Shown here one piece after another: positions 1 through 64,000 of a stretch of DNA of 64,000 nucleotides. Positions within the stretch are counted from its first letter, which is position 1, and each line of letters begins with the position of its first letter. Under the pieces are notes generated by a model. That model saw only the letters and a program-made list of their open reading frames with translations, was not told the DNA's origin and did not search any database. The position numbers and the translations under genes were made by a program. This DNA comes from Candidatus Levybacteria bacterium RIFCSPHIGHO2_01_FULL_41_15 (GTDB taxonomy: Bacteria > Patescibacteriota > Microgenomatia > Levybacterales > UBA12049). The stretch covers positions 122,283 through 186,282 of the forward strand of contig MFNV01000009.1 of the NCBI GenBank assembly GCA_001782165.1, in the 5' to 3' direction.

Positions 1-335
1 AATCGAATCTTGACTTTCCTTTTTTCTGTAGATACTTTTCAAAAACAAATTGTGTCTCAAACCCTGCGTGATCTGCTCCGGCAAGCCATAAGGTTGGACT
101 GCCTTTCATGCGGTGAAACCTTATAAGAATATCTTCAATAACATACATCGCGTGCCCGAAATGAAGGGGAGCATTTGCATTGGGAGGAGGAAGAATTATG
201 GAAAAAGGTTCTTTTTCTTTATCGATTGTTGACGCAAAATATCCTTTTTCTTCCCAAGTTTTATAAATCTTTTCCTCTGTTTTTTTGTGATTATAAACTT
301 TATCCACGGAGTTATTTTATCACAATTTGTCCTTT
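1..335 (-). CDS. valS: valyl-tRNA synthetase, 5' fragment (gene continues past window start)
   Basis: Minus-strand frame open from the window edge to 341. It translates ...IERTNCDKITPWIKF...LFSIILPPPNANAPLHFGHAMYVIEDILIRFHRMKGSPTLWLAGADHAGFETQFVFEKYLQKKGKSRFD. The PPPN..LHxGHA HIGH block and the G(T/A)DHAG..TQ block are ValRS-like. No in-frame ATG/GTG/TTG lies upstream; the N-terminus aligns with an ATT codon at 333-335. Confidence 0.55.
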
Positions 336-404
336 CAATATTCGAAAATTAGTTGAACAAATATTATAGGTTCGAAAATTCTTTTGAAAATGGCAGAGGA
401 AAAG

Positions 405-3080
405 TTATTTGTTAAAAACGAAATTTAAGCTTTGATCGGTTCTAATATTATCGGAAAATATAATCTCTTTTTCACTCTGTTGCACCTTGGAGGATGAGGA
501 AACAAAATTAAAAGAGGACGGATAGGAAAGCATAAAATTAAAAGGGTACTTTTCTGTTCCGGGCTGTTTAAATATCTTAAGATTGTAATTAATTACGGCT
601 CTATCCTGAGAAACTTTGGCAAGATGAACATAGGACACCTTAATACTTTTAGATTTTCTTAAAGGAACAATAGTTAAAAATCCGTAAATAGTTTTTCCTA
701 ACTCATCTTTTTTTTCTACCTCCAGCGCTTTCGGAGGCTTGAAGTTTTTTGCCTCGTAAAGTAATGGGTCTGTAACAGCGTTCACTATATTTTGAGAAAC
801 CCCATCGATGGCGATTGAGGACAGAGAAATTCCTTGGGGAAGAATTATTCTAAGATAAGTTTTATAGTCTCCTCCGGGCCATGAATCCGATTCGTTTCTA
901 AAATCCAAAGAAAGATCCGATTTAACTATCCCATCACTTTGGATCTGAGTATTTAAACTAACACTTCTTCCTATAAAAGCATTGGCCTTATTTACACCAA
1001 GATTTGCCTCATTAATACCAATAAAATCATTTATAGTCCCTTCCTTTTCTTCTCTTTCTTCCCACAAGGAAGAAGACCATCCATTGACAATTGAAATGTT
1101 CTGAATATTTGGATTCGAAAAAGCAAATATAATATGTTTTTCTTCAATAGAATCTGAAACAGATTTAAAAAGAGAGAAATAAGGAAGATTTTTTCTTTGC
1201 GAAATGTTGTTCTGAAGTGCTTTAAACAACGAATTCAAAAAATCTTTTTTTTGAGCTGAAGAAGGAAAAGAGTTTTTCTCTACATGAGATTCAGTAACTT
1301 TAAAAAAGTTTTCAGAATTGATTGTCTCATTGTAGTCGGCGACTTTAATAGGCCCCAAAACACTTATCAAATTTTTTATAAAAGAGACGTCTACTCCTAT
1401 AACGGCATCTACCTTCTTCCCTGTCTCTTCAAAAAAAAGAAAAGCAGAATCAGAAGCTGCTTTTGGGAAATCTATGTCAAAGTTACTGTCCCTTAAATAC
1501 CAGTGGACCGAAGGAAGGTATCTTCGTATCGGATAGGGGGGTTCGATGTGTCCTTTAAGTTGTCCGTCTGCATCATAAACATCATGAATGGAAAAATCCG
1601 AAAGCTTTCCTTTATCAAAAGACAGTATCCCATAAGATCCTATAAATCCGCCCGTTGGCCTTATTTCCATATTATTTTGAAATAGCACAAGATAATCTTT
1701 TTTACTACCAGGATCAATAAGATAGTAAAAAGCTTCCTGAGAATTAAATACAATATTAAAAATCGAAGAGTAGTTTCTAAGCTTTGTAAGATAATCCTTG
1801 GGGATATTTCTCTCAAGCTCTACCTCTTTAAGGACGCCAGCTGCCCTTCTAATATCCGAGAGCGAGGCTAGCAGCTCATCTTCAGGCAATTGCGATTTAC
1901 CAAGAAGAATCCTTTCCATTCCATCCGCTGCGTCCATAAATTGAGAAATCCCCTCTGATAATTTTCTTACCCCTTTTACATTATCTTTTAAATTTTCTGC
2001 TTTTGCGGAAAGTCCCAGCAATACAGTTTCTTTTTCAAGAATATAGGAACTTCCCTCTGCAAATTTTAGAAAACCACTGGAGATTAAAAGAAACTTCCTC
2101 GCCTGACTAATATTTCCTTGTTCTAAATTATTTATAAAATTGTAAAGCCCCATCCCTCCAAGCAGATAGGAAGACGCTGTTGAGACAAGTGGAAGAAGAA
2201 AAAGAAATATTAAAAGTGTGAAAAAAAATGAATGTTTTTTAAAAGAGAATTTTACTGTTTTTATCGGCAGACTCTCCAGTTGAGCATCTTTGGGAAGATC
2301 TTTTATTGCAAAACTTGCCTTTTTAAATTTTTCTTCAAGATTATATTTTTCATCAATAAGAAATTCTCCGGCTCCGGGAATTTGCGGTTCTTGGTATTTT
2401 CTTTTTTCATCAAAATCTATCGAAAGTCCCGGATCCCTTCTTTTGAGAATTTTGAACAGAGACATGAAGGTTACCGGGTTTTTTGGAAAAAGAAAAAATA
2501 CCTGAGATTTTCTTAACCCAAATATTGCTTCTATTAATCCCTTTATCGTATCCTCAAAATATATCGGGAAAACCTTCCCCAACCCATCACCGGGAATAAC
2601 TAATTTACCAGATTTAATAGTCCTTTTTATAAGCTCCTCAACGGGATTATCAAAAACAAAATTCTGATCTCCGAAGACATCTCCCAACAATACAACTTTT
2701 GCTTTTTTATAGGAATTTTTTATTTTCCCAATCAGTTCTTCGGAAAAACTTGATACATGAGAAGCAAAAATAAGAACCGAATCATCATTTTTTGCCTTCT
2801 TTAAAAAAAGCGGGAAAGATTCTCTTAAAGAAAAGTCTTCATAGTCTATTAATACTATATAAGAATAAATGTTGTCCGGTATTTCGGGAAACTTCTTATT
2901 GTATGGAACATGAATAATATTAAGGTCAGAAGAGATAGCTTGATAATTACTACTGACAAATACTACCAACAAATCCCTGGCAAGTTCTTTGGAAAGAATT
3001 TTACCTATTACGCCCTTCTTATCTACTATCAGAATAGGGTTGTTTTTCTCCTCTGAGGTAATTAGGGCAGACTTTCCCAT
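405..3080 (-). CDS. DUF4012-type membrane protein with N-terminal Rossmann-like domain
   Basis: 891-aa ORF. N-terminus ILIVDKKGVIGKIL is Rossmann-like, a central hydrophobic TM segment follows, and the C-terminal half carries the ...EIRPTGGFIGSYG... motif typical of DUF4012. Confidence 0.45.
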   Translation of the reverse strand: MGKSALITSEEKNNPILIVDKKGVIGKILSKELARDLLVVFVSSNYQAISSDLNIIHVPYNKKFPEIPDNIYSYIVLIDYEDFSLRESFPLFLKKAKNDDSVLIFASHVSSFSEELIGKIKNSYKKAKVVLLGDVFGDQNFVFDNPVEELIKRTIKSGKLVIPGDGLGKVFPIYFEDTIKGLIEAIFGLRKSQVFFLFPKNPVTFMSLFKILKRRDPGLSIDFDEKRKYQEPQIPGAGEFLIDEKYNLEEKFKKASFAIKDLPKDAQLESLPIKTVKFSFKKHSFFFTLLIFLFLLPLVSTASSYLLGGMGLYNFINNLEQGNISQARKFLLISSGFLKFAEGSSYILEKETVLLGLSAKAENLKDNVKGVRKLSEGISQFMDAADGMERILLGKSQLPEDELLASLSDIRRAAGVLKEVELERNIPKDYLTKLRNYSSIFNIVFNSQEAFYYLIDPGSKKDYLVLFQNNMEIRPTGGFIGSYGILSFDKGKLSDFSIHDVYDADGQLKGHIEPPYPIRRYLPSVHWYLRDSNFDIDFPKAASDSAFLFFEETGKKVDAVIGVDVSFIKNLISVLGPIKVADYNETINSENFFKVTESHVEKNSFPSSAQKKDFLNSLFKALQNNISQRKNLPYFSLFKSVSDSIEEKHIIFAFSNPNIQNISIVNGWSSSLWEEREEKEGTINDFIGINEANLGVNKANAFIGRSVSLNTQIQSDGIVKSDLSLDFRNESDSWPGGDYKTYLRIILPQGISLSSIAIDGVSQNIVNAVTDPLLYEAKNFKPPKALEVEKKDELGKTIYGFLTIVPLRKSKSIKVSYVHLAKVSQDRAVINYNLKIFKQPGTEKYPFNFMLSYPSSFNFVSSSSKVQQSEKEIIFSDNIRTDQSLNFVFNK

Positions 3081-3100
3081 TAGACCTATTTTAGGCTAAA

Positions 3101-3526
3101 TTATTCTTTGGTGCAAAGCGCCTTGTTGACCAACTTGTCCGCTTCCTTATTTTTTTCTCGAGGAATATAAGTATAAGCTATAGGTATATCGATTTCTCCT
3201 TCAAGTTGTCTTACAGAAAAGAGATGATCCCGAAGATTAGAATCTTTAATCTTAAAAAGACCGTTTAGCTGGGAGCACACCAAATTTGAATCAAGGAAAA
3301 AATTTATCTTGGAATAAGAGTCAAGAGTATCTAGATTTTTCCTAATCCACCTTAAAGCCTCGATAACGGCTCTGTACTCTGCTCTGTTATTGGTTGTTAT
3401 TTCTATTCTTGTCCCAAATTTTTCAACTACGCGGTTGTCCTTGTCAATAATAACTACACCTATGGCTGAAGGCCCCGGATTTCCTCTTGCGCCACCGTCT
3501 GTGTAAATACTTAAAACATTAGTCAT
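3101..3526 (-). CDS. rnhA: ribonuclease HI
   Basis: 141 aa with YTDGGARGNPGP and the conserved RNase H acidic residues. Confidence 0.85.
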   Translation of the reverse strand: MTNVLSIYTDGGARGNPGPSAIGVVIIDKDNRVVEKFGTRIEITTNNRAEYRAVIEALRWIRKNLDTLDSYSKINFFLDSNLVCSQLNGLFKIKDSNLRDHLFSVRQLEGEIDIPIAYTYIPREKNKEADKLVNKALCTKE

Positions 3527-4850
3527 ATTTTATTTTTGCAAAGTAAAGACTTAAGAAAAAAGTTAACATTAGCTGTCCTTGCTGGAGAGTTAGAAAATAA
3601 TGATCAAAAAATCCAATTATAATAATATAGAAAAAAGTTAATTTTATAAATAAGGGGGTTTTTTTATTAAAATTTTGTATTGTTTTAATAATAAACCAGA
3701 GGGAATATAAAAATCCAATAAGGCCGACCTTAAGAAAAACTAAAACAAAGATATTGTGAACAGGCTGAAGATAAAAAATATTTCCTAAGACTTTGGAATC
3801 AGTAAAATAATTATTAAGTCCGTGTCCGATTATCGGGCTTTCAAGAATTTTTTGAAAAGCTGAAACCAAAAGCTCACTTCTTAAGACAAATGATTCGTCA
3901 AAAAAAGAAGTTTCAAAAAATCTTAGGTAAAATGGTGTATAAAAAATAAAAGAAACAACTATTGAAAGTGCCAAAAGGGAGGAAATAATAATTTTCTTAA
4001 ATTTTTCTTTGTTTTTTTTAAAGGCAAAAATAGCTATAGTTAAAAGCCAAAGGATAAAAGGAAATCTTCCTAAAGACAGAAGAATCCCTAAGGACCCTAA
4101 AATTAAAGAAATTAAATAAATATTTTTTATTAATTTATTTCTTCCCTCCATATTAAATAAAATAAGCGTCATAAAAAGAAGAAGATACCCTGCCAATACA
4201 TTGGGATGGGGGAATGTGCCATAAGGCCGTAAAATTAAATCTCCTCCCAATGAGGCATTGGCTATTCCGGGAGTTTGTCCTGTAAAACTTCTTTCCCCGA
4301 ATAAATAAAAAAATCCCCCGAGTGATTTTTGATTTAGATACTGAAAAATGGAAAGGGAGGATTCAAATATTATTCCAACAGAAAAGGCAGACAAAATCTT
4401 TTCAAAACTTATTTTTTTAAGAATATTTACAGAATAAAATCCCAAGAAAACAAACTCAAAAAACTTAATTTCTCCGTAAAATCCCGCCAATACATTTTCT
4501 GAAAAGACCGAAGTGAGGGCCAAAAAAACAAAAATCAAACAAATATGCAAGATTTTATTTCTGTTTTTCCTCAGAAAATTCCCGAAATTTCTTTTTTTAA
4601 AAAAACAGAAAACAGAGATACAAAAAAGACATAAAATAAATACATCGGTTAAATAAAGAGTGGGCGATAGATAATCAACTCTGATTCCGAATAAATAAGA
4701 GAACCGAGGCCAAAAATGTCTTCCAAGCTGGGTAGGAAGAAAAAGAAGAATAAGAAAAAATAAGATTTTTCTTAGGTTAATTTTTCGGGCGGACAACCAG
4801 AGTTCTTTCTTTCCCTTCCCCGATTGATTCAGAAACAACCTCCTTATCAT
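3519..4850 (-). CDS. polytopic membrane protein, O-antigen ligase / polymerase-like (Wzy_C-like)
   Basis: 443 aa with more than 10 TM helices and a QPVHNIFVLVFLKVGLIGF loop typical of WaaL/Wzy-type proteins. The 5' 74 nt overlap jag, so the true start may be downstream. Confidence 0.4.
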   Translation of the reverse strand: MIRRLFLNQSGKGKKELWLSARKINLRKILFFLILLFLPTQLGRHFWPRFSYLFGIRVDYLSPTLYLTDVFILCLFCISVFCFFKKRNFGNFLRKNRNKILHICLIFVFLALTSVFSENVLAGFYGEIKFFEFVFLGFYSVNILKKISFEKILSAFSVGIIFESSLSIFQYLNQKSLGGFFYLFGERSFTGQTPGIANASLGGDLILRPYGTFPHPNVLAGYLLLFMTLILFNMEGRNKLIKNIYLISLILGSLGILLSLGRFPFILWLLTIAIFAFKKNKEKFKKIIISSLLALSIVVSFIFYTPFYLRFFETSFFDESFVLRSELLVSAFQKILESPIIGHGLNNYFTDSKVLGNIFYLQPVHNIFVLVFLKVGLIGFLYSLWFIIKTIQNFNKKTPLFIKLTFFYIIIIGFFDHYFLTLQQGQLMLTFFLSLYFAKIKYD

Positions 4851-5229
4851 CCTTTAAAAGAAGGTGGATAATTCTTCTTTCCCATGCTTTAAGAGCAGGA
4901 ACAATTATTTCTTTGTTTTCTGAAATAACTTTTTCTTTTGCTTCGTGTGCCATGCTCTTAAGCCATTCCTCTCTATTTTTTTTGTAATCTCCAACCTCAA
5001 GAGAGATTCTAAAAAACTTCCCCAATTTTTGAGAAATACAAAGAGATAAAATTATTTGAAGAGCTTCAAGAATATCTCCGTGTCTACCTATTACAATCCC
5101 TGAGTCCTGGGTCTGAAGGTTAATATTAAAAGACTCGTCATCGGCCTTAACTGAAACCTCTCCTTCGATTCCTAAGAGCTTGATCAGTTCTTCTGCTGTT
5201 TTTTTTACTGTTTTTTCTTCTTTTGCCAT
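4777..5229 (-). CDS. jag: Jag/KhpB RNA-binding protein (KH + R3H)
   Basis: 150 aa with GxxG KH-like IVIGRHGDILEALQ and a C-terminal R3H-like region. It sits immediately downstream of yidC, as in the rpmH-rnpA-yidD-yidC-jag operon. Confidence 0.7.
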   Translation of the reverse strand: MAKEEKTVKKTAEELIKLLGIEGEVSVKADDESFNINLQTQDSGIVIGRHGDILEALQIILSLCISQKLGKFFRISLEVGDYKKNREEWLKSMAHEAKEKVISENKEIIVPALKAWERRIIHLLLKDDKEVVSESIGEGKERTLVVRPKN

Positions 5230-6065
5230 AAACTCTCAAGGCCTCCAAGACCTGAAATTTGATATTGCTGTATGATACCAAAAACAGTAAAGGTATTCCA
5301 ATATAGAGACAGTCCAATAGGAAATTGATAAGAAAAAAAACCTATCATTAAAGGGAATATATATAGAGACTGTGACTGAAATGCAGAAGCAAAATCATCT
5401 TTTTTCTTTTTCTCCTGCCCACCCTGCTCTGCCGGAAGGCGCGTAGTAGGCAGGTTCTTTTCTCCTGAGGGAGGCGACGAGAGTGTCATCATTTTCGACT
5501 GTATAAATTGAAAAAGGGCTGTCAAAAGAGGGACCAAAAGAATCAGTGGTCCTGTCGTTGAAATCAAATGAGCAGGGTTTTGCCCCAAGGGCAGGCCAAA
5601 AAAGGAAGGGTCCCAGGTTGAAGTTAGTTTAAGAAAATCAAAATAAACTACCTTATTTATACTTGAAACAACAGACTGAGGACCAAGGGCTACGATTTGT
5701 GATAAAACCGAATAAAGCCCCCAAATTATAGGTATTTGAACTAGAACTGGAAGGCACCCAGCAGCAGGATTTACTCCGTGTTCTTTATAAAGCTTCATTG
5801 TTTCTTGCTGAAGCATCTTTGCATCATTTTTATGTTTCTCTTTTAATTTTGAAAGGTGGGGGGAAACCTCCTGCATTTTTCTTGATGCTCTAAGCTGGGA
5901 AGCGGTAAGTGGGTAAAGAATAAATCTTATAACTACAGTGAGACCTATTATTGAAAATCCTAAAGCATAGGGGGTATTAAGCAAAAAAAGAATCTTATAA
6001 ATACCTACAAGGGCATTTAAAATTGGCCAAACCAAAACAGTATTAAACAGCGATGGGTCTGTCAT
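5205..6065 (-). CDS. yidC: membrane protein insertase YidC (short form)
   Basis: 286 aa, multi-TM, YidC/Oxa1-like hydrophilic groove residues, and operon context. Confidence 0.8.
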   Translation of the reverse strand: MTDPSLFNTVLVWPILNALVGIYKILFLLNTPYALGFSIIGLTVVIRFILYPLTASQLRASRKMQEVSPHLSKLKEKHKNDAKMLQQETMKLYKEHGVNPAAGCLPVLVQIPIIWGLYSVLSQIVALGPQSVVSSINKVVYFDFLKLTSTWDPSFFGLPLGQNPAHLISTTGPLILLVPLLTALFQFIQSKMMTLSSPPSGEKNLPTTRLPAEQGGQEKKKKDDFASAFQSQSLYIFPLMIGFFSYQFPIGLSLYWNTFTVFGIIQQYQISGLGGLESLWQKKKKQ

Positions 6066-6273
6066 AAGTTTTATAGAAAGGCTGGCATTTCAAAAGTCGT
6101 CTGAGAGAAGATACCGATCCTTTTAAAATTCCTTCTTTCTCAATTGAAATCTTCGCATATTCTGAGCACGAGGGATTAAATCTGCAGGAGGATTTTATTC
6201 CCAAAACATTTTTAATAAAGATAGATAAAACATCCTGATAAAAAGTTATTAAAAAAAGAGTTAAACTCTTCAT
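6043..6273 (-). CDS. yidD: membrane protein insertion efficiency factor YidD
   Basis: 76 aa containing the CRFNPSCSEYA signature. Confidence 0.85.
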   Translation of the reverse strand: MKSLTLFLITFYQDVLSIFIKNVLGIKSSCRFNPSCSEYAKISIEKEGILKGSVSSLRRLLKCQPFYKTYDRPIAV

Positions 6274-6599
6274 TTGATAAGCCCTTCTTTCTTAAAGGAA
6301 TCTAAAACATCATTATAAATTTCACCTGTTGTTTGTCCGATAATATTTTTATTTAAAACAATCAGTAAGTCTTTTCCAGCTTTTATTTTTAGCATGTTTT
6401 TTTCTATACAACTTGCTACTTGCCTTCGTGCCCTATTTCTCAAAACAGCTCTTTTTTCTGTTTTCTTGGAAACTACTATTGAAAACCTGTCTATCTTTTG
6501 ATTGTTGTCTTTTATCTTTAAGACAAAAAAACGGGAAGAACTTTTTTTTGCGCCCTTAAAACTCACGTTCCTTGGGAGCCGGTGACCTCGAGAAAGCAT
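6270..6599 (-). CDS. rnpA: ribonuclease P protein component
   Basis: 109 aa, basic, with the RNR motif ...RNRARRQV... Confidence 0.8.
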   Translation of the reverse strand: MLSRGHRLPRNVSFKGAKKSSSRFFVLKIKDNNQKIDRFSIVVSKKTEKRAVLRNRARRQVASCIEKNMLKIKAGKDLLIVLNKNIIGQTTGEIYNDVLDSFKKEGLIK

Positions 6600-6600
6600 A

Positions 6601-6735
6601 TTATACCGTAATCCTCTTTCTTCCCTTTTTTCTTCTCCTTTTTATTATTTTTTTCCCGGAACGCGTTTTGTTTCTCTTTAAGAATCCATGCTTTCTTTTT
6701 CTCTTTAGTCTTTTTGTCTTTACCATTTTTTCCAT
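6601..6735 (-). CDS. rpmH: 50S ribosomal protein L34 (not in the ORF track, below the size cutoff)
   Basis: Minus-strand translation gives MEKMVKTKRLKRKRKHGFLKRNKTRSGKKIIKRRRKKGRKRITV*. This matches the L34 signature (KRxRxHGFRxRxxTxxGRxxxxxRRxKGRxxL). The listed ORF 6563..6757 is a different, spurious frame. Confidence 0.75.
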   Translation of the reverse strand: MEKMVKTKRLKRKRKHGFLKRNKTRSGKKIIKRRRKKGRKRITV

Positions 6736-6795
6736 ATAGATTTCTAAAGTATACCAAAAGGGAGGAATTTTTAATAGAAGGAAAAGGACATAGTT

Positions 6796-6832
6796 TTATC
6801 CACTTAATGTTCTTGACAAAAAGTTATCCACA
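6796..6832. promoter_or_regulatory. two DnaA boxes upstream of dnaA (TTATCCACT at 6796-6804, perfect TTATCCACA at 6824-6832)
   Basis: Both boxes were read directly in the 126-bp rpmH-dnaA spacer. Confidence 0.5.
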
Positions 6833-6861
6833 TAATTAAACTAGACTCCACCCCTAAATAT

Positions 6862-8208
6862 ATGATGCAGGATAATAATCAACTTTGGAAAATAATTCTT
6901 AATGAAATAGAAACGGAAGTTTCAAAAGCAAATTTTTTAACACTTTTTAAAAATACTTCTCTTTTGTCTTTTGAAGATAATGTTGCCACAATTTCAGCAC
7001 CCTCTACCATGGTGATTGATCTTCTTCAAAAAAGATTTTATCAAGTTATAAAAAAATCCCTTGATAAGCACCTAAAGGGAAATGCCAATATTATTTTTGT
7101 CCCAAAAGCTATAAACAAAAATGAGGACATTGGTATGGGCCCCCTTTTTGTGGAGGTTTCAAAAACTCCTCTTTTAATAGGACATTTACCCAAGGTCCGA
7201 AAAGACTATACTTTCGATACTCTTGCAGTATCATCAAGTAACCAACTTGCCTATGTTTCTGCTCAAAGTGTAGCCAAAAAACCCGGGTCCTCTTACAATC
7301 CTCTTTTTATATATGGTCCGGTGGGGGTTGGCAAGACCCACCTTATGCATGCCATAGCAAACCACATCTACAAAGAAACCCCTGGCAGAAAAATAGTTTA
7401 TATAACAAGCGAGGAATTTACTAACGAAGTCGTTGAGGCAATAAGAACCAATGACACGGCAAGAATGAAAAGGAAATTTAGAAACACTGATATTCTCATC
7501 ATAGACGACGTTCAGTTTCTTGCAGGAAAGGAAAAGATTCAAGAAGAACTTTTCCATACATTCAACACGCTGGTTGATAAGGAATCTCAAATTGTCTTAT
7601 CTTCCGATAGACCCCCCTCTGACATTAAAAAAATGGAGAAACGTTTATCTTCACGGTTTTCTGGAGGACTAACCGTAGACATTGAACCGCCAGACTTTGA
7701 GCTGAGAACAGCAATACTTCTTATTAAAGCAAAAAAATACAACTTTGACCTACCTATCGAAGTTGCAAAAACAATCGCCGAAAAAATTCTTGACACAAGA
7801 AGTCTTGAGGGAAATCTTTTAAGACTTATGACAGAAATGGAGGCACAAGTTTCTCCGATTGATGTGCTTTTAGATAAAATATTAAAAGGCGAAACACAAA
7901 TAGAGCCTTCCTACCATCACCCTGATGAAATTATCAAAAATCTTTGTAATTTTTACAGAATTAAACCGACCCAAATAAAAAGCCAAAAAAGGAGCGCATC
8001 TCTGGTAAGAGTAAGACAGATAGCAATGTACCTTTTAAGAAAAGAGTTGGGTCTTTCTCTTGTTGAGATAGGAAATATCCTAGGAGGAAGAGATCATACT
8101 ACCATAATGTATGGGGTTGACAAAATCGAAAATCTTTTGGTGGGGGAAGGGTTTTCTGATGAAATCAAAAAGGTTGTTCATTTTAGCAAAACAGGTCGCA
8201 CAAATTAA
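6862..8208 (+). CDS. dnaA: chromosomal replication initiator DnaA
   Basis: 448 aa with Walker A GPVGVGKTHL, the DDVQFLAGKE box, and the C-terminal DnaA DNA-binding signature. Confidence 0.95.
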   Translation: MMQDNNQLWKIILNEIETEVSKANFLTLFKNTSLLSFEDNVATISAPSTMVIDLLQKRFYQVIKKSLDKHLKGNANIIFVPKAINKNEDIGMGPLFVEVSKTPLLIGHLPKVRKDYTFDTLAVSSSNQLAYVSAQSVAKKPGSSYNPLFIYGPVGVGKTHLMHAIANHIYKETPGRKIVYITSEEFTNEVVEAIRTNDTARMKRKFRNTDILIIDDVQFLAGKEKIQEELFHTFNTLVDKESQIVLSSDRPPSDIKKMEKRLSSRFSGGLTVDIEPPDFELRTAILLIKAKKYNFDLPIEVAKTIAEKILDTRSLEGNLLRLMTEMEAQVSPIDVLLDKILKGETQIEPSYHHPDEIIKNLCNFYRIKPTQIKSQKRSASLVRVRQIAMYLLRKELGLSLVEIGNILGGRDHTTIMYGVDKIENLLVGEGFSDEIKKVVHFSKTGRTN

Positions 8209-8343
8209 CAGACCTGCGGGTTCTTAACCCTTTATCCCCCTTTTTTTCAACAGTTTTTCCACATTTTTAAACAGTCCCGTCTTGCTTTTTTCCACTTTTC
8301 CATATAGACTACTACAACTACAAATATTAATATAGTTTTAAAA
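8209..8343. promoter_or_regulatory. dnaA-dnaN spacer: candidate oriC segment
   Basis: Two DnaA-box-like 9-mers, TTTTCCACA at 8255-8263 and TTTTCCACT at 8288-8296. They are followed by an AT-rich stretch (catatagactactacaactacaaatattaatatagttttaaaa). A hairpin plus T-run after dnaA looks like a terminator. Confidence 0.4.
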
Positions 8344-9456
8344 ATGAAGGCCTCTTTCCTTTGTGAAAATGTAGACAAAAAACTTTCCTTTGTAAACCAT
8401 GCGGTTTCTCAAAGATCCCAGTTACCAATTCTTTTGAATTTTCATATTCAAGCAAAAAAAGGAAACCTTATAATCAAAGCGACCGACCTTGAAATAGGAA
8501 TTCAAGTGAGTATCCCAGCAAATGTTGAACAAGAAGGAGAAGCAACGGTTCCCGCGAGAGCTTTTTACGATCTTCTTTCAAACGTCCAGAAGGGGATAAT
8601 TTTTCTTGCGACCAAAGACAACAATCTGATTTTTGGGACGGATAAAATAAAAACCGTTTTTCAAACAACGCCCGCCGGAGAATTCCCAAAGATATATGAA
8701 GAAAAAGGGGGGAAAATTGCGACCATACCGGAGGAAACAATCGAAAAAGAATTTTCCTCCGTTGTGTTTGCCGCATCACCCGACCCCGGAAGACCTGCCC
8801 TATCGGGCGTTCTTATTAAAAAGATTAGCGGAGGAAAGGAGGGGTTTTTGATGGTAGCAACGGACGGGTTCCGCCTGTCTTTAAGGGGAACCCAGAATAA
8901 AAACACAGAGAGCGATGGGGGTTTTGTGGTTCCTGCACGAATTATAAAGGAGCTTTCCTTTATGAAAGACAACAAAGACGTAGGGGTTTATGTTTCCAAA
9001 AAAGGCAATCAAATCCTGTTTGAGCAGGAGGGGAGCATTTTGGTGGGAAGACTCATTGAGGCAAAATTCCCAAATTACCAGAAGATAATCCCCCAGGATT
9101 TTTCAACAAGAGCGGAATTTGATAAAACTGAATTTCAGTCGGCTGTTAAAACCTGCGCTGTTTTTGCAAGAGAGGCGGCAAATATTATTAAACTTTCTAT
9201 CTTAAAAAATAAGATAAAAGTCTGGGCAAGCGCACCGTCTCTTGGGGAAACAGAAATTGATGTTGACGCAGAAGTTTTAGGAGAGGAGAATGAGATTGCA
9301 TTTAATGCAAGATATCTTCTTGAATTTTTATCAAACATAGAGGGAGAGGTGATGGTCTTTGAAATGGCAGGGCCACTAAATCCCGGAGTTTTTAAATTAA
9401 AAGACGACCCCAGCTTTCTTCACATCATAATGCCCATTCGTCTGCAGGCACAATAA
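8344..9456 (+). CDS. dnaN: DNA polymerase III beta sliding clamp
   Basis: 370 aa with a three-domain clamp pattern, positioned immediately after dnaA. Confidence 0.9.
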   Translation: MKASFLCENVDKKLSFVNHAVSQRSQLPILLNFHIQAKKGNLIIKATDLEIGIQVSIPANVEQEGEATVPARAFYDLLSNVQKGIIFLATKDNNLIFGTDKIKTVFQTTPAGEFPKIYEEKGGKIATIPEETIEKEFSSVVFAASPDPGRPALSGVLIKKISGGKEGFLMVATDGFRLSLRGTQNKNTESDGGFVVPARIIKELSFMKDNKDVGVYVSKKGNQILFEQEGSILVGRLIEAKFPNYQKIIPQDFSTRAEFDKTEFQSAVKTCAVFAREAANIIKLSILKNKIKVWASAPSLGETEIDVDAEVLGEENEIAFNARYLLEFLSNIEGEVMVFEMAGPLNPGVFKLKDDPSFLHIIMPIRLQAQ

Positions 9457-9461
9457 AAGCA

Positions 9462-9962
9462 TCAGTAATTTTCACAAAAACTTAAAGTTTTCCTGGGTGG
9501 GGCAAGATAGGGGTTTGGGACATATGGAGAGGTTACTTTAACTTCTAGTTGGCAAGCTTCCTCCCTTTTTACTCCAAGCTTTGTAATAAAAGCCATCTCC
9601 GCATTCAGTCTAGTCTGTGAGGAGGAGGTTGATATATTAATTATAAATTGACTAAATCTTGTTAAGTAAGCAATTTGGAAATCTCCTTCTTTGATAAAAA
9701 GCACGTCTCCTTCACTATTGGTTTGTATGGGGCTTTTTAGGAAATTATTTGTTTTGACACCTGAAATAATTATTTTATCTGATTGGGGGATTCTAGTTCT
9801 CTCCTCTATTTTTGTCGGAGTTGGAATCTCCCCCTCTTGTCTTTTGTGTTTTGAAGGAAAGAAGAGGGAGAGGAAAAAATAAATTAACCCTAGAGCAATT
9901 AGGGTTGAAAAAAGAATGATAGCAATTCTCTTCATAGACCTATTTAAAAACTTATACCACAC
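9462..9962 (-). CDS. small bitopic secreted/membrane protein, unknown (possible VirB8-like accessory)
   Basis: 166 aa with an N-terminal TM (IAIILFSTLIALGLIYFFLSLFF) and a ~120-aa ectodomain. It is adjacent to the T4SS-like hydrolase gene. Confidence 0.35.
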   Translation of the reverse strand: MWYKFLNRSMKRIAIILFSTLIALGLIYFFLSLFFPSKHKRQEGEIPTPTKIEERTRIPQSDKIIISGVKTNNFLKSPIQTNSEGDVLFIKEGDFQIAYLTRFSQFIINISTSSSQTRLNAEMAFITKLGVKREEACQLEVKVTSPYVPNPYLAPPRKTLSFCENY

Positions 9963-11752
9963 TTAGTCAATATGTTTTTTACCGAGAGGCGATCTTCCCG
10001 ATCTGTATCCCAGACACCCCATGGTTCCCAGCTGGCCCAGTTTTCGCGTATTTCACTTGCTTTGAGTATGTTTTGGGTGGGGTTTTTCCAGTTGGACTCG
10101 CAGGCATTTCTCAAAGGAAGGCTTAAAATGTTATCGCAGGACTGATCGCCCCAGGCACCTGCCCCATATGCACCCGAGCAGTGGGCGACTGCATTTATTT
10201 GGAAAAGACCGATGCTGTAGTCGTTGGTTTGGCAATTGTCGTTTATTTTAAATGGATAACCTCCGCTCTCCGACTCGCATATCAAAGATGCGGTAAGGGC
10301 CTTTATCGGATCATTTCCAAAATAGGGCAAAAGATTGGCTACCGAGCAATAACCAGTCCCTTCGTATTGTTGTGTGCATGTGTTGCTTGATGTATTGCTT
10401 GATACAATGCACATTCCAAGTTCCTTGTCTGCCGCAACCCATCCTGGCCGTGTGTCCGTGCTTCCTGCGGGAGCAGATTCTGGATTTGGAATGTCTTTTC
10501 CCATAGAGATATGGACATGATCAATTGCGCTTGATCCAACAATTGTCCCTGAGGGATAAGACCTCCCGGGTTGCAAGCCAGTAAATCCGATGTGGCCTAG
10601 AAATAAAGTCCAGTTCTTGTTCCCTTCTAGATAACTGACAAAAACAAACTCCTTACCGCAGCTTCCATTAACTGGTTTTGTACAGTCATTTTTTTTAAGA
10701 TCAAAACGGTTAGCAAAAACCCAGTTTACACTTTTTCCTTCAATTGCTGGTAGAATTATGTTTTTTCCCTCTGTGGGGACGTCAATTGACTTTGCCCGTC
10801 TCGAGTTTGGGTCGCATTCTACTGGATAATTAGTTCCGCAGTGTCCATTCACAGTATCTGCCTGATATGAACCAAAAGAAACTGTTCCACCTGGAACAGG
10901 GCAGCTTGCAATTGATATAGCCGGATTTGGAGTAGTAGCAGGATTTGCCGACCCGCTACCACCGCCGGTTGCCACGATTATTATTATAACAAAGATAACT
11001 ATTATAAGAATAACTGCAGTAATAATCCATCCCACAGGATTTGATTCTGCAGCGACCACTCCGGTTCCGACGGCAGCTACCCCTCCTGTGGCTGCTGCAG
11101 CACCCGCTCCCGCTCCAACAGCTCCTGCTCCTGCGCCGACTGTTCCCACGCCCACAGCGGCAGTCCCTGCGCCAGCACCTGCTGCTCCGGTCCCTACTCC
11201 AGCAGCACCGACTCCTACTCCAGCTCCCATAGCTGCAGCTTCGCCAGCACCAGCGCCCACGCCTGTAGCAGCTGTGAGGCCTGTTCCTGTACCCACTTCC
11301 AAGCCAGCAGCCGCTCCCACCTCAGCACCTGTGCTAATCCCAACGCCTGCAGCTTCAGCTCCTGCACCAGCGCTAATTGCCTCAACTCCCGCTGACTCTG
11401 CTGTTGCAGTCTCAATAATTGAACCTGCCTCGGTTCCTGCAAGCGGAGCTTCCGTAGTAATTTCTGCCCCAGCGGTTTCAGCGCCAACAGAAGGTTCAAT
11501 GGCTGATTCTTCCGCAACGGCAGTTTCCCCAGGAACCGCAGCTGTTTCAGCTTCTGGGGCAGTTCGGATTTCAGAAGGTGTTTCAACTGCGGTCTCAGTG
11601 GTTTCCTTAATTTCTCCTTTGGTTTTGCCTCGCAGGCGTTTGATAAAATCTACGGCCCTTTTTAAAAACCTATATCTGTCATACCACCTGAAGCCCTTTT
11701 CTATACGACTTTCCTGTCTTTCTTCTTTTGGATTTTCCCCTGTTTTCTCCAT
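9944..11752 (-). CDS. membrane-anchored cell-wall hydrolase: M23/LytM-like + GH23 lytic transglycosylase (VirB1-like), with Ala/Gly/Thr-rich cytoplasmic tail
   Basis: 602 aa. The N-terminal ~230 aa are low-complexity (AG/TG/EA repeats), then one TM (WIITAVILIIVIFVIIIIV). An M23-like block follows (SIDVPTEGKNIILPAIEGKSV ... GHIGFTGLQPG ... HVHISM), then the SLT signature ESESGGYP...YSIGLFQIN. Confidence 0.6.
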   Translation of the reverse strand: MEKTGENPKEERQESRIEKGFRWYDRYRFLKRAVDFIKRLRGKTKGEIKETTETAVETPSEIRTAPEAETAAVPGETAVAEESAIEPSVGAETAGAEITTEAPLAGTEAGSIIETATAESAGVEAISAGAGAEAAGVGISTGAEVGAAAGLEVGTGTGLTAATGVGAGAGEAAAMGAGVGVGAAGVGTGAAGAGAGTAAVGVGTVGAGAGAVGAGAGAAAATGGVAAVGTGVVAAESNPVGWIITAVILIIVIFVIIIIVATGGGSGSANPATTPNPAISIASCPVPGGTVSFGSYQADTVNGHCGTNYPVECDPNSRRAKSIDVPTEGKNIILPAIEGKSVNWVFANRFDLKKNDCTKPVNGSCGKEFVFVSYLEGNKNWTLFLGHIGFTGLQPGRSYPSGTIVGSSAIDHVHISMGKDIPNPESAPAGSTDTRPGWVAADKELGMCIVSSNTSSNTCTQQYEGTGYCSVANLLPYFGNDPIKALTASLICESESGGYPFKINDNCQTNDYSIGLFQINAVAHCSGAYGAGAWGDQSCDNILSLPLRNACESNWKNPTQNILKASEIRENWASWEPWGVWDTDREDRLSVKNILTKCGISF

Positions 11753-11768
11753 AAGTCAATAATGTAAA

Positions 11769-13784
11769 TTAAGTTTTATTAAAAACCGGAGGGGCTTGGG
11801 GCTGCGCAGCTTGCGGTGTAGGGGAGGGAGCTTCGGGGAGAGACTCAGGAGGTGGAGGTTGTTGGGATGGCTGGGAAGGAGCTTGCTCAACAGGATTTTC
11901 CGGAGGGGAAGCAGCTTCCGCCTGCTCCTGCGATTCTTTTTGCTGGATCAATTCCTGAGGGTTTGAGGTTATTATTGTGTGCTCAAAGGGTGCTGCAATA
12001 ACTTTTATCACAACATGACTTTGTCCTGCAAAAAACAAACCTTCTCCTACATCTGATGAAAGAAGAAGCTCTTTTTCTCCTTGTGAAAGGTAAAAAACTT
12101 TTGAGATAAGATCTATTTCTGTAGGAGACTGTTTAAGAAGCATCTGTATTGATGAATTTGATAAAACTGCATTTCCGTAGTCGGTCGATAAGAAATCCTG
12201 AACATCCTGAGTTGCGGTTGTTAAAGCAAGATAATATTTTCGAGCACGTTTTGCGATTCCATAAACAAAAGACGCTGAATCTTCATATTTCATTATATAC
12301 CAGGCCTCATCTAAGACAAGAAGTCTTTTTTTAAGGCTTTTTCTGATTCTTGTCCAGACAAAATCCAAAATAATGTGCATGGCAATGGGGCGAAGTTCAT
12401 CCTCCAAAGCCTTAATTGAAAAAACGGTGAATGGGTTTGTAATATCAAAATTAGACTGCTGATTGAAAATTCCGGAGAGGCTCCCCTTTATAAATTTTTC
12501 AAGCCTTAAGGCAAGTCCTTTTGCTGTCTGATCCTCCATACCAATTAGAACTTTATATAAGTCTTCCATCAAAGGAGGCTGATTTTTTTGAGTCGAAGGA
12601 TCTGCAGTTACCCCTTTTTGTCTATAGGTTTCAACAAGAGCGCGGTCCAAGATTGCATCCTCGCCTGCAGACAGCTCTCCCATGACTATCCGCAAAAGCC
12701 CATGAAGGGAGAGTATTTTAAGCCCCAGCTCATTTTCGCCTTCCTCATAAAGGCCCGAGAGGTCAAATGGATTTATCTTAATCGGATCGGATGGAGTAAA
12801 GGATACATGTTCTCCGCCCAGTGTTTTGGAAAGAGCTTCGTATTCCCCTTCAGGGTCTATTATTATAACTTCGGTCCCAAACATAAACTGTCTTATGGCC
12901 TCAAGTTTTATCAAGTATGACTTTCCTGCACCCGATTTGCCTAATACCACTTCATTTGCGTTTTCCAAAGAATATCTGTCAAAAACTATTAGTGATCCAT
13001 TCTGCTCATTTATTCCATACATGATTCCCTTATCTTGAGTAAGAGTTGCAGATGTGAAAGGGAAAGTAGAGGCAAGAGAAGTTGTATCCATGTTCCTTGC
13101 AATGTAAAGCTTGTCAACACTTTGTGGAAGGCAAGATTTGAATCCTTCTTCCATTTGAAGTGTGGCAGGTTTTGTTATAAGAAGAATAGAGGATAAGGTT
13201 GATGTGAGTTTTTTTGAGGCCACATCAAGATCCTGTATCGTTTCTGAAAAAAGTGTTATGTAAAGACCGAACTGGAAGAATCTTTCGACTCCCTTTGCCA
13301 GTTGTTCCTGAAGCGAAAGAGCATCTTCCAAAGCTGCCTGAACCTTGGGATCAACTATCTTTCCCTCCTCTGTCTGTGACGAGATTGTTGCTTCCATCTC
13401 GGCAATCTTTCTTCGGATATCAGAAAGCACGTCATTTGAGGAAGCAGGGTAGCAAAACATCGAAACATTCATTGAATGATCAAAATCAATAAGAGGAGAA
13501 AGCCAATTGGGCGAAACAAATCTTGGATAACCTACAACAAAAAAGGTCCTGTAATAAAAATCACCTACTCTTATAAAGTTGAAATCTACTTCAACCGAAG
13601 GTGGGGCAATAATATCAAGAAGGGAGGATGTCCCCTTTTCAAGAATTTTGATTCCCTTTGCTTCTATTGTTTTTGCACCCTGCCTGTCCATTTGTCCTGA
13701 GCTCAGGGTTGAAGGACCGGCAGGCAGATCCTGCAAAGGAGTTTGATTATTGGTTTTTTGTTTTTTGAAATTTAAGAATTTCAT
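11769..13784 (-). CDS. virB4: VirB4/TrbE/CagE-family type IV secretion ATPase
   Basis: 671 aa with Walker A VVLGKSGAGKSYLIK, Walker B LLVLDEAWYIM, and an upstream CagE_TrbE_VirB-like region (RVGDFYYRTFFVVGYP). The C-terminal tail is Pro/Gln-rich. Confidence 0.85.
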   Translation of the reverse strand: MKFLNFKKQKTNNQTPLQDLPAGPSTLSSGQMDRQGAKTIEAKGIKILEKGTSSLLDIIAPPSVEVDFNFIRVGDFYYRTFFVVGYPRFVSPNWLSPLIDFDHSMNVSMFCYPASSNDVLSDIRRKIAEMEATISSQTEEGKIVDPKVQAALEDALSLQEQLAKGVERFFQFGLYITLFSETIQDLDVASKKLTSTLSSILLITKPATLQMEEGFKSCLPQSVDKLYIARNMDTTSLASTFPFTSATLTQDKGIMYGINEQNGSLIVFDRYSLENANEVVLGKSGAGKSYLIKLEAIRQFMFGTEVIIIDPEGEYEALSKTLGGEHVSFTPSDPIKINPFDLSGLYEEGENELGLKILSLHGLLRIVMGELSAGEDAILDRALVETYRQKGVTADPSTQKNQPPLMEDLYKVLIGMEDQTAKGLALRLEKFIKGSLSGIFNQQSNFDITNPFTVFSIKALEDELRPIAMHIILDFVWTRIRKSLKKRLLVLDEAWYIMKYEDSASFVYGIAKRARKYYLALTTATQDVQDFLSTDYGNAVLSNSSIQMLLKQSPTEIDLISKVFYLSQGEKELLLSSDVGEGLFFAGQSHVVIKVIAAPFEHTIITSNPQELIQQKESQEQAEAASPPENPVEQAPSQPSQQPPPPESLPEAPSPTPQAAQPQAPPVFNKT

Positions 13785-14446
13785 ACCTGACTCCCCATTT
13801 TTATAATAGGGGTTTTAAGCTCATCGGTTATTTGATTAGTTTCGATGAGGGATCCGTTGAAGATCTCATAAAAAAGTTTGACCAGCTCTTCCTTCTGAAG
13901 AGTTTTTGCGCGAAGACCTAATCTTGCAAGCTGTGAGTGAACGGAGTCTCCCTTGGAATGAAGAGCTGCCTTTGCCTCTTCAAAAAAGGAGTCTTCGGAT
14001 ATTTGACCGGGCATAGCTTTTTTGGCTGCCCCAACCCCCTTTTCAAGATAGGAATATGGAATAACAATATAAAATTTTTTGTCAAGTACCGTATTTACTT
14101 TGACCAGCTCTCTTATAAAATCCCGGTAAAGCCTTATCTGGGAAGATAAAAGCTGATTTGTTGACCCCTGAGCCTGCTCTTCCAAAAGTTTTAAATAAGA
14201 GGAGATATCAAGCTTTTTGCTTCTTATAAATATCTGAATCGGGAAAGATAGGGAATTAAGAAGAGAAGCATAGGAAAAAACTTTTGTGTCCTGTTCTTCT
14301 TTTGAAAGAAGAGAGAAATTCGTGGCATTGACCTCAATTATAAAACAGGCATTTTTACCCGATAATATAACTATGTCCTCTTCGATTCCCTCAATTTCTA
14401 TAAATTTTTGCGTTGTTGCTCTCTTTTTTTGGGCAGTTTTAGTCAT
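13781..14446 (-). CDS. cytoplasmic T4SS-associated protein, unknown (resembles a VirB4 N-terminal domain)
   Basis: 221 aa with no TM. It is translationally coupled (4-nt overlaps) between the PrgI-like gene and virB4. The segment IEIEGIEEDIVILSGKNACFIIEVNATNFSLLSKEEQDTKVFSYASLLNSL resembles the N-terminal region of VirB4/TraC proteins. Confidence 0.35.
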   Translation of the reverse strand: MTKTAQKKRATTQKFIEIEGIEEDIVILSGKNACFIIEVNATNFSLLSKEEQDTKVFSYASLLNSLSFPIQIFIRSKKLDISSYLKLLEEQAQGSTNQLLSSQIRLYRDFIRELVKVNTVLDKKFYIVIPYSYLEKGVGAAKKAMPGQISEDSFFEEAKAALHSKGDSVHSQLARLGLRAKTLQKEELVKLFYEIFNGSLIETNQITDELKTPIIKMGSQV

Positions 14447-15654
14447 GATTTTTGAACGGGATTAAATAATTCTCTTCTAAGTTCTTCTCTTTTGTCAATT
14501 GAAATTATTTCAAGAGGCATTAAAACTTCACCTCTGGCTTCTATCTCAATAGTATCAAATTTATGTTCTCCCTTGGGATCTTCAAAAAATATAGTGTAAA
14601 CTCCGTTACCTAAGGGGGTTGCCGAAGCAAATTGACCTAAGACATTTGTTTTGAATGCTCTTACAGGATTTCCTTCCTCGTCTTTCACCTCAACAAGTAT
14701 ATTAGGAAGAGGATTATTTCTTGAGTCTTTTGCTATTCCCATAACCAAGTTTGGAACATCGGGAATAAAAGGGAGTCCTGCAGTTTTACTCAATTCTCTC
14801 GGAATTCTTCTTGCATGTTTTGTTTCAGGCTTGGGAGTTATAGTTGAGGGACTATAAATATTTTTTCCCTGCATCTTAAGTTTTTTTCTAAGCTCTATTA
14901 TTTGATTCTCCAAAATTTGTTTTTGTGAAGTCACCTCGCTTAAGACCTTTTCAATCTCAAGAATTTTTTGGTGGGCCATTTGGTATTGTTCTCCCGTCTC
15001 CTGTTTTTTTTCCAGATCCTTGGCTTCCTCAAGCTCTTTCTTGAGAACATCAGCCTTTTTGTCAAGCTCTTTTTCTTCCTCTTTTTTTTTGCCTTCGTCT
15101 GTTAAATTTACATTCTCTCTGATCTGATCTTCAAATATCTTTTCATAACCTCCCAAATTCTCCGATATGTCAGTTGGGGATCCTTTGCTCAAAGAAAGAA
15201 GAGAATTTAAAAAATTAAGCTCTTTTTCATCCAATTTATCTTTTGGTTTTTGGGGAAGATTTTTTAAAAACTCTTTAAGTTTTTGGGTGGAATCGGATGA
15301 AGTCATAAGCTTAGATACTGTTTGTACTTGACTTTCCTTGGGTGGCTTGGGGAACCACATATGACCACCTATTTTCTGATATATATACTGAGTTGGATTA
15401 AATAAAGCTTTTATGTAATTTGAAATCATAAGATCAAACGGCCGACCCTCAATAGGAACAAACGCCGCTCCCACCCCCAGGCCTACAAAAAGAAGAACGA
15501 GGGGGATTTTTATAAGGATAAAAATCGGGAGCGCAAAAGTTATCCAGCCTAGGACAACTCCTGTCGCAAGATAGGCAAATTGCTTAATGGTCATGTCCCC
15601 TATCAGCTTAAACTGAAAACCTGTAATATCTTGGGGAATAGGATGATTTTCCAT
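14443..15654 (-). CDS. PrgI/VirB3-like membrane protein fused to coiled-coil and C-terminal beta-sandwich domain
   Basis: 403 aa. N-terminal region (MTIKQFAYLATGVVLGWITFALP... then a second TM) resembles PrgI/VirB3-type small T4SS membrane components located directly upstream of VirB4. A K/E-rich coiled coil follows, and the C-terminus looks like a carboxypeptidase-regulatory-like fold. The true start is probably the Met at MTIKQ. Confidence 0.4.
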   Translation of the reverse strand: MENHPIPQDITGFQFKLIGDMTIKQFAYLATGVVLGWITFALPIFILIKIPLVLLFVGLGVGAAFVPIEGRPFDLMISNYIKALFNPTQYIYQKIGGHMWFPKPPKESQVQTVSKLMTSSDSTQKLKEFLKNLPQKPKDKLDEKELNFLNSLLSLSKGSPTDISENLGGYEKIFEDQIRENVNLTDEGKKKEEEKELDKKADVLKKELEEAKDLEKKQETGEQYQMAHQKILEIEKVLSEVTSQKQILENQIIELRKKLKMQGKNIYSPSTITPKPETKHARRIPRELSKTAGLPFIPDVPNLVMGIAKDSRNNPLPNILVEVKDEEGNPVRAFKTNVLGQFASATPLGNGVYTIFFEDPKGEHKFDTIEIEARGEVLMPLEIISIDKREELRRELFNPVQKS

Positions 15655-15964
15655 AATTTGAAAAGCAACTAGTTCCTAACCACTAGCGGCTAGTTGCTAT
15701 TTTTAACAGTGTATAACGTGAAAAAAATGCTTTCAAGACAGTCAAAATAGATCAAAAAAGAAAAAAAAGAGGCTAGTGTGAAAACTGAATAGTAAATCAC
15801 AAACTCTAAATAACAAATCCTAAATAATATTTAATTTCAAATGCTCAAAATCCAAAAAATTATTATATTCGAATTTTATACTTTGAATTTATCCTTCGAC
15901 GCTACTCAGGATGGTGAGCTTGTCGAACCATTTGGAGCTTGTAATTTTGGATTTAAGATTTAGT

Positions 15965-16342
15965 CTAATTGCAGTTTCCGAAGCCGAATTGTTTTATGCA
16001 GGAGACGCCAGTCAAAGCGCTTATAAAGTTTATTATTGCAAATGAAAGGAGAATTACAACAAGACCGATAATCGCATACGTAAGAGTTTCCCTTGCTTCT
16101 TTTACTTTATCCTCTGTTCCGCCTGACCTTATGTATTTGATTCCCGACCAGATGATGAAAAAAAGAGCTACTATTCCTCCTCCGACAAGCGCCCAGTTAA
16201 TAACATTCTGAAACACAGTCGGAATACACTGAAGAGTTGCGACGCTGTCTTTTACGCAATCTCCCCAGTCAACACCGGGAATGGTAATTCCGCCCCCTCC
16301 TCCGCCTGGAGGCGGAGGCAGTTTGGCAAGAAGTTTATCCAT
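15965..16342 (-). CDS. VirB2/TrbC-like T4SS pilin paralog 1
   Basis: 125 aa with two TM helices flanking IWSGIKYIRSGGTEDKVKEARETLTYAIIGL, a motif shared by all four paralogs. The N-terminus has a PPPPGGGGGG run. Confidence 0.6.
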   Translation of the reverse strand: MDKLLAKLPPPPGGGGGGITIPGVDWGDCVKDSVATLQCIPTVFQNVINWALVGGGIVALFFIIWSGIKYIRSGGTEDKVKEARETLTYAIIGLVVILLSFAIINFISALTGVSCIKQFGFGNCN

Positions 16343-16401
16343 AGTTTTAGATTAGCAAGAAAATTTTAAAAAAACAAGGAAAGATAGAGAAACTCTAAAT
16401 T

Positions 16402-16800
16402 TTACTGGAGCTTTAATGTGGGAAGAGTGAAGGTGGTTATGGTTTTACCGAGGAAGAATCCGACGACAAGATTCAAAATGAAGTATGCCAAAAAGACTAT
16501 TACAAGGCCGACGACTGCGGCAACAATCGTGTTTCTTGCAGCTTCGACATTAGTTTTATCTCCACCCGACAGAATCCACTTAATCCCTCCCCAAATTAAG
16601 AACCCTAATGCAATAAGAACCGCAAGTATGAAAAGAAGGGTAATAACATTTCCGACTACGTTCCCAAAATTACTTGATGTGAGTTTGCAAAGACCGGCGA
16701 AGTCGCCTGTGGGACAAGTGTCAACTGTATCAGCAAAAGCCAAAGCTGGGGAGAGAAGATAAGATGAAAATGCGGCTGTTGTAGCAATTAATTTTTTCAT
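16402..16800 (-). CDS. VirB2/TrbC-like T4SS pilin paralog 2 (with signal peptide)
   Basis: 132 aa with signal peptide MKKLIATTAAFSSYLLSPALAFA and the pilin core LIWGGIKWILSGGDKTNVEAARNTIVAAVVGL. Confidence 0.65.
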   Translation of the reverse strand: MKKLIATTAAFSSYLLSPALAFADTVDTCPTGDFAGLCKLTSSNFGNVVGNVITLLFILAVLIALGFLIWGGIKWILSGGDKTNVEAARNTIVAAVVGLVIVFLAYFILNLVVGFFLGKTITTFTLPTLKLQ

Positions 16801-16887
16801 CTTTAATTAAATGCTATATAGATTTTCACAGTTTGTCAAGCCCCGATTTAACAATTGAGCAATGGAACAATAGAGCAATTGGATTTT

Positions 16888-17196
16888 CTAGAAAATCCTT
16901 ATATTAAAGAATCCGAAAATAAAGTTTATCATAAAAAATGAAAAAAAAGCAATAATCAAACCTACAACAGAATAAGTCAGTCTAAGTCTTGCCTGTTCAA
17001 TTCTTTGTTTATCTCCGCCTGATGTTATCCATTGAATTCCTGCCTGAATCATATAAAAAAGAGCAAGAAAAATCGCCGCAAGAAGAAGCAAAGTAACTCC
17101 TCCCTGAATGATTTTTGAAATGTTCCCTCCTGTTGGAACCTCGCTAGGCGGCTCAATTTCCCGCCCTCCTATTGTAATAGCTATTTTATTTAACAT
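16888..17196 (-). CDS. VirB2/TrbC-like T4SS pilin paralog 3
   Basis: 102 aa with core MIQAGIQWITSGGDKQRIEQARLRLTYSVVGL. Confidence 0.6.
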   Translation of the reverse strand: MLNKIAITIGGREIEPPSEVPTGGNISKIIQGGVTLLLLAAIFLALFYMIQAGIQWITSGGDKQRIEQARLRLTYSVVGLIIAFFSFFMINFIFGFFNIRIF

Positions 17197-17250
17197 TTCT
17201 TATTTATCATTGATCATTAAAATCGTAAATTATAAATCATCAATCACGTT

Positions 17251-18180
17251 TTATTTTATAAAGTCTGGAATGCGTAAAATGTTAAATCCGATTACTTGAA
17301 GAATCACAAAGGAGAATATTATAAAAACAAGCCCTATTATCGCGGCAATTAGCTGATCCCGCGCTGCCTCCAAAGCTTCAGGTTTGCCCCGCGCTGCTAT
17401 AAGCTGATATCCCGAATAGATTATGAGAAGAAGTGCCAGTCCTCCTGAAAGAGAAAGAATAATACCAAAGATTGATTTTATAAGACCCGATGGATCTGTG
17501 CCAATATCTATTCCAAGGCCGGTTGTTACAGAAGTGCAGATTTTTATTTGTTTTTCATCTGTGGTTAAATTCCCTTCTTTATCAAATCCCTTGGAACAGG
17601 GTGGAGGAGGGGGGCTGGGATCAGGTTCTTCGGGTTTTGGCTTATCTGACTGAGGAGAGCAAATTGTATCATATTTCTCAATTTCCAACGTCCATGTCTG
17701 CAGAATTGTTTTTTTAAACTTATCCTTATCAAGGTTGGCTACTAACCCGCATGAATAAACCTTACACTCAGAATTAGCTGGATCGCAGAGTTGGGAATAA
17801 AGACATCTGTCATTATCAGTTAAACCAGAATCATCTCCGCATTTGCCATCAGAAGATATAGGAGGAAGACATCTATACACTCCGTCATTTTCCCTGCAGT
17901 TAAATTCCTGACATCCTGCATCTGTGCAGGGCTGGGTTGACAGGCAAAACGGCGAATTTTCATCGTTGCATTCTATAGGGGAGTTATAAGGATTCGTTTG
18001 GGGGGCAGGGCCTCCGCCTGTATCTCCTGTCTCTACTGCCAAAGAGGGCGGGGGTTTGAAAATTAAAATAAGGAGAATTATTACAACAACTCTTAGAATT
18101 TGTCCCACAATTTTATAGTAGACAAGTTGAGAATACTTTGCAAGAGCCGTCAAGCTATGCTTGGAATTTTCAATTTTCAA
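17251..18180 (-). CDS. Cys-rich ectodomain fused to C-terminal VirB2/TrbC-like pilin domain
   Basis: 309 aa. An N-terminal TM anchor is followed by a ~170-aa domain with ~22 Cys and a PPPPP linker. The C-terminal 70 aa are a pilin core (IIYSGYQLIAARGKPEALEAARDQLIAAIIGL). The start is a TTG embedded in a 7-nt x4 tandem repeat, so the 5' boundary is uncertain. Confidence 0.55.
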   Translation of the reverse strand: MKIENSKHSLTALAKYSQLVYYKIVGQILRVVVIILLILIFKPPPSLAVETGDTGGGPAPQTNPYNSPIECNDENSPFCLSTQPCTDAGCQEFNCRENDGVYRCLPPISSDGKCGDDSGLTDNDRCLYSQLCDPANSECKVYSCGLVANLDKDKFKKTILQTWTLEIEKYDTICSPQSDKPKPEEPDPSPPPPPCSKGFDKEGNLTTDEKQIKICTSVTTGLGIDIGTDPSGLIKSIFGIILSLSGGLALLLIIYSGYQLIAARGKPEALEAARDQLIAAIIGLVFIIFSFVILQVIGFNILRIPDFIK

Positions 18181-18266
18181 TTTTCAATTTTCAATGAATT
18201 TTTAATGTTTCAAGCTTTAAATTTTAAAAACTTAGATTTGATTTCAAATTTCAAATTTAAAATTAT

Positions 18267-19619
18267 TTATGGTGTAAATTTTATTCCTCTTCCCTTAATT
18301 GTTTGCAAGTGAGATGGATTATTGGGGTCGTCTTCTATTTTTTTTCGAAGGCGAAAGATTAGCTGATCCAGAGCTTGATCGGTTACTCCTTCTGTTGATT
18401 TTGAATTTTTCCACACGGCGTTTATTACTTCCTCCCTTTCTACAATTTTATCTTTATTCTCAATCAGGAACTTAAGGAGCTTAAATTCGGAAGAGGTCAG
18501 AATATCAGAAAGGATACTATCTCCCTTTTTTATCTCGTTGGTGATAGGGTCAAACGAAATGACTTGATTACCCAATTGTTCGATTACCGTGATGAATTTT
18601 TCAAAAAGGGGAATTGAGATTTTACTGTTTTCTATTAATCCAACGTTTTGTAAATAGCCACTAGAAATTAGTTGGTTAGCAATTAGTGATTTCTGTTCGG
18701 AAGGTGTTAAGGAATACAAAATCTCATAAAGAGAACCTCTTATCGTTTTTTGCTCAAGCAAAAAACTCTGTAACCCTATTCTGGTTGCTAGTTGCCAATT
18801 GCTAGTCGCTAATCTTGTCTCAAGACAAAGCCTTGTTAATTTTCCGTGGCCTGCGGTTAGTGAAATTATTTTGTTAGTTAGTTTTTCGTTTATTCTTTTA
18901 CCGCTTACTTTTTCAAGGTATGAGATTCGGAAATCAAGACCGGGCTTGTCAAATAGCGGTAAATAAACGATGTTTCCTGCCAAAAATTCATAAAAATCCG
19001 AGAAAAGCATTGGTTCTATCAAATCCTCAAGGGGTCTATTAAGAGAAAAAACAACAGAGAATCTGTATTTTGCCCTGTTTCTCAAGATTCTAAGATTGGC
19101 AAAAAATTCAGATGAGAGCATTGGTACATATTCTTCAAATCTGTCAAACAGAAAGACTACTGTAAGTTCTTTCTCAATACAAAGGTAATCAATTGCTTTT
19201 TTAAGGCCCCCAAACAAAACCATCTCGTCATTGGTCAGAAGCGATTCTTTGAAAATCTTATCCATGGTTTCATGTTCCTGCATTTTTCTTTCTCTTAATG
19301 AATCAACAAGTGAAAGGAAGATGAATTTTGTTGCCTCAAATAAGGGCTTTTTTCTAATCTCCGAAAAATTTAAGAGGACAAAATGAAACCATTTCTGGTC
19401 TTCTCCTAAATGTTTTAACCGGACAGTGCGGTTATAAGATAAAAGACCCAAAAGATTTGATCTTCCAACCCCGGGAAGACCAATAAGCTGAGCCGATTTT
19501 CCTTCCTTTGCAAACCTTAAGATTTTTTCTATTTCATCAAATCTTGAATTTTCAGGGTATAATGATTCGAAATGAGCCAGTTCACTACCATCGACCATTG
19601 ATGATTTATTATTTACCAT
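18267..19619 (-). CDS. putative transcriptional regulator: N-terminal P-loop NTPase-like (STAND/AAA-like) + C-terminal OmpR/PhoB-type winged helix
   Basis: 450 aa. A degenerate Walker A (LIGLPGVGRSNLLGLL) and hhhhD (VVFLFDRFEE) sit at the N-terminus. The C-terminal ~95 aa (SSEFKLLKFLIENKDKIVEREEVINAVWKN...ALDQLIFRLRKKIEDDP...LQTIKGRGIKF) is a clear trans_reg_C wHTH. Confidence 0.55.
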   Translation of the reverse strand: MVNNKSSMVDGSELAHFESLYPENSRFDEIEKILRFAKEGKSAQLIGLPGVGRSNLLGLLSYNRTVRLKHLGEDQKWFHFVLLNFSEIRKKPLFEATKFIFLSLVDSLRERKMQEHETMDKIFKESLLTNDEMVLFGGLKKAIDYLCIEKELTVVFLFDRFEEYVPMLSSEFFANLRILRNRAKYRFSVVFSLNRPLEDLIEPMLFSDFYEFLAGNIVYLPLFDKPGLDFRISYLEKVSGKRINEKLTNKIISLTAGHGKLTRLCLETRLATSNWQLATRIGLQSFLLEQKTIRGSLYEILYSLTPSEQKSLIANQLISSGYLQNVGLIENSKISIPLFEKFITVIEQLGNQVISFDPITNEIKKGDSILSDILTSSEFKLLKFLIENKDKIVEREEVINAVWKNSKSTEGVTDQALDQLIFRLRKKIEDDPNNPSHLQTIKGRGIKFTP

Positions 19620-19694
19620 GTTTGTTAAATTACAAATTCAAAATTACAAATAACAAATAATTGCAAAGTTATAAATACAAAATTCAAAACAACT

Positions 19695-20057
19695 TTATCT
19701 ACTTTTTTCTAAGATTGCAGCAAAAATTTTAACAAGCTCGGTAGTTTCTTGCAATAGTGGAGTAATCTTATTCTTGAGTTCCGGGTTTGCCTCTTCGATC
19801 AATTGTAACCAGTAAATTGTTTCTTTTCCTTCTTTTCTGCAGATTCTAATTCTAAATGAGAAATCTTTCTTTGTTTCTGTTTCATTTGCTTCTCGATAGT
19901 TAGCACCCATAGAAGTTCCGGAACGAATAACTTGATCGCACAAATTAAAGTTAATTGTGTTTTTCGGCAAGTCTTTAGCTAAGTGAATAATTTTTTTTCC
20001 AAATTCAAGCGTTCTATCTTCTAAATCGTACTTTTTATTATTTTGGTTATTTGACAT
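19695..20057 (-). CDS. four-helix-bundle protein (23S rRNA intervening-sequence protein family)
   Basis: 120 aa; the motif ...QVIRSGTSMGANYREANETETKKDFSFRIRICRKEGKETIYWLQL... is typical of the PF05635/TIGR02436 family. Confidence 0.6.
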   Translation of the reverse strand: MSNNQNNKKYDLEDRTLEFGKKIIHLAKDLPKNTINFNLCDQVIRSGTSMGANYREANETETKKDFSFRIRICRKEGKETIYWLQLIEEANPELKNKITPLLQETTELVKIFAAILEKSR

Positions 20058-20180
20058 TTTAATTTATTTGGAACTTGTAATTTTGTACTTGTAATTTTCC
20101 TTACTACGTAAGGATATTGTAATCTTCTTGAAAGCTAATTATCAAGCGCTTCGGCTTCGCTAAGTGTAAACTTCCCTCGT

Positions 20181-22961
20181 ATGAAAGAGTTTGATTTGAC
20201 AGGCAGAGCTAATCGCCCTACACTTGAAGTGAAGGGAGATATTTTTATGTCAGAACCCGGACAAAGAGAACAGCCGCCAAAACAGCTCGAACCTGCCTCT
20301 GGAGCTGGTGGAGGATCTCCGCCAGAAAAACCACCAATCACTACATCCGGAGAAGCAAATGGCAATGGGGAAGATTCTGGTGAACAGGCGCCAAATATAA
20401 AGACCGGCCCTGCGAAATGGAAAAACAAAGATAATGATCAGCCTATTGTTGTTACAGAGTATGCAGGTAAAGGTCCAGACGGTAAAGATTATGTCAATAT
20501 TGAAGGAAGCGAAACCAGTGTTCCTCTTGATGAAATAGAATATCCACAAGAAGAAATTCCAGCTGCAGGCGCAGGCGGAGGAGAGCCTCCCGAAGAACCC
20601 CCAGAGGTAGTAACTGCAGAAGAACCTGGGGAGAGTGACGGTGGTGAGGATCGTGGGGAAATTAAAGAATATATAAAGGCATTAAATAAGTTATTGTCAG
20701 ATGAAGAAGTAAGAAGGGTATTGATTTCGGATAACCCAGACTTTGATCAGCTCCCTCAGCTAGAAGAATTTATAAGAAAGTACATGAGTCCTGCAGACAG
20801 GAGCGGAAAGATAGGCCATTTTGCTAGATTTGTTACCGGAAAAGATAATGATTTTTCTTCTACATCAAAGAAGCTTATATTCGAGCGTTTACTTGAAAAA
20901 ATTATAGGCATGACAGATAAAACTCCCGATAGGCCATATCATGCTGATTCGGGCAATATATATGTTTCATCCAACTTACAAGAGCTACTTGAAGTAGCAA
21001 GGGCAAATTTGGCTGAAGATTTTCCATATTTCGGAAACCTTGCTTATGTAAGAGAAGTTGCTCATGAATTGAATAGAAATCTTAAATACGGGGAGCAATA
21101 CAAAAAATATGTAACAGAAAGTTTGCGTACCGGGGGACTTAATTTTATGCATAATAGAATTGCAGGTGTAAGTGCAGTTATAAGAGAGTATGAAAGAATA
21201 AGTTCATACAGAATAAGACAAGTAAAAACCTGGTTTTCAGAAAAGGATATAAGGGCAATAGACAGTGAGGTAGAAGAGATGATAAAAGATCATTCGAGAG
21301 AAGAAATGAAGATAGGTAATAGGAAATTATCAGATTGGGAGATTGAAAGGGCTTTAAAAATAGGTAAAATTCTCTTTGCAGGAAGCCAAAGACTGGCCGC
21401 GTATGCTGCTGCAGGGGATCTTCCTCACGACGCGTTGCTTACTGGACGATTTGGATCTGTTCCCTATGAATATATAGCAAGATCTTTATTTCCATTCAAA
21501 ATGACTTCCCCAAGGTTTTTTGCTGGAGCAGGAGGTTCAAGAAGATACATGGAGAGAATATTTGAAGAACAAAAGAAAGATAGCCCGTGGTTTGATGAGA
21601 AAGAAAAAAAATCAAAGCTTTATTCTCTCTTTGGACTTGATGAAAGAACCATCCTTATGGATAGTTGCGGAGCTATGGATTCTCAGACTCAGGCATGGAG
21701 AGCGGAAATGATGTTTTTGGGAGCCATTACGATGAACATAGACGGAGAACACGTTAACTTACTGGATTACTTGAATGAGTTTGCTGTTCTACACGGTGGA
21801 AAATCAGGAGATCCTAAGGATCAGATTCTGGGTGGAAGGGGCGTTGATGAGAAGGAAAGACCAAATTTTTCAAAAGACGTTAGAAATGTAGTAATGGGTC
21901 AAAGATTATATTTATCTAATCTTGCTCGATACGGAAATTTTGATGACGTCCTAAAAGCGGATATCTGGCAAAAAATTAGTCTTCTTACTCCATCAACAAT
22001 AGCATCTGTGGTTCCCAGAGCCATCGGCAAAGAAGATGAGAAAATATGGGAGCAGATGCGATATAAACTATATGCCGCTGAGAATAAAAGAATAAACAAT
22101 GATTCAGTAAGGTACAGGAAAGGGTTAACAAATGATGATTTAAAGGGCGAAAATGAAAAATTCAGTAAGGTTTTAGAAACTGTAAAAAAAGATGTTTGGA
22201 CAGAAGGAGATTTTGATACAATTTTGGAATATATGGGGATGGGAGAGCTGAAGCTAGAGATAGATGAGAAGAAATTACTGAAAAAAATAATAACAGCTGG
22301 TATAGAAGAGTCAGAGAAGCTTGGTAGGGCAAAACTTCCCTTTGCGTTTGCGATTGTCGATGCGCCTGAAGTAGCATGGTCTAAAACAGAGGATGGGACT
22401 GGAGGACTTGAGGATGAAGATTTGCTAAGGATACTTTTAAGTGATCAGGAATCATTTTCCAAGGCATGGACAGAAATGAACGGTCTAATAGAAAACCCAA
22501 CCGCAGGTTTACGAGAACATACAGCAAAAGCAGTTGAAGGAATAGGAATGGTAATAGGCAGAAAAAGCGCACAGGAAATAATTCGCCCATTTATAATAGC
22601 TTATATTAAGATGGCATCTACTACGCCTTCTTCAGAATGGATAGGCGATTTTCAAAAACTTCTTAGGCAAGCTACGTCAGAAATGGAAAGGTATTATAGA
22701 AATTCCCACATATCGTGGGATGCTAAAGAGAGAGAAATAACTCTTGAAGGAATGTCTCAAGATGGCTCAATCTCTGATGATATTTCTGAAGGAAATATAT
22801 CTGATCTAGATAAAGTTAAGAAGAAAACAAAATCGACCAGAAGAGCAACTTTTCTTAGAATGGCAAGATTAATAATTATGTTACTAGGTCCGGAGGCAGG
22901 TATATCATTTCTTAAACTTTTTGTGCCACAAGATTTACTAAACTCTTTACAAAAAAAATAA
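20181..22961 (+). CDS. large cytoplasmic protein of unknown function with disordered repeat-containing N-terminus
   Basis: 926 aa with no TM and no recognisable catalytic motif. The N-terminal 170 aa are acidic/Pro-Gly rich with a duplicated AGAGGG(S/E)PPE(K/E)PP unit. The start is possibly the downstream Met (MSEPGQ). Confidence 0.45.
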   Translation: MKEFDLTGRANRPTLEVKGDIFMSEPGQREQPPKQLEPASGAGGGSPPEKPPITTSGEANGNGEDSGEQAPNIKTGPAKWKNKDNDQPIVVTEYAGKGPDGKDYVNIEGSETSVPLDEIEYPQEEIPAAGAGGGEPPEEPPEVVTAEEPGESDGGEDRGEIKEYIKALNKLLSDEEVRRVLISDNPDFDQLPQLEEFIRKYMSPADRSGKIGHFARFVTGKDNDFSSTSKKLIFERLLEKIIGMTDKTPDRPYHADSGNIYVSSNLQELLEVARANLAEDFPYFGNLAYVREVAHELNRNLKYGEQYKKYVTESLRTGGLNFMHNRIAGVSAVIREYERISSYRIRQVKTWFSEKDIRAIDSEVEEMIKDHSREEMKIGNRKLSDWEIERALKIGKILFAGSQRLAAYAAAGDLPHDALLTGRFGSVPYEYIARSLFPFKMTSPRFFAGAGGSRRYMERIFEEQKKDSPWFDEKEKKSKLYSLFGLDERTILMDSCGAMDSQTQAWRAEMMFLGAITMNIDGEHVNLLDYLNEFAVLHGGKSGDPKDQILGGRGVDEKERPNFSKDVRNVVMGQRLYLSNLARYGNFDDVLKADIWQKISLLTPSTIASVVPRAIGKEDEKIWEQMRYKLYAAENKRINNDSVRYRKGLTNDDLKGENEKFSKVLETVKKDVWTEGDFDTILEYMGMGELKLEIDEKKLLKKIITAGIEESEKLGRAKLPFAFAIVDAPEVAWSKTEDGTGGLEDEDLLRILLSDQESFSKAWTEMNGLIENPTAGLREHTAKAVEGIGMVIGRKSAQEIIRPFIIAYIKMASTTPSSEWIGDFQKLLRQATSEMERYYRNSHISWDAKEREITLEGMSQDGSISDDISEGNISDLDKVKKKTKSTRRATFLRMARLIIMLLGPEAGISFLKLFVPQDLLNSLQKK

Positions 22962-22963
22962 AA

Positions 22964-24694
22964 TTATCCTACGCCGAATCTTCGACCGAATGCTCGTAGT
23001 TTTCCGACTTTGCCGTAACTTACCCTTCCTGTTGCTTGATCATAACCTGCCAATCTATATTCCTCAGAACCGGCTATAGTTTGACCTACACCCTTAGCTA
23101 CAGAAATTGGGTAACCTGCTCCCGCTCCAACTGCGGCACCGATTGAGGAGAGGTCGATTTTGGGTGCCTTGAGAGCTTCTCTTAATGTTGTTACAATTCT
23201 TGGCGCAGTCAATATGATTCCAAGGGCAATTATTGCGCCGAAACGCTCTCCATTGGGGTTTCCTATAAAAGGCGGCACGAACATGTCTCCCCCTCCTGCA
23301 TCAAAAAGATGCATAAAAGTCTCTCCCAGAAGGAAAAGAACAAGAGTTGCCGGGAAAGCCGCAAGGTTTGAAATAAGACTTCTGAGCCAGGAGGTAAAGC
23401 TGATTGTACTTCCCGGGAAAAGTCCTGCGACAATCCAGAAAGGCGCAAATACTATGTCTATGAGAATCATTATATAGGCCTGAAGAAGGATAAACCAGAG
23501 TCTAAACAGCGCCCAGAGAATTGCAATAAGAATCACCAGAAATGCAATTATACCGGCCAACCCTCCGATTACGATCTTCCCAGCATAGTTTGTAAGGTCG
23601 CACGCTCCTCCTCCAAATAACCCAAAACCAGAAGTTATAAAATTGAGGGCTCCGCTTAAAAAACCTCCCACAACAGGAAGACTTTCAAAAATCGCACAAG
23701 TACTCCCCGCAACCGCACCAATAGGCCCGGCAAGTATGAAACCAAGTACTGCGGTTATAATACTGCCTAAATAAGTAGTAAAAAGACCTGGGGTGAGACT
23801 GGCTATTATATTACCCACACTATAAGAAGCATTAAACGCAACTGTAAAAATATTAAATGTATCATGCGCAACACTAAAAGGAGAAGTATATAGCCGCGGA
23901 ACATCGTGTTCAAAGATATTTAGGATCAAATATAGGGCGACATACATAAGGTCAATAAGAAAAGCTGCAATTGCAAGAGAGAATGTCACAAGAAGTATCC
24001 CTATAATTAATTTGGGTATTTGGTTCTGCAAAGTCATGACAGTTCGCGGATCTATTTTTACCCTAAGCATTATTGCAACTCCTATAATCACAAAGACAAG
24101 GACAAACAGAAGATATACAATGTCTCTGAATTTACTCCAAAGAGGAATAAGAGGAGAGACTCTGGAGACGCCAAGTCCTGTATTCTGGGCATAAGTACTT
24201 TTTGCTATCCCAAAATTTTGAGCAAGATCTTTCATATAGTCTGCCGCGTGAACAGGAGCCGTATAGAGCATACCGATCATGCCTCCCATAAAACCCACTG
24301 CTCCTCCACCGCCTTCAACAAAGCCGATACTTCCGGTCTTAGGATCAACACCGAGGCATTTTTGTGAGACATTTGTCGGATCAATTCCCGAAAGCTGGCA
24401 GACAAGAGCGGACATTACTTCTATCATCACACTTTGGGTATAAGTATGAAGGTTTTTTGGGACATCAGGATTTGTGTTGGGGGCAGCGTAGGGATTGGTT
24501 TGGTTATTTTGGTAATTGGGTAGATTGGAGTTCGGAATGCTTACTGTCTGAGCAAAAGTTGGGGATTTAAAAATTAAGAATGAAAAAATAAAAAATAAAA
24601 AAACCAAAATAAGATACGGGCCCCACTTCGTTAAAACTTCCACCGTCGCTAAGGCTTTGGCGGACAAGTCGCGGGGCAAGGCAGGAAGTCTCAT
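22964..24694 (-). CDS. polytopic membrane protein, VirB6/TrbL-like candidate
   Basis: 576 aa with a signal/TM start and then ~8-10 TM helices with Gly-rich loops. Its size and topology fit the VirB6/PrgH-class channel subunits usually encoded with VirB4 systems. Confidence 0.4.
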   Translation of the reverse strand: MRLPALPRDLSAKALATVEVLTKWGPYLILVFLFFIFSFLIFKSPTFAQTVSIPNSNLPNYQNNQTNPYAAPNTNPDVPKNLHTYTQSVMIEVMSALVCQLSGIDPTNVSQKCLGVDPKTGSIGFVEGGGGAVGFMGGMIGMLYTAPVHAADYMKDLAQNFGIAKSTYAQNTGLGVSRVSPLIPLWSKFRDIVYLLFVLVFVIIGVAIMLRVKIDPRTVMTLQNQIPKLIIGILLVTFSLAIAAFLIDLMYVALYLILNIFEHDVPRLYTSPFSVAHDTFNIFTVAFNASYSVGNIIASLTPGLFTTYLGSIITAVLGFILAGPIGAVAGSTCAIFESLPVVGGFLSGALNFITSGFGLFGGGACDLTNYAGKIVIGGLAGIIAFLVILIAILWALFRLWFILLQAYIMILIDIVFAPFWIVAGLFPGSTISFTSWLRSLISNLAAFPATLVLFLLGETFMHLFDAGGGDMFVPPFIGNPNGERFGAIIALGIILTAPRIVTTLREALKAPKIDLSSIGAAVGAGAGYPISVAKGVGQTIAGSEEYRLAGYDQATGRVSYGKVGKLRAFGRRFGVG

Positions 24695-24773
24695 CTTATT
24701 TGAGTTTGATATATTAATTAAGAATTGTCAAGAAAGGGAAGCAAATTGCTGGATTGTTAGATTGTTGGAGAAG

Positions 24774-24861
24774 TGCGGAGGAGAGGAGATTCGAACTCCT
24801 GATACGGTTGCCCGTAAACCTGCTCTCCAAGCAAGCGCCATAGGCCACTAGGCGACTCCTC
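24774..24861 (-). tRNA. tRNA-Ser (anticodon GGA)
   Basis: Manual fold: acceptor GGAGGAG/CTCCTCC, anticodon loop TTGGAGA, long variable arm, T-loop TTCGAAT. CCA is not encoded. Confidence 0.8.
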
Positions 24862-24965
24862 CAAAATTAAATTCCAAAATTCGAAATCTTGAATCCTAAA
24901 TAAATCCTAAACCCAAAATTACAAATTTCAAACGATTGGACAATTTAGCAGTCCTTATTATATCA

Positions 24966-25382
24966 TCAGATCAATTTTCTTGCGTTTTGCCAAACTTGCC
25001 TGTCAGATTTATATGTAAGTCTTTCTTCAACTTTTTCAAGAGGGATCCATTCAACGTTCTGCATTTCCCAGTCATGCTCTTTGGTGTCTCCTGACCCGTG
25101 CTCCATAAGAAAATAATAAACAGTTTTTTTAATCTTTTGACCTTGAAAATTATACCAGTATGTAACAGGCTGTAAAGCTTTAATTATTTTCCCATTTATC
25201 CCTGTTTCTTCCTTAACTTCTCTTATTGCAGTTTCTTCTTTACTTTCTTTCTTTTTATGGTCACCGATTACCCCTTTAGGAAATACCCATCCGTGATGGC
25301 CTGAATGCTGAGCGACAAGAATAAATATCTTATCTTTAGATTTTTTATATACTATTCCACCGGCAGAGAACTCGAATTTCAT
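24966..25382 (-). CDS. NUDIX hydrolase
   Basis: 138 aa with the Nudix box GWVFPKGVIGDHKKKESKEETAIREVKEETG. Confidence 0.85.
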   Translation of the reverse strand: MKFEFSAGGIVYKKSKDKIFILVAQHSGHHGWVFPKGVIGDHKKKESKEETAIREVKEETGINGKIIKALQPVTYWYNFQGQKIKKTVYYFLMEHGSGDTKEHDWEMQNVEWIPLEKVEERLTYKSDRQVWQNARKLI

Positions 25383-25496
25383 TTCTTACCCCTCTGTTAA
25401 TATTGGTTTAGTCCACGCTTGTCTTCGCTGACGCTTCGCAAGCGAGCTCCGTCGCTTCGCCCCGTACCAGTCTGGTACAGGGCTTCGCTCGTCCGC

Positions 25497-25522
25497 TCCA
25501 CCTGCAGAAAATTCAAACTTCA
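25497..25522. repeat. direct repeat copy 1 (ccacctgcagaaaattcaaacttcat); on the minus strand it encodes MKFEFSAGG
   Basis: 25/26 identical to the copy at 26056-26081. Both re-encode the first 9 residues of the adjacent NUDIX gene with different synonymous codons. Confidence 0.6.
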
Positions 25523-25529
25523 TGATACA

Positions 25530-25763
25530 TTAGTCTTTCAATAATTTAATAAACTCATCTCTGCCCACCCGTAGATCTCTCTTTATTATTTTTGTTAATA
25601 ATCCGATACCGATCACTTGCGCAGGATGGATTGGAATAGTAGTTCTTCTTCCGTCAGGATGCATATAAATTGCGTGGCTTCCGCTTTGATCGCGAAAAGT
25701 AAATCCAAGTCTTAACACTACCTTAACTAATTCTCTTGCTTTGACTTGAGGAAGTTTTGGCAT
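25530..25763 (-). CDS. hicA: HicA mRNA interferase toxin
   Basis: 77 aa; ...GFTFRDQSGSHAIYMHPDGRRTTIPIHP... matches the HicA/YcfA family. Confidence 0.75.
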   Translation of the reverse strand: MPKLPQVKARELVKVVLRLGFTFRDQSGSHAIYMHPDGRRTTIPIHPAQVIGIGLLTKIIKRDLRVGRDEFIKLLKD

Positions 25764-26014
25764 TAGATAGATACTTCAAGCGAAGTCATACTTACGGGTT
25801 CAACTTTTGGAATATCCTGATGTTCTTTGCGAAGAACCTTTAAATGCAGTTTGATTGCGTCGCGAATATTAGTAATTGCCTGTTCAAGTGTTTTTCCTTG
25901 CGTATGACATCCTGCAAGATCTGGGCAGTCTGCCACAAAAAATCCATCCTCATCCTTTTCAATGATAACCGGAAATTTATAGGTAGTAGTTTTTATTTTT
26001 TGCATTTTTCCCAT
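25763..26014 (-). CDS. hicB: HicB antitoxin (UPF0150 family)
   Basis: 83 aa; KFPVIIEKDEDGFFVADCPDLAGCHTQGKTLEQAITNIRDAIKLHL. Its stop overlaps the hicA start. Confidence 0.7.
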   Translation of the reverse strand: MGKMQKIKTTTYKFPVIIEKDEDGFFVADCPDLAGCHTQGKTLEQAITNIRDAIKLHLKVLRKEHQDIPKVEPVSMTSLEVSI

Positions 26015-26055
26015 ATACTTATTATAACATTTTTAGTTCTTTCCTGCCGACAACT

Positions 26056-26081
26056 CCGCCTGCAGAAAATTCAAACTTCAT
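26056..26081. repeat. direct repeat copy 2 (ccgcctgcagaaaattcaaacttcat), abutting the 3' end of tRNA-Ser(CGA)
   Basis: Read directly; on the minus strand it opens a 19-codon mini-ORF MKFEFSAGGVVGRKELKML*. Confidence 0.6.
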
Positions 26082-26082
26082 G

Positions 26083-26166
26083 CGGAGGGTACAGGATTCG
26101 AACCTGTGAGGGATTACTCCCACGAGTTTTCGAAACTCGCGCCTTAAACCGCTCGGCCAACCCTCC
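26083..26166 (-). tRNA. tRNA-Ser (anticodon CGA)
   Basis: Acceptor GGAGGGT/ACCCTCC, anticodon loop TTCGAAA, long variable arm, T-loop TTCGAAT, discriminator G. Confidence 0.8.
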
Positions 26167-26181
26167 AATTTTATTAAATTG

Positions 26182-26255
26182 CACCCTCGAAAGGATTCGA
26201 ACCTTCGACCTCGACGTCCGCAACGTCGCGCTCTATCCAACTGAGCTACGAGGGC
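26182..26255 (-). tRNA. tRNA-Arg (anticodon GCG)
   Basis: Manual fold: acceptor GCCCTCG/CGAGGGT (G1-U72), D-arm GCTCAGTTGGATAGAGC, anticodon stem-loop CGACG-TTGCGGA-CGTCG, 5-nt variable loop, T-loop TTCGAAT. Confidence 0.6.
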
Positions 26256-26341
26256 ATCCTCTAACCGTCCCGCCAGAGGCGGGATGCTACTATCCGTTGA
26301 ACTACGGGCACAAAGTGGTTTTTATTCTATCTAATTTTAGA

Positions 26342-26953
26342 TTATGAAGCAACTTTTGTGTTCTCAAGAGGAAAATTTTTGGAAAGAAAATTTCCTGCAT
26401 TTTCCATAAAAGTAGGTTTTATCACCTCTCTATAGGGAAGATACGGTAGGAGAACAGATCTTACGTGCTCTACGTCAAGGTTGCCAAGCGGAACAGTCAA
26501 AACACCCGGAATAAAAGCATGCGTTCTCACATGAAGAACTTCTATTCCTTCCACCCTTTTAAAATAAAAATCATAAAGCTCCTGCCATAAAAAGAAATGA
26601 TCTTCAATTGTTATGCCCTCTGTTGAGATCCGATAATGAAAATTATGAGGGGGGACAATGGCAAGTGCAAAGGCAACAAAAACAAGAGACAGGACTACAA
26701 GCATCAAAAGATATTGGGAGAATAAAAATAAAATAACTTGGACAAGAAGCATTATAAGAAGGCTAGTTAGAAAGTATTGCTTAGTTCTTTTCTTGTACGG
26801 TCTTCCGGGAGCGGTCCAGGACAAAAGGGTTTTTATATGGGGATATTGCGTTTCCGCCTGAAGTTCTAAAGGCTCTTTGGGAAGGTCTGCCTTGCCGGCA
26901 GGCAGGTCTCTGGCTTCTTTGGGAAATAATTTTTCCTCTTTTTGGGCAGCCAT
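26342..26953 (-). CDS. membrane protein of unknown function
   Basis: 203 aa with two central TM helices and a ~100-aa C-terminal domain. Confidence 0.4.
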   Translation of the reverse strand: MAAQKEEKLFPKEARDLPAGKADLPKEPLELQAETQYPHIKTLLSWTAPGRPYKKRTKQYFLTSLLIMLLVQVILFLFSQYLLMLVVLSLVFVAFALAIVPPHNFHYRISTEGITIEDHFFLWQELYDFYFKRVEGIEVLHVRTHAFIPGVLTVPLGNLDVEHVRSVLLPYLPYREVIKPTFMENAGNFLSKNFPLENTKVAS

Positions 26954-27000
26954 AAGTTTAATTTATAGGATTAGGAGGAATTAGTCAATGGCGAATAGAA

Positions 27001-27327
27001 CTAGATTCTGGCAGCGTAATTGAAGGCGTAAAAGTATTTTTTAAAAGAGCTATCAGTGGAAAGATATTGATTGTCTAAATACCAGTCAACAAGAACCTCT
27101 CGCATACGGCATAGTTCTTTGAGCCGCATGCGGTTTTTTGGGTCTTTTAGAGTTAGATCAATTAGCTCCAATGCCCGCTCGAATGCCAATTTTTGATATT
27201 GTTTATTACCTTTATTCTTCCAGATTATAGTCCGCTCAACTTCACTACCTATATTAGCCATTTGTTCTACGAGCCTCATATTAAACCAGTGTTTTTTGGA
27301 TAAATTTTTATGATAGATAAGATTCAT
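27001..27327 (-). CDS. small hypothetical protein (downstream member of an overlapping two-gene module)
   Basis: 108 aa, predicted helical. Its start overlaps the upstream 113-aa ORF by 4 nt (ATGA). Confidence 0.35.
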   Translation of the reverse strand: MNLIYHKNLSKKHWFNMRLVEQMANIGSEVERTIIWKNKGNKQYQKLAFERALELIDLTLKDPKNRMRLKELCRMREVLVDWYLDNQYLSTDSSFKKYFYAFNYAARI

Positions 27328-27665
27328 CTTTGAACTAACTTATTTATTATTTGAATTATTTTTTTTTGAATTTTCGGATCATCAACACCACGAGAGTAAT
27401 TGTCTTGTGATGGCTTAAGATTGATCATTGAATCAAATTCGATAAAATCATCGCCCTTTTTTTCTGGATAGAGATTAATACCCCATAAATCTTCCTGCTT
27501 AGATCCACGCTGCAATAAATATTGCTCTTCGTCGGCATGCAGTTCGGCGTTGATCACCATTATTTCTTTTTTAACATCAATAACTGCCTTGACCAAAATA
27601 CCAAACATTCTTTTGGCCATTCTTTTAATTTCTAGAATACTGATTTTTTTTTCAACAACTTTCAT
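27324..27665 (-). CDS. small hypothetical protein (upstream member of an overlapping two-gene module)
   Basis: 113 aa, translationally coupled to the 108-aa ORF. Architecture is toxin-antitoxin-like, but no family was recognised. Confidence 0.35.
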   Translation of the reverse strand: MKVVEKKISILEIKRMAKRMFGILVKAVIDVKKEIMVINAELHADEEQYLLQRGSKQEDLWGINLYPEKKGDDFIEFDSMINLKPSQDNYSRGVDDPKIQKKIIQIINKLVQR

Positions 27666-27892
27666 AAAACCATTCTAACATGCCAAAGATATTGCTTCAA
27701 TGATTTGATCCCGGGGATCATGGCAGAGGAGTATTATTTTCTGTTGGAGTTTAAGATTTTTTCTAGTCGATTTCTTATGTTTACCAACTGGCGGTGGGAG
27801 TGAGATTCACTTCGGCTCCGCTCAGTGTAAACTTCTCATCCCATTTACACTTCGCCAATCTCAGAACATAAAGTCCTGAGCTTGTCGAAGGG

Positions 27893-27979
27893 CGGTGGGA
27901 GTGAGATTCGAACTCACGGCGGCATTGCTGCCACAATGGTTTTCAAGACCATCCGGATAAACCACTCCCGCATCCCACC
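27893..27979 (-). tRNA. tRNA-Ser (anticodon TGA)
   Basis: Acceptor GGTGGGA/TCCCACC, anticodon stem-loop ATGGT-CTTGAAA-ACCAT, long variable arm, T-loop TTCGAAT. Confidence 0.8.
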
Positions 27980-27984
27980 AAATG

Positions 27985-28072
27985 CGGAGAGGGTGGGATT
28001 CGAACCCACGCGAGCCTTGCGGCTCAGGGGATTAGCAATCCCCCGCAATGGACCAAACTATGCGACCTCTCC
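27985..28072 (-). tRNA. tRNA-Ser (anticodon GCT)
   Basis: Acceptor GGAGAGG/CCTCTCC, anticodon stem-loop GGGGA-TTGCTAA-TCCCC, long variable arm, T-loop TTCGAAT. Confidence 0.8.
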
Positions 28073-28152
28073 AAAATCAGCCGTTAGCAATTAGCCACTA
28101 GCTGTTAGCAGTATTATACCATCAAAACTCTAATTTTTGCTACACTGATATT

Positions 28153-28848
28153 GTGGATTTCTTAGATATCTTTTTCCCAAAATATTGCGTAAATTGTAAA
28201 AAATTGGGCGATTATATTTGCTCTGACTGTTTTTCCTTTCTGTCTTTTGATGTGGAGAAGATTTGCGCTGTTTGTAACCTCCCTACTTTTAATAACCTGA
28301 CTCACCCAAGGTGCAGGAAAAGATATACGATTGACGGAGTTTTTTCAAGTATTTCCTATAAGGGGACAGCCAAAAAACTGATCTATAACTTCAAATATAA
28401 CCCCTATGTTTCGGATTTGGAAAAACTTTTGACGGACATTTTTTACGAAGGACTTATCCAAAAAGAGGAGTTTCACAAAGTTTTAAATTCTCAAAAAGTA
28501 GTTTTGGTGCCAATTCCGCTCTATCATTTAAGAGAAAGAAAAAGGGGATACAACCATGCTTCTATTTTAGCTGAGCAAATTTCAAAGAAATTAAATATCC
28601 CTGTTTGTAAAGTTTTAGAGCGCATAAAAAACACAAAAACACAAGTAAATTTAGACAAGGAGGAGAGGAAAAAAAATTTAAAAAATGCTTTTGTGATTGC
28701 CCCTGAGTTCAAAAATAAACTTAAAGGCAGAGAGGTTTTTCTAGTGGATGATGTATTTACCACTGGCTCAACCCTTTTGGAGGCGGCAAATACTTTAAAA
28801 AGAAGCGGAGTAAAAAAGGTCTTCGGTTTGACTTTAGCGAGGGGTTGA
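28153..28848 (+). CDS. comFC: ComF-family protein (double zinc-ribbon + phosphoribosyltransferase domain)
   Basis: 231 aa with an N-terminal CxxC...CxxC pair and C-terminal PRTase motif VFLVDDVFTTGSTL. Confidence 0.75.
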   Translation: MDFLDIFFPKYCVNCKKLGDYICSDCFSFLSFDVEKICAVCNLPTFNNLTHPRCRKRYTIDGVFSSISYKGTAKKLIYNFKYNPYVSDLEKLLTDIFYEGLIQKEEFHKVLNSQKVVLVPIPLYHLRERKRGYNHASILAEQISKKLNIPVCKVLERIKNTKTQVNLDKEERKKNLKNAFVIAPEFKNKLKGREVFLVDDVFTTGSTLLEAANTLKRSGVKKVFGLTLARG

Positions 28849-28866
28849 GATATAATACGCCTACTT

Positions 28867-29266
28867 GGGGATGCATTGCATCGACAGGAAAGCACATTAA
28901 AAACTGCAAGCCGACTTTGATGACAGTCGTCCCGCTGATAGTTTTCAGTCGGGATCCCGCCATCGGCGGTGATAAAACAGGGTCAAAAAATAAATGCTAA
29001 CGATCAAAAGTTAGCGTACGCATTTGCTTATAATTAAGTAATTTCGTACTGTTCATTAAATCTTTTCTCAACGAGATTTTATGGGCATAAATAAAGTTGA
29101 GATATAAATAAAAAGTTGGTTGGCTTTTTATCCGAAAATTTCAACCTTTGCTTTGTTTGTTTCCTTCCGATTTGGAGAAAATAAAGCGAGACTTAAAAAT
29201 CGGATAAGCTTGTAGATGTTTTTGGTTCGGCTTTCTTGGACTCGAGCTCACAGCTCGACATCTCCA
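28867..29266 (+). ncRNA. ssrA: tmRNA (transfer-messenger RNA)
   Basis: 5' GGGGAUG...AUCGACAGG tRNA-like start. 3' T-stem-loop TCGAG-CTCACAG-CTCGA, then CATCTCC-A, giving a G3-U70 wobble and A73 discriminator (tRNA-Ala identity). The internal AAAAAAUAAAU-GCU AAC GAU... block parallels E. coli AAAAAAUAGUC-GCA AAC GAC. Predicted tag reading frame 28996-29037 encodes (A)NDQKLAYAFAYN*. The element sits in a 490-bp ORF-free gap 1.0 kb from smpB. Confidence 0.65.
28931..28978 (+). repeat. 48-nt double-hairpin element, copy A (inside the tmRNA pseudoknot-1 region)
   Basis: gtcccgctgatagttttcagtcgggatcccgccatcggcggtgat has two stem-loops. A second copy lies at 53656-53703 with compensatory changes. 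Confidence 0.5.
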
Positions 29267-29341
29267 CACTACGCCCACGATTTCATAGGGGCTCCGCGTG
29301 GTAAACCACACTTTAATCTTTTGTTCCCATTCTTTTAATGC

Positions 29342-29626
29342 ATGCGAAGTGTGTGCCGCGAAACTTCAGTGAAGTGGTACAATTTATCTGTGTATTACGT
29401 TTACATTCTAAGACTCAACGACAGATCATATTATCATGGTTACTCTACGGATCTTAAAAAAAGACTAAAGTACCACAGACAAGGGTTAATTCCATCAACA
29501 AAGAACTTCCGTCCAGTAAAACTAATTTTTTATTCTGCTTTTGAATCAAAAACTAAAGCTCTTGAGTTTGAAAAATACTTAAAATCCAGCTCGGGTTTTG
29601 CTTTTCGAAACAAACATCTAATTTAA
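29342..29626 (+). CDS. GIY-YIG nuclease-domain protein (YhbQ/UPF0213-like)
   Basis: 94 aa; YYVYILRLNDRSYYHGYSTDLKKRLKYHRQG...TKNFRPVKLIFYSAFESKTKALEFEKYLKSSSG. Confidence 0.7.
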   Translation: MRSVCRETSVKWYNLSVYYVYILRLNDRSYYHGYSTDLKKRLKYHRQGLIPSTKNFRPVKLIFYSAFESKTKALEFEKYLKSSSGFAFRNKHLI

Positions 29627-29696
29627 ATATTTCATCATATCCACAAATTAACCTATAATAATTGCTTTTAACTTCTATTTTTGATACAATTCCGCA

Positions 29697-30251
29697 ATGG
29701 TAACAACTGAGCTCCAAAGAAAGTTGCATGCGAACGACTATCCTCATGCTGAAGAATTGAGGGGAAGATTGGTCCCAGTTTATCACATAACTGACAAGGA
29801 CGCCTTACCTTCCATAATGCAAACTGGATTATCTGCCTCTAGAGACAAGAGCAGAAGCGCAAAAATGTATAAGGAAGAGAGAAGAATAGTCGATGGGATA
29901 ATTGATAGGTTCGTTTTTAAACTTTGGCCGGGATTCTCAAGAACCGATGCTATTTACGCTGATCTTGAACCAGCAATCCGCATTGTGCCTTTTAGATGGC
30001 AAACAACAAATTTAGAAGTGATGGTTGACCCCAGTAAAGTTTTGGTTGTTGATCAATGGTATTATGATGAGACAAGAGGAGCTCTTCAACGGCATAAATT
30101 AAGGGAAGTAGTTTGGAATGCAAGGCAATACTGGAAGACAGCAGTAACGCTTCAAGAATATAGAGCTCGGGGTGGGGGATTATTTGCTATACCAGAAGTT
30201 ATTATACCCAACCCGGTTGGCATAGGAAGACTAAGAGTATTAAATGATTGA
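29697..30251 (+). CDS. hypothetical protein with ADP-ribosyltransferase-fold-like N-terminus (DarT/DUF4433-like or Tpt1-like), orphan
   Basis: 184 aa. VPVYHITDKDALPSIMQTGLSAS ... ERR ... IDRFVFKLWPGFSR resembles the YHITH..NL.SIL..G.L / ...VPFYFCP blocks of DarT-type ARTs. No DarG/macrodomain partner is nearby. This is a memory-based motif match only. Confidence 0.3.
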   Translation: MVTTELQRKLHANDYPHAEELRGRLVPVYHITDKDALPSIMQTGLSASRDKSRSAKMYKEERRIVDGIIDRFVFKLWPGFSRTDAIYADLEPAIRIVPFRWQTTNLEVMVDPSKVLVVDQWYYDETRGALQRHKLREVVWNARQYWKTAVTLQEYRARGGGLFAIPEVIIPNPVGIGRLRVLND

Positions 30252-30257
30252 AGAAGA

Positions 30258-30689
30258 TTAGGCTAACTCCCGCTCGACATCGCGCTCTATATCCTTCTTC
30301 TTCTTTGCTTCTTTTTTCTCAAATTCTTTCTTTCCTTTTCCCAAACCAAGCGCTACTTTTATAAAATTTTTGGTTGTGTAAATCGAAAGAGGGATAATGG
30401 ATAGATTGGAACCTTCAGTTCTGCCTTTTAGAGCTATTATCTCTTTTTTGTGAAGAAGTAGTTTTCTTGTTCTTCTTTCATCATACCCCTCCGGTCTTGC
30501 GTATTGATAGGGGAAAATTTTCGCATTTATTAAATACGCCTCGCTTCCAATTATTTTAACAAAACTTCCTTTTAAATCTGCCATCCCAAGTCTTACAGCT
30601 TTTACTTCTGCGCCTATCAGATTTATACCGGCCTCAACTTTTTCAAGAACTTGATAATCAAAAAATGCTTTTTTATTTACTATTTTCAT
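30258..30689 (-). CDS. smpB: SsrA-binding protein SmpB
   Basis: 143 aa; KKAFFDYQVLEKVEAGINLIGAEVKAVRLG... and a basic C-terminal tail. Confidence 0.9.
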   Translation of the reverse strand: MKIVNKKAFFDYQVLEKVEAGINLIGAEVKAVRLGMADLKGSFVKIIGSEAYLINAKIFPYQYARPEGYDERRTRKLLLHKKEIIALKGRTEGSNLSIIPLSIYTTKNFIKVALGLGKGKKEFEKKEAKKKKDIERDVERELA

Positions 30690-30763
30690 CCTTCGGCGAG
30701 CTCAGGACAAGTTACTTCGCTTTGCTCAGTTCAATAATAGAGGATAAGAAAGTAAAAGTAAAT

Positions 30764-32500
30764 TTACTTTAAATCTATTTGGTAGATTTTATTGCCAGAT
30801 AATATATAGATTTTTTTGCCAGCTTCTTTTACTTCAAAATCTTTTGCATTTTTTAAGAGATTTGTTTGATATTGCGACTTGTAGCCGCCGTTTTTATCAG
30901 ACACTACAATCCGCAAGTTTCCGTTATCAAGTATATAAACATTATCAGAATCAGCATCTGTAAAAATTCTTGAAGGATTTGAGAGGGGCTTATCGAGTCC
31001 TGAAATATTCAGGTTGTCTGATTTGCCCTTCGTGTATTTACTTATTGATCCATCAGAAGAAAGAATCCAAATCGAGCCGTCAATTGCAATACTTTGAGCT
31101 TTCGAAAGATTAGGAGATGAATCTTTTGGGAAATAATTAGTTTTGGAATATTCCTCCTCAGATTCAACGAACTTATAAATTTGACCACTATCTTTATCAA
31201 GAATATAGAAATTCCCAAAATATACACCAAAGCCCCCAATATTTTTGGGAAGCTCTGAGATTTTTATTAATATTTCCTGGTTTTCTCCATTAAGATCTTC
31301 CGAAACTACCCCATCTTTTTTAAGAAAATAAATTTTCTCGTCACTCTTTACAAAGTAAGAAGAGCTGGGGTTTTTAAGCTCTGAGGAGAGCAGGGGACTT
31401 GAGGATTCATTTACTTCTTTGGCCTCTGCTGATTCTATTCCCGATGCTTGCAAAAGTGCCTTAGAGGTTTTATCAAAAAGAGAAAGAATTTGTTTTTCCT
31501 CTTTTGAGTCTTTTGGAAATTTTGATTTATTTTCATTTAAAGTATTGTAAGCCTCCTTGAAGCTGTCTCTTGCAAGATTTTTGTTAAGAGATAAAAGACT
31601 TTGTCCTTCATCATATTTCTTAGAAGCGTTTGGATAGACGCTTTCAAAAAGAGCTCGTACTTTGGCATCGTTTCTGCTTTTAATAGAAAGATAAATTGTT
31701 GATATTAAAACTAGGGCAACAACAATTGTTATAGTCAAAAATAACCTTCTTGTATGGGGAATTTTCCTGAAGCTTGATATATTAATCCTGCTTCTGATAG
31801 ACGCCAGAAAGTTTTTAAGATTAATTGAAAATCTCTTTTGGGAAGATAAAGAGGTGCCATCCGTTATTTTTTCCAAGATCAAGGGCTCCTCTTCAGCAAA
31901 TTTAAGCTCAAAAATTATTGCAGAAGCACCTCCTTGTCCTTCCTCCCCATGGATAATAGGAGCAATAGTTTCAGCAATATCGGAGGCAGATTGGTGGTCC
32001 AAAGATGAAATAAGAATTTTTGAGGAAACAAGATCCTTAAATCCTCGTGTCTGAAGTATCAATAAATCTTCGTTTTTTATCATTCCCGATATCGCAGAAA
32101 TTTTGCCTTCCTCGTCTTCTTCAAGAAGTGTTCCCAATTCATCTGCTCTTTTGATATTTACTCGGCAGGGACCTTGGGAAAAAATATAAATTACATTTTT
32201 GACAATGGAGGCAACTACAAATGAGATAGATAGATCCTCTGGGATTTTCTTAGTTGTCGCTTCGAAGGCAGTTTTTATAGAAGGGAGATCCTTTGTTTCA
32301 AGAGTAAAAAATTCCTGTTCAAGACCCTCAATTATTTCTTTACCCTGCGTACTTAAATAATCCTCTCTTTTTTCTTCGGGAGATTTTTTTTCAAGAGACA
32401 AAACTGCAAATAGTTTGCCTGCATTGTAGGCCTGCGACCAGGAGGACGCGGTTGGGTTGGCAACGACCTTTGCAACAGAGATACTTATCTCATCGGCCAT
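30764..32500 (-). CDS. bitopic membrane protein: cytoplasmic N-terminal domain, one TM, extracellular repeat-rich domain; unknown function
   Basis: 578 aa with TM at LFLTITIVVALVLISTIYL. The ectodomain has repeated YIL/WIL beta-strand-like units (possibly a propeller). The N-domain vaguely resembles a degenerate PP2C-like fold. Confidence 0.35.
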   Translation of the reverse strand: MADEISISVAKVVANPTASSWSQAYNAGKLFAVLSLEKKSPEEKREDYLSTQGKEIIEGLEQEFFTLETKDLPSIKTAFEATTKKIPEDLSISFVVASIVKNVIYIFSQGPCRVNIKRADELGTLLEEDEEGKISAISGMIKNEDLLILQTRGFKDLVSSKILISSLDHQSASDIAETIAPIIHGEEGQGGASAIIFELKFAEEEPLILEKITDGTSLSSQKRFSINLKNFLASIRSRINISSFRKIPHTRRLFLTITIVVALVLISTIYLSIKSRNDAKVRALFESVYPNASKKYDEGQSLLSLNKNLARDSFKEAYNTLNENKSKFPKDSKEEKQILSLFDKTSKALLQASGIESAEAKEVNESSSPLLSSELKNPSSSYFVKSDEKIYFLKKDGVVSEDLNGENQEILIKISELPKNIGGFGVYFGNFYILDKDSGQIYKFVESEEEYSKTNYFPKDSSPNLSKAQSIAIDGSIWILSSDGSISKYTKGKSDNLNISGLDKPLSNPSRIFTDADSDNVYILDNGNLRIVVSDKNGGYKSQYQTNLLKNAKDFEVKEAGKKIYILSGNKIYQIDLK

Positions 32501-32503
32501 AAT

Positions 32504-32728
32504 TTATAGTATAACAACTGCTGCAATAAAAAGCGAAATCGCCAAAAGAAGATTGATAACTGTAACGCCTGTCAATACTTGCGAGGAGGGAGGAATGTGA
32601 ATTATTTTATTCATTGTTATTGTTTGAATTAATATAACAACCGTAAAGATAATATAACCGAAAATAAGAATAAGACCTGAAATCTTTATGAAAAAGGCAA
32701 GATTTGGAAGTTGAACAATGTTATCCAC
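32504..32728 (-). CDS. small two-TM membrane protein
   Basis: 74 aa with two hydrophobic helices. Confidence 0.3.
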   Translation of the reverse strand: MDNIVQLPNLAFFIKISGLILIFGYIIFTVVILIQTITMNKIIHIPPSSQVLTGVTVINLLLAISLFIAAVVIL

Positions 32729-33356
32729 TTGTGCCCCCTTTTCCTATACTCTCGCCAATGATTCTTGCGGCTTCTGCGGGATTAGGCACGGCCAATGCCT
32801 CAAGATTCTCTTTTCCTCCTGCCGTTTGAACGAAGAGATCGCCGTAGTTTAAAAGCGATCTTATGAAACCTACTTTGGTATAATTTACGTCCTCGATTAA
32901 ATTCAAATTTGTCATTGCTACATCGTGATAAACAATGTTTGAATAATCAATGTCAACAACCCCCCTATCAGTAATAAGAGTTATATTATAAAACCAGTCC
33001 ATAAAACTGATTAATATATAGGAGAGAATAATAAGATAATAAAAAAGGGCTGAAAAAAATAGAAGTCCATTGGGCAAAAATGGGAAAAGATTGGCAAAAT
33101 CGTTTGAGACAGATATAAAGATAGGAAAGGCAATAATGAGAACTGCAGATATTAATAACCAACTTAAATTGGTTATGAAATGCCGTCTTAAGAGAAGAAT
33201 TATCTTTTCATCCTGTTTCTGATGCTGAAAAGTTATTTTTTCTGGGTCCCTTGTGAATCTCAAATGTAGCCGATTAATCTTCCTTATTCCATCGGACTTT
33301 TTATCTATATGTGTCTGCGTTTTGACTTTGCTATTTGCAATAAAAATGTCAGGCAT
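32721..33356 (-). CDS. membrane-flanked bacterial PH-domain protein (YdbS/YdbT-like, bPH_2)
   Basis: 211 aa with two TMs then ITDRGVVDIDYSNIVYHD...DLFVQTAGG...EALAVPNPAEAARIIGE. Confidence 0.5.
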   Translation of the reverse strand: MPDIFIANSKVKTQTHIDKKSDGIRKINRLHLRFTRDPEKITFQHQKQDEKIILLLRRHFITNLSWLLISAVLIIAFPIFISVSNDFANLFPFLPNGLLFFSALFYYLIILSYILISFMDWFYNITLITDRGVVDIDYSNIVYHDVAMTNLNLIEDVNYTKVGFIRSLLNYGDLFVQTAGGKENLEALAVPNPAEAARIIGESIGKGGTSG

Positions 33357-33408
33357 GATAATAAATTAAAAATTAAAAGTGAAAATTTAAAAATTTACGA
33401 AACTTAGA

Positions 33409-35136
33409 TTAGTTCCGCTCTACATTATATAACGGACCGACAATTTGGATATTTGCAGGAGCTCTCAAATTGAACCAGTCTTTAAATTCTGCTCCTTGGA
33501 AGGTAACTGTCCCGGCATCCCCGGACAGATTTATTGATGTTGTTCTTCCTGACCCAAAGTCTGCTCCAATAGAAACGCTTGATATCCTGCCATAAGGAGT
33601 TATATTTCTTGATTGAAGCTCACTTTTTACACGATCCTCATTCCAAATTTCTCCTCCATAAGGATGAGGCTTGTCTGTCTGGTAAAGTTTTTCCTTTGTC
33701 GAAGAATCTGCCCGCGCTAAAAGAATTATGTTTACAATATCTGCAATTTCCTCCTCTTTTAGCCAAGCTGTTTTATTGTATTGTGTTCTTGATCCCCAAT
33801 CGCAATAGAACCACGGAGAATCACGATCATATGCGCTTCCATTAAGATCGCTAAAGCTTCCTGCATTTCCCGTTGTTGTGTCGGTTGCATGTTTTGTCCA
33901 GGAAGTTTCGGACCATCCGGGTAGTTCACTTGTTGCTAAGATATATCCTCCATGAGTCGATGAATACCATGCCTTAATTGGTGATCCGCCTTGAATCATA
34001 ACCCAACCTCTTGTATCATTTACAGCCTGTTCCCAAGCTCCTCCTTTAGGATCGGGTTTAAAGACCTGACATTTTTCGGTTGTACAAATAGAATTCGCGC
34101 CGTTATTGGTATACGAAAGTGCATACGATCTTGCAGCTATTGCTTGAGCCTTTAAGGCTTCTGGGTGGAAACTATTGGGCATCTCATAAATCCTTTTAAC
34201 GTAGTCTTCAATGTTATACCCGCCATAACCCTCAACGTTTATTGTAATTGCGGTATCATAATCTTTTTTAAGTTCATAATTTGTATAGTAAGCTAATAAA
34301 ATCTGTTCCGCATTCTGTGCTGCGTTTGCTCTTCCATTTGCCCCATACTGGTTGAGTCCAGTTCTGTTTGGGACTCCGTAGGTAAAAAAGGCAAACCTTG
34401 GCCCAAAACCCGGATCTTTACCTCTGTCATCAACGCAGGCTGGCGCTCCGGTTCCTGCAGATCTTGGAATTCCTAAGGCAGAAAGTCTTTGGCCTAAAAT
34501 TTCCTGTTGTCTTTGGGAAAGCTGGGCTATCTGGCTTGATAGACTTGCCTGATAAGACTTTGCTCCTTTGACGACTTGGTCAAGTTTTTCAGATTGAAGG
34601 TCAAGGTCTGCCTTTAGCATTGCTAGCTGTTTTTTCTCCTTCTCAAGATTCTTCTTTTTTGTCTCAAGGTCATTAATAGATAAAGCAATGTTTGTAATAA
34701 TAGCCTTATCTTGATCTGTTGCCGCTTTCTGATATGCAAGAATCTGGGTAATATCAGAGACAGAGGAAGAGGAAAGAAAAACCAAAAAAGGAGTATTATA
34801 ATAAGATTTAATATAGAAATCCCTAATCGTCTGGTTTAAAATTTTCTCTTGTTTTTCAAGATTTTTATACCCCTCATTTATACTTTTTTCTTTATTTTCG
34901 ATGTCATTTTCAATAATGGTCAGTCTAGTTTTGATCCCGAGAACCTGGTTCTGAAGATTTGTAAGCTGTGATTCAAGAGGCTGTGTAGCTTTGATTGAGT
35001 CGTTGAGGGCAGAAGTTAAGTCCTGAATTTGACGGGTAATATCGGAAAGCTCATCAGATAATGTTTTGGGAGCAAAAACAAAAAAAACCCCAAATAGCAA
35101 ATAAAAAATGAGAAAACAAGAGAGGATCTTTTTCAT
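33409..35136 (-). CDS. SpoIID/LytB-domain protein with N-terminal coiled coil
   Basis: 575 aa with a signal/TM and a ~230-aa coiled coil. The C-terminal PEALKAQAIAARSYALSYTNNG...CTTEKCQVFK is the SpoIID/LytB signature. Confidence 0.65.
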   Translation of the reverse strand: MKKILSCFLIFYLLFGVFFVFAPKTLSDELSDITRQIQDLTSALNDSIKATQPLESQLTNLQNQVLGIKTRLTIIENDIENKEKSINEGYKNLEKQEKILNQTIRDFYIKSYYNTPFLVFLSSSSVSDITQILAYQKAATDQDKAIITNIALSINDLETKKKNLEKEKKQLAMLKADLDLQSEKLDQVVKGAKSYQASLSSQIAQLSQRQQEILGQRLSALGIPRSAGTGAPACVDDRGKDPGFGPRFAFFTYGVPNRTGLNQYGANGRANAAQNAEQILLAYYTNYELKKDYDTAITINVEGYGGYNIEDYVKRIYEMPNSFHPEALKAQAIAARSYALSYTNNGANSICTTEKCQVFKPDPKGGAWEQAVNDTRGWVMIQGGSPIKAWYSSTHGGYILATSELPGWSETSWTKHATDTTTGNAGSFSDLNGSAYDRDSPWFYCDWGSRTQYNKTAWLKEEEIADIVNIILLARADSSTKEKLYQTDKPHPYGGEIWNEDRVKSELQSRNITPYGRISSVSIGADFGSGRTTSINLSGDAGTVTFQGAEFKDWFNLRAPANIQIVGPLYNVERN

Positions 35137-35182
35137 GCAATTGTTATTATATCAAATTGAACCTTGCTAAATTGAAACTTAT

Positions 35183-35788
35183 GTGATAATATTCGGCTTA
35201 AGATTTATGGAAGAGAATCCATTTCCGACCCCAGCGATAAATAAATCTGCCCGAAACCCCAAAAGATTCCTGTTTTTGCTAGCCGGATTTGCTCTTCTTT
35301 TAATAATTATTTTTGCAGGGACAAGGCTTATTGGGGGAGATAAGGAAAAAAATATAGCTCCTACCCCCACCCCAACCGAGTTTTTAATCCCCACTGATAC
35401 TCCTGTCCCTTCGGAGGAGGAAGCGACTCCTACCCCAAAACCTAAGAGTACTTCCACTCCCACCCCGAAGGCTTCTGTATCACCAATCGATCCTGCAACA
35501 GGTCTTGATAGAAGCAAGTTATCTGTTGAGGTGCAAAATGGAAGCGGTGTGGAGGGAGTTGCGGGAAAAGCAGCGGATCTTCTGAAAAATTTAGGTTATA
35601 GTATAGCTTCTACGGGAAATGCGGATAATTTCGACTACTCAAATGCTACGATCCAAGTAAAAAGTTCGAAAGCATCGTATCTTCCTCTTCTTAAAACTGA
35701 TTTGAGTTCTGACTATAATATTGGAGCAAGTTCTTCTGATCTCTCTGCAACTTCCTCTGCCGACGCCCTGGTTATTATCGGCAAGTAA
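35183..35788 (+). CDS. LytR_C (cell-envelope-related attenuator C-terminal) domain membrane protein
   Basis: 201 aa with a TM, a Pro/Thr-rich linker, then LSVEVQNGSGVEGVAGKAADLLKNLGY...IQVK (LytR_C). The start is likely the Met at 35207. Confidence 0.55.
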   Translation: MIIFGLRFMEENPFPTPAINKSARNPKRFLFLLAGFALLLIIIFAGTRLIGGDKEKNIAPTPTPTEFLIPTDTPVPSEEEATPTPKPKSTSTPTPKASVSPIDPATGLDRSKLSVEVQNGSGVEGVAGKAADLLKNLGYSIASTGNADNFDYSNATIQVKSSKASYLPLLKTDLSSDYNIGASSSDLSATSSADALVIIGK

Positions 35789-35833
35789 TTGACCCCGATT
35801 GACCCTCTAGCCCCTTTCCTGTAGTATATTTTT

Positions 35834-36781
35834 ATGGACTTCTTCGATGTGGTAACAGTCGGAAAAGCGACCCTCGATATCTTTCTTTTTTCAAAGGAGT
35901 CAAACAAACATTTTCGCCTAGACAGGGAGACGCATGAGATTTGTATTAAGTCAGGAGATAAGGCTATCGTAGACAGTTCTTACTTTCTTACCGGAGGAAA
36001 CGCAAATAATGTTGCGATTGGACTCTCAAGAATGGGTTTTAAGGCAGCTATAATTGCCGAGATTGGCGCTGACGAGTTCTCTCAGAAAATCATAAATACT
36101 CTAAAGAAAGAGGGAGTTTCTACCTCTTTTCTTAAGCAAACGCCTCATCAGCCTTCTTCTTTTTCTGTAATCTTAAATGTTCAAGGCGATAGAACGATTT
36201 TTGAGGAAAATATAGTAAGAGAACATGATTTTTCTTTTGAAGGAGTTAATACTAAATGGATATATCTTACATCGATGGAAAATAAATGGCAGAAAGCTTA
36301 CGAGAAAACTTTAGATTTTGTAAAGAAAAATAATGTTAAGCTTGCCTTTAATCCCGGTACGACTCAATTGGATGATGATTTAAGTCAAATAGAAGAGACA
36401 ATTGCACTTTCTGAAATTCTTTTTGTAAATAAAGAAGAGGCGGCAAGAATCTGCGGGTTTGAAATTACAAATGATGAAAGTTTTGTCCCCCATCTTTTGT
36501 CTCAAGTTAAAAGTAAAGGTGCAAAGACGGTCGTTATAACAGACGGAGCAAGAGGAGCTTTTATGATTGACAGTCTAGGGACTGTCCATTTTGGTGAACC
36601 TTCGGAGGCCTCCGTTCTCGAGAGAACTGGTGCTGGGGATGCTTTTGCAAGCGGATTTTTAAGCGCAGTTTTGGCAAGTTTGTCAGGAGAAGATGCCATG
36701 AAGTGGGGTTCTAAGAATGCAAGTTCGGTTATAGGTAAAATCGGGGCCCAGGAAGGTTTGTTAAAAAAAGATAGTATTTAA
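35834..36781 (+). CDS. PfkB-family carbohydrate kinase
   Basis: 315 aa with N-terminal GG motif (FLTGGNANNVAIGLSRMGF) and C-terminal TGAGDAFASGFL. Confidence 0.8.
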   Translation: MDFFDVVTVGKATLDIFLFSKESNKHFRLDRETHEICIKSGDKAIVDSSYFLTGGNANNVAIGLSRMGFKAAIIAEIGADEFSQKIINTLKKEGVSTSFLKQTPHQPSSFSVILNVQGDRTIFEENIVREHDFSFEGVNTKWIYLTSMENKWQKAYEKTLDFVKKNNVKLAFNPGTTQLDDDLSQIEETIALSEILFVNKEEAARICGFEITNDESFVPHLLSQVKSKGAKTVVITDGARGAFMIDSLGTVHFGEPSEASVLERTGAGDAFASGFLSAVLASLSGEDAMKWGSKNASSVIGKIGAQEGLLKKDSI

Positions 36782-36782
36782 T

Positions 36783-37709
36783 ATGACTAAAGATCTTGGA
36801 TATAATAAATTTCTTTTTATTCTTCCCTTTGATCATAGGTCTTCATTTGAAAAAGGGATGTTCGGAGTTGAGGAACAAGGCTTGACTCCTGAGATTATCG
36901 AAAAAATTAAAGAGGAAAAACAAATAATCTATGCAGGATTTAAAAAGGCAGTTTCAGAAAAGATTCCAAAAGGACTTGCAGCAATTTTGGTGGATGAACA
37001 ATTCGGAGATGAAATATTAAAAAATGCGATAAAAGAAAGTTATGTTACTTTACTGACAACAGAAAAAAGTGGGCAAGATGAATTTGTTTTTGAATATGGT
37101 GATCAATTTGGTGAACATATTAAAAAATACAATCCTGTTTTTGCCAAGGCATTAGTGCGTTATAACCCAGAAGATAAGCAAGATTTAAAAAATAGACAGA
37201 GAGCAAGCCTTAAGAAGTTGAGTGATTTTTGTCATAGTAACGATTATAAGTTTTTACTCGAGGTGTTAATTGAGGCTCTGGAAAATCAGCTCTTAAGAGT
37301 CAATGGAAATAAAAAAAGATACGATAAAGAATTAAGACCTCATCTTGCAGTCGAGGTCGTAAAAGAGCTTCAAGAAGAGGCAATTGAACCAGACGTTTGG
37401 AAAATGGAGGGAATGGAAACAGAAGAAGATTATAAAGCGCTTGTCAATCAAGCAAGAACTAATGGGCGGAAAGGTGTTGGCGTTGTGGTCTTAGGACGTG
37501 GAGCTGAAAAAGAAGAAGTTGAAAAGTGGATAGTAAATGGAGCAAAAGTTGAAGGAGTCATAGGTTTTGCGGTAGGAAGAACAATATTTTGGAATCCCTT
37601 GGCCGATTTTACAAACGGAAAAACAACAGAGGATGACGCGGTAGACCGGATAAGCAAAAATTATGAATATTACTGTGATTTATTTTTAAGACAAAAAGGG
37701 ATCTTATGA
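36783..37709 (+). CDS. DUF2090-like protein (putative sugar-phosphate aldolase partner of the PfkB kinase)
   Basis: 308 aa; FILPFDHRSSFEKGMFG N-terminus. The family is frequently fused or adjacent to PfkB kinases in inositol/sugar pathways. Confidence 0.4.
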   Translation: MTKDLGYNKFLFILPFDHRSSFEKGMFGVEEQGLTPEIIEKIKEEKQIIYAGFKKAVSEKIPKGLAAILVDEQFGDEILKNAIKESYVTLLTTEKSGQDEFVFEYGDQFGEHIKKYNPVFAKALVRYNPEDKQDLKNRQRASLKKLSDFCHSNDYKFLLEVLIEALENQLLRVNGNKKRYDKELRPHLAVEVVKELQEEAIEPDVWKMEGMETEEDYKALVNQARTNGRKGVGVVVLGRGAEKEEVEKWIVNGAKVEGVIGFAVGRTIFWNPLADFTNGKTTEDDAVDRISKNYEYYCDLFLRQKGIL

Positions 37710-38170
37710 AGGTTTATTTGGGAGCTGACCATAGGGGGTTTAATCTTAAAGGAAAAATTAAGAATTGGCTTTCAGAAAATAAATTTTCAACAGATGACTT
37801 AGGCGCATTTTCTTACGATCCAAATGACGATTACCCTCTCTTTGCAGAAAAAGTCGCAAATTCTGTTTCCTCTGATATTAATAAGGGGCTTGAATCAAGG
37901 GGAATTGTAATTTGTGGATCCGGAGTCGGAGTTGATATTGTCGCAAATAAATTTAAACATATCAGAAGCGGCCTCGCCTTAAACCTAAAACAGGTCGCGC
38001 AAGCGCGAAAAGATGATGACATCAATGTGCTTTCAATTCCCTCCGACTTTATGTCAGAAGAAGCAAAAGAGATTGTCAAAATTTTTCTTGCGACCCCTTT
38101 TTCCAAAGAAGAGAAAAAGATTAGAAGACTCAAGGAAATTGACGAAATAGAAAATGCAAAAAAGTTTTAA
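37706..38170 (+). CDS. rpiB: ribose-5-phosphate isomerase B (RpiB/LacA/LacB family)
   Basis: 154 aa; GADHRGF...IVICGSGVGVDIVANK. Confidence 0.85.
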   Translation: MKVYLGADHRGFNLKGKIKNWLSENKFSTDDLGAFSYDPNDDYPLFAEKVANSVSSDINKGLESRGIVICGSGVGVDIVANKFKHIRSGLALNLKQVAQARKDDDINVLSIPSDFMSEEAKEIVKIFLATPFSKEEKKIRRLKEIDEIENAKKF

Positions 38171-38807
38171 TCTCATAATTCCAGGGATTCTTGAAAAGGA
38201 TTGGGAAGAAATTGAGAAAAAAATTCAACTTGTTCTTCCTTTTGCAAAAGCAATACATATAGATATTATTGACGGGAAATTTGCTCCAAACTCTACCTTC
38301 ATGGATCCCGGCCCTTTTAAAAAATACACAAAAGATATTCAATTTGAACTTCATATGATGGTCGAGGAGCCAATAAACTTTTTAAAGCCTTGGGCTGATG
38401 CTGGATTTGTGAGATTTATCGGACAGATTGAGAAGATGTCCGATCAGATAAAGTTTGTTGCTAAGGCTCAATTATTAGGAGAAGTAGGACTTGCAATTGA
38501 TGGTCCAACCGAGATAGAAAAAATAGAAGCTCCATTTGATGATTTAGATGTAATACTTTTTATGACTATTAAGGCAGGAGCCTCTGGCCAACAATTTGTT
38601 CCAGAGAATTTGGAAAAAGTGAGAAAAATTAGAGGAAAGACGTCTATTCCTATTGAGGTTGATGGTGGAATTAATGATCCAACAATTATTCAAGCCAAAG
38701 AATGTGGCGTGAATCGTTTTGTCACCACATCGTTTCTTTTTAATGGGGATCCCTCGGAAAATTATAGAAAGCTTAAGGCTCTTATTGATTGGGAGGTGAT
38801 AATATGA
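38154..38807 (+). CDS. rpe: ribulose-phosphate 3-epimerase
   Basis: 217 aa; IHIDIIDGKFAPN...HMMV...VDGGIN. Confidence 0.85.
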   Translation: MQKSFNLIIPGILEKDWEEIEKKIQLVLPFAKAIHIDIIDGKFAPNSTFMDPGPFKKYTKDIQFELHMMVEEPINFLKPWADAGFVRFIGQIEKMSDQIKFVAKAQLLGEVGLAIDGPTEIEKIEAPFDDLDVILFMTIKAGASGQQFVPENLEKVRKIRGKTSIPIEVDGGINDPTIIQAKECGVNRFVTTSFLFNGDPSENYRKLKALIDWEVII

Positions 38808-38983
38808 CTGATGGAAAAGGAGGAAAAGAAAAACTTTTGGAGGTTTCAGGAATCATTGCTATTGTGTATGGAATAGGAACTTATCTTGTTGAAAGTTTGA
38901 GCTGGCCAGTTTATGGAGCTTTTATAGCAGGCGGGATGATCCTTGTTTTTTTAGCATGGGCAAAAAGATCGATGCAAGAATAA
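38789..38983 (+). CDS. small membrane protein
   Basis: 64 aa with two hydrophobic helices, overlapping the rpe stop. Confidence 0.3.
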   Translation: MGGDNMTDGKGGKEKLLEVSGIIAIVYGIGTYLVESLSWPVYGAFIAGGMILVFLAWAKRSMQE

Positions 38984-38986
38984 TAA

Positions 38987-41197
38987 TTAAGGCGTCTTTT
39001 GTGGTGATGGGGATGGTCTTTTGAAAGCACAGTTTACAAAATTTTCCGTCCCTTTTATGAAATATTCATTACGACTAAGACACTGTTTCTGGACAATATC
39101 AGATGGGATAGAATACTTTTCATCCTTCTTGGAAGACAAAAGATTTTCCATTATCCTATGCCAAATCGGAGCGGCACCTGTAATTCCCGATGCTAAACTC
39201 TGATTCATCGGACTATTGTCGTTGTTTCCCACCCAGACAGCCACCAGATAGGAAGGAGTGTATCCGATTGTCCAATTGTCTCTCTTATTATCAGAGGTTC
39301 CTGTCTTTACTGAAACCGTTCGACCCTTAATGACAAGAGGAGAATTTGTGCCAAATTCCATTTCTCTTGCCTTATTGTCCGATAAAATATCTGAAATCAT
39401 AAATGTTACTCCCTCGTCCAATACTTTTATTTTTTCATTCCCTTTTTTCTCAAGAGCGTGACCCTTGGAGTCGGTTACCTCCAAGATAGGATTTAGATCA
39501 ACTCTATACCCCTGATTTGCAAGTACCCCATAAACAGTTGCCATATCAATCATTCGGACTTCTGCTCCGCCGAGTGTTATTGAGAGTCCATAGTCTTTTG
39601 GATCTTTCCATGTAGTTATTCCCATTTTCTTTCCCAGCTCAAGCATAGCCGGGATTCCTATTGCATTTAAGATTTTAACAGCAGGAATATTTACAGAATT
39701 CGAAAGAGCCTGTCTTATTGTCAAAGGTCCATGGAATCTCCCGTCATAATTAACCGGTGAGTAGGAGGGGCCACCATTTTGGGTAAAAGTTATAGGAGCG
39801 TCTTCTACAATTGTTGCTGCTGTAAAGCCTTTTTGAAGAGCGGCTGAATAAGTGACTGCTTTAATACTTGATCCAGGCTGTCTTAAAGCAAGCGTTACAT
39901 TATAGTTTCCGCCTTCTAGGTCCGAGTAGTCCTTGCTTCCTACCATTGCCAAGACATCTCCCGTCAAGGGTGCAGTTACCAGAGACGCACCGTTTGTGAG
40001 GGCAAGATATAAAGATTTTTCAATCTCCTCCTTTGTAATTTTTTCTGCCATTCCCTGTATTTTTAAGTCAAGAGATGTCCTGACCATGAGGCCACCTTTT
40101 TCTACAATGGGCAGTCCGTACTTCTTAATTAGAAGATCTTTAATATACATCACGAAGTGGGGAGCACGAATAGGATCTAAAGTTCTTTGAAAATTAAATT
40201 CAATTTTATTTGCTTCATCTGCTTGCTTCTTACTTATGAATTTCTGCTCAACCATTTTTTTGAGTACCTCTTCTCTTCTTTTTTTCCAAAGATTCGGATT
40301 GTTTCCATAAGGAGAGTAAACAGTTGGAGCATTGGGAAGGCCGGCTAAAAAGGCTGACTCGGACAAATTAAGATCTTTTGCACGCTTTCCAAAATATGTT
40401 TGCGAAGCCGCTTCAACTCCCCAGGCGGTCCCTCCATAAGGAATCTGATTAAGATACATCTCAAAAATTTCTTCCTTTTTGTAAATTTTTTCAGCCCAGA
40501 AAGCCAATATTATCTCCTTTATTTTTCTGGTAATACTTTTTTCAGGATTAAGAAGTTTTGATTTAATAAGCTGTTGTGTGATGGTTGATCCTCCCTGAAG
40601 AGGTTTTCCCGAAAGGTTTGAGAGTAAGGACCGTGCAATTGCTTCTATATTAAATCCGGGATTTGAATAAAAATCATTATCCTCGATTGCAATCGTTGCC
40701 TCCCTAAGATATTTGGGCGTATCTGATAGCGGAATTTGGGTTCTGTTTTCTGTTGCATAAATCTGGTACAAAAGATTTCCGTTCCTGTCATAAATTTTAG
40801 TTGTTAGTGCATTATCTGACAAAGCGAGAATTTTTGGATTGGGAAGGTCCTGGATAAAAATGAAAGAAAGAAGAGGGATGAATATAAAGATAGACGAGAA
40901 TAAGAATCCAACAAGGAAAAATTTCATTTTTACAGACAATGGAACAGGGAAAATTGAGATTTTCTTGGTCTTTGTTTTTGGGTAAAATCTTAATGTTCTT
41001 ATAAAGAATGAAAATCGATTGCCAAAAACTCTAAGAGAGTCTTTAACGGAAGACAGAAGAGCAGAAGATCCTGAAGGAACCCATTCCGAAGTTTTTCTTA
41101 TAAATTTTATAATTTTTTCAAAAAGGAATAGAGTTATATCTCCTATCCTGATAAGAATTTTTACAATCAGAATGACGATGCTTGATAAGACTTTCAT
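38987..41197 (-). CDS. class A penicillin-binding protein (glycosyltransferase GT51 + transpeptidase), paralog 1
   Basis: 736 aa with GT51 motifs EDNDFYSNPGFN, GGSTITQQLIK and transpeptidase SxxK/SxN/KTG blocks. The likely true start is the Met at 40927 (MKFFLVGFLF). Confidence 0.85.
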   Translation of the reverse strand: MKVLSSIVILIVKILIRIGDITLFLFEKIIKFIRKTSEWVPSGSSALLSSVKDSLRVFGNRFSFFIRTLRFYPKTKTKKISIFPVPLSVKMKFFLVGFLFSSIFIFIPLLSFIFIQDLPNPKILALSDNALTTKIYDRNGNLLYQIYATENRTQIPLSDTPKYLREATIAIEDNDFYSNPGFNIEAIARSLLSNLSGKPLQGGSTITQQLIKSKLLNPEKSITRKIKEIILAFWAEKIYKKEEIFEMYLNQIPYGGTAWGVEAASQTYFGKRAKDLNLSESAFLAGLPNAPTVYSPYGNNPNLWKKRREEVLKKMVEQKFISKKQADEANKIEFNFQRTLDPIRAPHFVMYIKDLLIKKYGLPIVEKGGLMVRTSLDLKIQGMAEKITKEEIEKSLYLALTNGASLVTAPLTGDVLAMVGSKDYSDLEGGNYNVTLALRQPGSSIKAVTYSAALQKGFTAATIVEDAPITFTQNGGPSYSPVNYDGRFHGPLTIRQALSNSVNIPAVKILNAIGIPAMLELGKKMGITTWKDPKDYGLSITLGGAEVRMIDMATVYGVLANQGYRVDLNPILEVTDSKGHALEKKGNEKIKVLDEGVTFMISDILSDNKAREMEFGTNSPLVIKGRTVSVKTGTSDNKRDNWTIGYTPSYLVAVWVGNNDNSPMNQSLASGITGAAPIWHRIMENLLSSKKDEKYSIPSDIVQKQCLSRNEYFIKGTENFVNCAFKRPSPSPQKTP

Positions 41198-41261
41198 ATC
41201 CTAAGAGCAGAGAAAAGCAGAGGAATTATACTATAGGCGATAGCTATTTTAAAGAGGCATT

Positions 41262-43433
41262 TTAAGGACTGGGGGACGGAGAAGGAGATGGATGTGCGCA
41301 ACTCAGGCAATAAGCGTCTCCGGTTGGGTCTTTAATAATAGTTTGTTTTTTAACTTCTGTATTGGCGTCTCCCTCCTTTGCCATCTCCTGAGTATCTTTA
41401 TTTACCCATACATCTTGATTGGTGATACTTATGCCTCCCTTAAACTCCGTTCCAAGGATGAAATACTCAAACCGGGTCTTACAAGAGTTTCCCTTCCCTG
41501 GAATAGAGCCGGTATCTTCACATACTGCTTTTTGTATTATTCCTCCCGGTCTTTGGAATGGTTCAGGAGGTTTTCCCTTAAGAAGATTTTCCATTATATC
41601 ATGCCAGATTGGCGCTGCTCCAGTTATTCCTGATACAAGGCCGCCCATGGGGCTCCCGTCATTATTTCCAACCCATATGGCAACAACATAGGAAGGAGTA
41701 AAACCTATTGTCCAGTTGTCTTTGAAATCATTTGTGGTTCCAGTTTTTACAGCAACGGGAAGGTTACCGATCCTAAGAGGTGAATTTGCACCAAATGCCA
41801 TTTCTCTTGCCCTATTGTCGGAGAGAATGTCGGATATTATAAATGCTACCCCTTCAGGAATTACCTTTTTGCCAAAGATTGGCGAAGAAGGAGGTTTATA
41901 TTCCTCAAGAACTTTCCCTTTCCCATCAACGACCTTAAGAATTGGATGCAAAGGAATTTTGTATCCTCCGTTTGCAAAAACTCCAAAAGCCTGTGCCATA
42001 TCAACCATGGTAACTTCTCCCCCCCCCAACGTTAGAGAAAGACCATATCTGTCAGGACTTTCAAATGTACTAATTCCCATAGCAGATGCTGTTTCTATCA
42101 TTGTCTCAAGTCCGTTGAGCTTAAGCATTTTAACGGCAGGTATATTTATAGAATTTGCAAGAGCAAATCTCATTTGCATTACACCATGAAATCTTCCGTC
42201 ATAATTAACAGGACAATAAGGACGCTGTCCCGGATTAGGGAAACATATCCTCTGATCAATAAAAGGAGTTGCGGCAGTGTACCCCTTTATAAGTCCTGTT
42301 GCGTAATTTATTGGTTTAATACTTGATCCAGGCTGTCTTTCCGCCAAAGTTACATTAACATTTCCGTCATTTTCGGTATCAAAATAATCTCGGCTTCCAA
42401 CCATTGCGAGTATTTCTCCTGTTCCTGGTCTTGTAACCAAACCTGCCCCGTTATTCGCATTTGCATATTTTATTCTTTTCACTTCCGCAGAAATAGTTGC
42501 TTGTGCCATTGCCTGAATCTTTAGGTCAAGACTTGTTGTAACCTTAAGCCCTCCCTCCTCAACAGTCTTTTCCCCATACTTTTTGACCAGAAGATCCTTG
42601 ACATAGAGAACAAAGTGAGGAGCTTTTATAGTATTTGACAGATTTTTATATTTCAGAGGTTCTCTTAAAGCTTTATCAAACTCCCTTTTGCTGATATGTT
42701 TCTGCTCATACGTCCTTCTTAAAACTTCCTCCTGTCTTTTTTTGGCAAGTTCAGGATGGGCTCCAAAAGGAGAATAAGTGGTCGGAGCCTCAGGGAGCGC
42801 AGCAAGAAGAGAACTCTCTGAGAGAGTAAGATCTTTTGCACGCTTTCCAAAATATGTTTGCGAAGCCGCTTCAACTCCCCAGGCGGTCCCTCCATATGGG
42901 GTTTGGTTAAGATACATTTCAAGTATTTTGTTCTTAGGATAAAGAGCTTCTGTTGCAAAAGAAAGAAGAACTTCCTTGACTTTCCTTTTGATAGTTCTTT
43001 CCTGAGTAAGAAGGCTGTTTTTCACAAGCTGCTGAGTGATGGTTGATCCTCCTTGGAGCCTGCCATAAAAAATTATAGAAATTGCCGATCTGACAATCCC
43101 TTTTATATCAATAGGCCCATGCTCATAGAAATCCTTATCCTCTATTGCTATTGTGGCTTCTTGCATGTGTTTGGGAATAGAAGAAAGAGGCACAAAGGTT
43201 TGGTTTTTCTTTCCGTAAATTGTAAAGAGAAGCTCCCCGTTCCTGTCATAAATTTGGGACGAGTAAGATGCGCTGTTTACCGAAAGGCGGGTTGGAGAAG
43301 GGAGGTCTTTTAATATAGATATGTAAAACATAACGAACCCCAAAAAGATAAAAATAATCGGGAGGGCATATCTTTTTTTAATAAGTTTCTTAACAAAATC
43401 TTTAACTTTCTTGGTATACTTATCTTCTGGCAT
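41262..43433 (-). CDS. class A penicillin-binding protein, paralog 2
   Basis: 723 aa; EDKDFYEHGPID, GGSTITQQLVK, transpeptidase motifs, and a C-terminal PSPSPSP tail. Confidence 0.85.
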   Translation of the reverse strand: MPEDKYTKKVKDFVKKLIKKRYALPIIFIFLGFVMFYISILKDLPSPTRLSVNSASYSSQIYDRNGELLFTIYGKKNQTFVPLSSIPKHMQEATIAIEDKDFYEHGPIDIKGIVRSAISIIFYGRLQGGSTITQQLVKNSLLTQERTIKRKVKEVLLSFATEALYPKNKILEMYLNQTPYGGTAWGVEAASQTYFGKRAKDLTLSESSLLAALPEAPTTYSPFGAHPELAKKRQEEVLRRTYEQKHISKREFDKALREPLKYKNLSNTIKAPHFVLYVKDLLVKKYGEKTVEEGGLKVTTSLDLKIQAMAQATISAEVKRIKYANANNGAGLVTRPGTGEILAMVGSRDYFDTENDGNVNVTLAERQPGSSIKPINYATGLIKGYTAATPFIDQRICFPNPGQRPYCPVNYDGRFHGVMQMRFALANSINIPAVKMLKLNGLETMIETASAMGISTFESPDRYGLSLTLGGGEVTMVDMAQAFGVFANGGYKIPLHPILKVVDGKGKVLEEYKPPSSPIFGKKVIPEGVAFIISDILSDNRAREMAFGANSPLRIGNLPVAVKTGTTNDFKDNWTIGFTPSYVVAIWVGNNDGSPMGGLVSGITGAAPIWHDIMENLLKGKPPEPFQRPGGIIQKAVCEDTGSIPGKGNSCKTRFEYFILGTEFKGGISITNQDVWVNKDTQEMAKEGDANTEVKKQTIIKDPTGDAYCLSCAHPSPSPSPSP

Positions 43434-43481
43434 AGCCTATATGATACCATTTAAAATAATACCAATACAATTGTTCTCTGT

Positions 43482-44516
43482 ATGAATTTTGCAAATTTTT
43501 TAGAATCTTTCTTAAACACCTTTTCTCTTTCGGGTCTTAATCTAAACTGGGTTGATTTTGCCATCATTGTCGGGCTTATATTTTACGCAGTTGAGGGATA
43601 TTCCTTGGGTTTTGCGGCAGCTGCCCTTGATCTTATTAGTTTTGTAATTTCATTTGTTTTCGGACTTAAAACCTATTCAATAGTAGGAAATTTTCTTAAA
43701 ACAACTTTTTCTATATCTTCGGGATTTTCAAATGCATTGGGTTTTTTAATAGCAGCCTCTTTTTTGGAAATAATCCTTGGGATTGCCTTAAGAAAAATTG
43801 TTTACGGAAAATACTTTGACAGATTTACCTTAAAAGGGAGTTTTTTTAAAAATTCAGATAAGGCACTCGGCACTTTTTTTGGCCTTCTTTCAGGTCTTAT
43901 TCTTTTTGCGTTTCTTCTTACAGTAGTAATTGCCCTTCCCGTATCCCCTTTTCTTAAACATTCAGTTTCAGACTCAAGAATCGGAAGCTTATTGGTTTCA
44001 CGGACTCAGGGTTTTGAAAAAGAATTCAATAATATTTTTGGGGGAGCGGTAAATGAAACACTGAACTTTCTGACAGTTGAACCGAGGGGAAATGAGAAAG
44101 TTGATTTAAGATTCAGAACCCAAAAACTTTCGATTGATGGAAAAGCAGAGACAGAAATGCTTAATTTAGTAAACAAAGAAAGAACATCGAGGGGTTTAAG
44201 ACCTGTTTTGGCGGATAATCTCTTAAGAGAGGTTGGGAGAAACCACTGCAAAGACATGTTTGAAAGGGGATATTTTTCGCACTACACCCCGGAAGGATTA
44301 TCGCCTTTTGATAGAATGGCAGAGGCTGATGTAATCTTTAATTATGCGGGGGAAAATTTAGCGCTTGCCCCAAACGTTACTGTTGCAATGCAGGGATTAA
44401 TGCAAAGTCCTGGGCATAAAGCAAATATTTTATCTCCGAATTTTGGTAGAATTGGAGTCGGAGTAATCGATGGAGGAATTTATGGAGAAATGTTCTGTCA
44501 GGAGTTCGCGAACTAA
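43482..44516 (+). CDS. CvpA-family membrane domain fused to secreted CAP/SCP (PR-1-like, YkwD-like) domain
   Basis: 344 aa with an N-terminal 4-TM CvpA-like region and a C-terminal NHCKDMFERGYFSHYTPEG...GENLA...SPGHKANIL CAP signature. Confidence 0.6.
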   Translation: MNFANFLESFLNTFSLSGLNLNWVDFAIIVGLIFYAVEGYSLGFAAAALDLISFVISFVFGLKTYSIVGNFLKTTFSISSGFSNALGFLIAASFLEIILGIALRKIVYGKYFDRFTLKGSFFKNSDKALGTFFGLLSGLILFAFLLTVVIALPVSPFLKHSVSDSRIGSLLVSRTQGFEKEFNNIFGGAVNETLNFLTVEPRGNEKVDLRFRTQKLSIDGKAETEMLNLVNKERTSRGLRPVLADNLLREVGRNHCKDMFERGYFSHYTPEGLSPFDRMAEADVIFNYAGENLALAPNVTVAMQGLMQSPGHKANILSPNFGRIGVGVIDGGIYGEMFCQEFAN

Positions 44517-44596
44517 AGAAGTTAGTTCGAAGTTTGGTTATTGGTTATTCGTAAAAAAACGAAGAGCGAACTAGCAAACTAACTAATAACTGTCAA

Positions 44597-45739
44597 ATGA
44601 TTAAACTTCCGAATTTAAGAAATGCAGATGTAAAAGGTAAGAGAGTATTTCTCCGATTGGATTTAGATGTTCCACTCACGCAACACTTAACAATTGCAGA
44701 TGATACAAGGCTTAAGGATAGCCTTGAGACGCTGAACTTTCTTCTTGAAAATGGAGCAACTGTAATTATTGGAGGTCATCTTGGGAGACCTGATCATAAA
44801 TTCAAAAGTCAAAAGTCAAAATTCAAAATTGAAGAAAACAAATTTTCTTTAAAACCTGTTGCACAGTGGTTTGGAAAAGAATTTAAAATTGAGAATTTAA
44901 AATTGAAAATTGAAAATTTTGAAGGGCTAAGGGGTTGGAGAATTACAGACAGTTTATTTTTGCTCGAAAATCTAAGGTTTGATCCGGGAGAGGAGGCAAA
45001 CCCTTCGACAAGTCCTTTGACCATGAGCTCAGGGTTGAATGACTCAGGGCAAGTTTTTGCAAAAAAACTTGCAAGCCTTGCGGATATTTATGTTAATGAT
45101 GCTTTTGCATCTTCACATCGTGCCCATGCATCAATTGTTGGAACTGCAAAACTTCTGCCTCATTTTGCCGGTTTACAACTTGCACGAGAAATAGAAACCC
45201 TCTCTTATCTTTTGGAAAACCCAAAAAGACCATTGGTTGTGATAATAGGTGGCGCAAAAATAGAAACAAAACTTCCCTTAGTTTCGAAGATGCATAAGTT
45301 CGCAGACTATGTTTTGGTCGGGGGAAAAATTGCGGAAGAGACTCGAGTTTTGCTTAAAGTTCAACACGAAAAAGTGGAAAACCGAAAATCAGCTCTTTTG
45401 GTTGCGGATTTGAATAATGAGCAAACTGATGTTACCCCAAAAGACGTTGAGAATTTTGTACAGATAGTTAATCTTTCCCAAACTGTAGTTTGGAATGGTC
45501 CAATCGGGGTTACTGAAGGAAAAGAGGGCAATTATGAAATAGCATCTTACAAACTTGCGAAAGGAATCATCGACGTAGGAGCTTATTCTGTAGTCGGAGG
45601 AGGGGATACCATTGGATACCTTAAAAAGGTGGGATTATTAAACAAATTTTCTTTTGTTTCAACAGGCGGCGGCGCCATGCTCGAATTTCTTTCAGGAGAA
45701 AATTTACCGGGGATCGAAGCTCTGATTGAAAAAAGTTAA
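44597..45739 (+). CDS. pgk: phosphoglycerate kinase
   Basis: 380 aa with PGK N- and C-domain motifs (RLDLDVPL, ...GGGA.LE). It contains a low-complexity insert KFKSQKSKFKIEENKF...KIENLKLKIENFEG, which is encoded by the genome-wide aaattcaaaat repeat. Confidence 0.85.
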   Translation: MIKLPNLRNADVKGKRVFLRLDLDVPLTQHLTIADDTRLKDSLETLNFLLENGATVIIGGHLGRPDHKFKSQKSKFKIEENKFSLKPVAQWFGKEFKIENLKLKIENFEGLRGWRITDSLFLLENLRFDPGEEANPSTSPLTMSSGLNDSGQVFAKKLASLADIYVNDAFASSHRAHASIVGTAKLLPHFAGLQLAREIETLSYLLENPKRPLVVIIGGAKIETKLPLVSKMHKFADYVLVGGKIAEETRVLLKVQHEKVENRKSALLVADLNNEQTDVTPKDVENFVQIVNLSQTVVWNGPIGVTEGKEGNYEIASYKLAKGIIDVGAYSVVGGGDTIGYLKKVGLLNKFSFVSTGGGAMLEFLSGENLPGIEALIEKS

Positions 45740-46248
45740 TCTCTAAGTTTATCTTCGATGTGTCCGACAGAAACTTGAATGCTCGGATATTTGGTCCCGT
45801 ACATCTCAGTAAACGCACCTTCTACAAATCTTACATCCCCGATTGCTACAGGAAGCTCGTCGTGAGAGAATCCAAATAAATATGCCGCAACATCTATAGC
45901 CATAAGTCCTTCGCTTTTGGGATCTTTAATTCCTAACACATTTTGACCAGTCTGCTTAAATCCATAAGAATCAGTTACCTTTCTATCGAACTGAACCCAT
46001 ACATCCCCAAATTTCAAAGGCGCATATACTGGCTCAAATCTCCTCCACAAATCCACAGCCTCAAAGCATGCAAGGGGTCTAAGACTCATTAATGTGAATC
46101 GAACCAGATCTAAACCAGTGATAAAATACCTGTACGCTTTAAGATAAGTATCTTTTTCGCCTAATGAAAGCCTTTGTGACAAGTGAACATTTACAGGAAT
46201 ATCAAATGTCGGAAGAGATCTTCCACCTTCTAGTTTTCTGTTCGGCAT
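45736..46248 (-). CDS. hypothetical protein
   Basis: 170 aa with no recognised motif. Its start overlaps the pgk stop on the opposite strand. Confidence 0.35.
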   Translation of the reverse strand: MPNRKLEGGRSLPTFDIPVNVHLSQRLSLGEKDTYLKAYRYFITGLDLVRFTLMSLRPLACFEAVDLWRRFEPVYAPLKFGDVWVQFDRKVTDSYGFKQTGQNVLGIKDPKSEGLMAIDVAAYLFGFSHDELPVAIGDVRFVEGAFTEMYGTKYPSIQVSVGHIEDKLRD

Positions 46249-46293
46249 AATCCGAGTATTATAGGATAAAAAAAAGAGGAAATCAAGATATGA

Positions 46294-47979
46294 TTACCAG
46301 CTTGTCCTAAGGTGGTTCATGGCGTAGTTTAGGTCGCCGGAGACTTTTTTGCGGGGGTTGAAGATATTTTGGGGGTCGAAGATTTTTTTTGTTTCCTCAA
46401 AAAGCTTTACAATTTCTTCTCCATACATTTGCTTAAGATACGGAGTTCGTATCAATCCATCATTGTGCTCTCCGGTTGTTGACCCCTTATACTTTGCGAC
46501 AATTTTATAAACCTGGTTTGAAATCTGGGGAATTGCTTCTCGGACATTTGGATTATTAATATCAACCAGAGGAATGATATGAAAGTTTCCATCTCCCACA
46601 TGCCCTGCGACAGTGAAGATGAATTCCGGATGTTTTTTCAGGATATCAGTCACTTGGGGTACTACTTCTGTAATATATTCAGGTTTAATAACAAAGTCAT
46701 CTATAAAAGGTGCTGTGTGTTTATCTCGAATTTTCTTGCGAAGCAGATTGAAACTCTCGCGCCGGACAAGCCAATATCTTTTCTCCTGTCCTTCCAAAGC
46801 TGTCTGGGTTGTGGGATGAAGCGGTTTGAGTTTTTCCCGAAGTGTCGCCACTTTTCCCTTAACCTCCGAAAGATCGTCGCTTGTAAAATCAACTTGAAGA
46901 ACCAGTTTGGGAAGACTTCTTCCGGTAAACAAATCAAAAAAAGCTGGCAAAAATGCAATGCCTGCTTCAATTGATCCTAGAAAACCTAATTGTTTTGTAA
47001 ATTCCGGAAAATATTTAAGCGCGAGTTTTAATGTATTGTCATCATACGATTCAAAACTTTCCGGCTCAAGATCAAGAACCTCTTTTATAATCTGTCCAAG
47101 GGCAGACATGTCATGAAGAAAAATTATTAACATATCACGATGCTTATGAATGGGTACAAGTCCCAAGTCTCCTTCTAAAAACATTCCCAGAGTTCCTTGC
47201 GCTCCGACAAAAAGTCTAGTAAGATCAAATATTTTTTTGTCTTTGTCCCATACATTCCAAAGATAGTAGCCTGCGGAGTTTTTTGAAACCTGTGGCTTTG
47301 CTTTCAATAACAGTTCGTAGTTATTAGTTATTAGTTCATAGATTTTTTTATAGATTTCTCCTTCGTAATCTTTTTGTTTTAATTTTTGCTCGAGTTCCTT
47401 TTCATTTAGCGGCCTAAACTCGTATTCGTTTCCATCAGATAGAACAACTTTTAATCTTCTTACATAATTTTCGGTCTTTCCATACTTAAGGGATTTTTCT
47501 CCTCCCGCATTGTTGTTGAAGATTCCTCCCATTGCGCATAATTCCCTAGATGCAGGATATGAGGGGAAAATTAGATTATATTTAAGAGTCTCCTTTTCAA
47601 AATCCCTGTAAAAAACTCCCGGTTGAGTTGTCGCTATATTTCCGTTTACGGCCGGGGTTTTATTAAAGTATTTGCCAAAAGCAACGATAATAGATTCATT
47701 AATTGATCCGCCTCCCATGTCTGTCCCTGCGGCGCGTGCGGTAAGGGAAAGAGTGGGATTATTTTTTTTATTATCATTAACAAACTTAACCAGAGCTTTC
47801 ACATCTTCGTCATCTTTTGGGAAAACTACAGCTTGAGGCTTTACTTCAAAAAGCGAAGCATCGTGGGAGTAGTCGGAGAGGGTTTGATTATCGGTTATAA
47901 CGTCACCTTTAATCAATGTCTTAAGTTTATCGAGTAATTCTTGATCCATAAATTCCAAATCCAAAATCTCAAATAACAA
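46294..47979 (-). CDS. FAD-linked oxidase (GlcD / D-lactate dehydrogenase-like)
   Basis: 561 aa with FAD_binding_4 (ARAAGTDMGGGS) and a C-terminal HVGDGNFHI block. Confidence 0.75.
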   Translation of the reverse strand: MLFEILDLEFMDQELLDKLKTLIKGDVITDNQTLSDYSHDASLFEVKPQAVVFPKDDEDVKALVKFVNDNKKNNPTLSLTARAAGTDMGGGSINESIIVAFGKYFNKTPAVNGNIATTQPGVFYRDFEKETLKYNLIFPSYPASRELCAMGGIFNNNAGGEKSLKYGKTENYVRRLKVVLSDGNEYEFRPLNEKELEQKLKQKDYEGEIYKKIYELITNNYELLLKAKPQVSKNSAGYYLWNVWDKDKKIFDLTRLFVGAQGTLGMFLEGDLGLVPIHKHRDMLIIFLHDMSALGQIIKEVLDLEPESFESYDDNTLKLALKYFPEFTKQLGFLGSIEAGIAFLPAFFDLFTGRSLPKLVLQVDFTSDDLSEVKGKVATLREKLKPLHPTTQTALEGQEKRYWLVRRESFNLLRKKIRDKHTAPFIDDFVIKPEYITEVVPQVTDILKKHPEFIFTVAGHVGDGNFHIIPLVDINNPNVREAIPQISNQVYKIVAKYKGSTTGEHNDGLIRTPYLKQMYGEEIVKLFEETKKIFDPQNIFNPRKKVSGDLNYAMNHLRTSW

Positions 47980-48078
47980 ATAAATTCAAAGCTACAATTT
48001 CCAAAATCGAAAACGATCTTGAATTTTGAGATTAGAATTTAGATATTATTTAGGATTTGGTGCTTTGAATTTGTAATT

Positions 48079-49068
48079 TTATTTCCTTGCTATCACTTTT
48101 TTCACAGCCTCAATTATTGAGGGTGCGTCCATTTTGTATTTTGCCATGAGTTCTTTTGGAGTTCCGGATTCTGCAAAAGTATCCTGAAGGCCGACAAATT
48201 CCATAGGAGTAGGATTATTTTTTGCCAGAACTTCTGCGATTGCACCTCCCAAGCCTCCCATAACTTGATGATCTTCAACTGTTACGATAGTTCCGGTTTT
48301 TTTTGAAAGCTCAATAATCGATTTTTCATCGATTGGTTTAACTGTTGAAACATTTGCGACTAGAACATGGACATTTTCTTTTTCGAGTTCTTTTGCCGCC
48401 AAGAGAGCATTATAAAGAATATGCCCTGTTGCAAAAATAACTGTTTGAGGATTCTCAGAGTCCCAAAATGTTTGGATTTTTCCTACTTCAAAATGAGTTT
48501 CGTCGGTGGTAATTACAGGTGTCTTATCTCTCGTAAATCTCAAATAAACAGGACCTTCAATTTCGGCAGATTTAATTGTTGCTTTTTTTGCCTCAATTGC
48601 ATCACAGGGAACAAAAATTGTAAGACCCGGCCAGGCGCGAGTTATTGCAATATCCTCTGTTGCCTGATGAGTTGCTCCGTCAGGACCAGTCACGACTCCG
48701 GAGTGATGTCCTGCGATTTTTACATTAGACTGGTTATATATAATAGTAGTGCGAATCGTTTCCCAGTTTTTGCCGGGAGAAAAAGTTGCGTAAGAAGATA
48801 TGAAAGGAATTTTGCCGCTTATTCCAAGCCCTGCTGCAATAGCCGCCATGTTTTGCTCGGCGACTCCACATTCAAAAAATCTATCAGGAAATTTTTTCTC
48901 AAATTTTTCTGTCTGTGTTGATTCTGACAAGTCTGCTGTTAAAACCACAACATTTGGATTTTTTTCTCCAAGTTCAACCAAACCCTCCCCATAACCTGTC
49001 CTTGTTGCCTTCTGCTCTACATTTTCATCAAATATTTTTGGGCTTAGCTTAAGGTATAGATTTAACAT
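48079..49068 (-). CDS. transketolase, C-terminal subunit (pyrimidine-binding + C-terminal domain)
   Basis: 329 aa, split-transketolase architecture. Confidence 0.85.
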   Translation of the reverse strand: MLNLYLKLSPKIFDENVEQKATRTGYGEGLVELGEKNPNVVVLTADLSESTQTEKFEKKFPDRFFECGVAEQNMAAIAAGLGISGKIPFISSYATFSPGKNWETIRTTIIYNQSNVKIAGHHSGVVTGPDGATHQATEDIAITRAWPGLTIFVPCDAIEAKKATIKSAEIEGPVYLRFTRDKTPVITTDETHFEVGKIQTFWDSENPQTVIFATGHILYNALLAAKELEKENVHVLVANVSTVKPIDEKSIIELSKKTGTIVTVEDHQVMGGLGGAIAEVLAKNNPTPMEFVGLQDTFAESGTPKELMAKYKMDAPSIIEAVKKVIARK

Positions 49069-49160
49069 AACAATTCAAAATTCATAATTTAGAGTTCAGA
49101 ATTTAAATTTAAAGTTTAGGATTCTCTTAATTCTTAATTCTGCATTCTAGATTCTAAATT

Positions 49161-50024
49161 CTATTGGTGTTCGCTTCTTATTTTTCCCTGTAAAGTCCTA
49201 AGTTCGTCGAGGGCTTTTTTTGCCTCCTCTTTGTTCGGCGGTTTTCCGTGCCAGTGAAAGTCTTTTTCCATAAAATCAACACCTTTTCCCGGAATTGTGT
49301 GGGCAATAATAACTGTTGGTTTTTCAAAGACAGCCCGAGCTTCTTTTACGGAATCTATAAAAGCTCTGATATTATTTCCATCAACTTCTAGGACTTTCCA
49401 ATTAAATGTTTCATACTTTTGCCTTAAAGGTTCAAGAGGCATTACATCTTCTGTGAAGCCATCGATCTGGATGTTATTTCTGTCTATTACAACTGTTAAA
49501 TTATTTAACCTATGTTTTCCTGCAAACATTGCCGCCTCCCAAGCGTTTCCTTCCTGATGTTCGCCGTCTGATGTTATGCAATAAATATGATACTTTTTAT
49601 TATCAAGACTTGCGGCAAGTGCCATACCGATTGACTGAGAAATACCTTCTCCCAAAGGACCTGATGTCGTCTCGACTCCGGGAAGTGAGGTTCTATGAGG
49701 ATGTCCCTGAAGACGGGAATTTATTTTTCTTAAGGTTTTTAATTCCTCCAATGGAAAATAACCAGCAAGTGCCATGGTGACATAGCGAACCGGACAAATA
49801 TGTCCGTTTGAGAGAATTAGTCTGTCACGATCTTCCCAGTCGGGATTTTTCGGATCGTGATTTAGAATATGAAAATAAAAGGCTGTGAAGATATCCGCCA
49901 TTCCTAAAGGGCCTGCAGAATGTCCGGAGCCTGCTTCCAAGAGAGTTTCTATTATAAGCTCCCGGGTCCGGACTGCTTTTAATTCAAGTTCTTTAAGTTT
50001 TTTTTCGTGAAGTTCGGGAATCAT
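49161..50024 (-). CDS. transketolase, N-terminal subunit (TPP-binding)
   Basis: 287 aa; GHSAGPLGMADI... and GDGE..EG motifs. Confidence 0.85.
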   Translation of the reverse strand: MIPELHEKKLKELELKAVRTRELIIETLLEAGSGHSAGPLGMADIFTAFYFHILNHDPKNPDWEDRDRLILSNGHICPVRYVTMALAGYFPLEELKTLRKINSRLQGHPHRTSLPGVETTSGPLGEGISQSIGMALAASLDNKKYHIYCITSDGEHQEGNAWEAAMFAGKHRLNNLTVVIDRNNIQIDGFTEDVMPLEPLRQKYETFNWKVLEVDGNNIRAFIDSVKEARAVFEKPTVIIAHTIPGKGVDFMEKDFHWHGKPPNKEEAKKALDELRTLQGKIRSEHQ

Positions 50025-50281
50025 CCTAATTCTATATTACAGTTTATTTATTAGGCTTTGCAAACAGTTTCATCTTCTTTTCTGCCGAGAAAGCCTATTC
50101 TGTACTTTTGTACCGGCAAAAGTACCAAAAACTCTCGACAAGCCTCCTCTCGTGCTTTCAGATTAAAACTCACTTAACGTGGGAACCCTCCCGTTAGGGA
50201 ATCCCACAGTTGCGCTCATTTAATCCTTCATGCACTCGACGCCAGATTGTCAATTAATAACTGTGGAATGGCAAAATAAAA

Positions 50282-51556
50282 CTAGTCTTTTAAAACAATC
50301 ATGAGGTCCGAGACGTTTGAGGGAAGGCGGCCGGTTTCAATTCCGTCTCCTGTTTTTTGGAAAAATTCTAAACTATTGTTATTGTCCAAAAATTCTTGCG
50401 GATTTAAGTTTAATTTTTTTGCTTTTTCTAAGGTCTCAATGTCTCCGATAGCTCCGGCAAAAGGAGAGTTATCCCAACCATCTGAGTCAAAAGAGCAAAT
50501 TACAGTTTTGTCATCTATATTTGAAAGTGCGCCGAGAACTACTTCCTGATTTCTACCGCCTTTTCCAGAACCTGTTACCTTTACAGTTGTCTCGCCCCCA
50601 ATAAGAAGAATAGAGCTTGGAGTAGTTTTACTTACAAGGTCCGACCCTGTATTTCTTGCTTCACCCTGGAATTTATCGCTTAGAATTTCTGCTTTAAAAC
50701 CTAGCTCTTCCGCTTTTTTCTTCATTGCCTCAAGAGCTGTTAAATTGCTTAAAATTAAAATATTTGAAATTTTTTCAAAATATTTATCCTCCTTAGGAGT
50801 TTCTGTTAAATAGTCCTTGGTAACAAGGTCCGACCTTGTTAAGCTTGTTGAGATTGAAAGAGCGTCATCAATAGTTGTCGGGTCTTTAACAGTTGGTCCT
50901 GAAGATATGACAGAAAGATCATTGCCGGGGACATCAGATGCGATTATACTTACAATGGTTGCGGGGTAAAGATGCTTAGCAAGTCCTCCTCCTTTTACAC
51001 TTGATAAATGTTTTCTTACTGTATTCATTTCTTTGATATTTGCACCTGATTTAAGAAGGGCATCATTAATTTGTATTAGTTTTTCAAGATCAACACGGTA
51101 TGGTTTTTCAAATAGGGCAGAACCTCCTCCTGTTATTACTACTATTACCAAGTCTTTTCTTGTAGGATTAATTTCAGTAAATCTCTTTATCAAACTGTCG
51201 GTAAAATCAACATTAGTTTGTGAGGGGAGGGGATGGGTGCCTTGGGTAAATTTTATTTTTTTAAAATCTTCAGAGTTTGTGTCTATAACATAACTCTCAA
51301 CCAGTCTGTTCCCTAACTTTTCCTTAATTAGTCTTGAGTTTTTCGCCGACCCTTTCCCAAAACCTATTAAAAATATTCTCTCAAAGCCTCCTAAGTCAAA
51401 TGACTTATCACTAATTCCTAAAATATTGTTTTCTAATTTAATACTATTATTAATAACATTTTCCGGCTGAATTGATGAAAGAGCAGTTTCTACAAGCTCC
51501 AAGACAATCTTCCTCTGTGGTCTTGTCGCAATCTTCTCAAAATTCCTAATAAACAT
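50282..51556 (-). CDS. glycerate kinase (MOFRL family)
   Basis: 424 aa with MOFRL family domain architecture (DUF4147-like N, MOFRL C). Confidence 0.65.
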   Translation of the reverse strand: MFIRNFEKIATRPQRKIVLELVETALSSIQPENVINNSIKLENNILGISDKSFDLGGFERIFLIGFGKGSAKNSRLIKEKLGNRLVESYVIDTNSEDFKKIKFTQGTHPLPSQTNVDFTDSLIKRFTEINPTRKDLVIVVITGGGSALFEKPYRVDLEKLIQINDALLKSGANIKEMNTVRKHLSSVKGGGLAKHLYPATIVSIIASDVPGNDLSVISSGPTVKDPTTIDDALSISTSLTRSDLVTKDYLTETPKEDKYFEKISNILILSNLTALEAMKKKAEELGFKAEILSDKFQGEARNTGSDLVSKTTPSSILLIGGETTVKVTGSGKGGRNQEVVLGALSNIDDKTVICSFDSDGWDNSPFAGAIGDIETLEKAKKLNLNPQEFLDNNNSLEFFQKTGDGIETGRLPSNVSDLMIVLKD

Positions 51557-51728
51557 TTGATTTTAGTTTATATTTATCCCAAGCTATTGACAACAGCTTA
51601 TAGTTATGAAAATTCTTGTCATTATACCAATGTTATAACGTTGTTATAACATAATATTCTTGACAGGAATTTATAATGGGCATACTATATTTATATAATA
51701 GTTTTTATATAGTCTTGGCAGACATCCT

Positions 51729-52436
51729 ATGAGCGTTGAAGGCGCCCGGGTTCTTCATTTCTTTGATAGATACAGGAGGTTTAGCCCCCAAGTCCCCCCT
51801 CCCGCAAAAGCAGAAATAGTTTCCATCTCTGATATAAGAATCAAAAGAGAGGAAAGAGTTTTAAAAGAACAGATAGCAAGATTTGTAGAGGAGTTTGGCT
51901 TTCATAGAGAGTTGGATATGTCAGAGGAGGATTACTGCGCCTCTTTCCCAAAACCAGCCCAAAAGCCAGAGGAATATAGTGCTAGATTTGATATTACTCT
52001 TCCTATTGACCCTAGAATTCCGCTACAAACCTTGCATAGACTTGCGGGAATTTATGACTATTATTTTGAAGCACTAAATGTTGTAGACCTAAAACACCCT
52101 CCTACTAGAAAACCTTATATTATTTATCTTAGAAGCGAGACTCATGCCCTCAATTCAATAGAAGAGGGAATGGCAAGTCTTAAAGAAGATGAGGGAGATC
52201 CCACGTGGCGTGAAGTTGTCCTTTTCTATCTATTGCATTATAGAGAGCATCCTGAACCTCATTCTATTGTCCGATCGTTTAGGGCAGCAAGTTCGCGTCT
52301 TATAATTGAGGACGGAGAATTAGTACCCGTTCTTGAAATGTACCACGATAAGCCAATAGCCCGAGGCAGGACTATTGATTCTTTCTATCCACATAGGGCT
52401 TTAATTCGTGGAAATATAATAAATGTTGCTGCTTAA
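51729..52436 (+). CDS. hypothetical protein
   Basis: 235 aa with no recognised motif. Its GC content appears higher than surrounding genes. Confidence 0.35.
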   Translation: MSVEGARVLHFFDRYRRFSPQVPPPAKAEIVSISDIRIKREERVLKEQIARFVEEFGFHRELDMSEEDYCASFPKPAQKPEEYSARFDITLPIDPRIPLQTLHRLAGIYDYYFEALNVVDLKHPPTRKPYIIYLRSETHALNSIEEGMASLKEDEGDPTWREVVLFYLLHYREHPEPHSIVRSFRAASSRLIIEDGELVPVLEMYHDKPIARGRTIDSFYPHRALIRGNIINVAA

Positions 52437-52489
52437 GTTTCTTCTTTCTGCCTCTTGATGTAATTTTTCCTGTCTCCTATACTAATTGT

Positions 52490-53569
52490 ATGATTCGCGT
52501 TGCTATAAATGGATATGGAAGAATAGGGAGAGTAGCTCATAGAGTAATTCTTGAGAAATATCTTTCGGAGATCGATGTTGTTGCGATAAATGCAGGCTCT
52601 TCAACTGATATAAAAGGGTGGATGTACCTGCTAAAGTACGATTCTTCATATGGACCATTAAGTTCAGAGTTCAGAGTTCAGAGTTCAGAGTTGAATGATT
52701 CAGAAAAAACAGGAATACTAAAAGATTGCATCGGTTATTTAATTATTAATGATAAAGAAATTCCGGTTTTTTCCCAGAAGGATCCAAGTCTTTTGCCATG
52801 GAAAGACTTAAATGTTGATGTAGTTATTGAATCAACAGGAGCTTTTACAAAAGAGGAAAAACTTAAGCATCATCTTGATGCAGGTGCAAAATCAGTAGTT
52901 TTATCAGCTCCTGCCAAAGATGGTGACGTTCCCACATATGTAATTTCAGTAAATTCCAAAGATTACAAAGGCGAAAAACTTATAAATAACGCTTCTTGCA
53001 CAACTAATTGCATAACACCGGTTGCAAAAGTAATTGTTGATAATTTTGGCGTCGAGAAGGCTATGATGACGACAATCCACGGATATACATCTGATCAGAG
53101 ACTTCAGGATGGCGGACATAAAGATTATAGACGCGCCCGAGCGGCAGCAGAAAATATAGTGCCAACATCAACCGGTGCCACAATTGCCGCTTCGCAAGCT
53201 CTGCCAGAACTTCAAGGATTATTCAGCGGACTTGCAATAAGAGTTCCTGTTGCGGTTGGGTCTTTATCGGATTTCACTTTTCTTTTAAAAAGGGAGACTT
53301 CAAAAGAAGAAGTAAATGAGATTTTTAGAAAGGCATCAACGGATCCCATATATAAAGGTATACTAGAGGTGACAGAAGATCCTATTGTATCATCTGATAT
53401 TATTGGGAATCCCCATTCCGCAATTGTAGATTTATCTCTGACGCAGGTAGTAGGAGGAAACATGCTTAAGGTAATTGCCTGGTACGACAATGAATACGGA
53501 TATTGCAATCGACTCGTTGAAGAAGTACTACTCGTTGGAAAATCACAAATACAAAGCACCAAATCCTAA
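52490..53569 (+). CDS. gap: glyceraldehyde-3-phosphate dehydrogenase, type I
   Basis: 359 aa with NGYGRIGR and ASCTTNC active site. A 7-nt (agttcag) x4 tandem repeat at 52661-52688 encodes the atypical insert SEFRVQSSEL. Confidence 0.9.
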   Translation: MIRVAINGYGRIGRVAHRVILEKYLSEIDVVAINAGSSTDIKGWMYLLKYDSSYGPLSSEFRVQSSELNDSEKTGILKDCIGYLIINDKEIPVFSQKDPSLLPWKDLNVDVVIESTGAFTKEEKLKHHLDAGAKSVVLSAPAKDGDVPTYVISVNSKDYKGEKLINNASCTTNCITPVAKVIVDNFGVEKAMMTTIHGYTSDQRLQDGGHKDYRRARAAAENIVPTSTGATIAASQALPELQGLFSGLAIRVPVAVGSLSDFTFLLKRETSKEEVNEIFRKASTDPIYKGILEVTEDPIVSSDIIGNPHSAIVDLSLTQVVGGNMLKVIAWYDNEYGYCNRLVEEVLLVGKSQIQSTKS

Positions 53570-53655
53570 ATAATAATTTAATTAAGTCCAAATGTCCAAA
53601 ATCCAAAACAGTTTTGGTATTAGAATTTTTTATTTTGTATTTATTTGTGATTTGT

Positions 53656-53703
53656 CCCGCTGGTAGTTTCCAGCCGGGATCCCGCAATTGCGGTGAGAAT
53701 TTT
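53656..53703 (+). repeat. 48-nt double-hairpin element, copy B
   Basis: gtcccgctggtagtttccagccgggatcccgcaattgcggtgag. Same two stem-loops as copy A with compensatory substitutions (ctga/tcag to ctgg/ccag; ccgcc/ggcgg to ccgca/tgcgg). It lies 87 nt after the gap stop; copy A lies 83 nt after the comF stop. Confidence 0.5.
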
Positions 53704-53758
53704 AGATTTAGAATTTGATTAAATTAATTAGTTTAATTAGAATAATTAGAAATTCACA

Positions 53759-54334
53759 ATGGTTGGTCTGCTAAATATTAAAAATATCACAATCTCGGGG
53801 AGAATTGGGTCTGGTGCAACAACTCTTGCTAAAAAACTTTCAAAAATTCTGGGTTGGGAGATGATTGAGGGAGGAGCGATAATGAGACGTACTCAACAGG
53901 AAGTAGGAGCCAGCATAATTGAGACAGACAAAAGACCGGATCATTTCGACCTTGAATACGAGGAAATGGTAAGGAAAATTTTAAAAGAAGAAGAGCACCG
54001 GATTGTCCAAAGCCATCTTGCAGGATTTGATGCAAAGAGGATAGATGGAGTTTTTAAAATCCTTCTTGTTTGTGATGATGAAAAAGGGCGTGATAAAAAA
54101 GAAATCCGTGTAGATAGACTCGTAAATAGAGATGGTATATCAGTTAAGAATGCAAAATTTGAAATTAACGAGCGGGAAAAAAGAAATTTGGATAAATGGA
54201 GAAGACTTTATGCGCAGGGCGATGAGGCTTGGGTTTACTGGGACAAAAAATACTATGATTTAGTCATTAACACATATTCTCACAATAAGGACGAAACACT
54301 AAGGATCGCATTAGATGCTATCGGATACAGATAA
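53759..54334 (+). CDS. cytidylate kinase-like family P-loop NMP kinase
   Basis: 191 aa with P-loop ISGRIGSGATTLAKKL, resembling the CMP-kinase-like family PF13189. Confidence 0.55.
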   Translation: MVGLLNIKNITISGRIGSGATTLAKKLSKILGWEMIEGGAIMRRTQQEVGASIIETDKRPDHFDLEYEEMVRKILKEEEHRIVQSHLAGFDAKRIDGVFKILLVCDDEKGRDKKEIRVDRLVNRDGISVKNAKFEINEREKRNLDKWRRLYAQGDEAWVYWDKKYYDLVINTYSHNKDETLRIALDAIGYR

Positions 54335-54428
54335 ATTTATTATTTTCTTCTTACCCCTACGCCCTATTGACTTTTAAAATCGAATAATATAAGATTATGT
54401 CCATTTACTAGAAACTCAGGTATAAGTA

Positions 54429-55220
54429 TTGTTTAAATATATCGAGTTTATTATATATATGGGAGGTCTAGAATTAAGAGTCGAAGGAAAGCATGGAGTG
54501 CCCAACGGTGTCAACGCCAAAGGGGAAAAACTTAGAAACGGCAATATTGAGGTAAGATTTGCTGATCTAGAGAAAGATGCTAAGGGTATCGTAGAGATTT
54601 GGAATCAGCCTTCTGTAATAGAGCATCTTGCAGGGGTCGGTCCTGCGAAAACTCCTCCAGAAGTTGATCTTAAAAGATATAGAAGACATCATCCATCTCC
54701 ACCTAATACACCTATTCTTATTGCAGTGCCGGATGAGATTAGAGGATCTTTCGAAAACAACCCCAGTATCACAACTATTGTAGCAATAGATAAGTCCTCA
54801 AATAGACTAGTTGGAACTATTCAGGTGGGGTTTGCCACAGGGCGGGGTATTACTGTGGCTTCTGTAGAAAGATTAGCTGTTTCCGAGGAAGCTCGGGGGA
54901 AAGGTATTGGCAAGAGGCTTTTAAGAACAGCTCATGCACTTATTTATACAGTAACAGATAAAGAAAAGCAGTACGTCTATACAGGTATTCGTGCAGGAAT
55001 TATAAATAATGCAAAAGGAGCAGATGCAGCATGGATGTTGTTTAAGGGTGCTGGATATGATCTTATCGGACAGCAAAAAAGTATTTGCGTAAGTTGGGAT
55101 AATGATGAGAGAAGGTTTGTTGCAAGAGATACATGGATAGTAGGAACAGGAAATATCCCTCCCTGGCGCAGAGTAGAGTTGCTTAAGTTTCTTCCCAAAG
55201 AGACTTCCCAGACCTCGTAA
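54429..55220 (+). CDS. GNAT-family N-acetyltransferase
   Basis: 263 aa with motif A RLAVSEEARGKGIGKRLL. The start is possibly the Met at 54459. Confidence 0.55.
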   Translation: MFKYIEFIIYMGGLELRVEGKHGVPNGVNAKGEKLRNGNIEVRFADLEKDAKGIVEIWNQPSVIEHLAGVGPAKTPPEVDLKRYRRHHPSPPNTPILIAVPDEIRGSFENNPSITTIVAIDKSSNRLVGTIQVGFATGRGITVASVERLAVSEEARGKGIGKRLLRTAHALIYTVTDKEKQYVYTGIRAGIINNAKGADAAWMLFKGAGYDLIGQQKSICVSWDNDERRFVARDTWIVGTGNIPPWRRVELLKFLPKETSQTS

Positions 55221-55264
55221 AACCTATTGATATTTACCAAACTTAGTGTTAAAGTAAAGGCGCT

Positions 55265-55852
55265 TTGGCAATGAGTAAATATTTGGACTTCTTTAAAACT
55301 GTCGGAAAATCGAAAAAACTTCCTCGTACCGGGTGGATTAGAGAAAAAATCAAAAACCCCGAAAGTGCTGCGGAACATTCCTTTAGAGTCGGAGTATTAT
55401 CTATGATTCTTGCAGAAAAACTGGAAGTTGAAAAAGATAAGCTTATGAAAATGGCCCTAATCCATGATTTGGGAGAAGCAGTTACAGGAGATCTAGTATG
55501 GATAAGATGGGGCGTGGTGGATTTAAAAGCAAGAGGAAAGAAAGAGGAGCAAGAAATAAGAGGAGTTATAAAACTTTTTAGCGGCATCGAAGAAGGAAAA
55601 AAATATATAAAGATTTTTGAAGAAATGATTCTCCGTTCTACAAAAGAGGCAAGACTTTTCTGGCAAATTGATAAATTAGAAATGGCTCTACAGGCTTTGG
55701 AGTATGAAGAGGAGCAAGGGAAAAATCTGGATGAGTTCTTTGCTACAGCTGATTTGTATGTTAAGCATCCGGTTTTAAGAGAAATATTTGATGAAATTTT
55801 AAGCCAGAGACCTGCTGCTAAGCAGAGGAAGATAGGATATGAAAGTAGCTGA
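55265..55852 (+). CDS. HD-domain phosphohydrolase (YfbR-like 5'-deoxynucleotidase family)
   Basis: 195 aa; AEHSFRVGVL...IHDLGEAVTGD. Confidence 0.7.
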   Translation: MAMSKYLDFFKTVGKSKKLPRTGWIREKIKNPESAAEHSFRVGVLSMILAEKLEVEKDKLMKMALIHDLGEAVTGDLVWIRWGVVDLKARGKKEEQEIRGVIKLFSGIEEGKKYIKIFEEMILRSTKEARLFWQIDKLEMALQALEYEEEQGKNLDEFFATADLYVKHPVLREIFDEILSQRPAAKQRKIGYESS

Positions 55853-57089
55853 TGTGATGTCAACAACCTTGGATTGGGTGGCTACGGATACAAAAATTAG
55901 AGAGGTTTCAAGACTTATTTTTGGCCGAGGCATCAACGGAGTACCTGTCTGTAGAGGAAGAAAAGTAATAGGCTTTATTTCAGAAAAAGACATTCTCTCC
56001 AAGTTTTACCCCTCAATGAGGGAATATACGGAGGACCCTTTTCGTGAAGGAAATTTTGAGGAAATGGAGGAGAAAGTCGATCAAATATTTGCTCTCACGG
56101 CAGAAAAGATAATGAGCAGAAATCCGACAACTGTTACCCCTGACACCCCTCTTCTTAAAGCCCAGTCCTTAATGTTTATTCATAAAGTCGGAAGACTTCC
56201 GGTTGTGGATAAAAGTGGGAACTTAATTGGAATGATAACTAAAGGGGATATCTTTAGAGCATCAGTAGGAGATAGGCTGCCCTTAACAGATGAAGAAGAG
56301 TATCACGACTGGCAGGCAAAACACTACGATATAATAACTGACTGGAAACAAAGACTCCAAAACGAAATCCCGGATTTATCGGCTCTTTTTAGGAAACATA
56401 AAGTAAAAGATGTGATAGATATTGGTTTCGGCACAGGCGAACATGATATTGCTCTGGCAAAAGAAGGATTTAATGTTTTGGGAATTGAAAGCAGCCAATT
56501 AATGGCCAGAGAGGCCAAGAAAAAGGCAGATAAACTACCGCAGGATGTTAAAAAGAGATTAAACTTTATTTTCGGGGACTATTCAAAAATACTTTCGCAG
56601 GAAGAAAAAAAGTACAGAGCAGCAATTTTTATGGGAAACGCGTTTCTTCATCTTGTCCCACAGTACAAAAAAGTCCTAGATGCGATTTCCAACTCTCTTT
56701 TATCTCACGGGTCTGTTATTGTTCTTCAGATTACAAATCTTGAGAGAATTTTCAAAGTCAAAAACAGGGTTTTTGATGTTACCTTCGGACGTTCTAAGCA
56801 TGGAGTTCCTTCGGAACACGCATTCTTCAGATTTTATGATCCGAAAGACAAGAATGGTTACCTTACCCTTAATACCGCAATCTTTGATCATGACGAGAGA
56901 AGATGGAAGTTTAGGACAATGAACTCCGCACCAATTGTTAATCTTAATAAAAATAGTGTAAGAAATTTGCTTAAAAAGAAGGGGTTTGGTAAAATTTCAT
57001 TTTATGGAGGGAAATTTCTTGGGAGGCTTTTTAGAGAACCATTTAAGCCCTCTGAGAGCGATTGGCTAAATGTAATTGCCGTAAGATAA
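55839..57089 (+). CDS. CBS-pair domain fused to class I SAM-dependent methyltransferase
   Basis: 416 aa with two CBS repeats at the N-terminus, then VIDIGFGTGEHDIALAKEGFNVLGIE. Confidence 0.6.
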   Translation: MKVADVMSTTLDWVATDTKIREVSRLIFGRGINGVPVCRGRKVIGFISEKDILSKFYPSMREYTEDPFREGNFEEMEEKVDQIFALTAEKIMSRNPTTVTPDTPLLKAQSLMFIHKVGRLPVVDKSGNLIGMITKGDIFRASVGDRLPLTDEEEYHDWQAKHYDIITDWKQRLQNEIPDLSALFRKHKVKDVIDIGFGTGEHDIALAKEGFNVLGIESSQLMAREAKKKADKLPQDVKKRLNFIFGDYSKILSQEEKKYRAAIFMGNAFLHLVPQYKKVLDAISNSLLSHGSVIVLQITNLERIFKVKNRVFDVTFGRSKHGVPSEHAFFRFYDPKDKNGYLTLNTAIFDHDERRWKFRTMNSAPIVNLNKNSVRNLLKKKGFGKISFYGGKFLGRLFREPFKPSESDWLNVIAVR

Positions 57090-57092
57090 GTT

Positions 57093-57641
57093 ATGAAAAA
57101 ATTATTATTTGCGGTTTTAATTTTTCTTTTTGTCTTAAATCCGAATTCCTCTTTTGCTCAGGATTCTTCCGCAACCTCCTCAGGAAAAAGCAAAAAAGTT
57201 GAGTATACTCTTCCTTATCCCGGAATTCTTCCAGATAGTCCTCTTTATCCTTTTAAGGCCCTGCGAGACAGAATTGTTTCATTTCTTATGTCAGATCCTG
57301 CAAAGAAAGCCGAGTTTAATCTGCTTTCGGCAGACAAACGTTTAAATGCGGGAGTATACTTGTTTGCAAAAGGGGAGAGTAAACAAAAGCTTGCACACTC
57401 TACCATTTCAAAAGGAGCAAATTACTTTGAGCAGGGAATTTCCCAGCTTGAACTTTTAAAAAAGCAAAACTACCCCTTGGATAGTTTGATACAGAAATAT
57501 CAACTGGCTTCGTATAAACATCAGGAGGTACTAAGAGAGCTGATAAGAAAATCAAAGGGGGATATTCAAAAGGGCCTCTCCGCCACAGAAGAAAGGATTG
57601 AAAATTTTCAAAATAGGCTAAATAAGCTTAGATCTCCATAA
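57093..57641 (+). CDS. secreted DUF5667-like protein
   Basis: 182 aa with a signal peptide, then LPYPGILPDSPLYPFKALRDR, typical of a family common in CPR genomes. Confidence 0.4.
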   Translation: MKKLLFAVLIFLFVLNPNSSFAQDSSATSSGKSKKVEYTLPYPGILPDSPLYPFKALRDRIVSFLMSDPAKKAEFNLLSADKRLNAGVYLFAKGESKQKLAHSTISKGANYFEQGISQLELLKKQNYPLDSLIQKYQLASYKHQEVLRELIRKSKGDIQKGLSATEERIENFQNRLNKLRSP

Positions 57642-57848
57642 TAAGATAAACAAAATATAACGAGTAAATTTTGTCAGTTCCTCTAAATTTGCTTTTTTAT
57701 CCTTTCAAAAATTAGCAGAATTTTTTTACCCGTTTTAAACTCCAAATTTTGCCTTTTGCAAAACCCGAGGCTAAAAAAAGGCTTGACACTATTTGATATT
57801 GTTATTGATAGTTGACACGGCAGATTTAGTGTAATACCATCCTTCTTA

Positions 57849-57864
57849 GCACTATTAGTAGTGT
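57849..57864. promoter_or_regulatory. candidate NrdR box (gCACTAttagTAGTGt) in the nrdR leader
   Basis: Palindromic arms CACTA/TAGTG match the 16-bp NrdR operator consensus (acaCwAtATaTwGtgt) at 12/16. A weaker half-match lies at 57786-57801, and two TTGACA -35-like hexamers at 57784 and 57819. Confidence 0.35.
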
Positions 57865-57996
57865 TTCTGTCTGTCGGCAGACAGGTTCCGCCAGAGACGG
57901 ATTAAGTACATTGATAATTTGCCAAGACCCCTGTCCGAACGTGCAAGTTGATGTGAAGCAAATTAAAATGAATTTATCTAATGCAAGAATTTATTT

Positions 57997-58446
57997 ATGA
58001 AGTGTCCATACTGCGGATCCAAAGAAACTGAAGTTGTAGAAACAAGGGACAGCGAGGATCTTGAGACTATCAGAAGAAGAAGATCTTGTTTGACTTGTGA
58101 CAAGAGATTCACGACATATGAAAGAGTAGAGAATATAAGCTTGGTAGTAATTAAAAAAGACGGCAGACGGGAACAGTTTAACAGAGACAAATTAAGGTCA
58201 GGAATAATAAGGTCATGTGAGAAAACAAAAGTATCGATGGAGGACATCGAAAGAATAGTTACGGAGACGGAAAGAGAATTGAGAAATGCCGATTCGGTTG
58301 AGGTAGATAGCAAAAAAATAGGACAGATGGTTGCAGCAAGACTTAAAAAAATTGACAAGGTTGCTTATATAAGATTTTCAAGTGTATTTAAGAGATTTGT
58401 AGATGTTGAAGACTTCGAAAAAGAAGTCAAAAGATTAATAAAATGA
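57997..58446 (+). CDS. nrdR: transcriptional repressor NrdR
   Basis: 149 aa with an N-terminal zinc ribbon CPYCGS...CLTCDKRF and an ATP-cone. Confidence 0.9.
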   Translation: MKCPYCGSKETEVVETRDSEDLETIRRRRSCLTCDKRFTTYERVENISLVVIKKDGRREQFNRDKLRSGIIRSCEKTKVSMEDIERIVTETERELRNADSVEVDSKKIGQMVAARLKKIDKVAYIRFSSVFKRFVDVEDFEKEVKRLIK

Positions 58447-58862
58447 AACAATTAAAAACAGAAATTATCGCACTTTGCGATTACGCAAGTATTTCGAGAG
58501 AAGGAAAACTAAATATTAATGGAATTTTTGATGAATTAAGAGTTCAACAATTTCCCGGCGGTTTAGCGCGTGCGTTTTTTGTTGCAACTATTTCTGGTAC
58601 ACCAAACACCTCTTATAAATTAAATCTAAAAATAGAACCATCCGAGGGATTTGCAGGTGAAAAAAGCAGCTTTGATCTTGATACTTCTACCGGGCCTAAT
58701 GGCAAAAATAATTTGGTAGTAGAGCTTATGGGCCTAGCTTTTAAAGAGGAGGGGGACTATAAATTCATATTAAATGAGAAGAAGAAAGAAGTTGGATCAA
58801 CAACACTGAAGGTTTTAGATCAAAGAAAATATAGCATTAAGGACACAAAATTACCAAATTAA
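58443..58862 (+). CDS. hypothetical protein in the nrdR-nrdJ operon
   Basis: 139 aa, translationally coupled to the nrdR stop (ATGA overlap). Confidence 0.4.
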   Translation: MKQLKTEIIALCDYASISREGKLNINGIFDELRVQQFPGGLARAFFVATISGTPNTSYKLNLKIEPSEGFAGEKSSFDLDTSTGPNGKNNLVVELMGLAFKEEGDYKFILNEKKKEVGSTTLKVLDQRKYSIKDTKLPN

Positions 58863-58864
58863 AT

Positions 58865-59410
58865 ATGAATAAAGATTTTGCTAATAATTTAGTTAATACC
58901 CCAGATTACGAGCATGAACCTTTCGATATGAGTGAACTAAAACCTTTAACTGTTTATCCTAATGCAATGAATTCTGGCGCAGCTATTTATCCAGCAACTA
59001 TAGTTGAAGGACCGATAGATAATTTCGGAACAGCAGTTGCTCAAGGCAATATGGGTCAAGATTTTTATCCTACTACGGTTAGCGGGACTACCTCTGTTTA
59101 TTCAAATTCTAATATTAATTCATGCACTTCGGTCTCGTTAAGGACTATTTCAGAGGGCTTTCATAAAGGAGATGGACATAATCTAGGAGAATTGTCGGGG
59201 TCAACCTTTCTAGCTAAGCCCACCACAGAGCAATATCAAACCAAAGATAAAAGCTGTACAAATAGTAAATCTAATTTTTATAAAATAGAAATTAAATATG
59301 ACCTTGCCAAAAAGCCTAACTACAAAAACGCAGATCAAATTGCAAAAGTGGATTTACACAAATTTCTTAGATACAGCCACGTGCAGTTTCTAGCTGAATA
59401 TTATTTATGA
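58865..59410 (+). CDS. hypothetical protein in the nrdR-nrdJ operon
   Basis: 181 aa, rich in Ser/Thr/Asn; its stop overlaps the nrdJ start. Confidence 0.4.
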   Translation: MNKDFANNLVNTPDYEHEPFDMSELKPLTVYPNAMNSGAAIYPATIVEGPIDNFGTAVAQGNMGQDFYPTTVSGTTSVYSNSNINSCTSVSLRTISEGFHKGDGHNLGELSGSTFLAKPTTEQYQTKDKSCTNSKSNFYKIEIKYDLAKKPNYKNADQIAKVDLHKFLRYSHVQFLAEYYL

Positions 59411-61959
59411 AACTTGATGGAATAAGAAATAAAGTGTTTTTGGACAGATATGCTTTAAAGGGCGAAAAGGGCGAACTTCTTGAACAAACCCCAGAGCAAA
59501 TGTGGACAAGAGTTGCCCATGGCATTGCAGGCAATGAGAAGACCAAAGACAGAAAGCATTGGGAGAAAAAATTCTACGATGTAATGAAGGATTTTAAATT
59601 TGTTCCCGGAGGAAGAATCTTATCAGGAGGAGGAACAGACTATCAAGTAACCTACTTTAATTGTTTTGTAATACCGTCTCCAAAGGATTCAAGAGAAGGA
59701 ATCTTAGAATCCTTAAAACAGCTTGTTGAAATTCAATCAAGATCAGGTGGAGTAGGTCTTAGTCTTTCTTCTTTAAGACCTCGGGGAGCAAGAGTTAAGA
59801 AAGTAAACGGAACATCCTCAGGCCCTGTTACGTGGGCAGGACTCTTTTCCTATGCAACTCATGATGTGGTTCAGCAGGGAGGAACCCGACGCGGTGCGAC
59901 AATGCTCATGCTTTGGGATTGGCATCCTGATATCGAAGAGTTTATTACCGTAAAACAGGACCTTTCCAGGATAAATGGGGCAAACCTTTCGGTATGTATT
60001 TCAGACGCCTTTATGGAAGCAGTCAAAAAAGATGCAGATTGGGATTTGGTTTATCCTGACCTTGATGACCTAAGATATGATGAAAAATGGAACGGAGAGA
60101 TAGATCAATGGAAAAAAATGGGCGGCAAAGTGAAAATCTACAAAACCGTAAAGGCAAGGTATCTATGGAATCTTATTTGTGAAGCCGCCTGGGGATCTGC
60201 TGAGCCGGGGTTGCATTTTCTTGAGCGGAGCAACAAAAGAAGCAACACTTGGTATTTTGAAAGGCTTGTTGCGACAAACCCTTGCGGAGAGCAGCCTTTG
60301 GGACCATGGGCGGTATGCAACCTTGGGGCAATGAATTTGGCATCTTATGTAAAAGTGGATAGCCAGTTTGATTACAAACAGTTAGGAGAAGATGTAAAGG
60401 TTGCGATAAGATTTTTAGACAATGTTATTGATAAGACTTATTACTTTTTCAAAGAGAACAAAAAATGTGCCAAAGATATAAGAAGGACAGGTCTTGGGAT
60501 AATGGGACTTGGAGACGCTCTTATAAAGATGAAAGTTCGTTATGGTTTGGATGAATCTCTTAAAATTATTGATAAAATATTCGAGACCCTTAGAAACAGC
60601 GCCTATGAGGCATCCTCAGAAATTGCCAAAGAGAAAGGCCCTTTCCCTAAATTTGATAAAACTAAATATCTTAAGGGGTATCATATAAAAGAATTGCCCG
60701 CCGCTATCCGAAAAAAGATAAGTCGGTACGGGATAAGAAATGCCGTTCTTCTTACAATTGCTCCAACAGGTACTACTTCTCTTCTTGCGGGAGTGACCTC
60801 GGGAATCGAACCCGTGTATGAATTTACATTTATAAGAAGGGACAGGACAGGCGAGCATGTTATGTATCATCCACTCTTTGAGGAATGGAAAAAAGAAAAC
60901 GCTGGCAAAGAAAAATCCTTCGACTCCGCTCAGGACAGGCCTGATTACTTCGTTTCGGCAAATGATCTGACTCCTCTTGAGCATGCCCAAGTTCAGGCAG
61001 TTGCCCAAAAATATATTGATGCATCAATTTCAAAAACAGTGAATGCACCAAGCTCCCATACAGTCGAGGATGTAAAAACCCTGTACATGGCAGCATATGA
61101 CTTAGGACTTAAAGGAGTAACATACATGAGAGAGGGGTCAAGAGAAGGAGTTTTATCAAGAGTGGATGAAAAGAAAGATAAAGAAAAGGTTGATAAATCA
61201 CAAAGACCAACTGCTCCACGACCCATACAGCTTGAAGGAGTAACTTACAGGGTAGAAACTCCTTTAGGCAAGACTTACATAACTATAAATCATGATGAAA
61301 ATAGAGAACCGTTTGAAGTGTTCATTACTATAGGAAAAACCGGATCAGATATTTCCGCAATGGCAGATGCCTTGGGTAGATTAATTTCCGTAAATTTAAG
61401 ACTCTCAGGCGGACTCTCTCCAAGAGAAAGAATAAGACAGATAGTTGCTCAGCTTGCGGGGATTGGAGGAGCAAGAAGTGTCGGATTTGGAAAAGATAGG
61501 GTAAGATCTTTGCCCGATGCGGTCTCAAAAATTCTTGCAATGCATTTTGGTTTTGCAGTTAATGGTCTTGTAGAGGATAAAAACCTGTCTTTGGGCCCGC
61601 TTCGCAGCGAGGCGAGCAAGGCAGAAATTGAACAGAATGGACAATTGAGTGGAGTTTTGGCAAATGGAGTAGACGGAAGAGTCCGCCTGCCCTCTGATCC
61701 TCATCTTACTGCCGAAGGACTTGGCAGGGATAGGGAAATAGCAAATGGGGAAATCGAAGTAAGAAAGGACGAGGAAAAAGAGGAAGAGGTAATTAAGATG
61801 CAGCAACTTGCCCTGGTAGGTAAAGCCTCAGGAGTTAATCAAGAATTTTCTGATTCCGGAACAGGGCTTTATGATATTTGCCCTGAGTGTGGAGGAGGAA
61901 GCTTAGCGTACGAAGAAGGCTGCCGCAAATGTTATAGCTGCGGTTATGCCGAATGCTAA
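59407..61959 (+). CDS. nrdJ: adenosylcobalamin-dependent ribonucleotide reductase (class II)
   Basis: 850 aa with class II RNR motifs (GGTRRGATM, NPCGEQPL, thiyl-radical Cys) and a C-terminal Zn-ribbon CPECGG...CRKCYSCG. Confidence 0.85.
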   Translation: MKLDGIRNKVFLDRYALKGEKGELLEQTPEQMWTRVAHGIAGNEKTKDRKHWEKKFYDVMKDFKFVPGGRILSGGGTDYQVTYFNCFVIPSPKDSREGILESLKQLVEIQSRSGGVGLSLSSLRPRGARVKKVNGTSSGPVTWAGLFSYATHDVVQQGGTRRGATMLMLWDWHPDIEEFITVKQDLSRINGANLSVCISDAFMEAVKKDADWDLVYPDLDDLRYDEKWNGEIDQWKKMGGKVKIYKTVKARYLWNLICEAAWGSAEPGLHFLERSNKRSNTWYFERLVATNPCGEQPLGPWAVCNLGAMNLASYVKVDSQFDYKQLGEDVKVAIRFLDNVIDKTYYFFKENKKCAKDIRRTGLGIMGLGDALIKMKVRYGLDESLKIIDKIFETLRNSAYEASSEIAKEKGPFPKFDKTKYLKGYHIKELPAAIRKKISRYGIRNAVLLTIAPTGTTSLLAGVTSGIEPVYEFTFIRRDRTGEHVMYHPLFEEWKKENAGKEKSFDSAQDRPDYFVSANDLTPLEHAQVQAVAQKYIDASISKTVNAPSSHTVEDVKTLYMAAYDLGLKGVTYMREGSREGVLSRVDEKKDKEKVDKSQRPTAPRPIQLEGVTYRVETPLGKTYITINHDENREPFEVFITIGKTGSDISAMADALGRLISVNLRLSGGLSPRERIRQIVAQLAGIGGARSVGFGKDRVRSLPDAVSKILAMHFGFAVNGLVEDKNLSLGPLRSEASKAEIEQNGQLSGVLANGVDGRVRLPSDPHLTAEGLGRDREIANGEIEVRKDEEKEEEVIKMQQLALVGKASGVNQEFSDSGTGLYDICPECGGGSLAYEEGCRKCYSCGYAEC

Positions 61960-62147
61960 ATTAAATAATTGTGTAATGGGCAATCGCCGTGAAAATCGGT
62001 GGCAGTGCCGCTACTGTTAAAGTCAGAAAACCATTACATACTAAATTTCCCGAGCAGGAAAATTTTATCCTTCTAGGGAAACCAGAAGGATTTTTATATA
62101 AATCTTTATTTTTTTATTTTTTACATTTAATTTTTTGTTTTACTACC

Positions 62148-62681
62148 ATGCCGATTTATACCAAAACAGGAGACAAAGGACAAACAGGACTTTTTTCTGG
62201 AAAAAGAGTTTCAAAAGCAAGCCTTCGGATAGAGGCAATTGGTACTGTTGACGAGTTAAATAGCGTAATAGGGCTCGTGATCTCGCAAATTCAAAATTCA
62301 AAATCACAAATTACAAATGAATTGATTGAGATTCAAAAAGATTTATTTGAAATAGGCGCTGCACTGGCAAATCCCCGCCAAGCATTGAATCTTTCAAAAA
62401 GGGTAAAGGAATTTGAGAAAACAATTGATAAAATGACCAAAGAATTGCCGCCGCTTTTTAACTTTATTCTTCCCGGAGGAGGAGTGGCGGGTTCAACTTT
62501 GCATATTGCAAGAACAGTTTGCCGGCGAACTGAAAGAAGAATAGTTGAGCTTTCAAAAAAGGAAAAAGTTCAAAGCGACGTCATCGTTTATATAAACAGA
62601 CTCTCAGATCTTTTTTTAACTGTGTCGCGTTTTATAAATCAAAAAGAAAAACAAAAAGAAGTTATTTGGACCAGTAAGTAA
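62148..62681 (+). CDS. PduO-type ATP:cob(I)alamin adenosyltransferase
   Basis: Starts at MPIYTKTGDKGQTGL...RIEAIGTVDELNS. It contains a low-complexity insert QIQNSKSQITNE encoded by the caaaattcaaaat repeat. The ORF track entry begins earlier at 61989. Confidence 0.75.
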   Translation: MPIYTKTGDKGQTGLFSGKRVSKASLRIEAIGTVDELNSVIGLVISQIQNSKSQITNELIEIQKDLFEIGAALANPRQALNLSKRVKEFEKTIDKMTKELPPLFNFILPGGGVAGSTLHIARTVCRRTERRIVELSKKEKVQSDVIVYINRLSDLFLTVSRFINQKEKQKEVIWTSK

Positions 62682-62691
62682 CAAGTTTTTT

Positions 62692-63813
62692 ATGAGAATA
62701 GAAGCATATACAGTAGGTTTTGATCCACGAAATTATCATGCGCCAATTCCTAGTGGTTATTCAAAAGACGAAATTACTCGAAGAAGAGAGGGAAATATTA
62801 GGGATAATATAATTAGATATTTAGGGGAATATAGGTTGGGAGTTAAATTTGATGAGATTCGTTATTCAGTTAAAACAAATAATGCCGGAGAAACTTATCT
62901 AGAATCCCCCCATGCCGATCCAGGCCCCATATTAAATGTTTACAAAAAAGCAATTGCCTATAGGCAAGAAAGAGGACTTTCTGTACATAGAGAGGTTGCA
63001 GAATGCCTGGGATTTCAAAAATTGCAGGATAAACTCGTCAATGCACCAGTAGGAACAATGGCAATGTGGGTTAGTCGTCCAGGATCTAAGGAGGACGGGT
63101 ATGGAACGCATAGTTTTACATTCCTTATCCAAGTTGTGGAAGATCCAGGAGAAGGAAAAAGTTTAAGAGTAATCCCTTACAGAAACGAGCAGAGTATAGA
63201 AGAACAGAAAAGCAATTTAATATACTTTGATAAGAACGCCCAAAACTACAATACAGATGTAGATTTATTAGCAAATCCATCTATCATAAATCAGTCCGAC
63301 GCTTTTCAAACACTTGATGACATAATTTCTTTTATAGGAGAAACTGAAAAGTTTAATATCCAGTGGCGTAATAAGCTTACCCCTTTAATAATGCCTTTGA
63401 TAGGAGGATTTATACAGCTTGTTAGAGAAAAAGCATCAGACGAAAATTTACAAAAAGCAAGATATGCAATTGAAAATTTTCTATTAGCGAAGAAAGATTA
63501 CATTTTGGGAAAGGATAGAAACCCTCAGTTAGTTTTTGAAAACCAACCTCGGGTAATTTTTGAAAGATATGGAAATACTACTCCACCAATTGTTGGCGGA
63601 AGCTGTGGGGCTAGCGCAAACGGAGAGAGCAGCAACACATTTAATAATGTTTTTCTTGAAGATAAGTATGGATCAAGAATTTTTAGTTGTCCGGAATGTG
63701 GAAAGACCAATATAAGACCCGAAAACGAACTCCTTTCCAACTGTCAGCATTGCGGCAGCGATAAGGTTTCCTGCTGTGATGTTGATAGATCTTCTTTTGT
63801 TCTTGTTGCATAA
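62692..63813 (+). CDS. hypothetical protein with C-terminal zinc ribbon
   Basis: 373 aa with no recognised catalytic motif. The C-terminus has CPECGKTN...CQHCGS...CC. Confidence 0.4.
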   Translation: MRIEAYTVGFDPRNYHAPIPSGYSKDEITRRREGNIRDNIIRYLGEYRLGVKFDEIRYSVKTNNAGETYLESPHADPGPILNVYKKAIAYRQERGLSVHREVAECLGFQKLQDKLVNAPVGTMAMWVSRPGSKEDGYGTHSFTFLIQVVEDPGEGKSLRVIPYRNEQSIEEQKSNLIYFDKNAQNYNTDVDLLANPSIINQSDAFQTLDDIISFIGETEKFNIQWRNKLTPLIMPLIGGFIQLVREKASDENLQKARYAIENFLLAKKDYILGKDRNPQLVFENQPRVIFERYGNTTPPIVGGSCGASANGESSNTFNNVFLEDKYGSRIFSCPECGKTNIRPENELLSNCQHCGSDKVSCCDVDRSSFVLVA

Positions 63814-64000
63814 AGAACTTGTTAGGCAAATATAATGACACGCCTTACATTTCATGGTATCATGAATCTGATATGGATTTGAATAAAGATCAAAAAACAA
63901 CCGGACAAACATCTACAGGACAACAGGATGCAAATCCTTTAGCTCCTGTGGGTGGTGTTCAAAAAGAACAGGAACCCTCCGGTGCTTCTTTGATGAGATC

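Follow-up and report, generated by a model that had tools for sequence, protein, structure and literature searches.

In Neisseria, minimal mobile elements are sites between conserved genes at which different cassettes are swapped; transformation followed by homologous recombination does this, and mobility genes are not involved. When phages 21 and e14 integrate in E. coli icd, and when islands enter tRNA 3' ends, the incoming DNA supplies a replacement gene end. Homology-facilitated illegitimate recombination is known from transformable Acinetobacter and pneumococcus. Candidate phyla radiation (CPR) bacteria are uncultivated, and gene exchange in them is known almost only through genome comparison. 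Literature surveys on toxin-antitoxin cassettes of CPR members and on repeat-flanked hicAB returned nothing specific.

We analysed a 64-kb stretch of Levybacteria DNA (64,000 nucleotides; the window) in which a hicBA toxin-antitoxin cassette sits between tRNA-Ser(CGA) and a NUDIX hydrolase gene. Like a minimal mobile element, the locus has conserved flanks (tRNA-Ser(CGA) and NUDIX) around a varied cassette or an empty site, the cassette is far more alike between species than the flanks, and no mobility gene was found. A Pfam scan of 38 window ORFs turned up neither an integrase nor a transposase or recombinase, and precomputed Pfam hits listed no mobility genes for called genes up to 6 kb away on related contigs; an earlier note on this DNA had suggested looking for a nearby integrase outside the window. 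The locus differs from minimal mobile elements in that one homology arm is a mere 23–45-nt gene start, and in that repeated duplication of this arm has left nested remnants on both sides of each cassette.

Integration of the icd and tRNA type offers a second parallel. Here too the target gene stays intact by means of a second, mainly synonymously different end, and the displaced end survives as a remnant across the insert. However, no integrase was found, the insert measures only ~0.5 kb, the duplicated end is 5' rather than 3', and the remnants vary in length. The repeat also begins at the NUDIX ATG and has at most 1 nt in common with the tRNA, which sets the locus apart from tRNA islands. 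Integron cassettes bounded by attC are likewise short units, often toxin-antitoxin pairs, that occupy one site between repeats, but the repeats here are pieces of coding sequence and the cassette probably has its own promoter. Pfam found no intI-like protein among the 38 window ORFs, reading revealed no attC-like imperfect palindrome, and the boundaries as read from the sequence, GAAC/TAAAAATG and TGTATC/ATGAAGTTTG, are without GTTRRRY. Transposons and insertion sequences are a poor match as well: there are no inverted repeats at the cassette ends and no Pfam transposase among the 38 window ORFs, the remnants span 15–45 nt, and copy 1 of the repeat described below pre-exists without hicBA. Homology-facilitated illegitimate recombination, in which one homologous anchor is combined with one illegitimate join, may have operated here, and joining of this kind would explain the variable gene-end remnants at both NUDIX and a dnaJ locus described below.

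By its domains and overlapping gene pair, the cassette is a predicted HicAB type II toxin-antitoxin system. Both proteins score well above the Pfam cut-offs (27 bits for PF07927 and 27 bits for PF15919; Table 1), and the hicA start overlaps the hicB stop at 25763. Features held in common with characterized HicAB proteins (Burkholderia pseudomallei 6g1c/6g1n; the Thermus HicA-like 1whz) are the GSH motif of HicA, the HicB N-domain and the overlap of the genes. HicA matches 1whz, its GSH motif aligning opposite GGH, and HicB matches N-terminal residues (2–58) of 6g1c and 6g1n, residues 13–68 being the only part that aligns with HicB structures. Unlike those systems, the order here is antitoxin then toxin, the transcript is probably leaderless with an extended -10 promoter, and HicB is an 83-aa protein without the C-terminal DNA-binding domain carried by the 142-aa HicB of 6g1n. 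No second Pfam domain is present in the 83 aa. A C-terminal DNA-binding domain (ribbon-helix-helix or helix-turn-helix) for autoregulation is typical of the HicB family, though not universal.

For specialists in genome plasticity nothing here is surprising, and the case is an instructive but ordinary one. Its value is that successive exchange events are kept at nucleotide resolution: empty sites, what appear to be two independent scars, and their probable recombinant all occur among Levybacteria metagenome contigs, several of which share a sample of origin. With a 23–45-nt gene start as homology and no mobility gene found nearby, a toxin-antitoxin cassette of 0.5 kb seems to have moved between species. 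A cassette lying between two versions of a neighbouring gene end, an arrangement also present at dnaJ, may mark recently transferred cassettes generally in these genomes.

Direct repeats flanking hicBA

Table 1 Features of the tRNA-NUDIX interval and its surroundings
Feature	Position	Strand	Evidence or remark
tRNA-Arg(GCG), upstream member of conserved tRNA pair	26181..26255	-	ARAGORN; Rfam RF00005, 65.5 bits
tRNA-Ser(CGA)	26082..26166 (ARAGORN; Rfam 26083-26166)	-	3' end touches copy 2 ATG
Copy 2 (rem45)	26034..26081	-	Probable displaced in-situ NUDIX 5' end, ~15 codons (MKFEFSAGGVVGRKE...)
Candidate hicBA promoter	26021..26050	-	TCGGCA, 18 nt, TG-n-TATAAT; consensus scan
hicB antitoxin, 83 aa, only N-terminal HicB domain	25763..26014	-	PF15919, 52 bits, E = 9.8e-14
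hicA toxin, 77 aa	25530..25763	-	PF07927, 61.3 bits, E = 9.5e-17
Copy 1 (rem27)	25497..25523	-	NUDIX start codons 1-9; 7 nt past hicA stop; within right repeat 25496-25524
GC-rich spacer, 114 nt, hairpin-rich, four GCGAAG motifs	25383..25496	-	AGAGGGG Shine-Dalgarno at its end
NUDIX hydrolase, 138 aa, functional gene	24966..25382	-	PF00293, E = 1.1e-18
tRNA-Ser(GGA), downstream boundary of conserved block	24775..24862	-	ARAGORN, Rfam

The genes hicB and hicA are bracketed by copy 1 and copy 2 of a direct repeat. Its 23-nt core, CCTGCAGAAAATTCAAACTTCAT, has exactly two occurrences in the window (25501–25523 and 26059–26081), and none of 100 shuffled controls contained a match to the core with up to three mismatches allowed. 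The earlier note had seen this pair of cores around hicA-hicB, with the first coordinate 1 nt off (25500), and had asked whether the core lies elsewhere; no other occurrence exists within the 64-kb window. The core grows to a 29-nt direct repeat with 28 of 29 positions identical (25496–25524 versus 26054–26082). A third copy, 76% identical, is the NUDIX gene's own start (25355–25383).

Read on the minus strand, all three copies encode MKFEFSAGG, a terminus kept in most of 120 NUDIX orthologues. The NUDIX start is recoded synonymously (ATGAAATTCGAGTTCTCTGCC): over 27 coding bases it differs from copies 1 and 2 at five positions, all of them third codon positions, an outcome with a chance of ~(1/3)^5 = 0.004. 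Reading and codon comparison thus agree with the earlier observation that each copy spells the NUDIX N-terminus in other synonymous codons. The Nudix box G-x5-E-x7-REVKEETGI can be read in the NUDIX translation.

Copy 2 does lie beside the 3' end of tRNA-Ser(CGA), as the note had said, although the 2-nt gap it gave shrinks to 0–1 nt with ARAGORN and Rfam (copy 2 ATG, 26081–26079). The left repeat (26054–26082) makes up the first 27–29 nt of rem45, and the resemblance of copy 2 to NUDIX starts continues past the 29-nt repeat to ~45 nt in all. There, GGA GTT GTC GGC AGG AAA GAA of rem45 faces GGA ATT GTT TAT AAA AAA GAA of L099 (L-numbers label the compared loci or contigs). The single difference between the repeats is GGT in copy 1, as in L121, and GGC in copy 2, as in L110 and L102. 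A 16-nt stretch, TTGAATTTTCTGCAGG, is unchanged in all five remnants compared, while the starts of functional genes vary synonymously. The copy 1 ATG opens a 45-codon ORF (25386–25523) without a Pfam family match.

Related Levybacteria whose cassettes are 93% identical live together in the aquifer samples, so repeats could in principle arise when co-occurring strains are mis-joined. Yet at least 14 contigs, which stem from different samples and were built with different assemblers, have this layout, repeats included; they belong to independent assemblies held at ENA, JGI and NCBI (GCA_001783985.1 among them), differ at 0–8 positions and reach 154 kb. We therefore regard the chance of an assembly artefact, which the earlier note had named as a way for its reading to fail, as negligible.

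Empty sites and recent transfer of the cassette

Relatives have a common gene order of tRNA-Arg(GCG), tRNA-Ser(CGA), a variable interval, NUDIX and tRNA-Ser(GGA). A scan of genome contigs with a NUDIX alignment returned mostly distant NUDIX genes and five useful loci. The search for an empty site that the earlier note had proposed succeeded: in L099, L115, L131 and L138 the 3' end of tRNA-Ser(CGA) directly abuts the functional NUDIX ATG, and the view of the cassette as an insertion into a site empty in relatives holds for these four loci. Across the 98 nt aligned in the 3' part of the tRNA-Ser(CGA) region, L131 is 95% identical to the window. The same abutment is found with tRNA-Ser(TGA) in L114, L117, L133 and L134, and the gap from tRNA to NUDIX is 5 nt in L098 and 23 nt in L015.

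Each junction of the window also exists separately. The combination of rem27, spacer and recoded NUDIX is found without hicBA in L121/L135/L144, L125 and L142, the last with the tRNA followed by rem27; in L139–141 the remnant and recoded NUDIX are present and the GC-rich part is missing. Conversely, L102 and L110 carry a remnant, hicBA and a NUDIX start with no spacer. In L102, hicA is followed by 7 nt and the complete NUDIX gene (L118 is alike as far as its contig reaches); in L110 it is followed by 7 nt and a 15-nt NUDIX start. L110 also has the rem45 remnant, frameshifted, with an identical junction to the hicB promoter. Remnants thus measure 45, 27 or 15 nt, and one in L102 is internally deleted.

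Other occupants of the interval are phd/PIN (L095), a pair of 111-aa and ~300-aa genes in either orientation, ABC transporter genes, and tRNA-Arg(CCG) in L017, L019 and L120. Conserved flanks with different cassettes or none between tRNA-Ser(CGA) and NUDIX are the pattern of a hot spot. No flanking repeat surrounds phd/PIN in L095 or hicBA in L145. In the dnaJ locus of L150–154, a hicBA homologue has a version of the dnaJ 3' end on either side; the two versions are 73% identical over 82 nt, and the dnaJ remnant still encodes VIIRIRVPTRLTREQRRLLEEFERSS.

We then compared divergence inside and outside the cassette. Against L110 and L102, identity reaches 93% over the 510-nt hicBA block, compared with 68–77% for the NUDIX, 203-aa and 576-aa genes and 71% for the tRNA-Ser. 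Identity at third codon positions is 0.86–0.88 for hicB and hicA versus 0.44 for NUDIX, and the high-identity block ends at the repeats. Judged by these comparisons, the hicBA block has been transferred recently between related lineages; a cassette less diverged than its flanks (93% versus 68–77%) accompanies the lack of mobility genes in the ORFs and called genes scanned. Homologues of the HicB protein are 75–95% identical across Levy-, Curtiss-, Davies- and Woykebacteria, and roughly 290 hicBA homologues came to light in all. In L006, from the same species as the window, eight differences fall within 87 nt of hicBA and all eight match the L102 allele. This tract may reflect ongoing exchange, and it could also be a metagenome assembly chimera. 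None of the compared loci was a donor with a window-like left flank. Viral contigs held no hicBA relative, and we rejected a phage or plasmid vector for the cassette on that ground.

Probable recombination between gene starts and competing readings

On balance, we find it fairly probable that the interval between tRNA-Ser(CGA) and NUDIX is a recombination hot spot in Levybacteria, where related lineages trade small gene cassettes, and that the repeats are partial NUDIX 5' ends left by successive recombination. The repeats are best read as scars of homologous plus illegitimate recombination rather than as a transposase duplication or att sites. Empty sites are present in other genomes, both junctions occur there separately, and the cassette has moved recently; the order of events and their enzymology (RecA-type recombination plus illegitimate joining, probably after DNA uptake) would be as follows. 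In the ancestor, the tRNA-Ser 3' end would have touched the NUDIX ATG. A GC-rich leader with a synonymously different NUDIX copy would then have been placed behind codon 9 of the resident gene, leaving rem27 beside the tRNA as in L142. In another lineage, hicBA and a fresh NUDIX start would have entered behind NUDIX codon ~15 to give rem45-hicBA-NUDIX, as in L102 and L110. Finally, the window's ancestor may have taken up that unit at its rem27, the exchange falling within the shared 23–27 nt. The donor might have been a looped-out circle or tandem copy, for which one Campbell-type crossover would do, or a linear fragment, which would call for another crossover further to the left. The end product would be the tRNA followed by rem45-hicBA-rem27-spacer-NUDIX.

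Because the two junctions stand separately elsewhere and cassette and flanks contrast in identity, the window probably joins two older junctions by crossover. Most economically, hicBA plus one repeat would have entered an existing remnant of a NUDIX start through crossing over in the repeat, an exchange that would place target sequence on both sides of the cassette. The conserved NUDIX start would thereby serve as a short, portable homology arm. GGC in copy 2 (donor type) and GGT in copy 1 (recipient type) fit a crossover in the core. This history bears on both proposals made in the earlier note. Its site-specific insertion that duplicates the target had the topology right, with target sequence on both sides, but a single site-specific event is disfavoured: the junctions exist separately elsewhere, remnant lengths vary, the repeat derives from a gene start and not from the tRNA, and neither terminal inverted repeats nor, among the 38 window ORFs, an integrase, transposase or recombinase was found. 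Its alternative, in which the NUDIX start was displaced by a series of events, is upheld, with copy 2 as the displaced start and copy 1 plus the spacer as the older scar. Several points count against recombination scars. A stretch of 23–27 nt is near or below the minimum for efficient RecA recombination, and a dedicated recombinase could be encoded beyond the 64-kb window. The rem45 and rem27 junctions show no obvious microhomology.

The near-perfect 29-nt repeats coincide exactly with the ends of the transferred block, TTGAATTTTCTGCAGG is invariant in five remnants while functional starts vary synonymously, different cassettes occupy one interval across genomes, and the 558-bp unit, with a promoter of its own as predicted, resembles a gene cassette. 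All of this would suit an att-like site, an integron-like arrangement in CPR bacteria in which minimal cassettes, hicBA and the GC-rich element among them, would be put in and taken out at the 23–29-nt NUDIX start by a recombinase with its gene elsewhere. We think this unlikely, since remnants of 45, 27 and 15 nt, one more of them internally deleted, place the junctions at more than one position. Pfam detected no integrase or recombinase in the 38 window ORFs or the called genes of related contigs, the repeat as read has no internal dyad symmetry or GTTRRRY-type boundary, and phd/PIN in L095 and hicBA in L145 are without flanking repeats. The dnaJ repeats, moreover, are another sequence and 73% identical, which fits gene-end scars and not a common att site. 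A Xer/dif-like or attC-like site was rejected specifically, as the repeat when read lacks both a central dyad and a matching motif at its boundary. That TTGAATTTTCTGCAGG is a dedicated site for cassettes, served by a recombinase elsewhere and with the GC-rich hairpin element as part of the site, strikes us as quite unlikely. A short insert flanked by direct repeats is also what transposition of hicBA as a non-autonomous unit would leave, with a 26–29-nt target-site duplication, yet usual duplications are 2–15 nt and 27–45 nt is far longer. The cassette ends have no terminal inverted repeats, the 38 window ORFs include no transposase by Pfam, and the hicBA family occurs at unrelated sites without such repeats (L145). 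Copy 2 runs to ~45 nt, but copy 1 stops after 27 nt, at a junction already present in genomes that lack hicBA; copy 1 plus spacer without hicBA in L121 and L142 largely refutes transposition, which we hold to be highly improbable.

The GC-rich spacer and the candidate promoter

We asked separately whether the remnants have been retained for a function. Under such a reading, rem45 would provide the -35 region of hicBA, and rem27 with the GC-rich hairpins would act as a structured leader, or else as an upstream ORF with its translation coupled to that of NUDIX; we rate this as rather unlikely. It is compatible with a recombinational origin of the remnants. The spacer has a GC content of 57% versus 38% across the window and a fold z-score of -2.97. 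We aligned it with L121, L125, L142 and L139. In one hairpin a compensatory change favours retention, but this is a single covarying pair among 4–5 distinct sequences. The rem27 and GC-rich part are 92–100% identical where NUDIX proteins are only 64–75% identical and NUDIX synonymous sites are saturated, and the NUDIX proteins of genomes that share this part do not group together. The first 42 nt of the copy 1-spacer unit are 100% identical between the window and L121, and the adjoining AT-rich 20 nt are clearly less conserved than rem27 and the GC-rich part. Near-identity of this degree is not predicted by a pure scar model and may hint at selection on the scar or at mobility of its own. Against a function, the whole GC-rich part is missing in L139–141, and Rfam at E <= 1 matched only tRNAs in 24500–28300, leaving the spacer unmatched.

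An ORF that begins at the remnant ATG or GTG runs open to 3–20 nt from the NUDIX ATG in all five lineages, a point in favour of function. However, GC-rich sequence stays stop-free by chance, and neither frame nor peptide is conserved. Relative to L121 the window spacer has 28 extra nt, made up of a 22-nt palindrome (25460–25481) and a duplicated CGAAGC, and this insertion shifts the frame. We rejected a conserved upstream ORF, which has no Pfam match and a frame that differs between lineages. The spacer is found nowhere else in the window or in viral contigs, and in the ~1 Mb of locus sequence searched it occurs only upstream of NUDIX; its interpretation as a dispersed repeat was dropped for the loci searched. 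A decayed tRNA-Arg(CCG) was dropped too, as the spacer bears no resemblance to one by eye and ARAGORN and Rfam call no tRNA there.

The -35-like hexamer of the candidate hicBA promoter falls inside rem45, a point in favour of retained function. The -10 box of this TGTTATAAT element stops 6 nt short of the hicB ATG, and hicB is probably leaderless because of this spacing. An extended -10 box 6–7 nt ahead of the ATG is kept in L102, L110, L145 and L150, and we infer from its sequence that the element may work as the hicBA promoter.

At the other end of the conserved block, tRNA-Ser(GGA) is a second insertion point in L009, a strain variant of the same species. L009 diverges right past the 3' end of this tRNA, where it carries an 83-aa ORF and an 81-aa called gene that is cut by the contig end.

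Copies of the NUDIX start around hicBA

All gene orders are given as read along the minus strand. The hicB antitoxin-hicA toxin cassette (hicBA) lies between two copies of a repeat, and a GC-rich spacer separates copy 1 of this repeat from a NUDIX hydrolase gene. The repeat core, CCTGCAGAAAATTCAAACTTCAT, has no other site in the window even with three mismatches allowed, and none of 100 shuffles matched it. Extended to 29 nt, the copies are identical at 28 positions, and the NUDIX start itself constitutes a third copy (25355-25383, 76% identical). All three encode MKFEFSAGG; the NUDIX start departs from copies 1 and 2 at five sites, each of them a third codon position. The arrangement recurs with 0-8 differences in 14 contigs of independent assemblies, GCA_001783985.1 among them, which establishes that the repeats flanking hicBA are real and rules out an assembly artefact as their source.

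Features of the hicBA-NUDIX region in minus-strand order
Feature	Position	Strand	Remark
tRNA-Arg(GCG)	26181-26255	minus	first feature
tRNA-Ser(CGA)	26082-26166	minus	followed by copy 2
Copy 2	core 26059-26081; 29-nt repeat 26054-26082	minus	between tRNA-Ser(CGA) and hicB
hicB	25763-26014	minus	PF15919
hicA	25530-25763	minus	PF07927
Copy 1	core 25501-25523; 29-nt repeat 25496-25524	minus	between hicA and spacer
GC-rich spacer (114 nt)	25383-25496	minus	between copy 1 and NUDIX
NUDIX	24966-25382	minus	PF00293
tRNA-Ser(GGA)	24775-24862	minus	last feature

The GSH motif is present in HicA, which aligned to 1whz; HicB aligned to the N-terminal domain only of 6g1c and 6g1n, and its DNA-binding domain is absent. 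The cassette belongs to the HicAB family, and its recombination hot spot is of an already known general kind. A TG-n-TATAAT box ends 6-7 nt upstream of the hicB ATG in the window and in L102, L110, L145 and L150, which suggests that the unit is self-contained and its transcript leaderless.

The tRNA-Ser(CGA)-to-NUDIX interval in relatives

The order tRNA-Arg(GCG), tRNA-Ser(CGA), variable interval, NUDIX, tRNA-Ser(GGA) is kept in Levybacteria and in one Gottesmanbacteria genome, and most of 120 NUDIX orthologues (67-78% identical) keep the N-terminus MKFEFSAGG(I/V)V. The empty site that the earlier note proposed seeking in other genomes was found in contigs L099, L115, L131 and L138, where the tRNA-Ser(CGA) 3' end (...CTCCGC) directly abuts the ATG that opens a full-length NUDIX gene. 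L131 aligns with the window over 98 nt of the 3' part of the tRNA region (95% identical), and the first 28 nt of the L115 and L138 NUDIX genes match copy 1 exactly. Occupants of the interval elsewhere include tRNA-Arg(CCG), a phd/PIN toxin-antitoxin pair (L095), a 111-aa plus ~300-aa gene pair in either orientation, ABC transporter genes and, in L018 and L019, other genes.

Copy 2 reads as the displaced NUDIX 5' end, codons 1-15 (rem45), at its ancestral place against the tRNA, because its similarity to NUDIX extends past the repeat to ~45 nt: it continues GGA GTT GTC GGC AGG AAA GAA, against GGA ATT GTT TAT AAA AAA GAA in L099. In L110, from a co-occurring species, rem45 is present but frameshifted, and its junction into the hicB promoter is the same as in the window. 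Downstream of hicA, L110 has TAATGCTATC, then only 15 nt of the NUDIX start (ATGAAGTTTGAATTT), an inverted 111-aa/296-aa pair and, last, the full NUDIX gene opening with the exact 23-nt core. The L102/L118 species has a complete NUDIX gene 7 nt after hicA, without the spacer, and its remnant upstream of hicB is reduced to ATGAAG...AGAAC.

Copy 1 (rem27) and the spacer also occur without hicBA, in L121, L135 and L144 (tRNA-Ser, 76 nt, rem27, spacer, NUDIX) and in L125. L142 (GCA_000380825.1), likewise without hicBA, reads tRNA-Ser, ATGAAGCTTGAATTTTCTGCAGGCGGA, GC-rich spacer and a NUDIX gene opening ATGAAACTAGAGTTCTCTGCCGGTGGG. In every one of these loci the functional NUDIX start differs from the remnant in its choice of codons. 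L139-141 keep the remnant without the GC-rich part; GTGGA repeats mark the limits of that part. Both junctions of copy 1 are known apart, namely hicA-7 nt-ATGAAG... without the spacer and ...GGTGGA/GCGGACGAG without hicBA, and from their separate existence the window must be a recombinant, with the crossover within the shared 23-27 nt. A crossover inside the repeat agrees with the single difference between the copies: copy 2 shares its donor-like GGC with L110 and L102, copy 1 its GGT with L121. The suggestion in the earlier note that serial events displaced the NUDIX start was right, copy 2 being the displaced start and copy 1 with the spacer occurring without hicBA.

The tRNA-Ser(CGA)-NUDIX locus is rearranged besides being variable in content. 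Relative to window 24775-26255, the tRNA-Ser(CGA)-NUDIX-tRNA-Ser(GGA) segment is inverted with respect to its flanks in L099, L102, L103 and L104, where tRNA-Arg(GCG) and a homologue of the 203-aa gene adjoin tRNA-Ser(GGA); in L015 and L110, tRNA-Ser(GGA) alone is inverted. A pair of ~111-aa (MDIQQEVE...KKEL...) and ~300-360-aa (Ala-rich by eye) genes is a frequent NUDIX neighbour in either orientation (L110:2055-3283, L102:2552-3884, L137:7138-8571, L123:1006-2319, L139:130-1402), lies on either side of hicBA depending on the species, and has no precomputed Pfam match in the contig tables. In L095 (4349-5004), the phd antitoxin and PIN toxin genes lie directly upstream of NUDIX without a flanking repeat, the stop codon of PIN and the ATG of NUDIX share bases (ATGA), and this NUDIX is one of the two closest relatives of that in the window (78% identical). 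Direct tRNA-Ser/NUDIX abutment is seen in at least eight Levybacteria contigs (seven distinct sequences), L114, L117, L133 and L134 included (abutment points L099:5000/5001, L115:4202/4203, L131:123/124, L138:2928/2929). By analogy with mitochondrial tRNA punctuation, tRNA 3' processing there might release an essentially leaderless NUDIX mRNA.

Lateral transfer of hicBA and its possible route

Over the 510 nt of the hicBA block, identity to L110 and L102 is 93%, against only 68-77% for NUDIX, tRNA-Ser(CGA) and the 203-aa and 576-aa genes; at third codon positions, identity is 0.86-0.88 for hicB and hicA versus 0.44 for NUDIX. The limits of the high-identity block are the repeats. Since its identity so far exceeds that of the flanks, the cassette was shared long after these species diverged. 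Homologues of the pair occur across Levy-, Curtiss-, Davies- and Woykebacteria (75-87% protein identity) in unrelated contexts, in L145 without flanking repeats. In L150-154, dnaJ and an HD-domain gene are its neighbours, and a version of the dnaJ 3' end stands on each side of it, the two being 82 nt long and 73% identical (2374-2455 and 2998-3079 in L150, from another Microgenomates genome). The DnaJ C-terminal peptide, VIIRIRVPTRLTREQRRLLEEFERSS, can still be read from the downstream remnant. This is the same signature as at NUDIX, at an unrelated locus.

The earlier note had favoured a single site-specific insertion with target duplication. This is not supported: a Pfam scan of 38 window ORFs gave no integrase, transposase or recombinase; none is among the precomputed Pfam matches on record for called genes within 6 kb on related contigs; the cassette ends lack inverted repeats; remnant lengths vary between genomes; and the copy 1 junctions pre-exist separately. 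The repeat is coding sequence without dyad symmetry or an attC-type boundary. Together these features point to homologous and illegitimate recombination over site-specific recombination or transposition. The most novel alternative, a dedicated, integron-like recombination site, is unlikely. Most economically, cassettes would be exchanged at a hot spot where homology comes from the tRNA and from the strongly conserved NUDIX start; the closest known analogy is the minimal mobile element of Neisseria, in which cassettes are likewise exchanged at a hot spot. The primary events (rem45, rem27) would be integrations anchored in the NUDIX body with an illegitimate join inside the recipient 5' end. Such a join would leave the recipient start as a remnant and bring a donor-type start, which would explain why the copies differ only synonymously. 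The last step in the window would be a crossover within the repeat, through either Campbell-type insertion of a looped-out unit (hicBA plus one repeat) or a double crossover with an unsampled donor. We infer both the enzymology and the order of events.

Two contigs of the window's own species differ locally. L006 has no mismatches over 2 kb from the NUDIX start onward and eight differences within 87 nt at ~1990-2080 (hicB 3'/hicA 5' ends; window ~25710-25800), all eight agreeing with L102, a co-occurring species; this tract is either gene conversion or a metagenome assembly chimera. L009 (5000-5530) is identical to the window through the tRNA-Ser(GGA) 3' end and diverges immediately afterwards (window ~24775), the 576-aa gene being replaced by an 83-aa ORF (MVYIRHMIRTQVYLPEQLYQEINLV..., by eye resembling an antitoxin) and a called gene of 81 aa truncated at the contig end. 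The tRNA-Ser(GGA) 3' end gives this population a second site beside a tRNA where small cassettes insert.

The GC-rich spacer and other parts of the window

Identity in rem27 and in the spacer's GC-rich part is 92-100% across genomes with NUDIX proteins that match one another at only 64-75% and form no common group; the adjacent AT-rich 20 nt is clearly less conserved. One spacer hairpin shows a compensatory change (CGCUUG/CAAGCG), the fold z-score is -2.97, and Rfam gave no match for the spacer. Judged from only 4-5 distinct sequences, the spacer may be a functional NUDIX leader or may itself be laterally exchanged.

Compared with L121, L125 and L142, the window spacer has 28 extra nt, a 22-nt near-perfect palindrome (25460-25481, minus strand CCTGTACCAGACTGGTACGGGG) plus a second copy of the neighbouring CGAAGC; the whole resembles a very small hairpin insertion that duplicated 6 nt. 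Short in-frame GC-rich insertions occur in NUDIX orthologues P0026, P0082 and P0117 and in the L117, L125, L121 and L137 genes, translating as LRQAQDK, PSASSGQA, GGFKRQAKSEKRK and similar. That at L117:397-460, with spacer-like AGCGAA-type repeats, directly follows codon 9, the position of the rem27/spacer junction. They may all belong to one family of GC-rich mini-insertions in these AT-rich genomes.

Elsewhere, dnaA and dnaN adjoin the window, which is therefore probably near the replication origin, and a cluster encoding PrgI-like and type IV secretion pilin-like proteins lies within it (6862-9456 and 9944-19619 for these features). The stretch 11031-11400 reaches 71% GC (80-nt windows) inside a 602-aa ORF and is read as low-complexity coding sequence. 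For the 120-aa gene near 19.7-20.1 kb, a homologue in relatives matches the 23S_rRNA_IVP and bAvd families.

Follow-up and report, generated by a model that had tools for sequence, protein, structure and literature searches.

A tmRNA gene from Candidatus Levybacteria with a non-canonical T-arm and a predicted tag ending in asparagine

A locus in a genome of Candidatus Levybacteria combines an acceptor stem like that of tRNA-Ala with a T-loop that departs from the tmRNA family and a short reading frame that does not end in the usual alanines. Can such a locus be the working tmRNA gene (ssrA) of its host and, if so, is the odd end of its tag a feature kept by selection or an accident that the host tolerates? 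The DNA analysed here, called the window, is a stretch of 64 kb to which all coordinates refer. Taken as a whole, we regard it as reasonably probable that the locus is the working ssrA of a Levybacteria bacterium, with a rebuilt elbow and a tag that belongs to a selected Asn-ended class. The tmRNA family itself is well known, and the current database, of 97,179 tmRNA sequences, holds 5,275 tmRNA instances in 6,765 genomes of Patescibacteria (PMC11915505). The elbow redesign and the Asn-ended tag class are apparently undescribed: a search of the literature, which is weak evidence as it covered open-access articles only, found neither an Asn-terminated tag class, nor a tmRNA whose T-arm combines a pentaloop and a covarying 54:60 pair, nor an account of the protease repertoire of the CPR.

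The tmRNA gene and its neighbourhood

The covariance model of the tmRNA family (Rfam RF00023) gives a full-length match at 28867-29269 on the + strand, with 113.4 bits (E 1.6e-43) for a gathering score of 47, and the match covers model positions 1-374 of 374. The original prediction, made from the letters alone, had called a tmRNA here together with its tag frame, and the model calls the gene with that same frame. The other detector proposed at that time, ARAGORN, makes no call at the locus; run on the window, it reports five tRNAs and no tmRNA. Its failure is ascribed to the T-arm described below, as it calls only 12 of 58 tmRNAs of the clade and none of those that have C or G at position 54. 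The silence of ARAGORN was therefore rejected as evidence against the gene, since the program misses most tmRNAs of the clade. Annotations that rely on ARAGORN only will wrongly report the clade as lacking tmRNA, with about 80% of the genes missed.

28828..28856, + strand: promoter-like site of the sigma-70 type, TTGACT-17-TATAAT (11 of 12 consensus matches)
28867..29266, + strand: tmRNA (ssrA) gene, mature 5' end through discriminator A (RF00023; 403 nt identical in 7 assemblies)
28867..28873, + strand: 5' strand of the acceptor stem, GGGGAUG, in which G3 pairs with U70
28931..28973, + strand: 43-nt insertion in the loop of PK1, with two small hairpins predicted
29259..29266, + strand: 3' strand of the acceptor stem, CAUCUCC (29259-29265), and the discriminator A (29266)
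29342-29626: small GIY-YIG ORF in the spacer between smpB and the tmRNA gene
29697-30251: ORF184, in the same spacer
30258..30689, - strand: smpB, encoding the 143-aa SmpB, the protein partner of tmRNA (Pfam SmpB PF01668, E 1.1e-45)

By direct reading, the acceptor stem has 7 bp with G3-U70 and a discriminator A, just as the tRNA-Ala-like acceptor GGGGAUG / CAUCUCC-A had been predicted. The G3-U70 pair is the identity element for alanine. CCA is not genome-encoded, the letters CAC standing after the discriminator A, and the covariance match runs through them to 29269; a CCA-adding enzyme would supply the missing end, after which AlaRS would charge the RNA with alanine via G3-U70 and the discriminator A. 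The T stem-loop stacked on the acceptor stem, the stemless D-loop and helix 2 are all paired in the model alignment, which also passes through all pseudoknot regions at moderate posterior probability, and PK1 can be drawn by eye. An alignment with the six closest relatives shows the 43-nt PK1 insertion to be private to the window species. The locus shares with standard tmRNAs the G3-U70 pair, the discriminator A, the stemless D-loop, the GAC...GGA junction and a long helix 2, and with the E. coli SsrA/SmpB system an A-rich context before the GCN resume codon, a short ORF whose UAA stop lies in a hairpin, and a neighbouring smpB. It differs from a standard one-piece tmRNA in that its tag is predicted to end in Tyr-Asn rather than Ala-Ala, in its unencoded CCA and in the 43 extra nucleotides of PK1.

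Upstream, the promoter-like site ends 10 nt 5' of the mature tmRNA end and overlaps the 3' end of a ComF-like ORF; it is a consensus match only, and such sites are not more frequent in the region than expected from shuffles. Judging from what is known of the family, transcription would start from this site and be followed by processing of the ends. Downstream, smpB lies 1 kb from the tmRNA gene and is convergent with it. The two genes are linked in all 50 relatives in which both were seen; the tmRNA gene directly follows smpB on the same strand in 39 of these 50, while in the window's own clade the two are usually convergent, separated by a spacer of 0.4-1 kb. The gene order ORF578-smpB-tmRNA-ComF is conserved across the Levybacteria relatives. 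A search for further copies of the tmRNA's final 22 nt, allowing up to 5 mismatches, finds none elsewhere in the window and thus gives no hint of an island integrated at the 3' end. With SmpB and EF-Tu, the charged tmRNA would be expected to enter stalled ribosomes.

The source genome was assembled from a metagenome and ARAGORN is silent, so one may ask whether an assembly or sequencing artefact, or a decaying pseudogene, lies behind the odd T-loop, the odd tag end or the two together. Exact-protein look-ups with SmpB and with the ComF-like neighbour retrieved the same organism, and with it the tmRNA, from 7 assemblies, six in ENA and one at NCBI (GCA_001783985.1), which may stem from related sites or overlapping read sets, and it is identical in all of them at 403 of 403 nt. 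Gene content beyond the ComF-like ORF differs among some of the 7 strains, with the tmRNA still identical. This identity argues that neither the tag end nor the T-loop is an assembly error. The same conclusion is drawn from the Tyr-Asn extension, which is in frame and differs from a close relative by substitutions with no indel, from compensatory changes in the T-arm across 25 distinct sequences, and from the full-length covariance match, the adjacent smpB and the near-consensus promoter-like site. An artefact or pseudogene is accordingly extremely improbable, and the locus is almost certainly the organism's working tmRNA.

The T-arm and D-loop of the clade

Few RNA tertiary motifs are as conserved as the T-loop/D-loop elbow. 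A canonical T-loop (U54, U55, C56, R57, A58) together with a GG in the D-loop is typical of the tmRNA family, although not treated as defining it, and both the T-loop motif and the D-loop GG have been reported to be needed for SmpB binding and function. In the window, the two elements read as follows.

28874..28882, + strand: reduced D-loop CAUUGCAUC, with a single G and the GG absent (covariance model alignment and clade comparison)
29242..29258, + strand: T-arm UCGAG-CUCACAG-CUCGA, forming a 6-bp stem UCGAGC/GCUCGA with a 5-nt loop UCACA (covariation)

The comparison rests on two samples. The nearest SmpB relatives among GTDB species representatives belong to Candidatus Levybacteria (CPR, Microgenomates), at no more than 84% identity. 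Loci anchored on smpB, chosen independently of any tmRNA feature, yielded 22 full-length tmRNA homologues in an nhmmer search with the window's tmRNA as query. A scan of metagenomes with the 5' 23-mer GGGGATGCATTGCATCGACAGGA, identical to that of the window, added 41 further loci; this pattern is independent of the tag and of the T-arm but over-samples the window's near relatives. Statistics on the T-arm and D-loop were computed on 58 full-length tmRNAs of Levybacteria and Gottesmanbacteria, and 19 tmRNAs in the same locus set served as outgroups.

The 58 clade members carry 28 distinct T-arm sequences. Written as 5 bp plus 7 nt, their loops read N-U-C-A-Y-N-N, with the first and last positions complementary. 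Covariation was counted on the 25 distinct T-arms of standard length: 98.7% of the cells of a 6-bp helix form standard pairs, and both sides vary at all six pairs. At 54:60, the pair types are GC in 8 T-arms, UG in 7, AU in 3, CG in 3, UA in 2 and others in 2. None of 500 shuffles matched the observed covariation score or the percentage paired, and pairing falls to 57% or less once the 3' partner is shifted by 1 to 3 columns. The covariation at 54:60 therefore indicates a T-arm made of a 6-bp stem and a 5-nt loop, U-C-A-Y-N, and it is highly probable that this is the design of the clade and that C54 and G60 are paired in the window. The original prediction had read the T-loop as CUCACAG in place of UUCNANU; the letters are indeed there, while the idea of a non-canonical loop gives way to that of a longer stem with a shorter loop, found throughout the clade.

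The remodelled T-arm and the loss of the D-loop GG are common to all 58 sampled relatives. The GG occurs in 0 of 58 clade members as against 16 of 19 outgroups, and all 16 GG-bearing outgroups have a 7-nt UUCRANN T-loop. Most D-loops of the clade read as in the window, with the single G invariant. Two of the three outgroups that lack GG, from Nealsonbacteria (L025) and Wolfebacteria (L036), likewise have a shortened T-loop, of 6 nt (UUCAAU); these two, however, keep U54 and a 5-bp stem, whereas in the Levybacteria design a sixth pair covaries and a pyrimidine replaces A58. Compared with the canonical tmRNA of RF00023, the clade thus lacks the 5-bp T-stem, the 7-nt loop with U54 and A58, and the GG of the D-loop. 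GG in the D-loop and UUCGAAU in the T-loop are kept by all five tRNAs of the window, which confines the remodelling to the tmRNA.

The T-loop motif is defined by a reverse-Hoogsteen pair between U54 and A58, which a Watson-Crick pair at 54:60 precludes. In the clade, position 58 is a pyrimidine and there is no U54-A58 pair. From these sequences we infer that the G18-type intercalation and the T-loop motif have been lost, leaving at most a G-C56 contact between the two loops. The D-loop stays constant while positions 58 and 59 vary, and among the pattern-selected relatives there is hence no sign that 58/59 of the T-loop pair with the D-loop. U is found at position 54 in only 23 of the 58 clade members, so that m5U54, a modification present in E. 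coli tmRNA (PMC3968760), cannot be general in the clade. A 6-bp stem with a pentaloop across a whole clade would show what SmpB, EF-Tu, AlaRS and the ribosome tolerate, and would make these bacteria a natural test case for a minimal tRNA-like domain.

The tag reading frame and its stop-codon hairpin

28996..29034, + strand: tag reading frame, the resume GCU and 12 codons, encoding ANDQKLAYAFAYN (covariance model and translation); the charged Ala precedes it
29016..29049, + strand: stop-codon hairpin GUACG...UUGCUUA-UAAU-UAAGUAA...CGUAC (MFE folds and collinear sequences)
29035..29037, + strand: UAA stop codon in use, on the 3' side of this hairpin

The context of the resume codon reads AAAAAAUAAAU and is followed by GCU at 28996-28998. 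It had been pointed out in the original prediction, and RF00023 places the same GCU, at 28996, on its consensus resume codon GCa. From there, the frame GCU AAC GAU CAA AAG UUA GCG UAC GCA UUU GCU UAU AAU UAA translates into ANDQKLAYAFAYN. Its C-terminal part is ...LAYAFAYN, so that the tag, as had been anticipated, does not end in -LAA or -VAA; its last residues are F-A-Y-N. An out-of-frame UAA inside UAUAAU raises the possibility of a different frame or a different resume codon, and so of a different tag end. Against this stand the alignment of the consensus resume codon to this very GCU, the conservation of the upstream sequence ...AAAUAAAU|GCU in nearly all 63 relatives, and the tags of these relatives, all of which are Ala-first in the GCU frame and carry YAYA, YAFA or LALAA motifs. 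The two remaining frames from the resume point stop after 1 or 5 codons. A different frame is therefore very improbable and, the tag frame being conserved across the 63 relatives, the translated tag very probably ends in Tyr-Asn. Translation would resume at GCU (28996), add Ala-ANDQKLAYAFAYN to the stalled protein and end at UAA (29035).

How a tag may come to end in this way is suggested by the closest relative, L097, whose SmpB is 87% identical to that of the window and whose tmRNA body is 78% identical, or 88% over aligned positions. The tag of L097, ANDNRYAYAFA, ends in Ala. Its stop region, ...GCG UAC GCA UUU GCU UAA ACU UAA GUA AUU UCG UAC, is collinear with that of the window, ...GCG UAC GCA UUU GCU UAU AAU UAA GUA AUU UCG UAC; that is, GCU UAA ACU UAA GUAAUUUCGUAC in L097 corresponds to GCU UAU AAU UAA GUAAUUUCGUAC in the window. 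In MFE folds, both form the same hairpin, and their two differences lie in the tetraloop (AACU in L097, UAAU in the window). The 5' strand of the hairpin ends in ...CUUA, and its complement on the 3' strand necessarily begins with UAAG; since the loop has 4 nt, this second UAA falls in frame and serves as a backup stop. UAU at 29029-29031 occupies the site of L097's first UAA, and the window's frame therefore runs two residues further, Tyr-Asn. As read from the two sequences and their predicted folds, one loop substitution is enough to switch between ...YAFA and ...YAFAYN without cost to the RNA structure. A frameshift was also considered as the origin of the -YN end and was rejected, the extension being in frame and collinear with L097.

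Asparagine-ended tags among relatives

All 22 tags of the genome relatives stop at UAA; 19 end in Ala (as ...YAYA, ...YAFA, ...LAYA or ...LALAA), two in Val, one in Ser and none in Asn. Asn is the last residue in 13 of the tags from metagenomes. With the window, Asn-ended tags thus make up 14 of 63 readable tags, or 10 of 51 distinct tags; of the other readable tags, 46 end in Ala, two in Val and one in Ser. The suspicion that the tag is atypical is borne out within its own lineage, where 46 of 63 end in Ala, but it is not unique and belongs to a recurring Asn-ended class. The members of this class differ widely in their upstream parts but have the terminal motif A-Y-(V/L)-N in common.

Window: tag ending in ...YAFAYN
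L096, L126: tag ending in ...MPLYAYN
L106: tag ending in ...APAYAYN
L104, L114: tag ending in ...LAYAYVN
L101, L110, L116, L118, L122, L125: tag ending in ...AYAPQNAYVN
L111: tag ending in ...SQNAYLN
L117: tag ending in ...AQAYVN

The final codon is AAU in some of these tags and AAC in others. Between L096 and L126, several synonymous changes have occurred upstream while LAYMPLYAYN is kept; only two Asn codons exist, which makes the evidence from synonymous changes thin.

The distribution of the class was followed on a neighbour-joining tree of SmpB with 100 bootstraps, since a neighbour-joining tree of the tmRNA body resolved too little for origins to be counted. In 89 of 100 replicates the window falls together with L110, L118, L126, L097, L101 and L122. 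Six of the seven members of this clade are Asn-ended, the exception being L097, which may for this reason be the revertant. Elsewhere, Asn-ended tags are found next to Ala-ended ones: L114 pairs with L107 (97/100), L096 with L014 (99/100), and L125 groups with L132 and L105 (95/100), the first-named being Asn-ended in each case. The SmpB tree thus places Asn-ended tags in three or more well-supported lineages (bootstrap 89 to 99) and at one unsupported position (L106).

Two explanations of the -YN end have to be weighed. It could be a tolerated accident, in which the first stop was lost, the backup UAA limited the damage, ribosome rescue remained under selection and the tag end drifted. A single tetraloop substitution suffices for the change from ...YAFA-stop to ...YAFAYN-stop, a canonical-looking YAFA still stands just upstream of -YN, and the Ala-ended L097 within a mostly Asn-ended core clade speaks for easy switching. 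Moreover, mutants of M. pneumoniae with a proteolysis-resistant tag are viable while knockouts are not (PMC8403727). Yet ten distinct tags with very different upstream parts share the terminal A-Y-(V/L)-N, the ending appears in several SmpB lineages with both Asn codons in use, and in some tags the Asn closes a longer extension, such as ...AYAYAPQNAYVN. The window's ending does not vary among the 7 assemblies, and random stop loss would not repeatedly give Asn as the last residue. A tolerated accident is, on this evidence, unlikely. We lean towards the view that the A-Y-(V/L)-N class is kept by selection, because of its recurrence, its shared motif and its use of both codons. The conservation of UAU AAY UAA in particular could partly reflect shared descent or a constraint on the RNA hairpin rather than selection on the peptide. 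A selected class would make the Asn-ended tags an unexplored C-terminal degron, suggesting that tag recognition in reduced genomes can be independent of a terminal Ala.

Among the neighbouring genes, ORF184 was considered as a factor linked to the tag class. It is confined to the window, the Ala-ended L097 and L004; it therefore shows no link with tag class and was rejected.

Which protease would read such a tag can be approached by comparison with known systems. The N-terminal part of the window's tag, A-ANDxx, resembles the AANDENY of the E. coli ClpXP/SspB degron AANDENYALAA, whereas the C-terminal LAA-COOH of that degron, which is what ClpX reads, is absent, the last residue being the polar Asn. 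Endings found in many Levybacteria tags are ...YAFA, ...YAYA and ...LYA, and YAFA is shared with the Lon-degraded tags of Mycoplasma and Mesoplasma (...NYAFA; Gur & Sauer 2008 and Ge & Karzai 2009, cited by PMC8403727). The same source describes aromatic-rich mycoplasma tags as degraded by Lon in a genome without ClpXP. Like the mycoplasmas, the window's host is a reduced-genome bacterium with a tag rich in Tyr, Phe and Ala; its tag has 13 encoded residues, compared with 27 in M. pneumoniae, and continues for two residues after YAFA. By this analogy, YAFA-type tags seem closer to the Lon-targeted mycoplasma tags than to the LAA-COOH degron.

Searches for the proteases themselves cover the window and related loci. 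Pfam scans of 30 window ORFs found no Clp, Lon, FtsH or SspB genes in the 64 kb, and tblastn with E. coli queries gave no Levybacteria match to ClpP, ClpX, Lon, FtsH or SspB in 1.65 Mb of related loci, the matches obtained being only in non-Levybacteria loci. Tagged proteins would probably be degraded by a protease that reads the YA(Y/F)A segment, Lon-like rather than a ClpX-type reader of a terminal LAA; that the reader is of the Lon type specifically is a real possibility, somewhat short of a probable one.

It is also possible, if rather doubtful, that a subclade of Levybacteria shifted its degron from ...Y-A-COOH to ...A-Y-(V/L)-N-COOH, with the tag segment passing from the tmRNA gene of one species to that of another, in a clade that would run trans-translation without the T-loop motif and the D-loop GG. 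Such a shift would imply a protease or adaptor with changed C-terminal specificity. Two mosaic genes bear on the exchange. The tmRNA body of L125 is 94% identical to that of L132, while its tag coding sequence is 92% identical to that of L101 and 54% to that of L132. Similarly, the body of L096 is 91% identical to that of L014 and its tag coding sequence 84% identical to that of L126. The discordance in L125 and L096, each represented by a single contig, Ga0182027_10010068 and Ga0302253_1009766 respectively, points either to chimeric contigs or to tag segments that have moved from one species to another.

Tag segments and tag ends in related loci

In two of the loci compared, L125 (Ga0182027_10010068) and L096 (Ga0302253_1009766), both with Asn-ended tags, the tag-coding segment of the tmRNA is at odds with the remaining locus. 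The tmRNA body of L125 is 94% identical to that of L132, a locus with an Ala-ended tag, and its SmpB clusters with that of L132 (bootstrap 95/100 in the neighbour-joining tree). Despite this L132-like body and SmpB, the tag coding sequence of L125 shares 92% identity with that of L101, an Asn-ended locus of the window's SmpB clade. L096 shows the same kind of discordance, here against L014 (Ala-ended) and L126 (Asn-ended, in the window's SmpB clade). From the sequences, either a tag module would have been exchanged between species or the assemblies would be chimeric.

Other tag ends depart from both types. The tag of L003 ends in ...FATAALS, read from GCU UUA AGC UAA UAA, which carries one additional U relative to the usual GCU UAA GC; this tag end may be frameshifted. 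Val-ended tags are found in L009 (...LALAV) and L129 (...YAFAV).

The tmRNA body

The PK1 loop of the window tmRNA carries an insertion, identified by comparison with relatives:

28931-28973, PK1-loop insertion (43 nt)

All seven same-species assemblies have this insertion, whereas the six closest relatives lack it, and two small hairpins are predicted within it, CCCGCUGA...UCAGUCGGG and CCGCC-AUC-GGCGG. As for the elbow, the tmRNAs of two other CPR lineages, L025 (Nealsonbacteria) and L036 (Wolfebacteria), likewise have a D-loop without GG, together with a T-loop cut to 6 nt (UUCAAU). Reduction of the tmRNA elbow may be more widely spread in the CPR and take more than one form.

The tmRNA neighbourhood

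The tmRNA and smpB genes converge, and the interval that separates them holds two ORFs:

29342-30251, small GIY-YIG ORF and an uncharacterised 184-aa ORF

The GIY-YIG ORF is 94 aa long (Pfam E-value 1.3e-15), and homologues lie close to the tmRNA in many relatives. A Pfam search with the 184-aa ORF returned no match; among the relatives compared, it occurs outside the window only in L097, the closest relative, and L004.

Directly 5′ of the tmRNA, three same-species assemblies (L082, L085 and L086) differ from the window. The ComF-like ORF is called there at 139 aa versus 231 aa, and L082 has other genes past it (Hint_2, VIT1). The tmRNA is unchanged across these assemblies and the window.

Other features of the window

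6862-9456 and 9944-19619, dnaA-dnaN and the adjoining conjugation/type IV secretion-like gene block
24775-28072, minus strand, 3.3-kb tRNA cluster: four tRNA-Ser (GGA, CGA, UGA, GCU) and tRNA-Arg(GCG)
25530-26014, HicA/HicB toxin-antitoxin pair inside the tRNA cluster (Pfam labels from same-species contigs)
61961-62041, plus strand, AdoCbl-II (cobalamin) riboswitch aptamer (Rfam RF01689, 55.5 bits)

The dnaA-dnaN pair probably marks the replication origin region. The adjoining block encodes a TraG/VirB4-like P-loop ATPase, PrgI, a lysozyme-like SLT_3 protein and a T4SS pilin, and a patch at 10-12 kb is GC-rich (0.50 versus about 0.37). Small ORFs, the HicA/HicB pair among them, are scattered among the genes of the tRNA cluster. 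The ribonucleotide reductase ORF (59407-61959) directly precedes the AdoCbl-II aptamer, within which the next ORF (61989-62681) begins.

Follow-up and report, generated by a model that had tools for sequence, protein, structure and literature searches.

The findings of this analysis suggested that two similar double hairpins in the window, by which we mean the whole 64,000-nt stretch of Candidatus Levybacteria DNA that was analysed, are very small, GC-rich mobile palindromic elements that arrived as recent, species-specific insertions, a reading to which we assign a probability of roughly 0.82. The first-pass annotation had listed a small mobile repeat among its explanations, and this was supported by the absence of the copies at orthologous sites of close relatives and by the occurrence of family copies at unrelated loci, some of them nested and some in protein genes.

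Two copies of a double hairpin in the window

28929..28975, plus strand: copy A of the element (sequence, fold, covariance model R1 at 68.5 bits)
28930-28972, plus strand: copy A core, TCCCGC...GCGGTGA
28930-28954: copy A hairpin 1, UCCCG-CUGA / UCAG-U-CGGGA, loop UAGUUU
28955-28972: copy A hairpin 2, UCCCGC(C) / (G)GCGG-U-GA
53654..53699, plus strand: copy B of the element (sequence, fold, covariance model R1 at 70.6 bits)
53655-53696: copy B core, with hairpin 1 at 53655-53679 and hairpin 2 at 53680-53696

A 48-nt double hairpin had been described twice on the plus strand, at 28931-28978 and 53656-53703. Both copies were real, but their length was 46-47 nt and the coordinates were off by 2 nt, the true positions being 28929-28975 and 53654-53699. 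The copies differed by five substitutions and a 1-nt indel in hairpin 2 (CCGCC-AUC-GGCGG in A, CCGC-AAUU-GCGG in B), and because of this indel the gap-free consensus first proposed was wrong, its full pattern fitting copy B only. A sub-pattern search of the window matched exactly copies A and B, with a chance expectation of 0.00-0.02. The covariance model R1, built from 23 family members and run with filters off, gave a next-best match in the 64-kb window of 10.5 bits, compared with 68.5 and 70.6 bits for the two copies. Each copy folded into two adjoining hairpins of 25 and 17-18 nt, with a one-base bulge in each, at -23.6 (A) and -22.1 (B) kcal/mol and a z-score of about -3, and the likeness between A and B ended exactly at the hairpin core. 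No Rfam family matched the element in the scan that the first-pass annotation had proposed: at copy B, nothing meaningful was returned at E <= 10 (top match 24.8 bits, below the cut-off of 55), and other family copies were without any match at the gathering threshold.

Insertion of copy A into the tmRNA gene

28153..28848, plus strand: comF-like phosphoribosyltransferase gene (ORF; Pfam Pribosyltran/DZR_2 on the identical protein), upstream neighbour of the tmRNA
28867..29269, plus strand: tmRNA gene (ssrA), host of copy A (Rfam RF00023, 113.4 bits, E = 1.6e-43, full-length model match)
28912..28986, plus strand: PK1 of the tmRNA, stems predicted
28912-28916 (CGACU) with 28925-28929 (AGUCG): PK1 stem 1
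28917-28921 (UUGAU) with 28982-28986 (GUCAA): PK1 stem 2
28930-28981: PK1 loop 3, which carries the element (about 7-8 nt in relatives)
28996..29037, plus strand: predicted tag reading frame, from the GCU resume codon (taken from the Rfam alignment) to UAA, peptide ANDQKLAYAFAYN
30258..30689, minus strand: smpB, protein partner of tmRNA (ORF; PF01668, name of the identical protein P0001)

The window tmRNA could be aligned over its full length with those of relatives, which were fetched by means of smpB. The tmRNAs of L028, L030, L032 and L034 (SmpB 83-91% identical to that of the window) and of L108 (97%) lacked exactly the element, and relative to these five Levybacteria tmRNAs copy A was a clean insertion of 43-44 nt. 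The empty site of L108 read CAGTCG-C-AAAACA, whereas the window read CAGTCG-[TCCCGC...GCGGTGA]-T-AAAACA, and comparison of filled and empty tmRNA sites revealed no target-site duplication. Four independent assemblies of this species carried copy A. The possibility that copy A is native PK1 architecture was ruled out, as it is missing from five related tmRNAs that otherwise align end to end. The earlier statement that copy A coincides with PK1 was correct as to location, but what lies there is an element inserted in loop 3 and not PK1 itself.

The length of PK1 was 62 nt in the window against 18 nt in the Rfam model. Its pairing was compatible in all five aligned tmRNAs, with 98% of cells paired compared with 14-54% when the partner was slid; no covarying pair was found in the PK1 stems among these five, and the stems are therefore given as predicted. 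The tag frame was intact 3' of the insert, and L108, the closest relative, had a near-identical tag region. Each copy had also been noted to lie about 85 nt downstream of comF or gap. The distances, 81 and 85 nt respectively, were confirmed but are coincidental; for copy A the 81 nt include a spacer of 18 nt together with the 5' portion of the tmRNA gene.

By parsimony, these comparisons point to insertion in the window species rather than loss, although precise loss in the relatives is possible in principle. Copy A entered between the 3' strands of PK1 stem 1 and stem 2. Its two hairpins, each folding by itself, extended loop 3 from about 8 to 52 nt and left PK1, the tag frame and the remaining tmRNA intact. 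The mature tmRNA probably retains the insert as a passive passenger, because loop 3 appears to tolerate it, and nothing suggests that copy A is removed from the tmRNA RNA.

Copy B in the gap-cmk spacer

52490..53569, plus strand: gap, glyceraldehyde-3-phosphate dehydrogenase (ORF; Pfam Gp_dh_N/Gp_dh_C), upstream neighbour of copy B
53759..54334, plus strand: cytidylate-kinase-like gene (ORF; weak Pfam Cytidylate_kin2/AAA_18 matches), downstream neighbour of copy B

Copy B lay in the AT-rich spacer between gap and the cmk-like gene, into which it was inserted. The gap-cmk gene order was kept in relatives, and the orthologous spacers of three of them (L105, L106, L107) were without copy B; a covariance-model search of these three loci gave no match anywhere.

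A family of dispersed copies

The motif search beyond the window that had been proposed from the sequence yielded 53 further distinct copies, hence the element is not a two-copy repeat. Public scans placed the 55 distinct copies, window pair included, in Patescibacteria/Microgenomates contigs. Eight homologous copies came from public genome contigs, none within a tmRNA, and the metagenome scan contributed 69 loci; one 721-kb contig held at least seven copies. Spacer copies occurred in both orientations and included rRNA spacers, with one copy 157 nt after a 16S rRNA (L047) and another in a 23S-5S spacer (L069). In L043, L074 and L075 copies were nested, having been inserted at TAG^TTT of another copy's loop, right after the (G/A)TAG that is conserved in the loop of hairpin 1.

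Across the family, the element measured 43-55 nt and was built of two adjoining hairpins with the same clamp, UCCCG...CGGGA, joined at the palindrome CGGGA/UCCCG. Hairpin 1 was nearly invariant (GUCCCGCUG-R-UAGUUU-Y-CAG-N-CGGGA), and hairpin 2 was an exchangeable module, of the short type CCCGC-N4/5-GCGG-U-GA in the window copies. The termini formed imperfect inverted repeats of 6-7 nt (TCCCGC / TCACCGC; in type 2, GTCCCG / CGGGAC). The compensatory A-T to G-C change reported for stem 1 was genuine, with 32 A-T, 18 G-C, one G-T and four mismatched pairs among the 55 distinct copies, and this switch shows some constraint on pairing. The corresponding c-g to a-t change claimed for stem 2 was invalid, as the copy B pair would close a 2-nt loop. 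Selection on structure, as first argued, was thus supported at one covarying pair and not beyond it. The other 14 of the 15 stem pairs and the hairpin 1 loop were invariant, partly owing to the way copies were collected, and sequence conservation therefore exceeded covariation.

Long open reading frames contained 13 of the 55 distinct copies, and for nine of these the protein carried Pfam domains. Among the 10 proteins scanned against Pfam, domains flanked or spanned the insert in eight (GuaA, ProRS, RecR, a GT4 and a GT2 glycosyltransferase and three DUF2298 proteins); in DnaX, domains lay upstream of the insert only, and the L077 protein gave no match. Empty sites were found in homologues of the L077 protein (L094/L091) and, reciprocally, between the DUF2298 proteins of L046 and L050/L071. 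In 12 of the 13 reading frames the element was antisense, with a predicted peptide of ITAxAGSRLETTSGK, SPQMRDPDWKLPAGQ or HRxGGIPTxNYQRD. All three frames of the antisense strand were open, and for this reason copies in protein genes would survive where that strand is read.

Functional RNA or passenger

A functional RNA motif under structural selection, such as a 3' stabiliser, terminator or processing site downstream of comF/tmRNA and gap, would account for the stable folds (z about -3), the stem pair that alternates between A-T and G-C and the many copies in transcribed spacers, among them rRNA spacers. We nevertheless consider it improbable. No U-tract was present and the terminator scan made no call at 53654-53699, where the tail reads GAGAAUUUUAG. 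The stabiliser/terminator family envisaged in the first-pass annotation was likewise not supported by the intergenic copies, which were co- and anti-oriented about equally relative to neighbouring genes (++ 7, -- 6, -+ 4, +- 4), or by the copies within reading frames, 12 of which were antisense to the coding sequence. Orthologous sites were empty in close relatives with the same gene order, no Rfam family was matched, and the stem pairs and loop of hairpin 1 were for the most part invariant instead of covarying.

It is similarly unlikely that an element of mobile origin has since been co-opted, forming an added, protein-binding or stabilising arm of PK1 in which the loop G/A-UAGUUU is a putative host-factor site. 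The near-invariance of hairpin 1 and its loop across genomes could indeed also reflect the binding of a factor or a function at the RNA level; the insert was fixed in the four assemblies of the species, and PK1 stem 2 had changed around it yet was still able to pair. However, a relative with a 97% identical SmpB does without the insert, and the same sequence was tolerated in either orientation and in unrelated proteins, so a passenger fits better than a function.

That a PK1 fragment of the tmRNA was duplicated or converted to give copy B in the gap spacer, or that the copying ran the other way, as a local event without a family, would suit a window with just two copies, one of them in tmRNA, but is hardly credible, given that the A/B similarity ends at the hairpin core, that the segment is missing from related tmRNAs, that 53 other distinct copies exist, and that hairpin 1 of each copy is identical to copies on other contigs (A to L017, L050, L076, L077 and L085; B to L024) while A and B differ there.

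Proposed mode of transposition

Under the mobile-element reading, the most likely route, and the weakest step of the proposed mechanism, is that a structure-specific enzyme would use the hairpins as single-stranded DNA substrates. The absence of a target duplication would be in keeping with an HUH/Y1 transposase of the IS200/IS605 or RAYT kind, a tentative candidate that we regard as rather doubtful. No transposase, other mobilising gene, autonomous parent element or IS was found in the family loci examined. A transposition burst was not evident, as copies were few (2 in 64 kb).

Comparison with known small repeats

Rickettsia palindromic elements (RPE; Ogata et al. 2000, 2002) are fused into protein genes, tmRNA and RNase P RNA genes of Rickettsia, according to Delihas 2007 (PMC2229807, citing Ogata 2002); they have no known transposase and are usually seen as tolerated selfish DNA (PMC2229807; PMC1779305). 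The Levybacteria element behaves like RPE, its copies occurring in tmRNA, in reading frames, nested in one another and, in both orientations, in spacers. Both are small palindromic repeats of reduced genomes found in spacers, at in-frame sites of conserved protein genes and in a structural RNA gene, here the tmRNA; RNase P RNA was not among the loci. The two are set apart by size, fold and host. RPE are 100-150 bp long, form one long stem-loop of Rickettsia-specific sequence with terminal inverted repeats of about 12 bp and reside in Alphaproteobacteria, whereas the Levybacteria element, of 43-55 nt in two tandem hairpins, is about a third of that size, resides in Patescibacteria and has an apparently lower copy number.

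Similarity to REP/BIME elements, which are associated with RAYT (Y1 HUH) transposases (see also PMC3184786), lay in the short imperfect palindromes, which are GC-rich, bulged and of comparable size, the single, tandem or mosaic occurrence, the lack of target-site duplication and the conserved (G/A)TAG. REPs, however, are extragenic by definition and number hundreds of copies, while the Levybacteria element enters coding sequences (13 of 55 copies) and RNA genes at two per 64 kb or at least seven per 721 kb, and the GTAG or GTGG head of REPs precedes the stem instead of sitting in the hairpin 1 loop. Bacterial MITEs (Correia/NEMIS, ERIC, RUP, YPAL) are likewise small non-autonomous repeats with stable RNA folds, some of which form in-frame fusions with reading frames (PMC2229807), and the Levybacteria termini form a short imperfect inverted repeat. 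MITEs differ in their length of 100-400 bp and in carrying terminal inverted repeats with a target-site duplication, often TA, which was absent at the Levybacteria tmRNA site (CAGTCG-element-TAAAACA against CAGTCG-C-AAAACA).

Other interruptions of tmRNA genes, in which a conserved gene likewise carries foreign or rearranged sequence, include a group I intron, two-piece permuted tmRNAs and islands integrated at the 3' end. The 43-nt insert is far too small for an intron, and it lies in PK1 loop 3 instead of at the 3' attachment site used by islands.

Significance

Palindromic selfish DNA within essential protein genes and tmRNA has been best known so far from Rickettsia. Our finding of a second, much smaller and unrelated family in small-genome CPR bacteria suggests that the phenomenon recurs in small genomes; in the limited literature searched, no comparable element was described from CPR bacteria. 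The finding also raises the question of the enzyme by which a 43-nt hairpin pair is moved with no target duplication. A more speculative extension, which we think probably goes too far, is that an actively mobile 43-nt double hairpin, among the smallest mobile units, is colonising the ultra-small genomes of CPR bacteria, at essential protein genes as well as essential RNA genes (tmRNA, rRNA operons, tRNA clusters), without target duplication or a recognisable transposase, and that the GCGGGATCCCGC centre and the TCCCGC-N-GCGGTGA hairpin, related modules of Omnitrophota and other phyla, belong to the same much wider, undescribed system.

The insertion sites reveal tolerant regions, namely PK1 loop 3 of tmRNA (about 45 extra bases) and sites in GuaA, ProRS and RecR (about 15-30 extra residues). 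The element is also an annotation hazard, as it inflates PK1, and conserved proteins gain odd predicted peptides, such as SPQMRDPDWKLPAGQ, from in-frame copies. For groundwater metagenomes, the presence/absence pattern of the element provides fine-scale strain markers.

Two copies of a GC-rich double hairpin in the window

A GC-rich element made of two hairpins occurred twice in the window, once in the tmRNA gene and once in the spacer between gap and a cytidylate-kinase-like gene (cmk).

Features of the window discussed first
28929-28975, plus strand: copy A, GTCCCGCTGATAGTTTTCAGTCGGGATCCCGCCATCGGCGGTGATAA (sequence reading)
53654-53699, plus strand: copy B, GTCCCGCTGGTAGTTTCCAGCCGGGATCCCGCAATTGCGGTGAGAA (sequence reading)
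28867-29269, plus strand: tmRNA, full-length (Rfam, 113 bits)
30258-30689: smpB, about 1 kb from the tmRNA

The first-pass annotation had reported two copies of a 48-nt double hairpin with compensatory changes; both copies exist, and the coordinates it gave lay 2 nt too far right. Its gap-free consensus concealed a 1-nt indel in hairpin 2, and because of this indel a search with the full consensus matched copy B only. Sub-patterns matched precisely the two window sites, with 0.00-0.02 matches expected by chance, and a family covariance model run over the whole window with filters off scored copy B at 70.6 and copy A at 68.5 bits, the next best match reaching at most 10.5 bits. Both copies folded as two adjoining hairpins on either strand (z of about -3 to -4). 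The A-U to G-C compensation in stem 1 was genuine; the one claimed for stem 2 was not real, because the pair in copy B would close a 2-nt loop. An Rfam scan returned the tmRNA at copy A and, run permissively, chance-level matches only at copy B. Hairpin 1 of either copy was identical to that of copies in other genomes but differed between the two, placing them in separate sub-lineages, with neither a duplicate of the other.

Copy A as an insertion in the tmRNA

The window tmRNA carried 62 nt in place of the 18-nt PK1 of the Rfam model. The tmRNA loci of relatives were obtained through SmpB homologues, four at 83-91% identity and one, the closest relative (L108), at 97%. All five tmRNAs aligned end to end with that of the window, save for a clean gap over the element, copy A being a 43-44-nt insertion relative to them; the tag-coding region was more divergent in the four more distant relatives than the rest of the tmRNA. 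The empty site in L108 read ...GACTTTGATTGGCAGTCG-C-AAAACACAATCAAAA and the filled site in the window ...GACTTTGATGACAGTCG-[TCCCGC...GCGGTGA]-T-AAAACAGGGTCAAAA, a comparison in which no target duplication flanked copy A. The insert was present in four independent assemblies of the same species, and the tmRNA outside it was intact, including the tag frame at 28996-29037 (ANDQKLAYAFAYN).

The flanks of copy A can form an H-type PK1, with CGACU/AGUCG as stem 1 and, as stem 2, UUGAU/AUCAA in the relatives and UUGAU/GUCAA in the window. Over five sequences, 98% of cells in these stems were paired, falling to 14-54% when the partner column was slid. As no pair in the stems covaried among the five aligned sequences, we treat them as predicted; on this model, the element would occupy PK1 loop 3.

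ARAGORN called no tmRNA in any of the six Levybacteria loci (window 28867-29269; L028, L030, L032, L034 and L108). Since the five insert-free relatives were missed too, this result was uninformative on the insert, and it looks like a lineage-wide blind spot unrelated to it. Rfam scored the tmRNAs of four relatives at 93-124 bits, and that of L108 was placed by alignment only. The tmRNA gene of L028 (6908-7270) was inverted relative to comF, compared with its orientation in the window and in three other relatives. L030 had an island of about 5 kb (6581-11536) separating smpB from the tmRNA and not found in the window; besides small ORFs, it carried genes for a serine recombinase (Resolvase/Recombinase domains) and an HTH regulator, and it probably represents an element that integrated beside ssrA.

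Copy B in the gap-cmk spacer

Copy B lay 85 nt 3' of gap and 59 nt 5' of cmk. This gene order was kept in three relatives (L105, L106 and L107), whose Gap proteins were 84-85% identical to that of the window. Their spacers of 4, 102 and 72 nt were all without the element, and the family covariance model found no match anywhere in the three gap-cmk loci; copy B is therefore lineage-specific as well. A scan for terminators and promoters made no call at copy B. Four further loci (L063, L065, L091 and L094) were considered as gap orthologues of this site and rejected, as tblastn showed that they were not gap loci; the 17 of 18 upstream bases that they had in common with copy B belong to the lineage's AT-rich spacer repeat.

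Such AT-rich, low-complexity repeats of the AAATTCAAAATT/AAATCCAAAAT type filled the window's spacers (for example 15793-15856, 19626-19689, 47949-48012 and 53540-53583), were also seen at two other loci with family copies (L046, L071), and often formed direct repeats on both flanks of the element. They also appeared in translated form within ORFs, for example as NSKFKI...NSKFKI and WNFEF stretches in DUF2298 proteins, sometimes without the GC hairpin. The repeat families D1, D8-D12 and D19 of the window corresponded to tandem paralogous gene copies (39140-40600 and 41583-43058) about 2.45 kb apart, with 72-80% nucleotide identity.

The element family

The motif search that the first-pass annotation had proposed did reveal a family beyond the window. 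Of the 20 stretches that a degenerate pattern picked out in a scan of one genome per species, eight were clear homologues; these came from Patescibacteria/Microgenomates MAGs, usually two to a genome, and all lay outside tmRNAs. The high-GC matches of this first pattern (Streptomyces, Gaiellaceae) were due to chance and were discarded. A looser pattern, with hairpin 1 alone fixed, yielded 69 metagenome loci, and distinct copies numbered 55, including those of the window, with at least seven on the 721-kb contig Ga0209514_10000016. No copy was found on IMG/VR viral contigs.

Hairpin 1 was nearly invariant across the family, loop included. Its innermost pair was A-T in 32 copies, G-C in 18, G-T in one and mismatched in four, and the remaining 14 stem pairs in elements of the window type were invariant, partly owing to the search patterns. 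Hairpin 2 was modular, occurring as the short window type, a longer CCCGCACGAATGAAATTCGTCGGGA type, an CCTCGATGG...CCATCGGGA type and others; the CCCGCACGAATGAAATTCGTCGGGA type had its own C-G/T-A and A-T/G-C switches. Every module was closed by UCCCG/CGGGA.

Insertion sites

Intergenic copies occurred in both orientations relative to neighbouring genes. At three loci (L043, L074 and L075) copies were nested, a whole element following the TAG of another copy's loop. Among RNA genes, one copy lay 157 nt past a 16S rRNA gene, one in a 23S-5S spacer and further copies in a tRNA cluster. Nested hairpin modules clustered beside tRNA-Glu(CUC) at L073 7170-7475 (also L088 and L097), where a second tRNA-Glu-like sequence, not called by ARAGORN, was apparently split by modules in the T-loop and near the 5' end. 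AdoCbl-II riboswitch aptamers were present in the window (61961-62041) and at L055 (4681-4761); at L055, an element copy on the opposite strand began just past the aptamer.

Thirteen copies lay within long open reading frames, 12 of them in antisense orientation, in which all three frames are open through the core and the usual AT-rich flanks. Peptides predicted from in-frame copies were ITAxAGSRLETTSGK, SPQMRDPDWKLPAGQ and HRxGGIPTxNYQRD. Pfam domains flanked or spanned the insert in eight of the ten ORF copies scanned.

Pfam results for copies within open reading frames
GuaA: insert within the amidotransferase domain
ProRS: insert between the core and the anticodon-binding domain
RecR: insert between Toprim and the C-terminal domain
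GT4 and GT2 glycosyltransferases: domains flank or span the insert
Three DUF2298 membrane proteins: domains flank or span the insert
DnaX: domains upstream of the insert only
L077 (a locus with a family copy): no Pfam match

In the DUF2298 proteins, inserts occupied two different positions, each empty in the other protein, and the L077 insert was missing from two homologues that were 66% identical.

A probable mobile palindromic element

Several observations together favour a mobile, largely selfish palindrome over a dedicated RNA signal: orthologous sites either hold the element or cleanly lack it, its insertion sites are unrelated, copies nest and lie in both orientations, and copies survive only where they leave the reading frame open. 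Its hairpins, its conserved (G/A)TAG and the absence of a duplication suggest that it could be moved by an enzyme of the HUH/Y1 type working on single-stranded DNA. In several Levybacteria, small GIY-YIG nuclease genes lay beside tmRNA or tRNA genes with or without the element (window 29342-29626; L032, L108 and L073). A link between this nuclease and the element was rejected, since these genes flank the tmRNA in relatives without the insert and were mostly kilobases from other copies.

The Rickettsia palindromic element (RPE) offers the nearest precedent. Delihas (2007, PMC2229807), citing Ogata et al. (2002), describes RPEs as fused into numerous protein genes and also into those for tmRNA and RNase P RNA. 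The Levybacteria family is not an RPE: the element is one third of the RPE's size, is a tandem double hairpin and has a host of another phylum. Nor does the element match REPs, defined as extragenic and high in copy number, or MITEs, defined by a target-site duplication, which was absent at the tmRNA site. A literature search of incomplete coverage found no account of such elements from CPR bacteria.

Lookalike hairpins and possible relatives in other phyla

The family model gave a hairpin at 26267-26285 (GTCCCGCCAGAGGCGGGAT) no more than 7.9 bits, and this hairpin was rejected as a family member; it resembles the anticodon arm in a fragment of a tRNA. The surrounding tRNA-like 5' half (26256-26315, minus strand), GTGCCCGTAGTTCAACGGATAGTAGCA followed by the hairpin TCCCG-CCTCTGG-CGGGA, abutted tRNA-Arg (26181-26255); its loop would give the anticodon UCU, the T-arm was absent, and neither ARAGORN nor Rfam called it.

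Palindromic elements of Omnitrophota and other phyla had a GCGGGATCCCGC centre and a TCCCGC-N-GCGGTGA hairpin in common with the Levybacteria family.

Palindromic elements of this kind
L025, L027: Omnitrophota MAG
L009, L014: uncultured bacterium
L022: Kerfeldbacteria

Those at L009, L014, L025 and L027 were enclosed by an outer ATTCCCG...CGGGAAT stem and occurred at least twice per genome. All of these elements may be distantly related to the Levybacteria family, and their sequence likeness hints at a family wider than Levybacteria.
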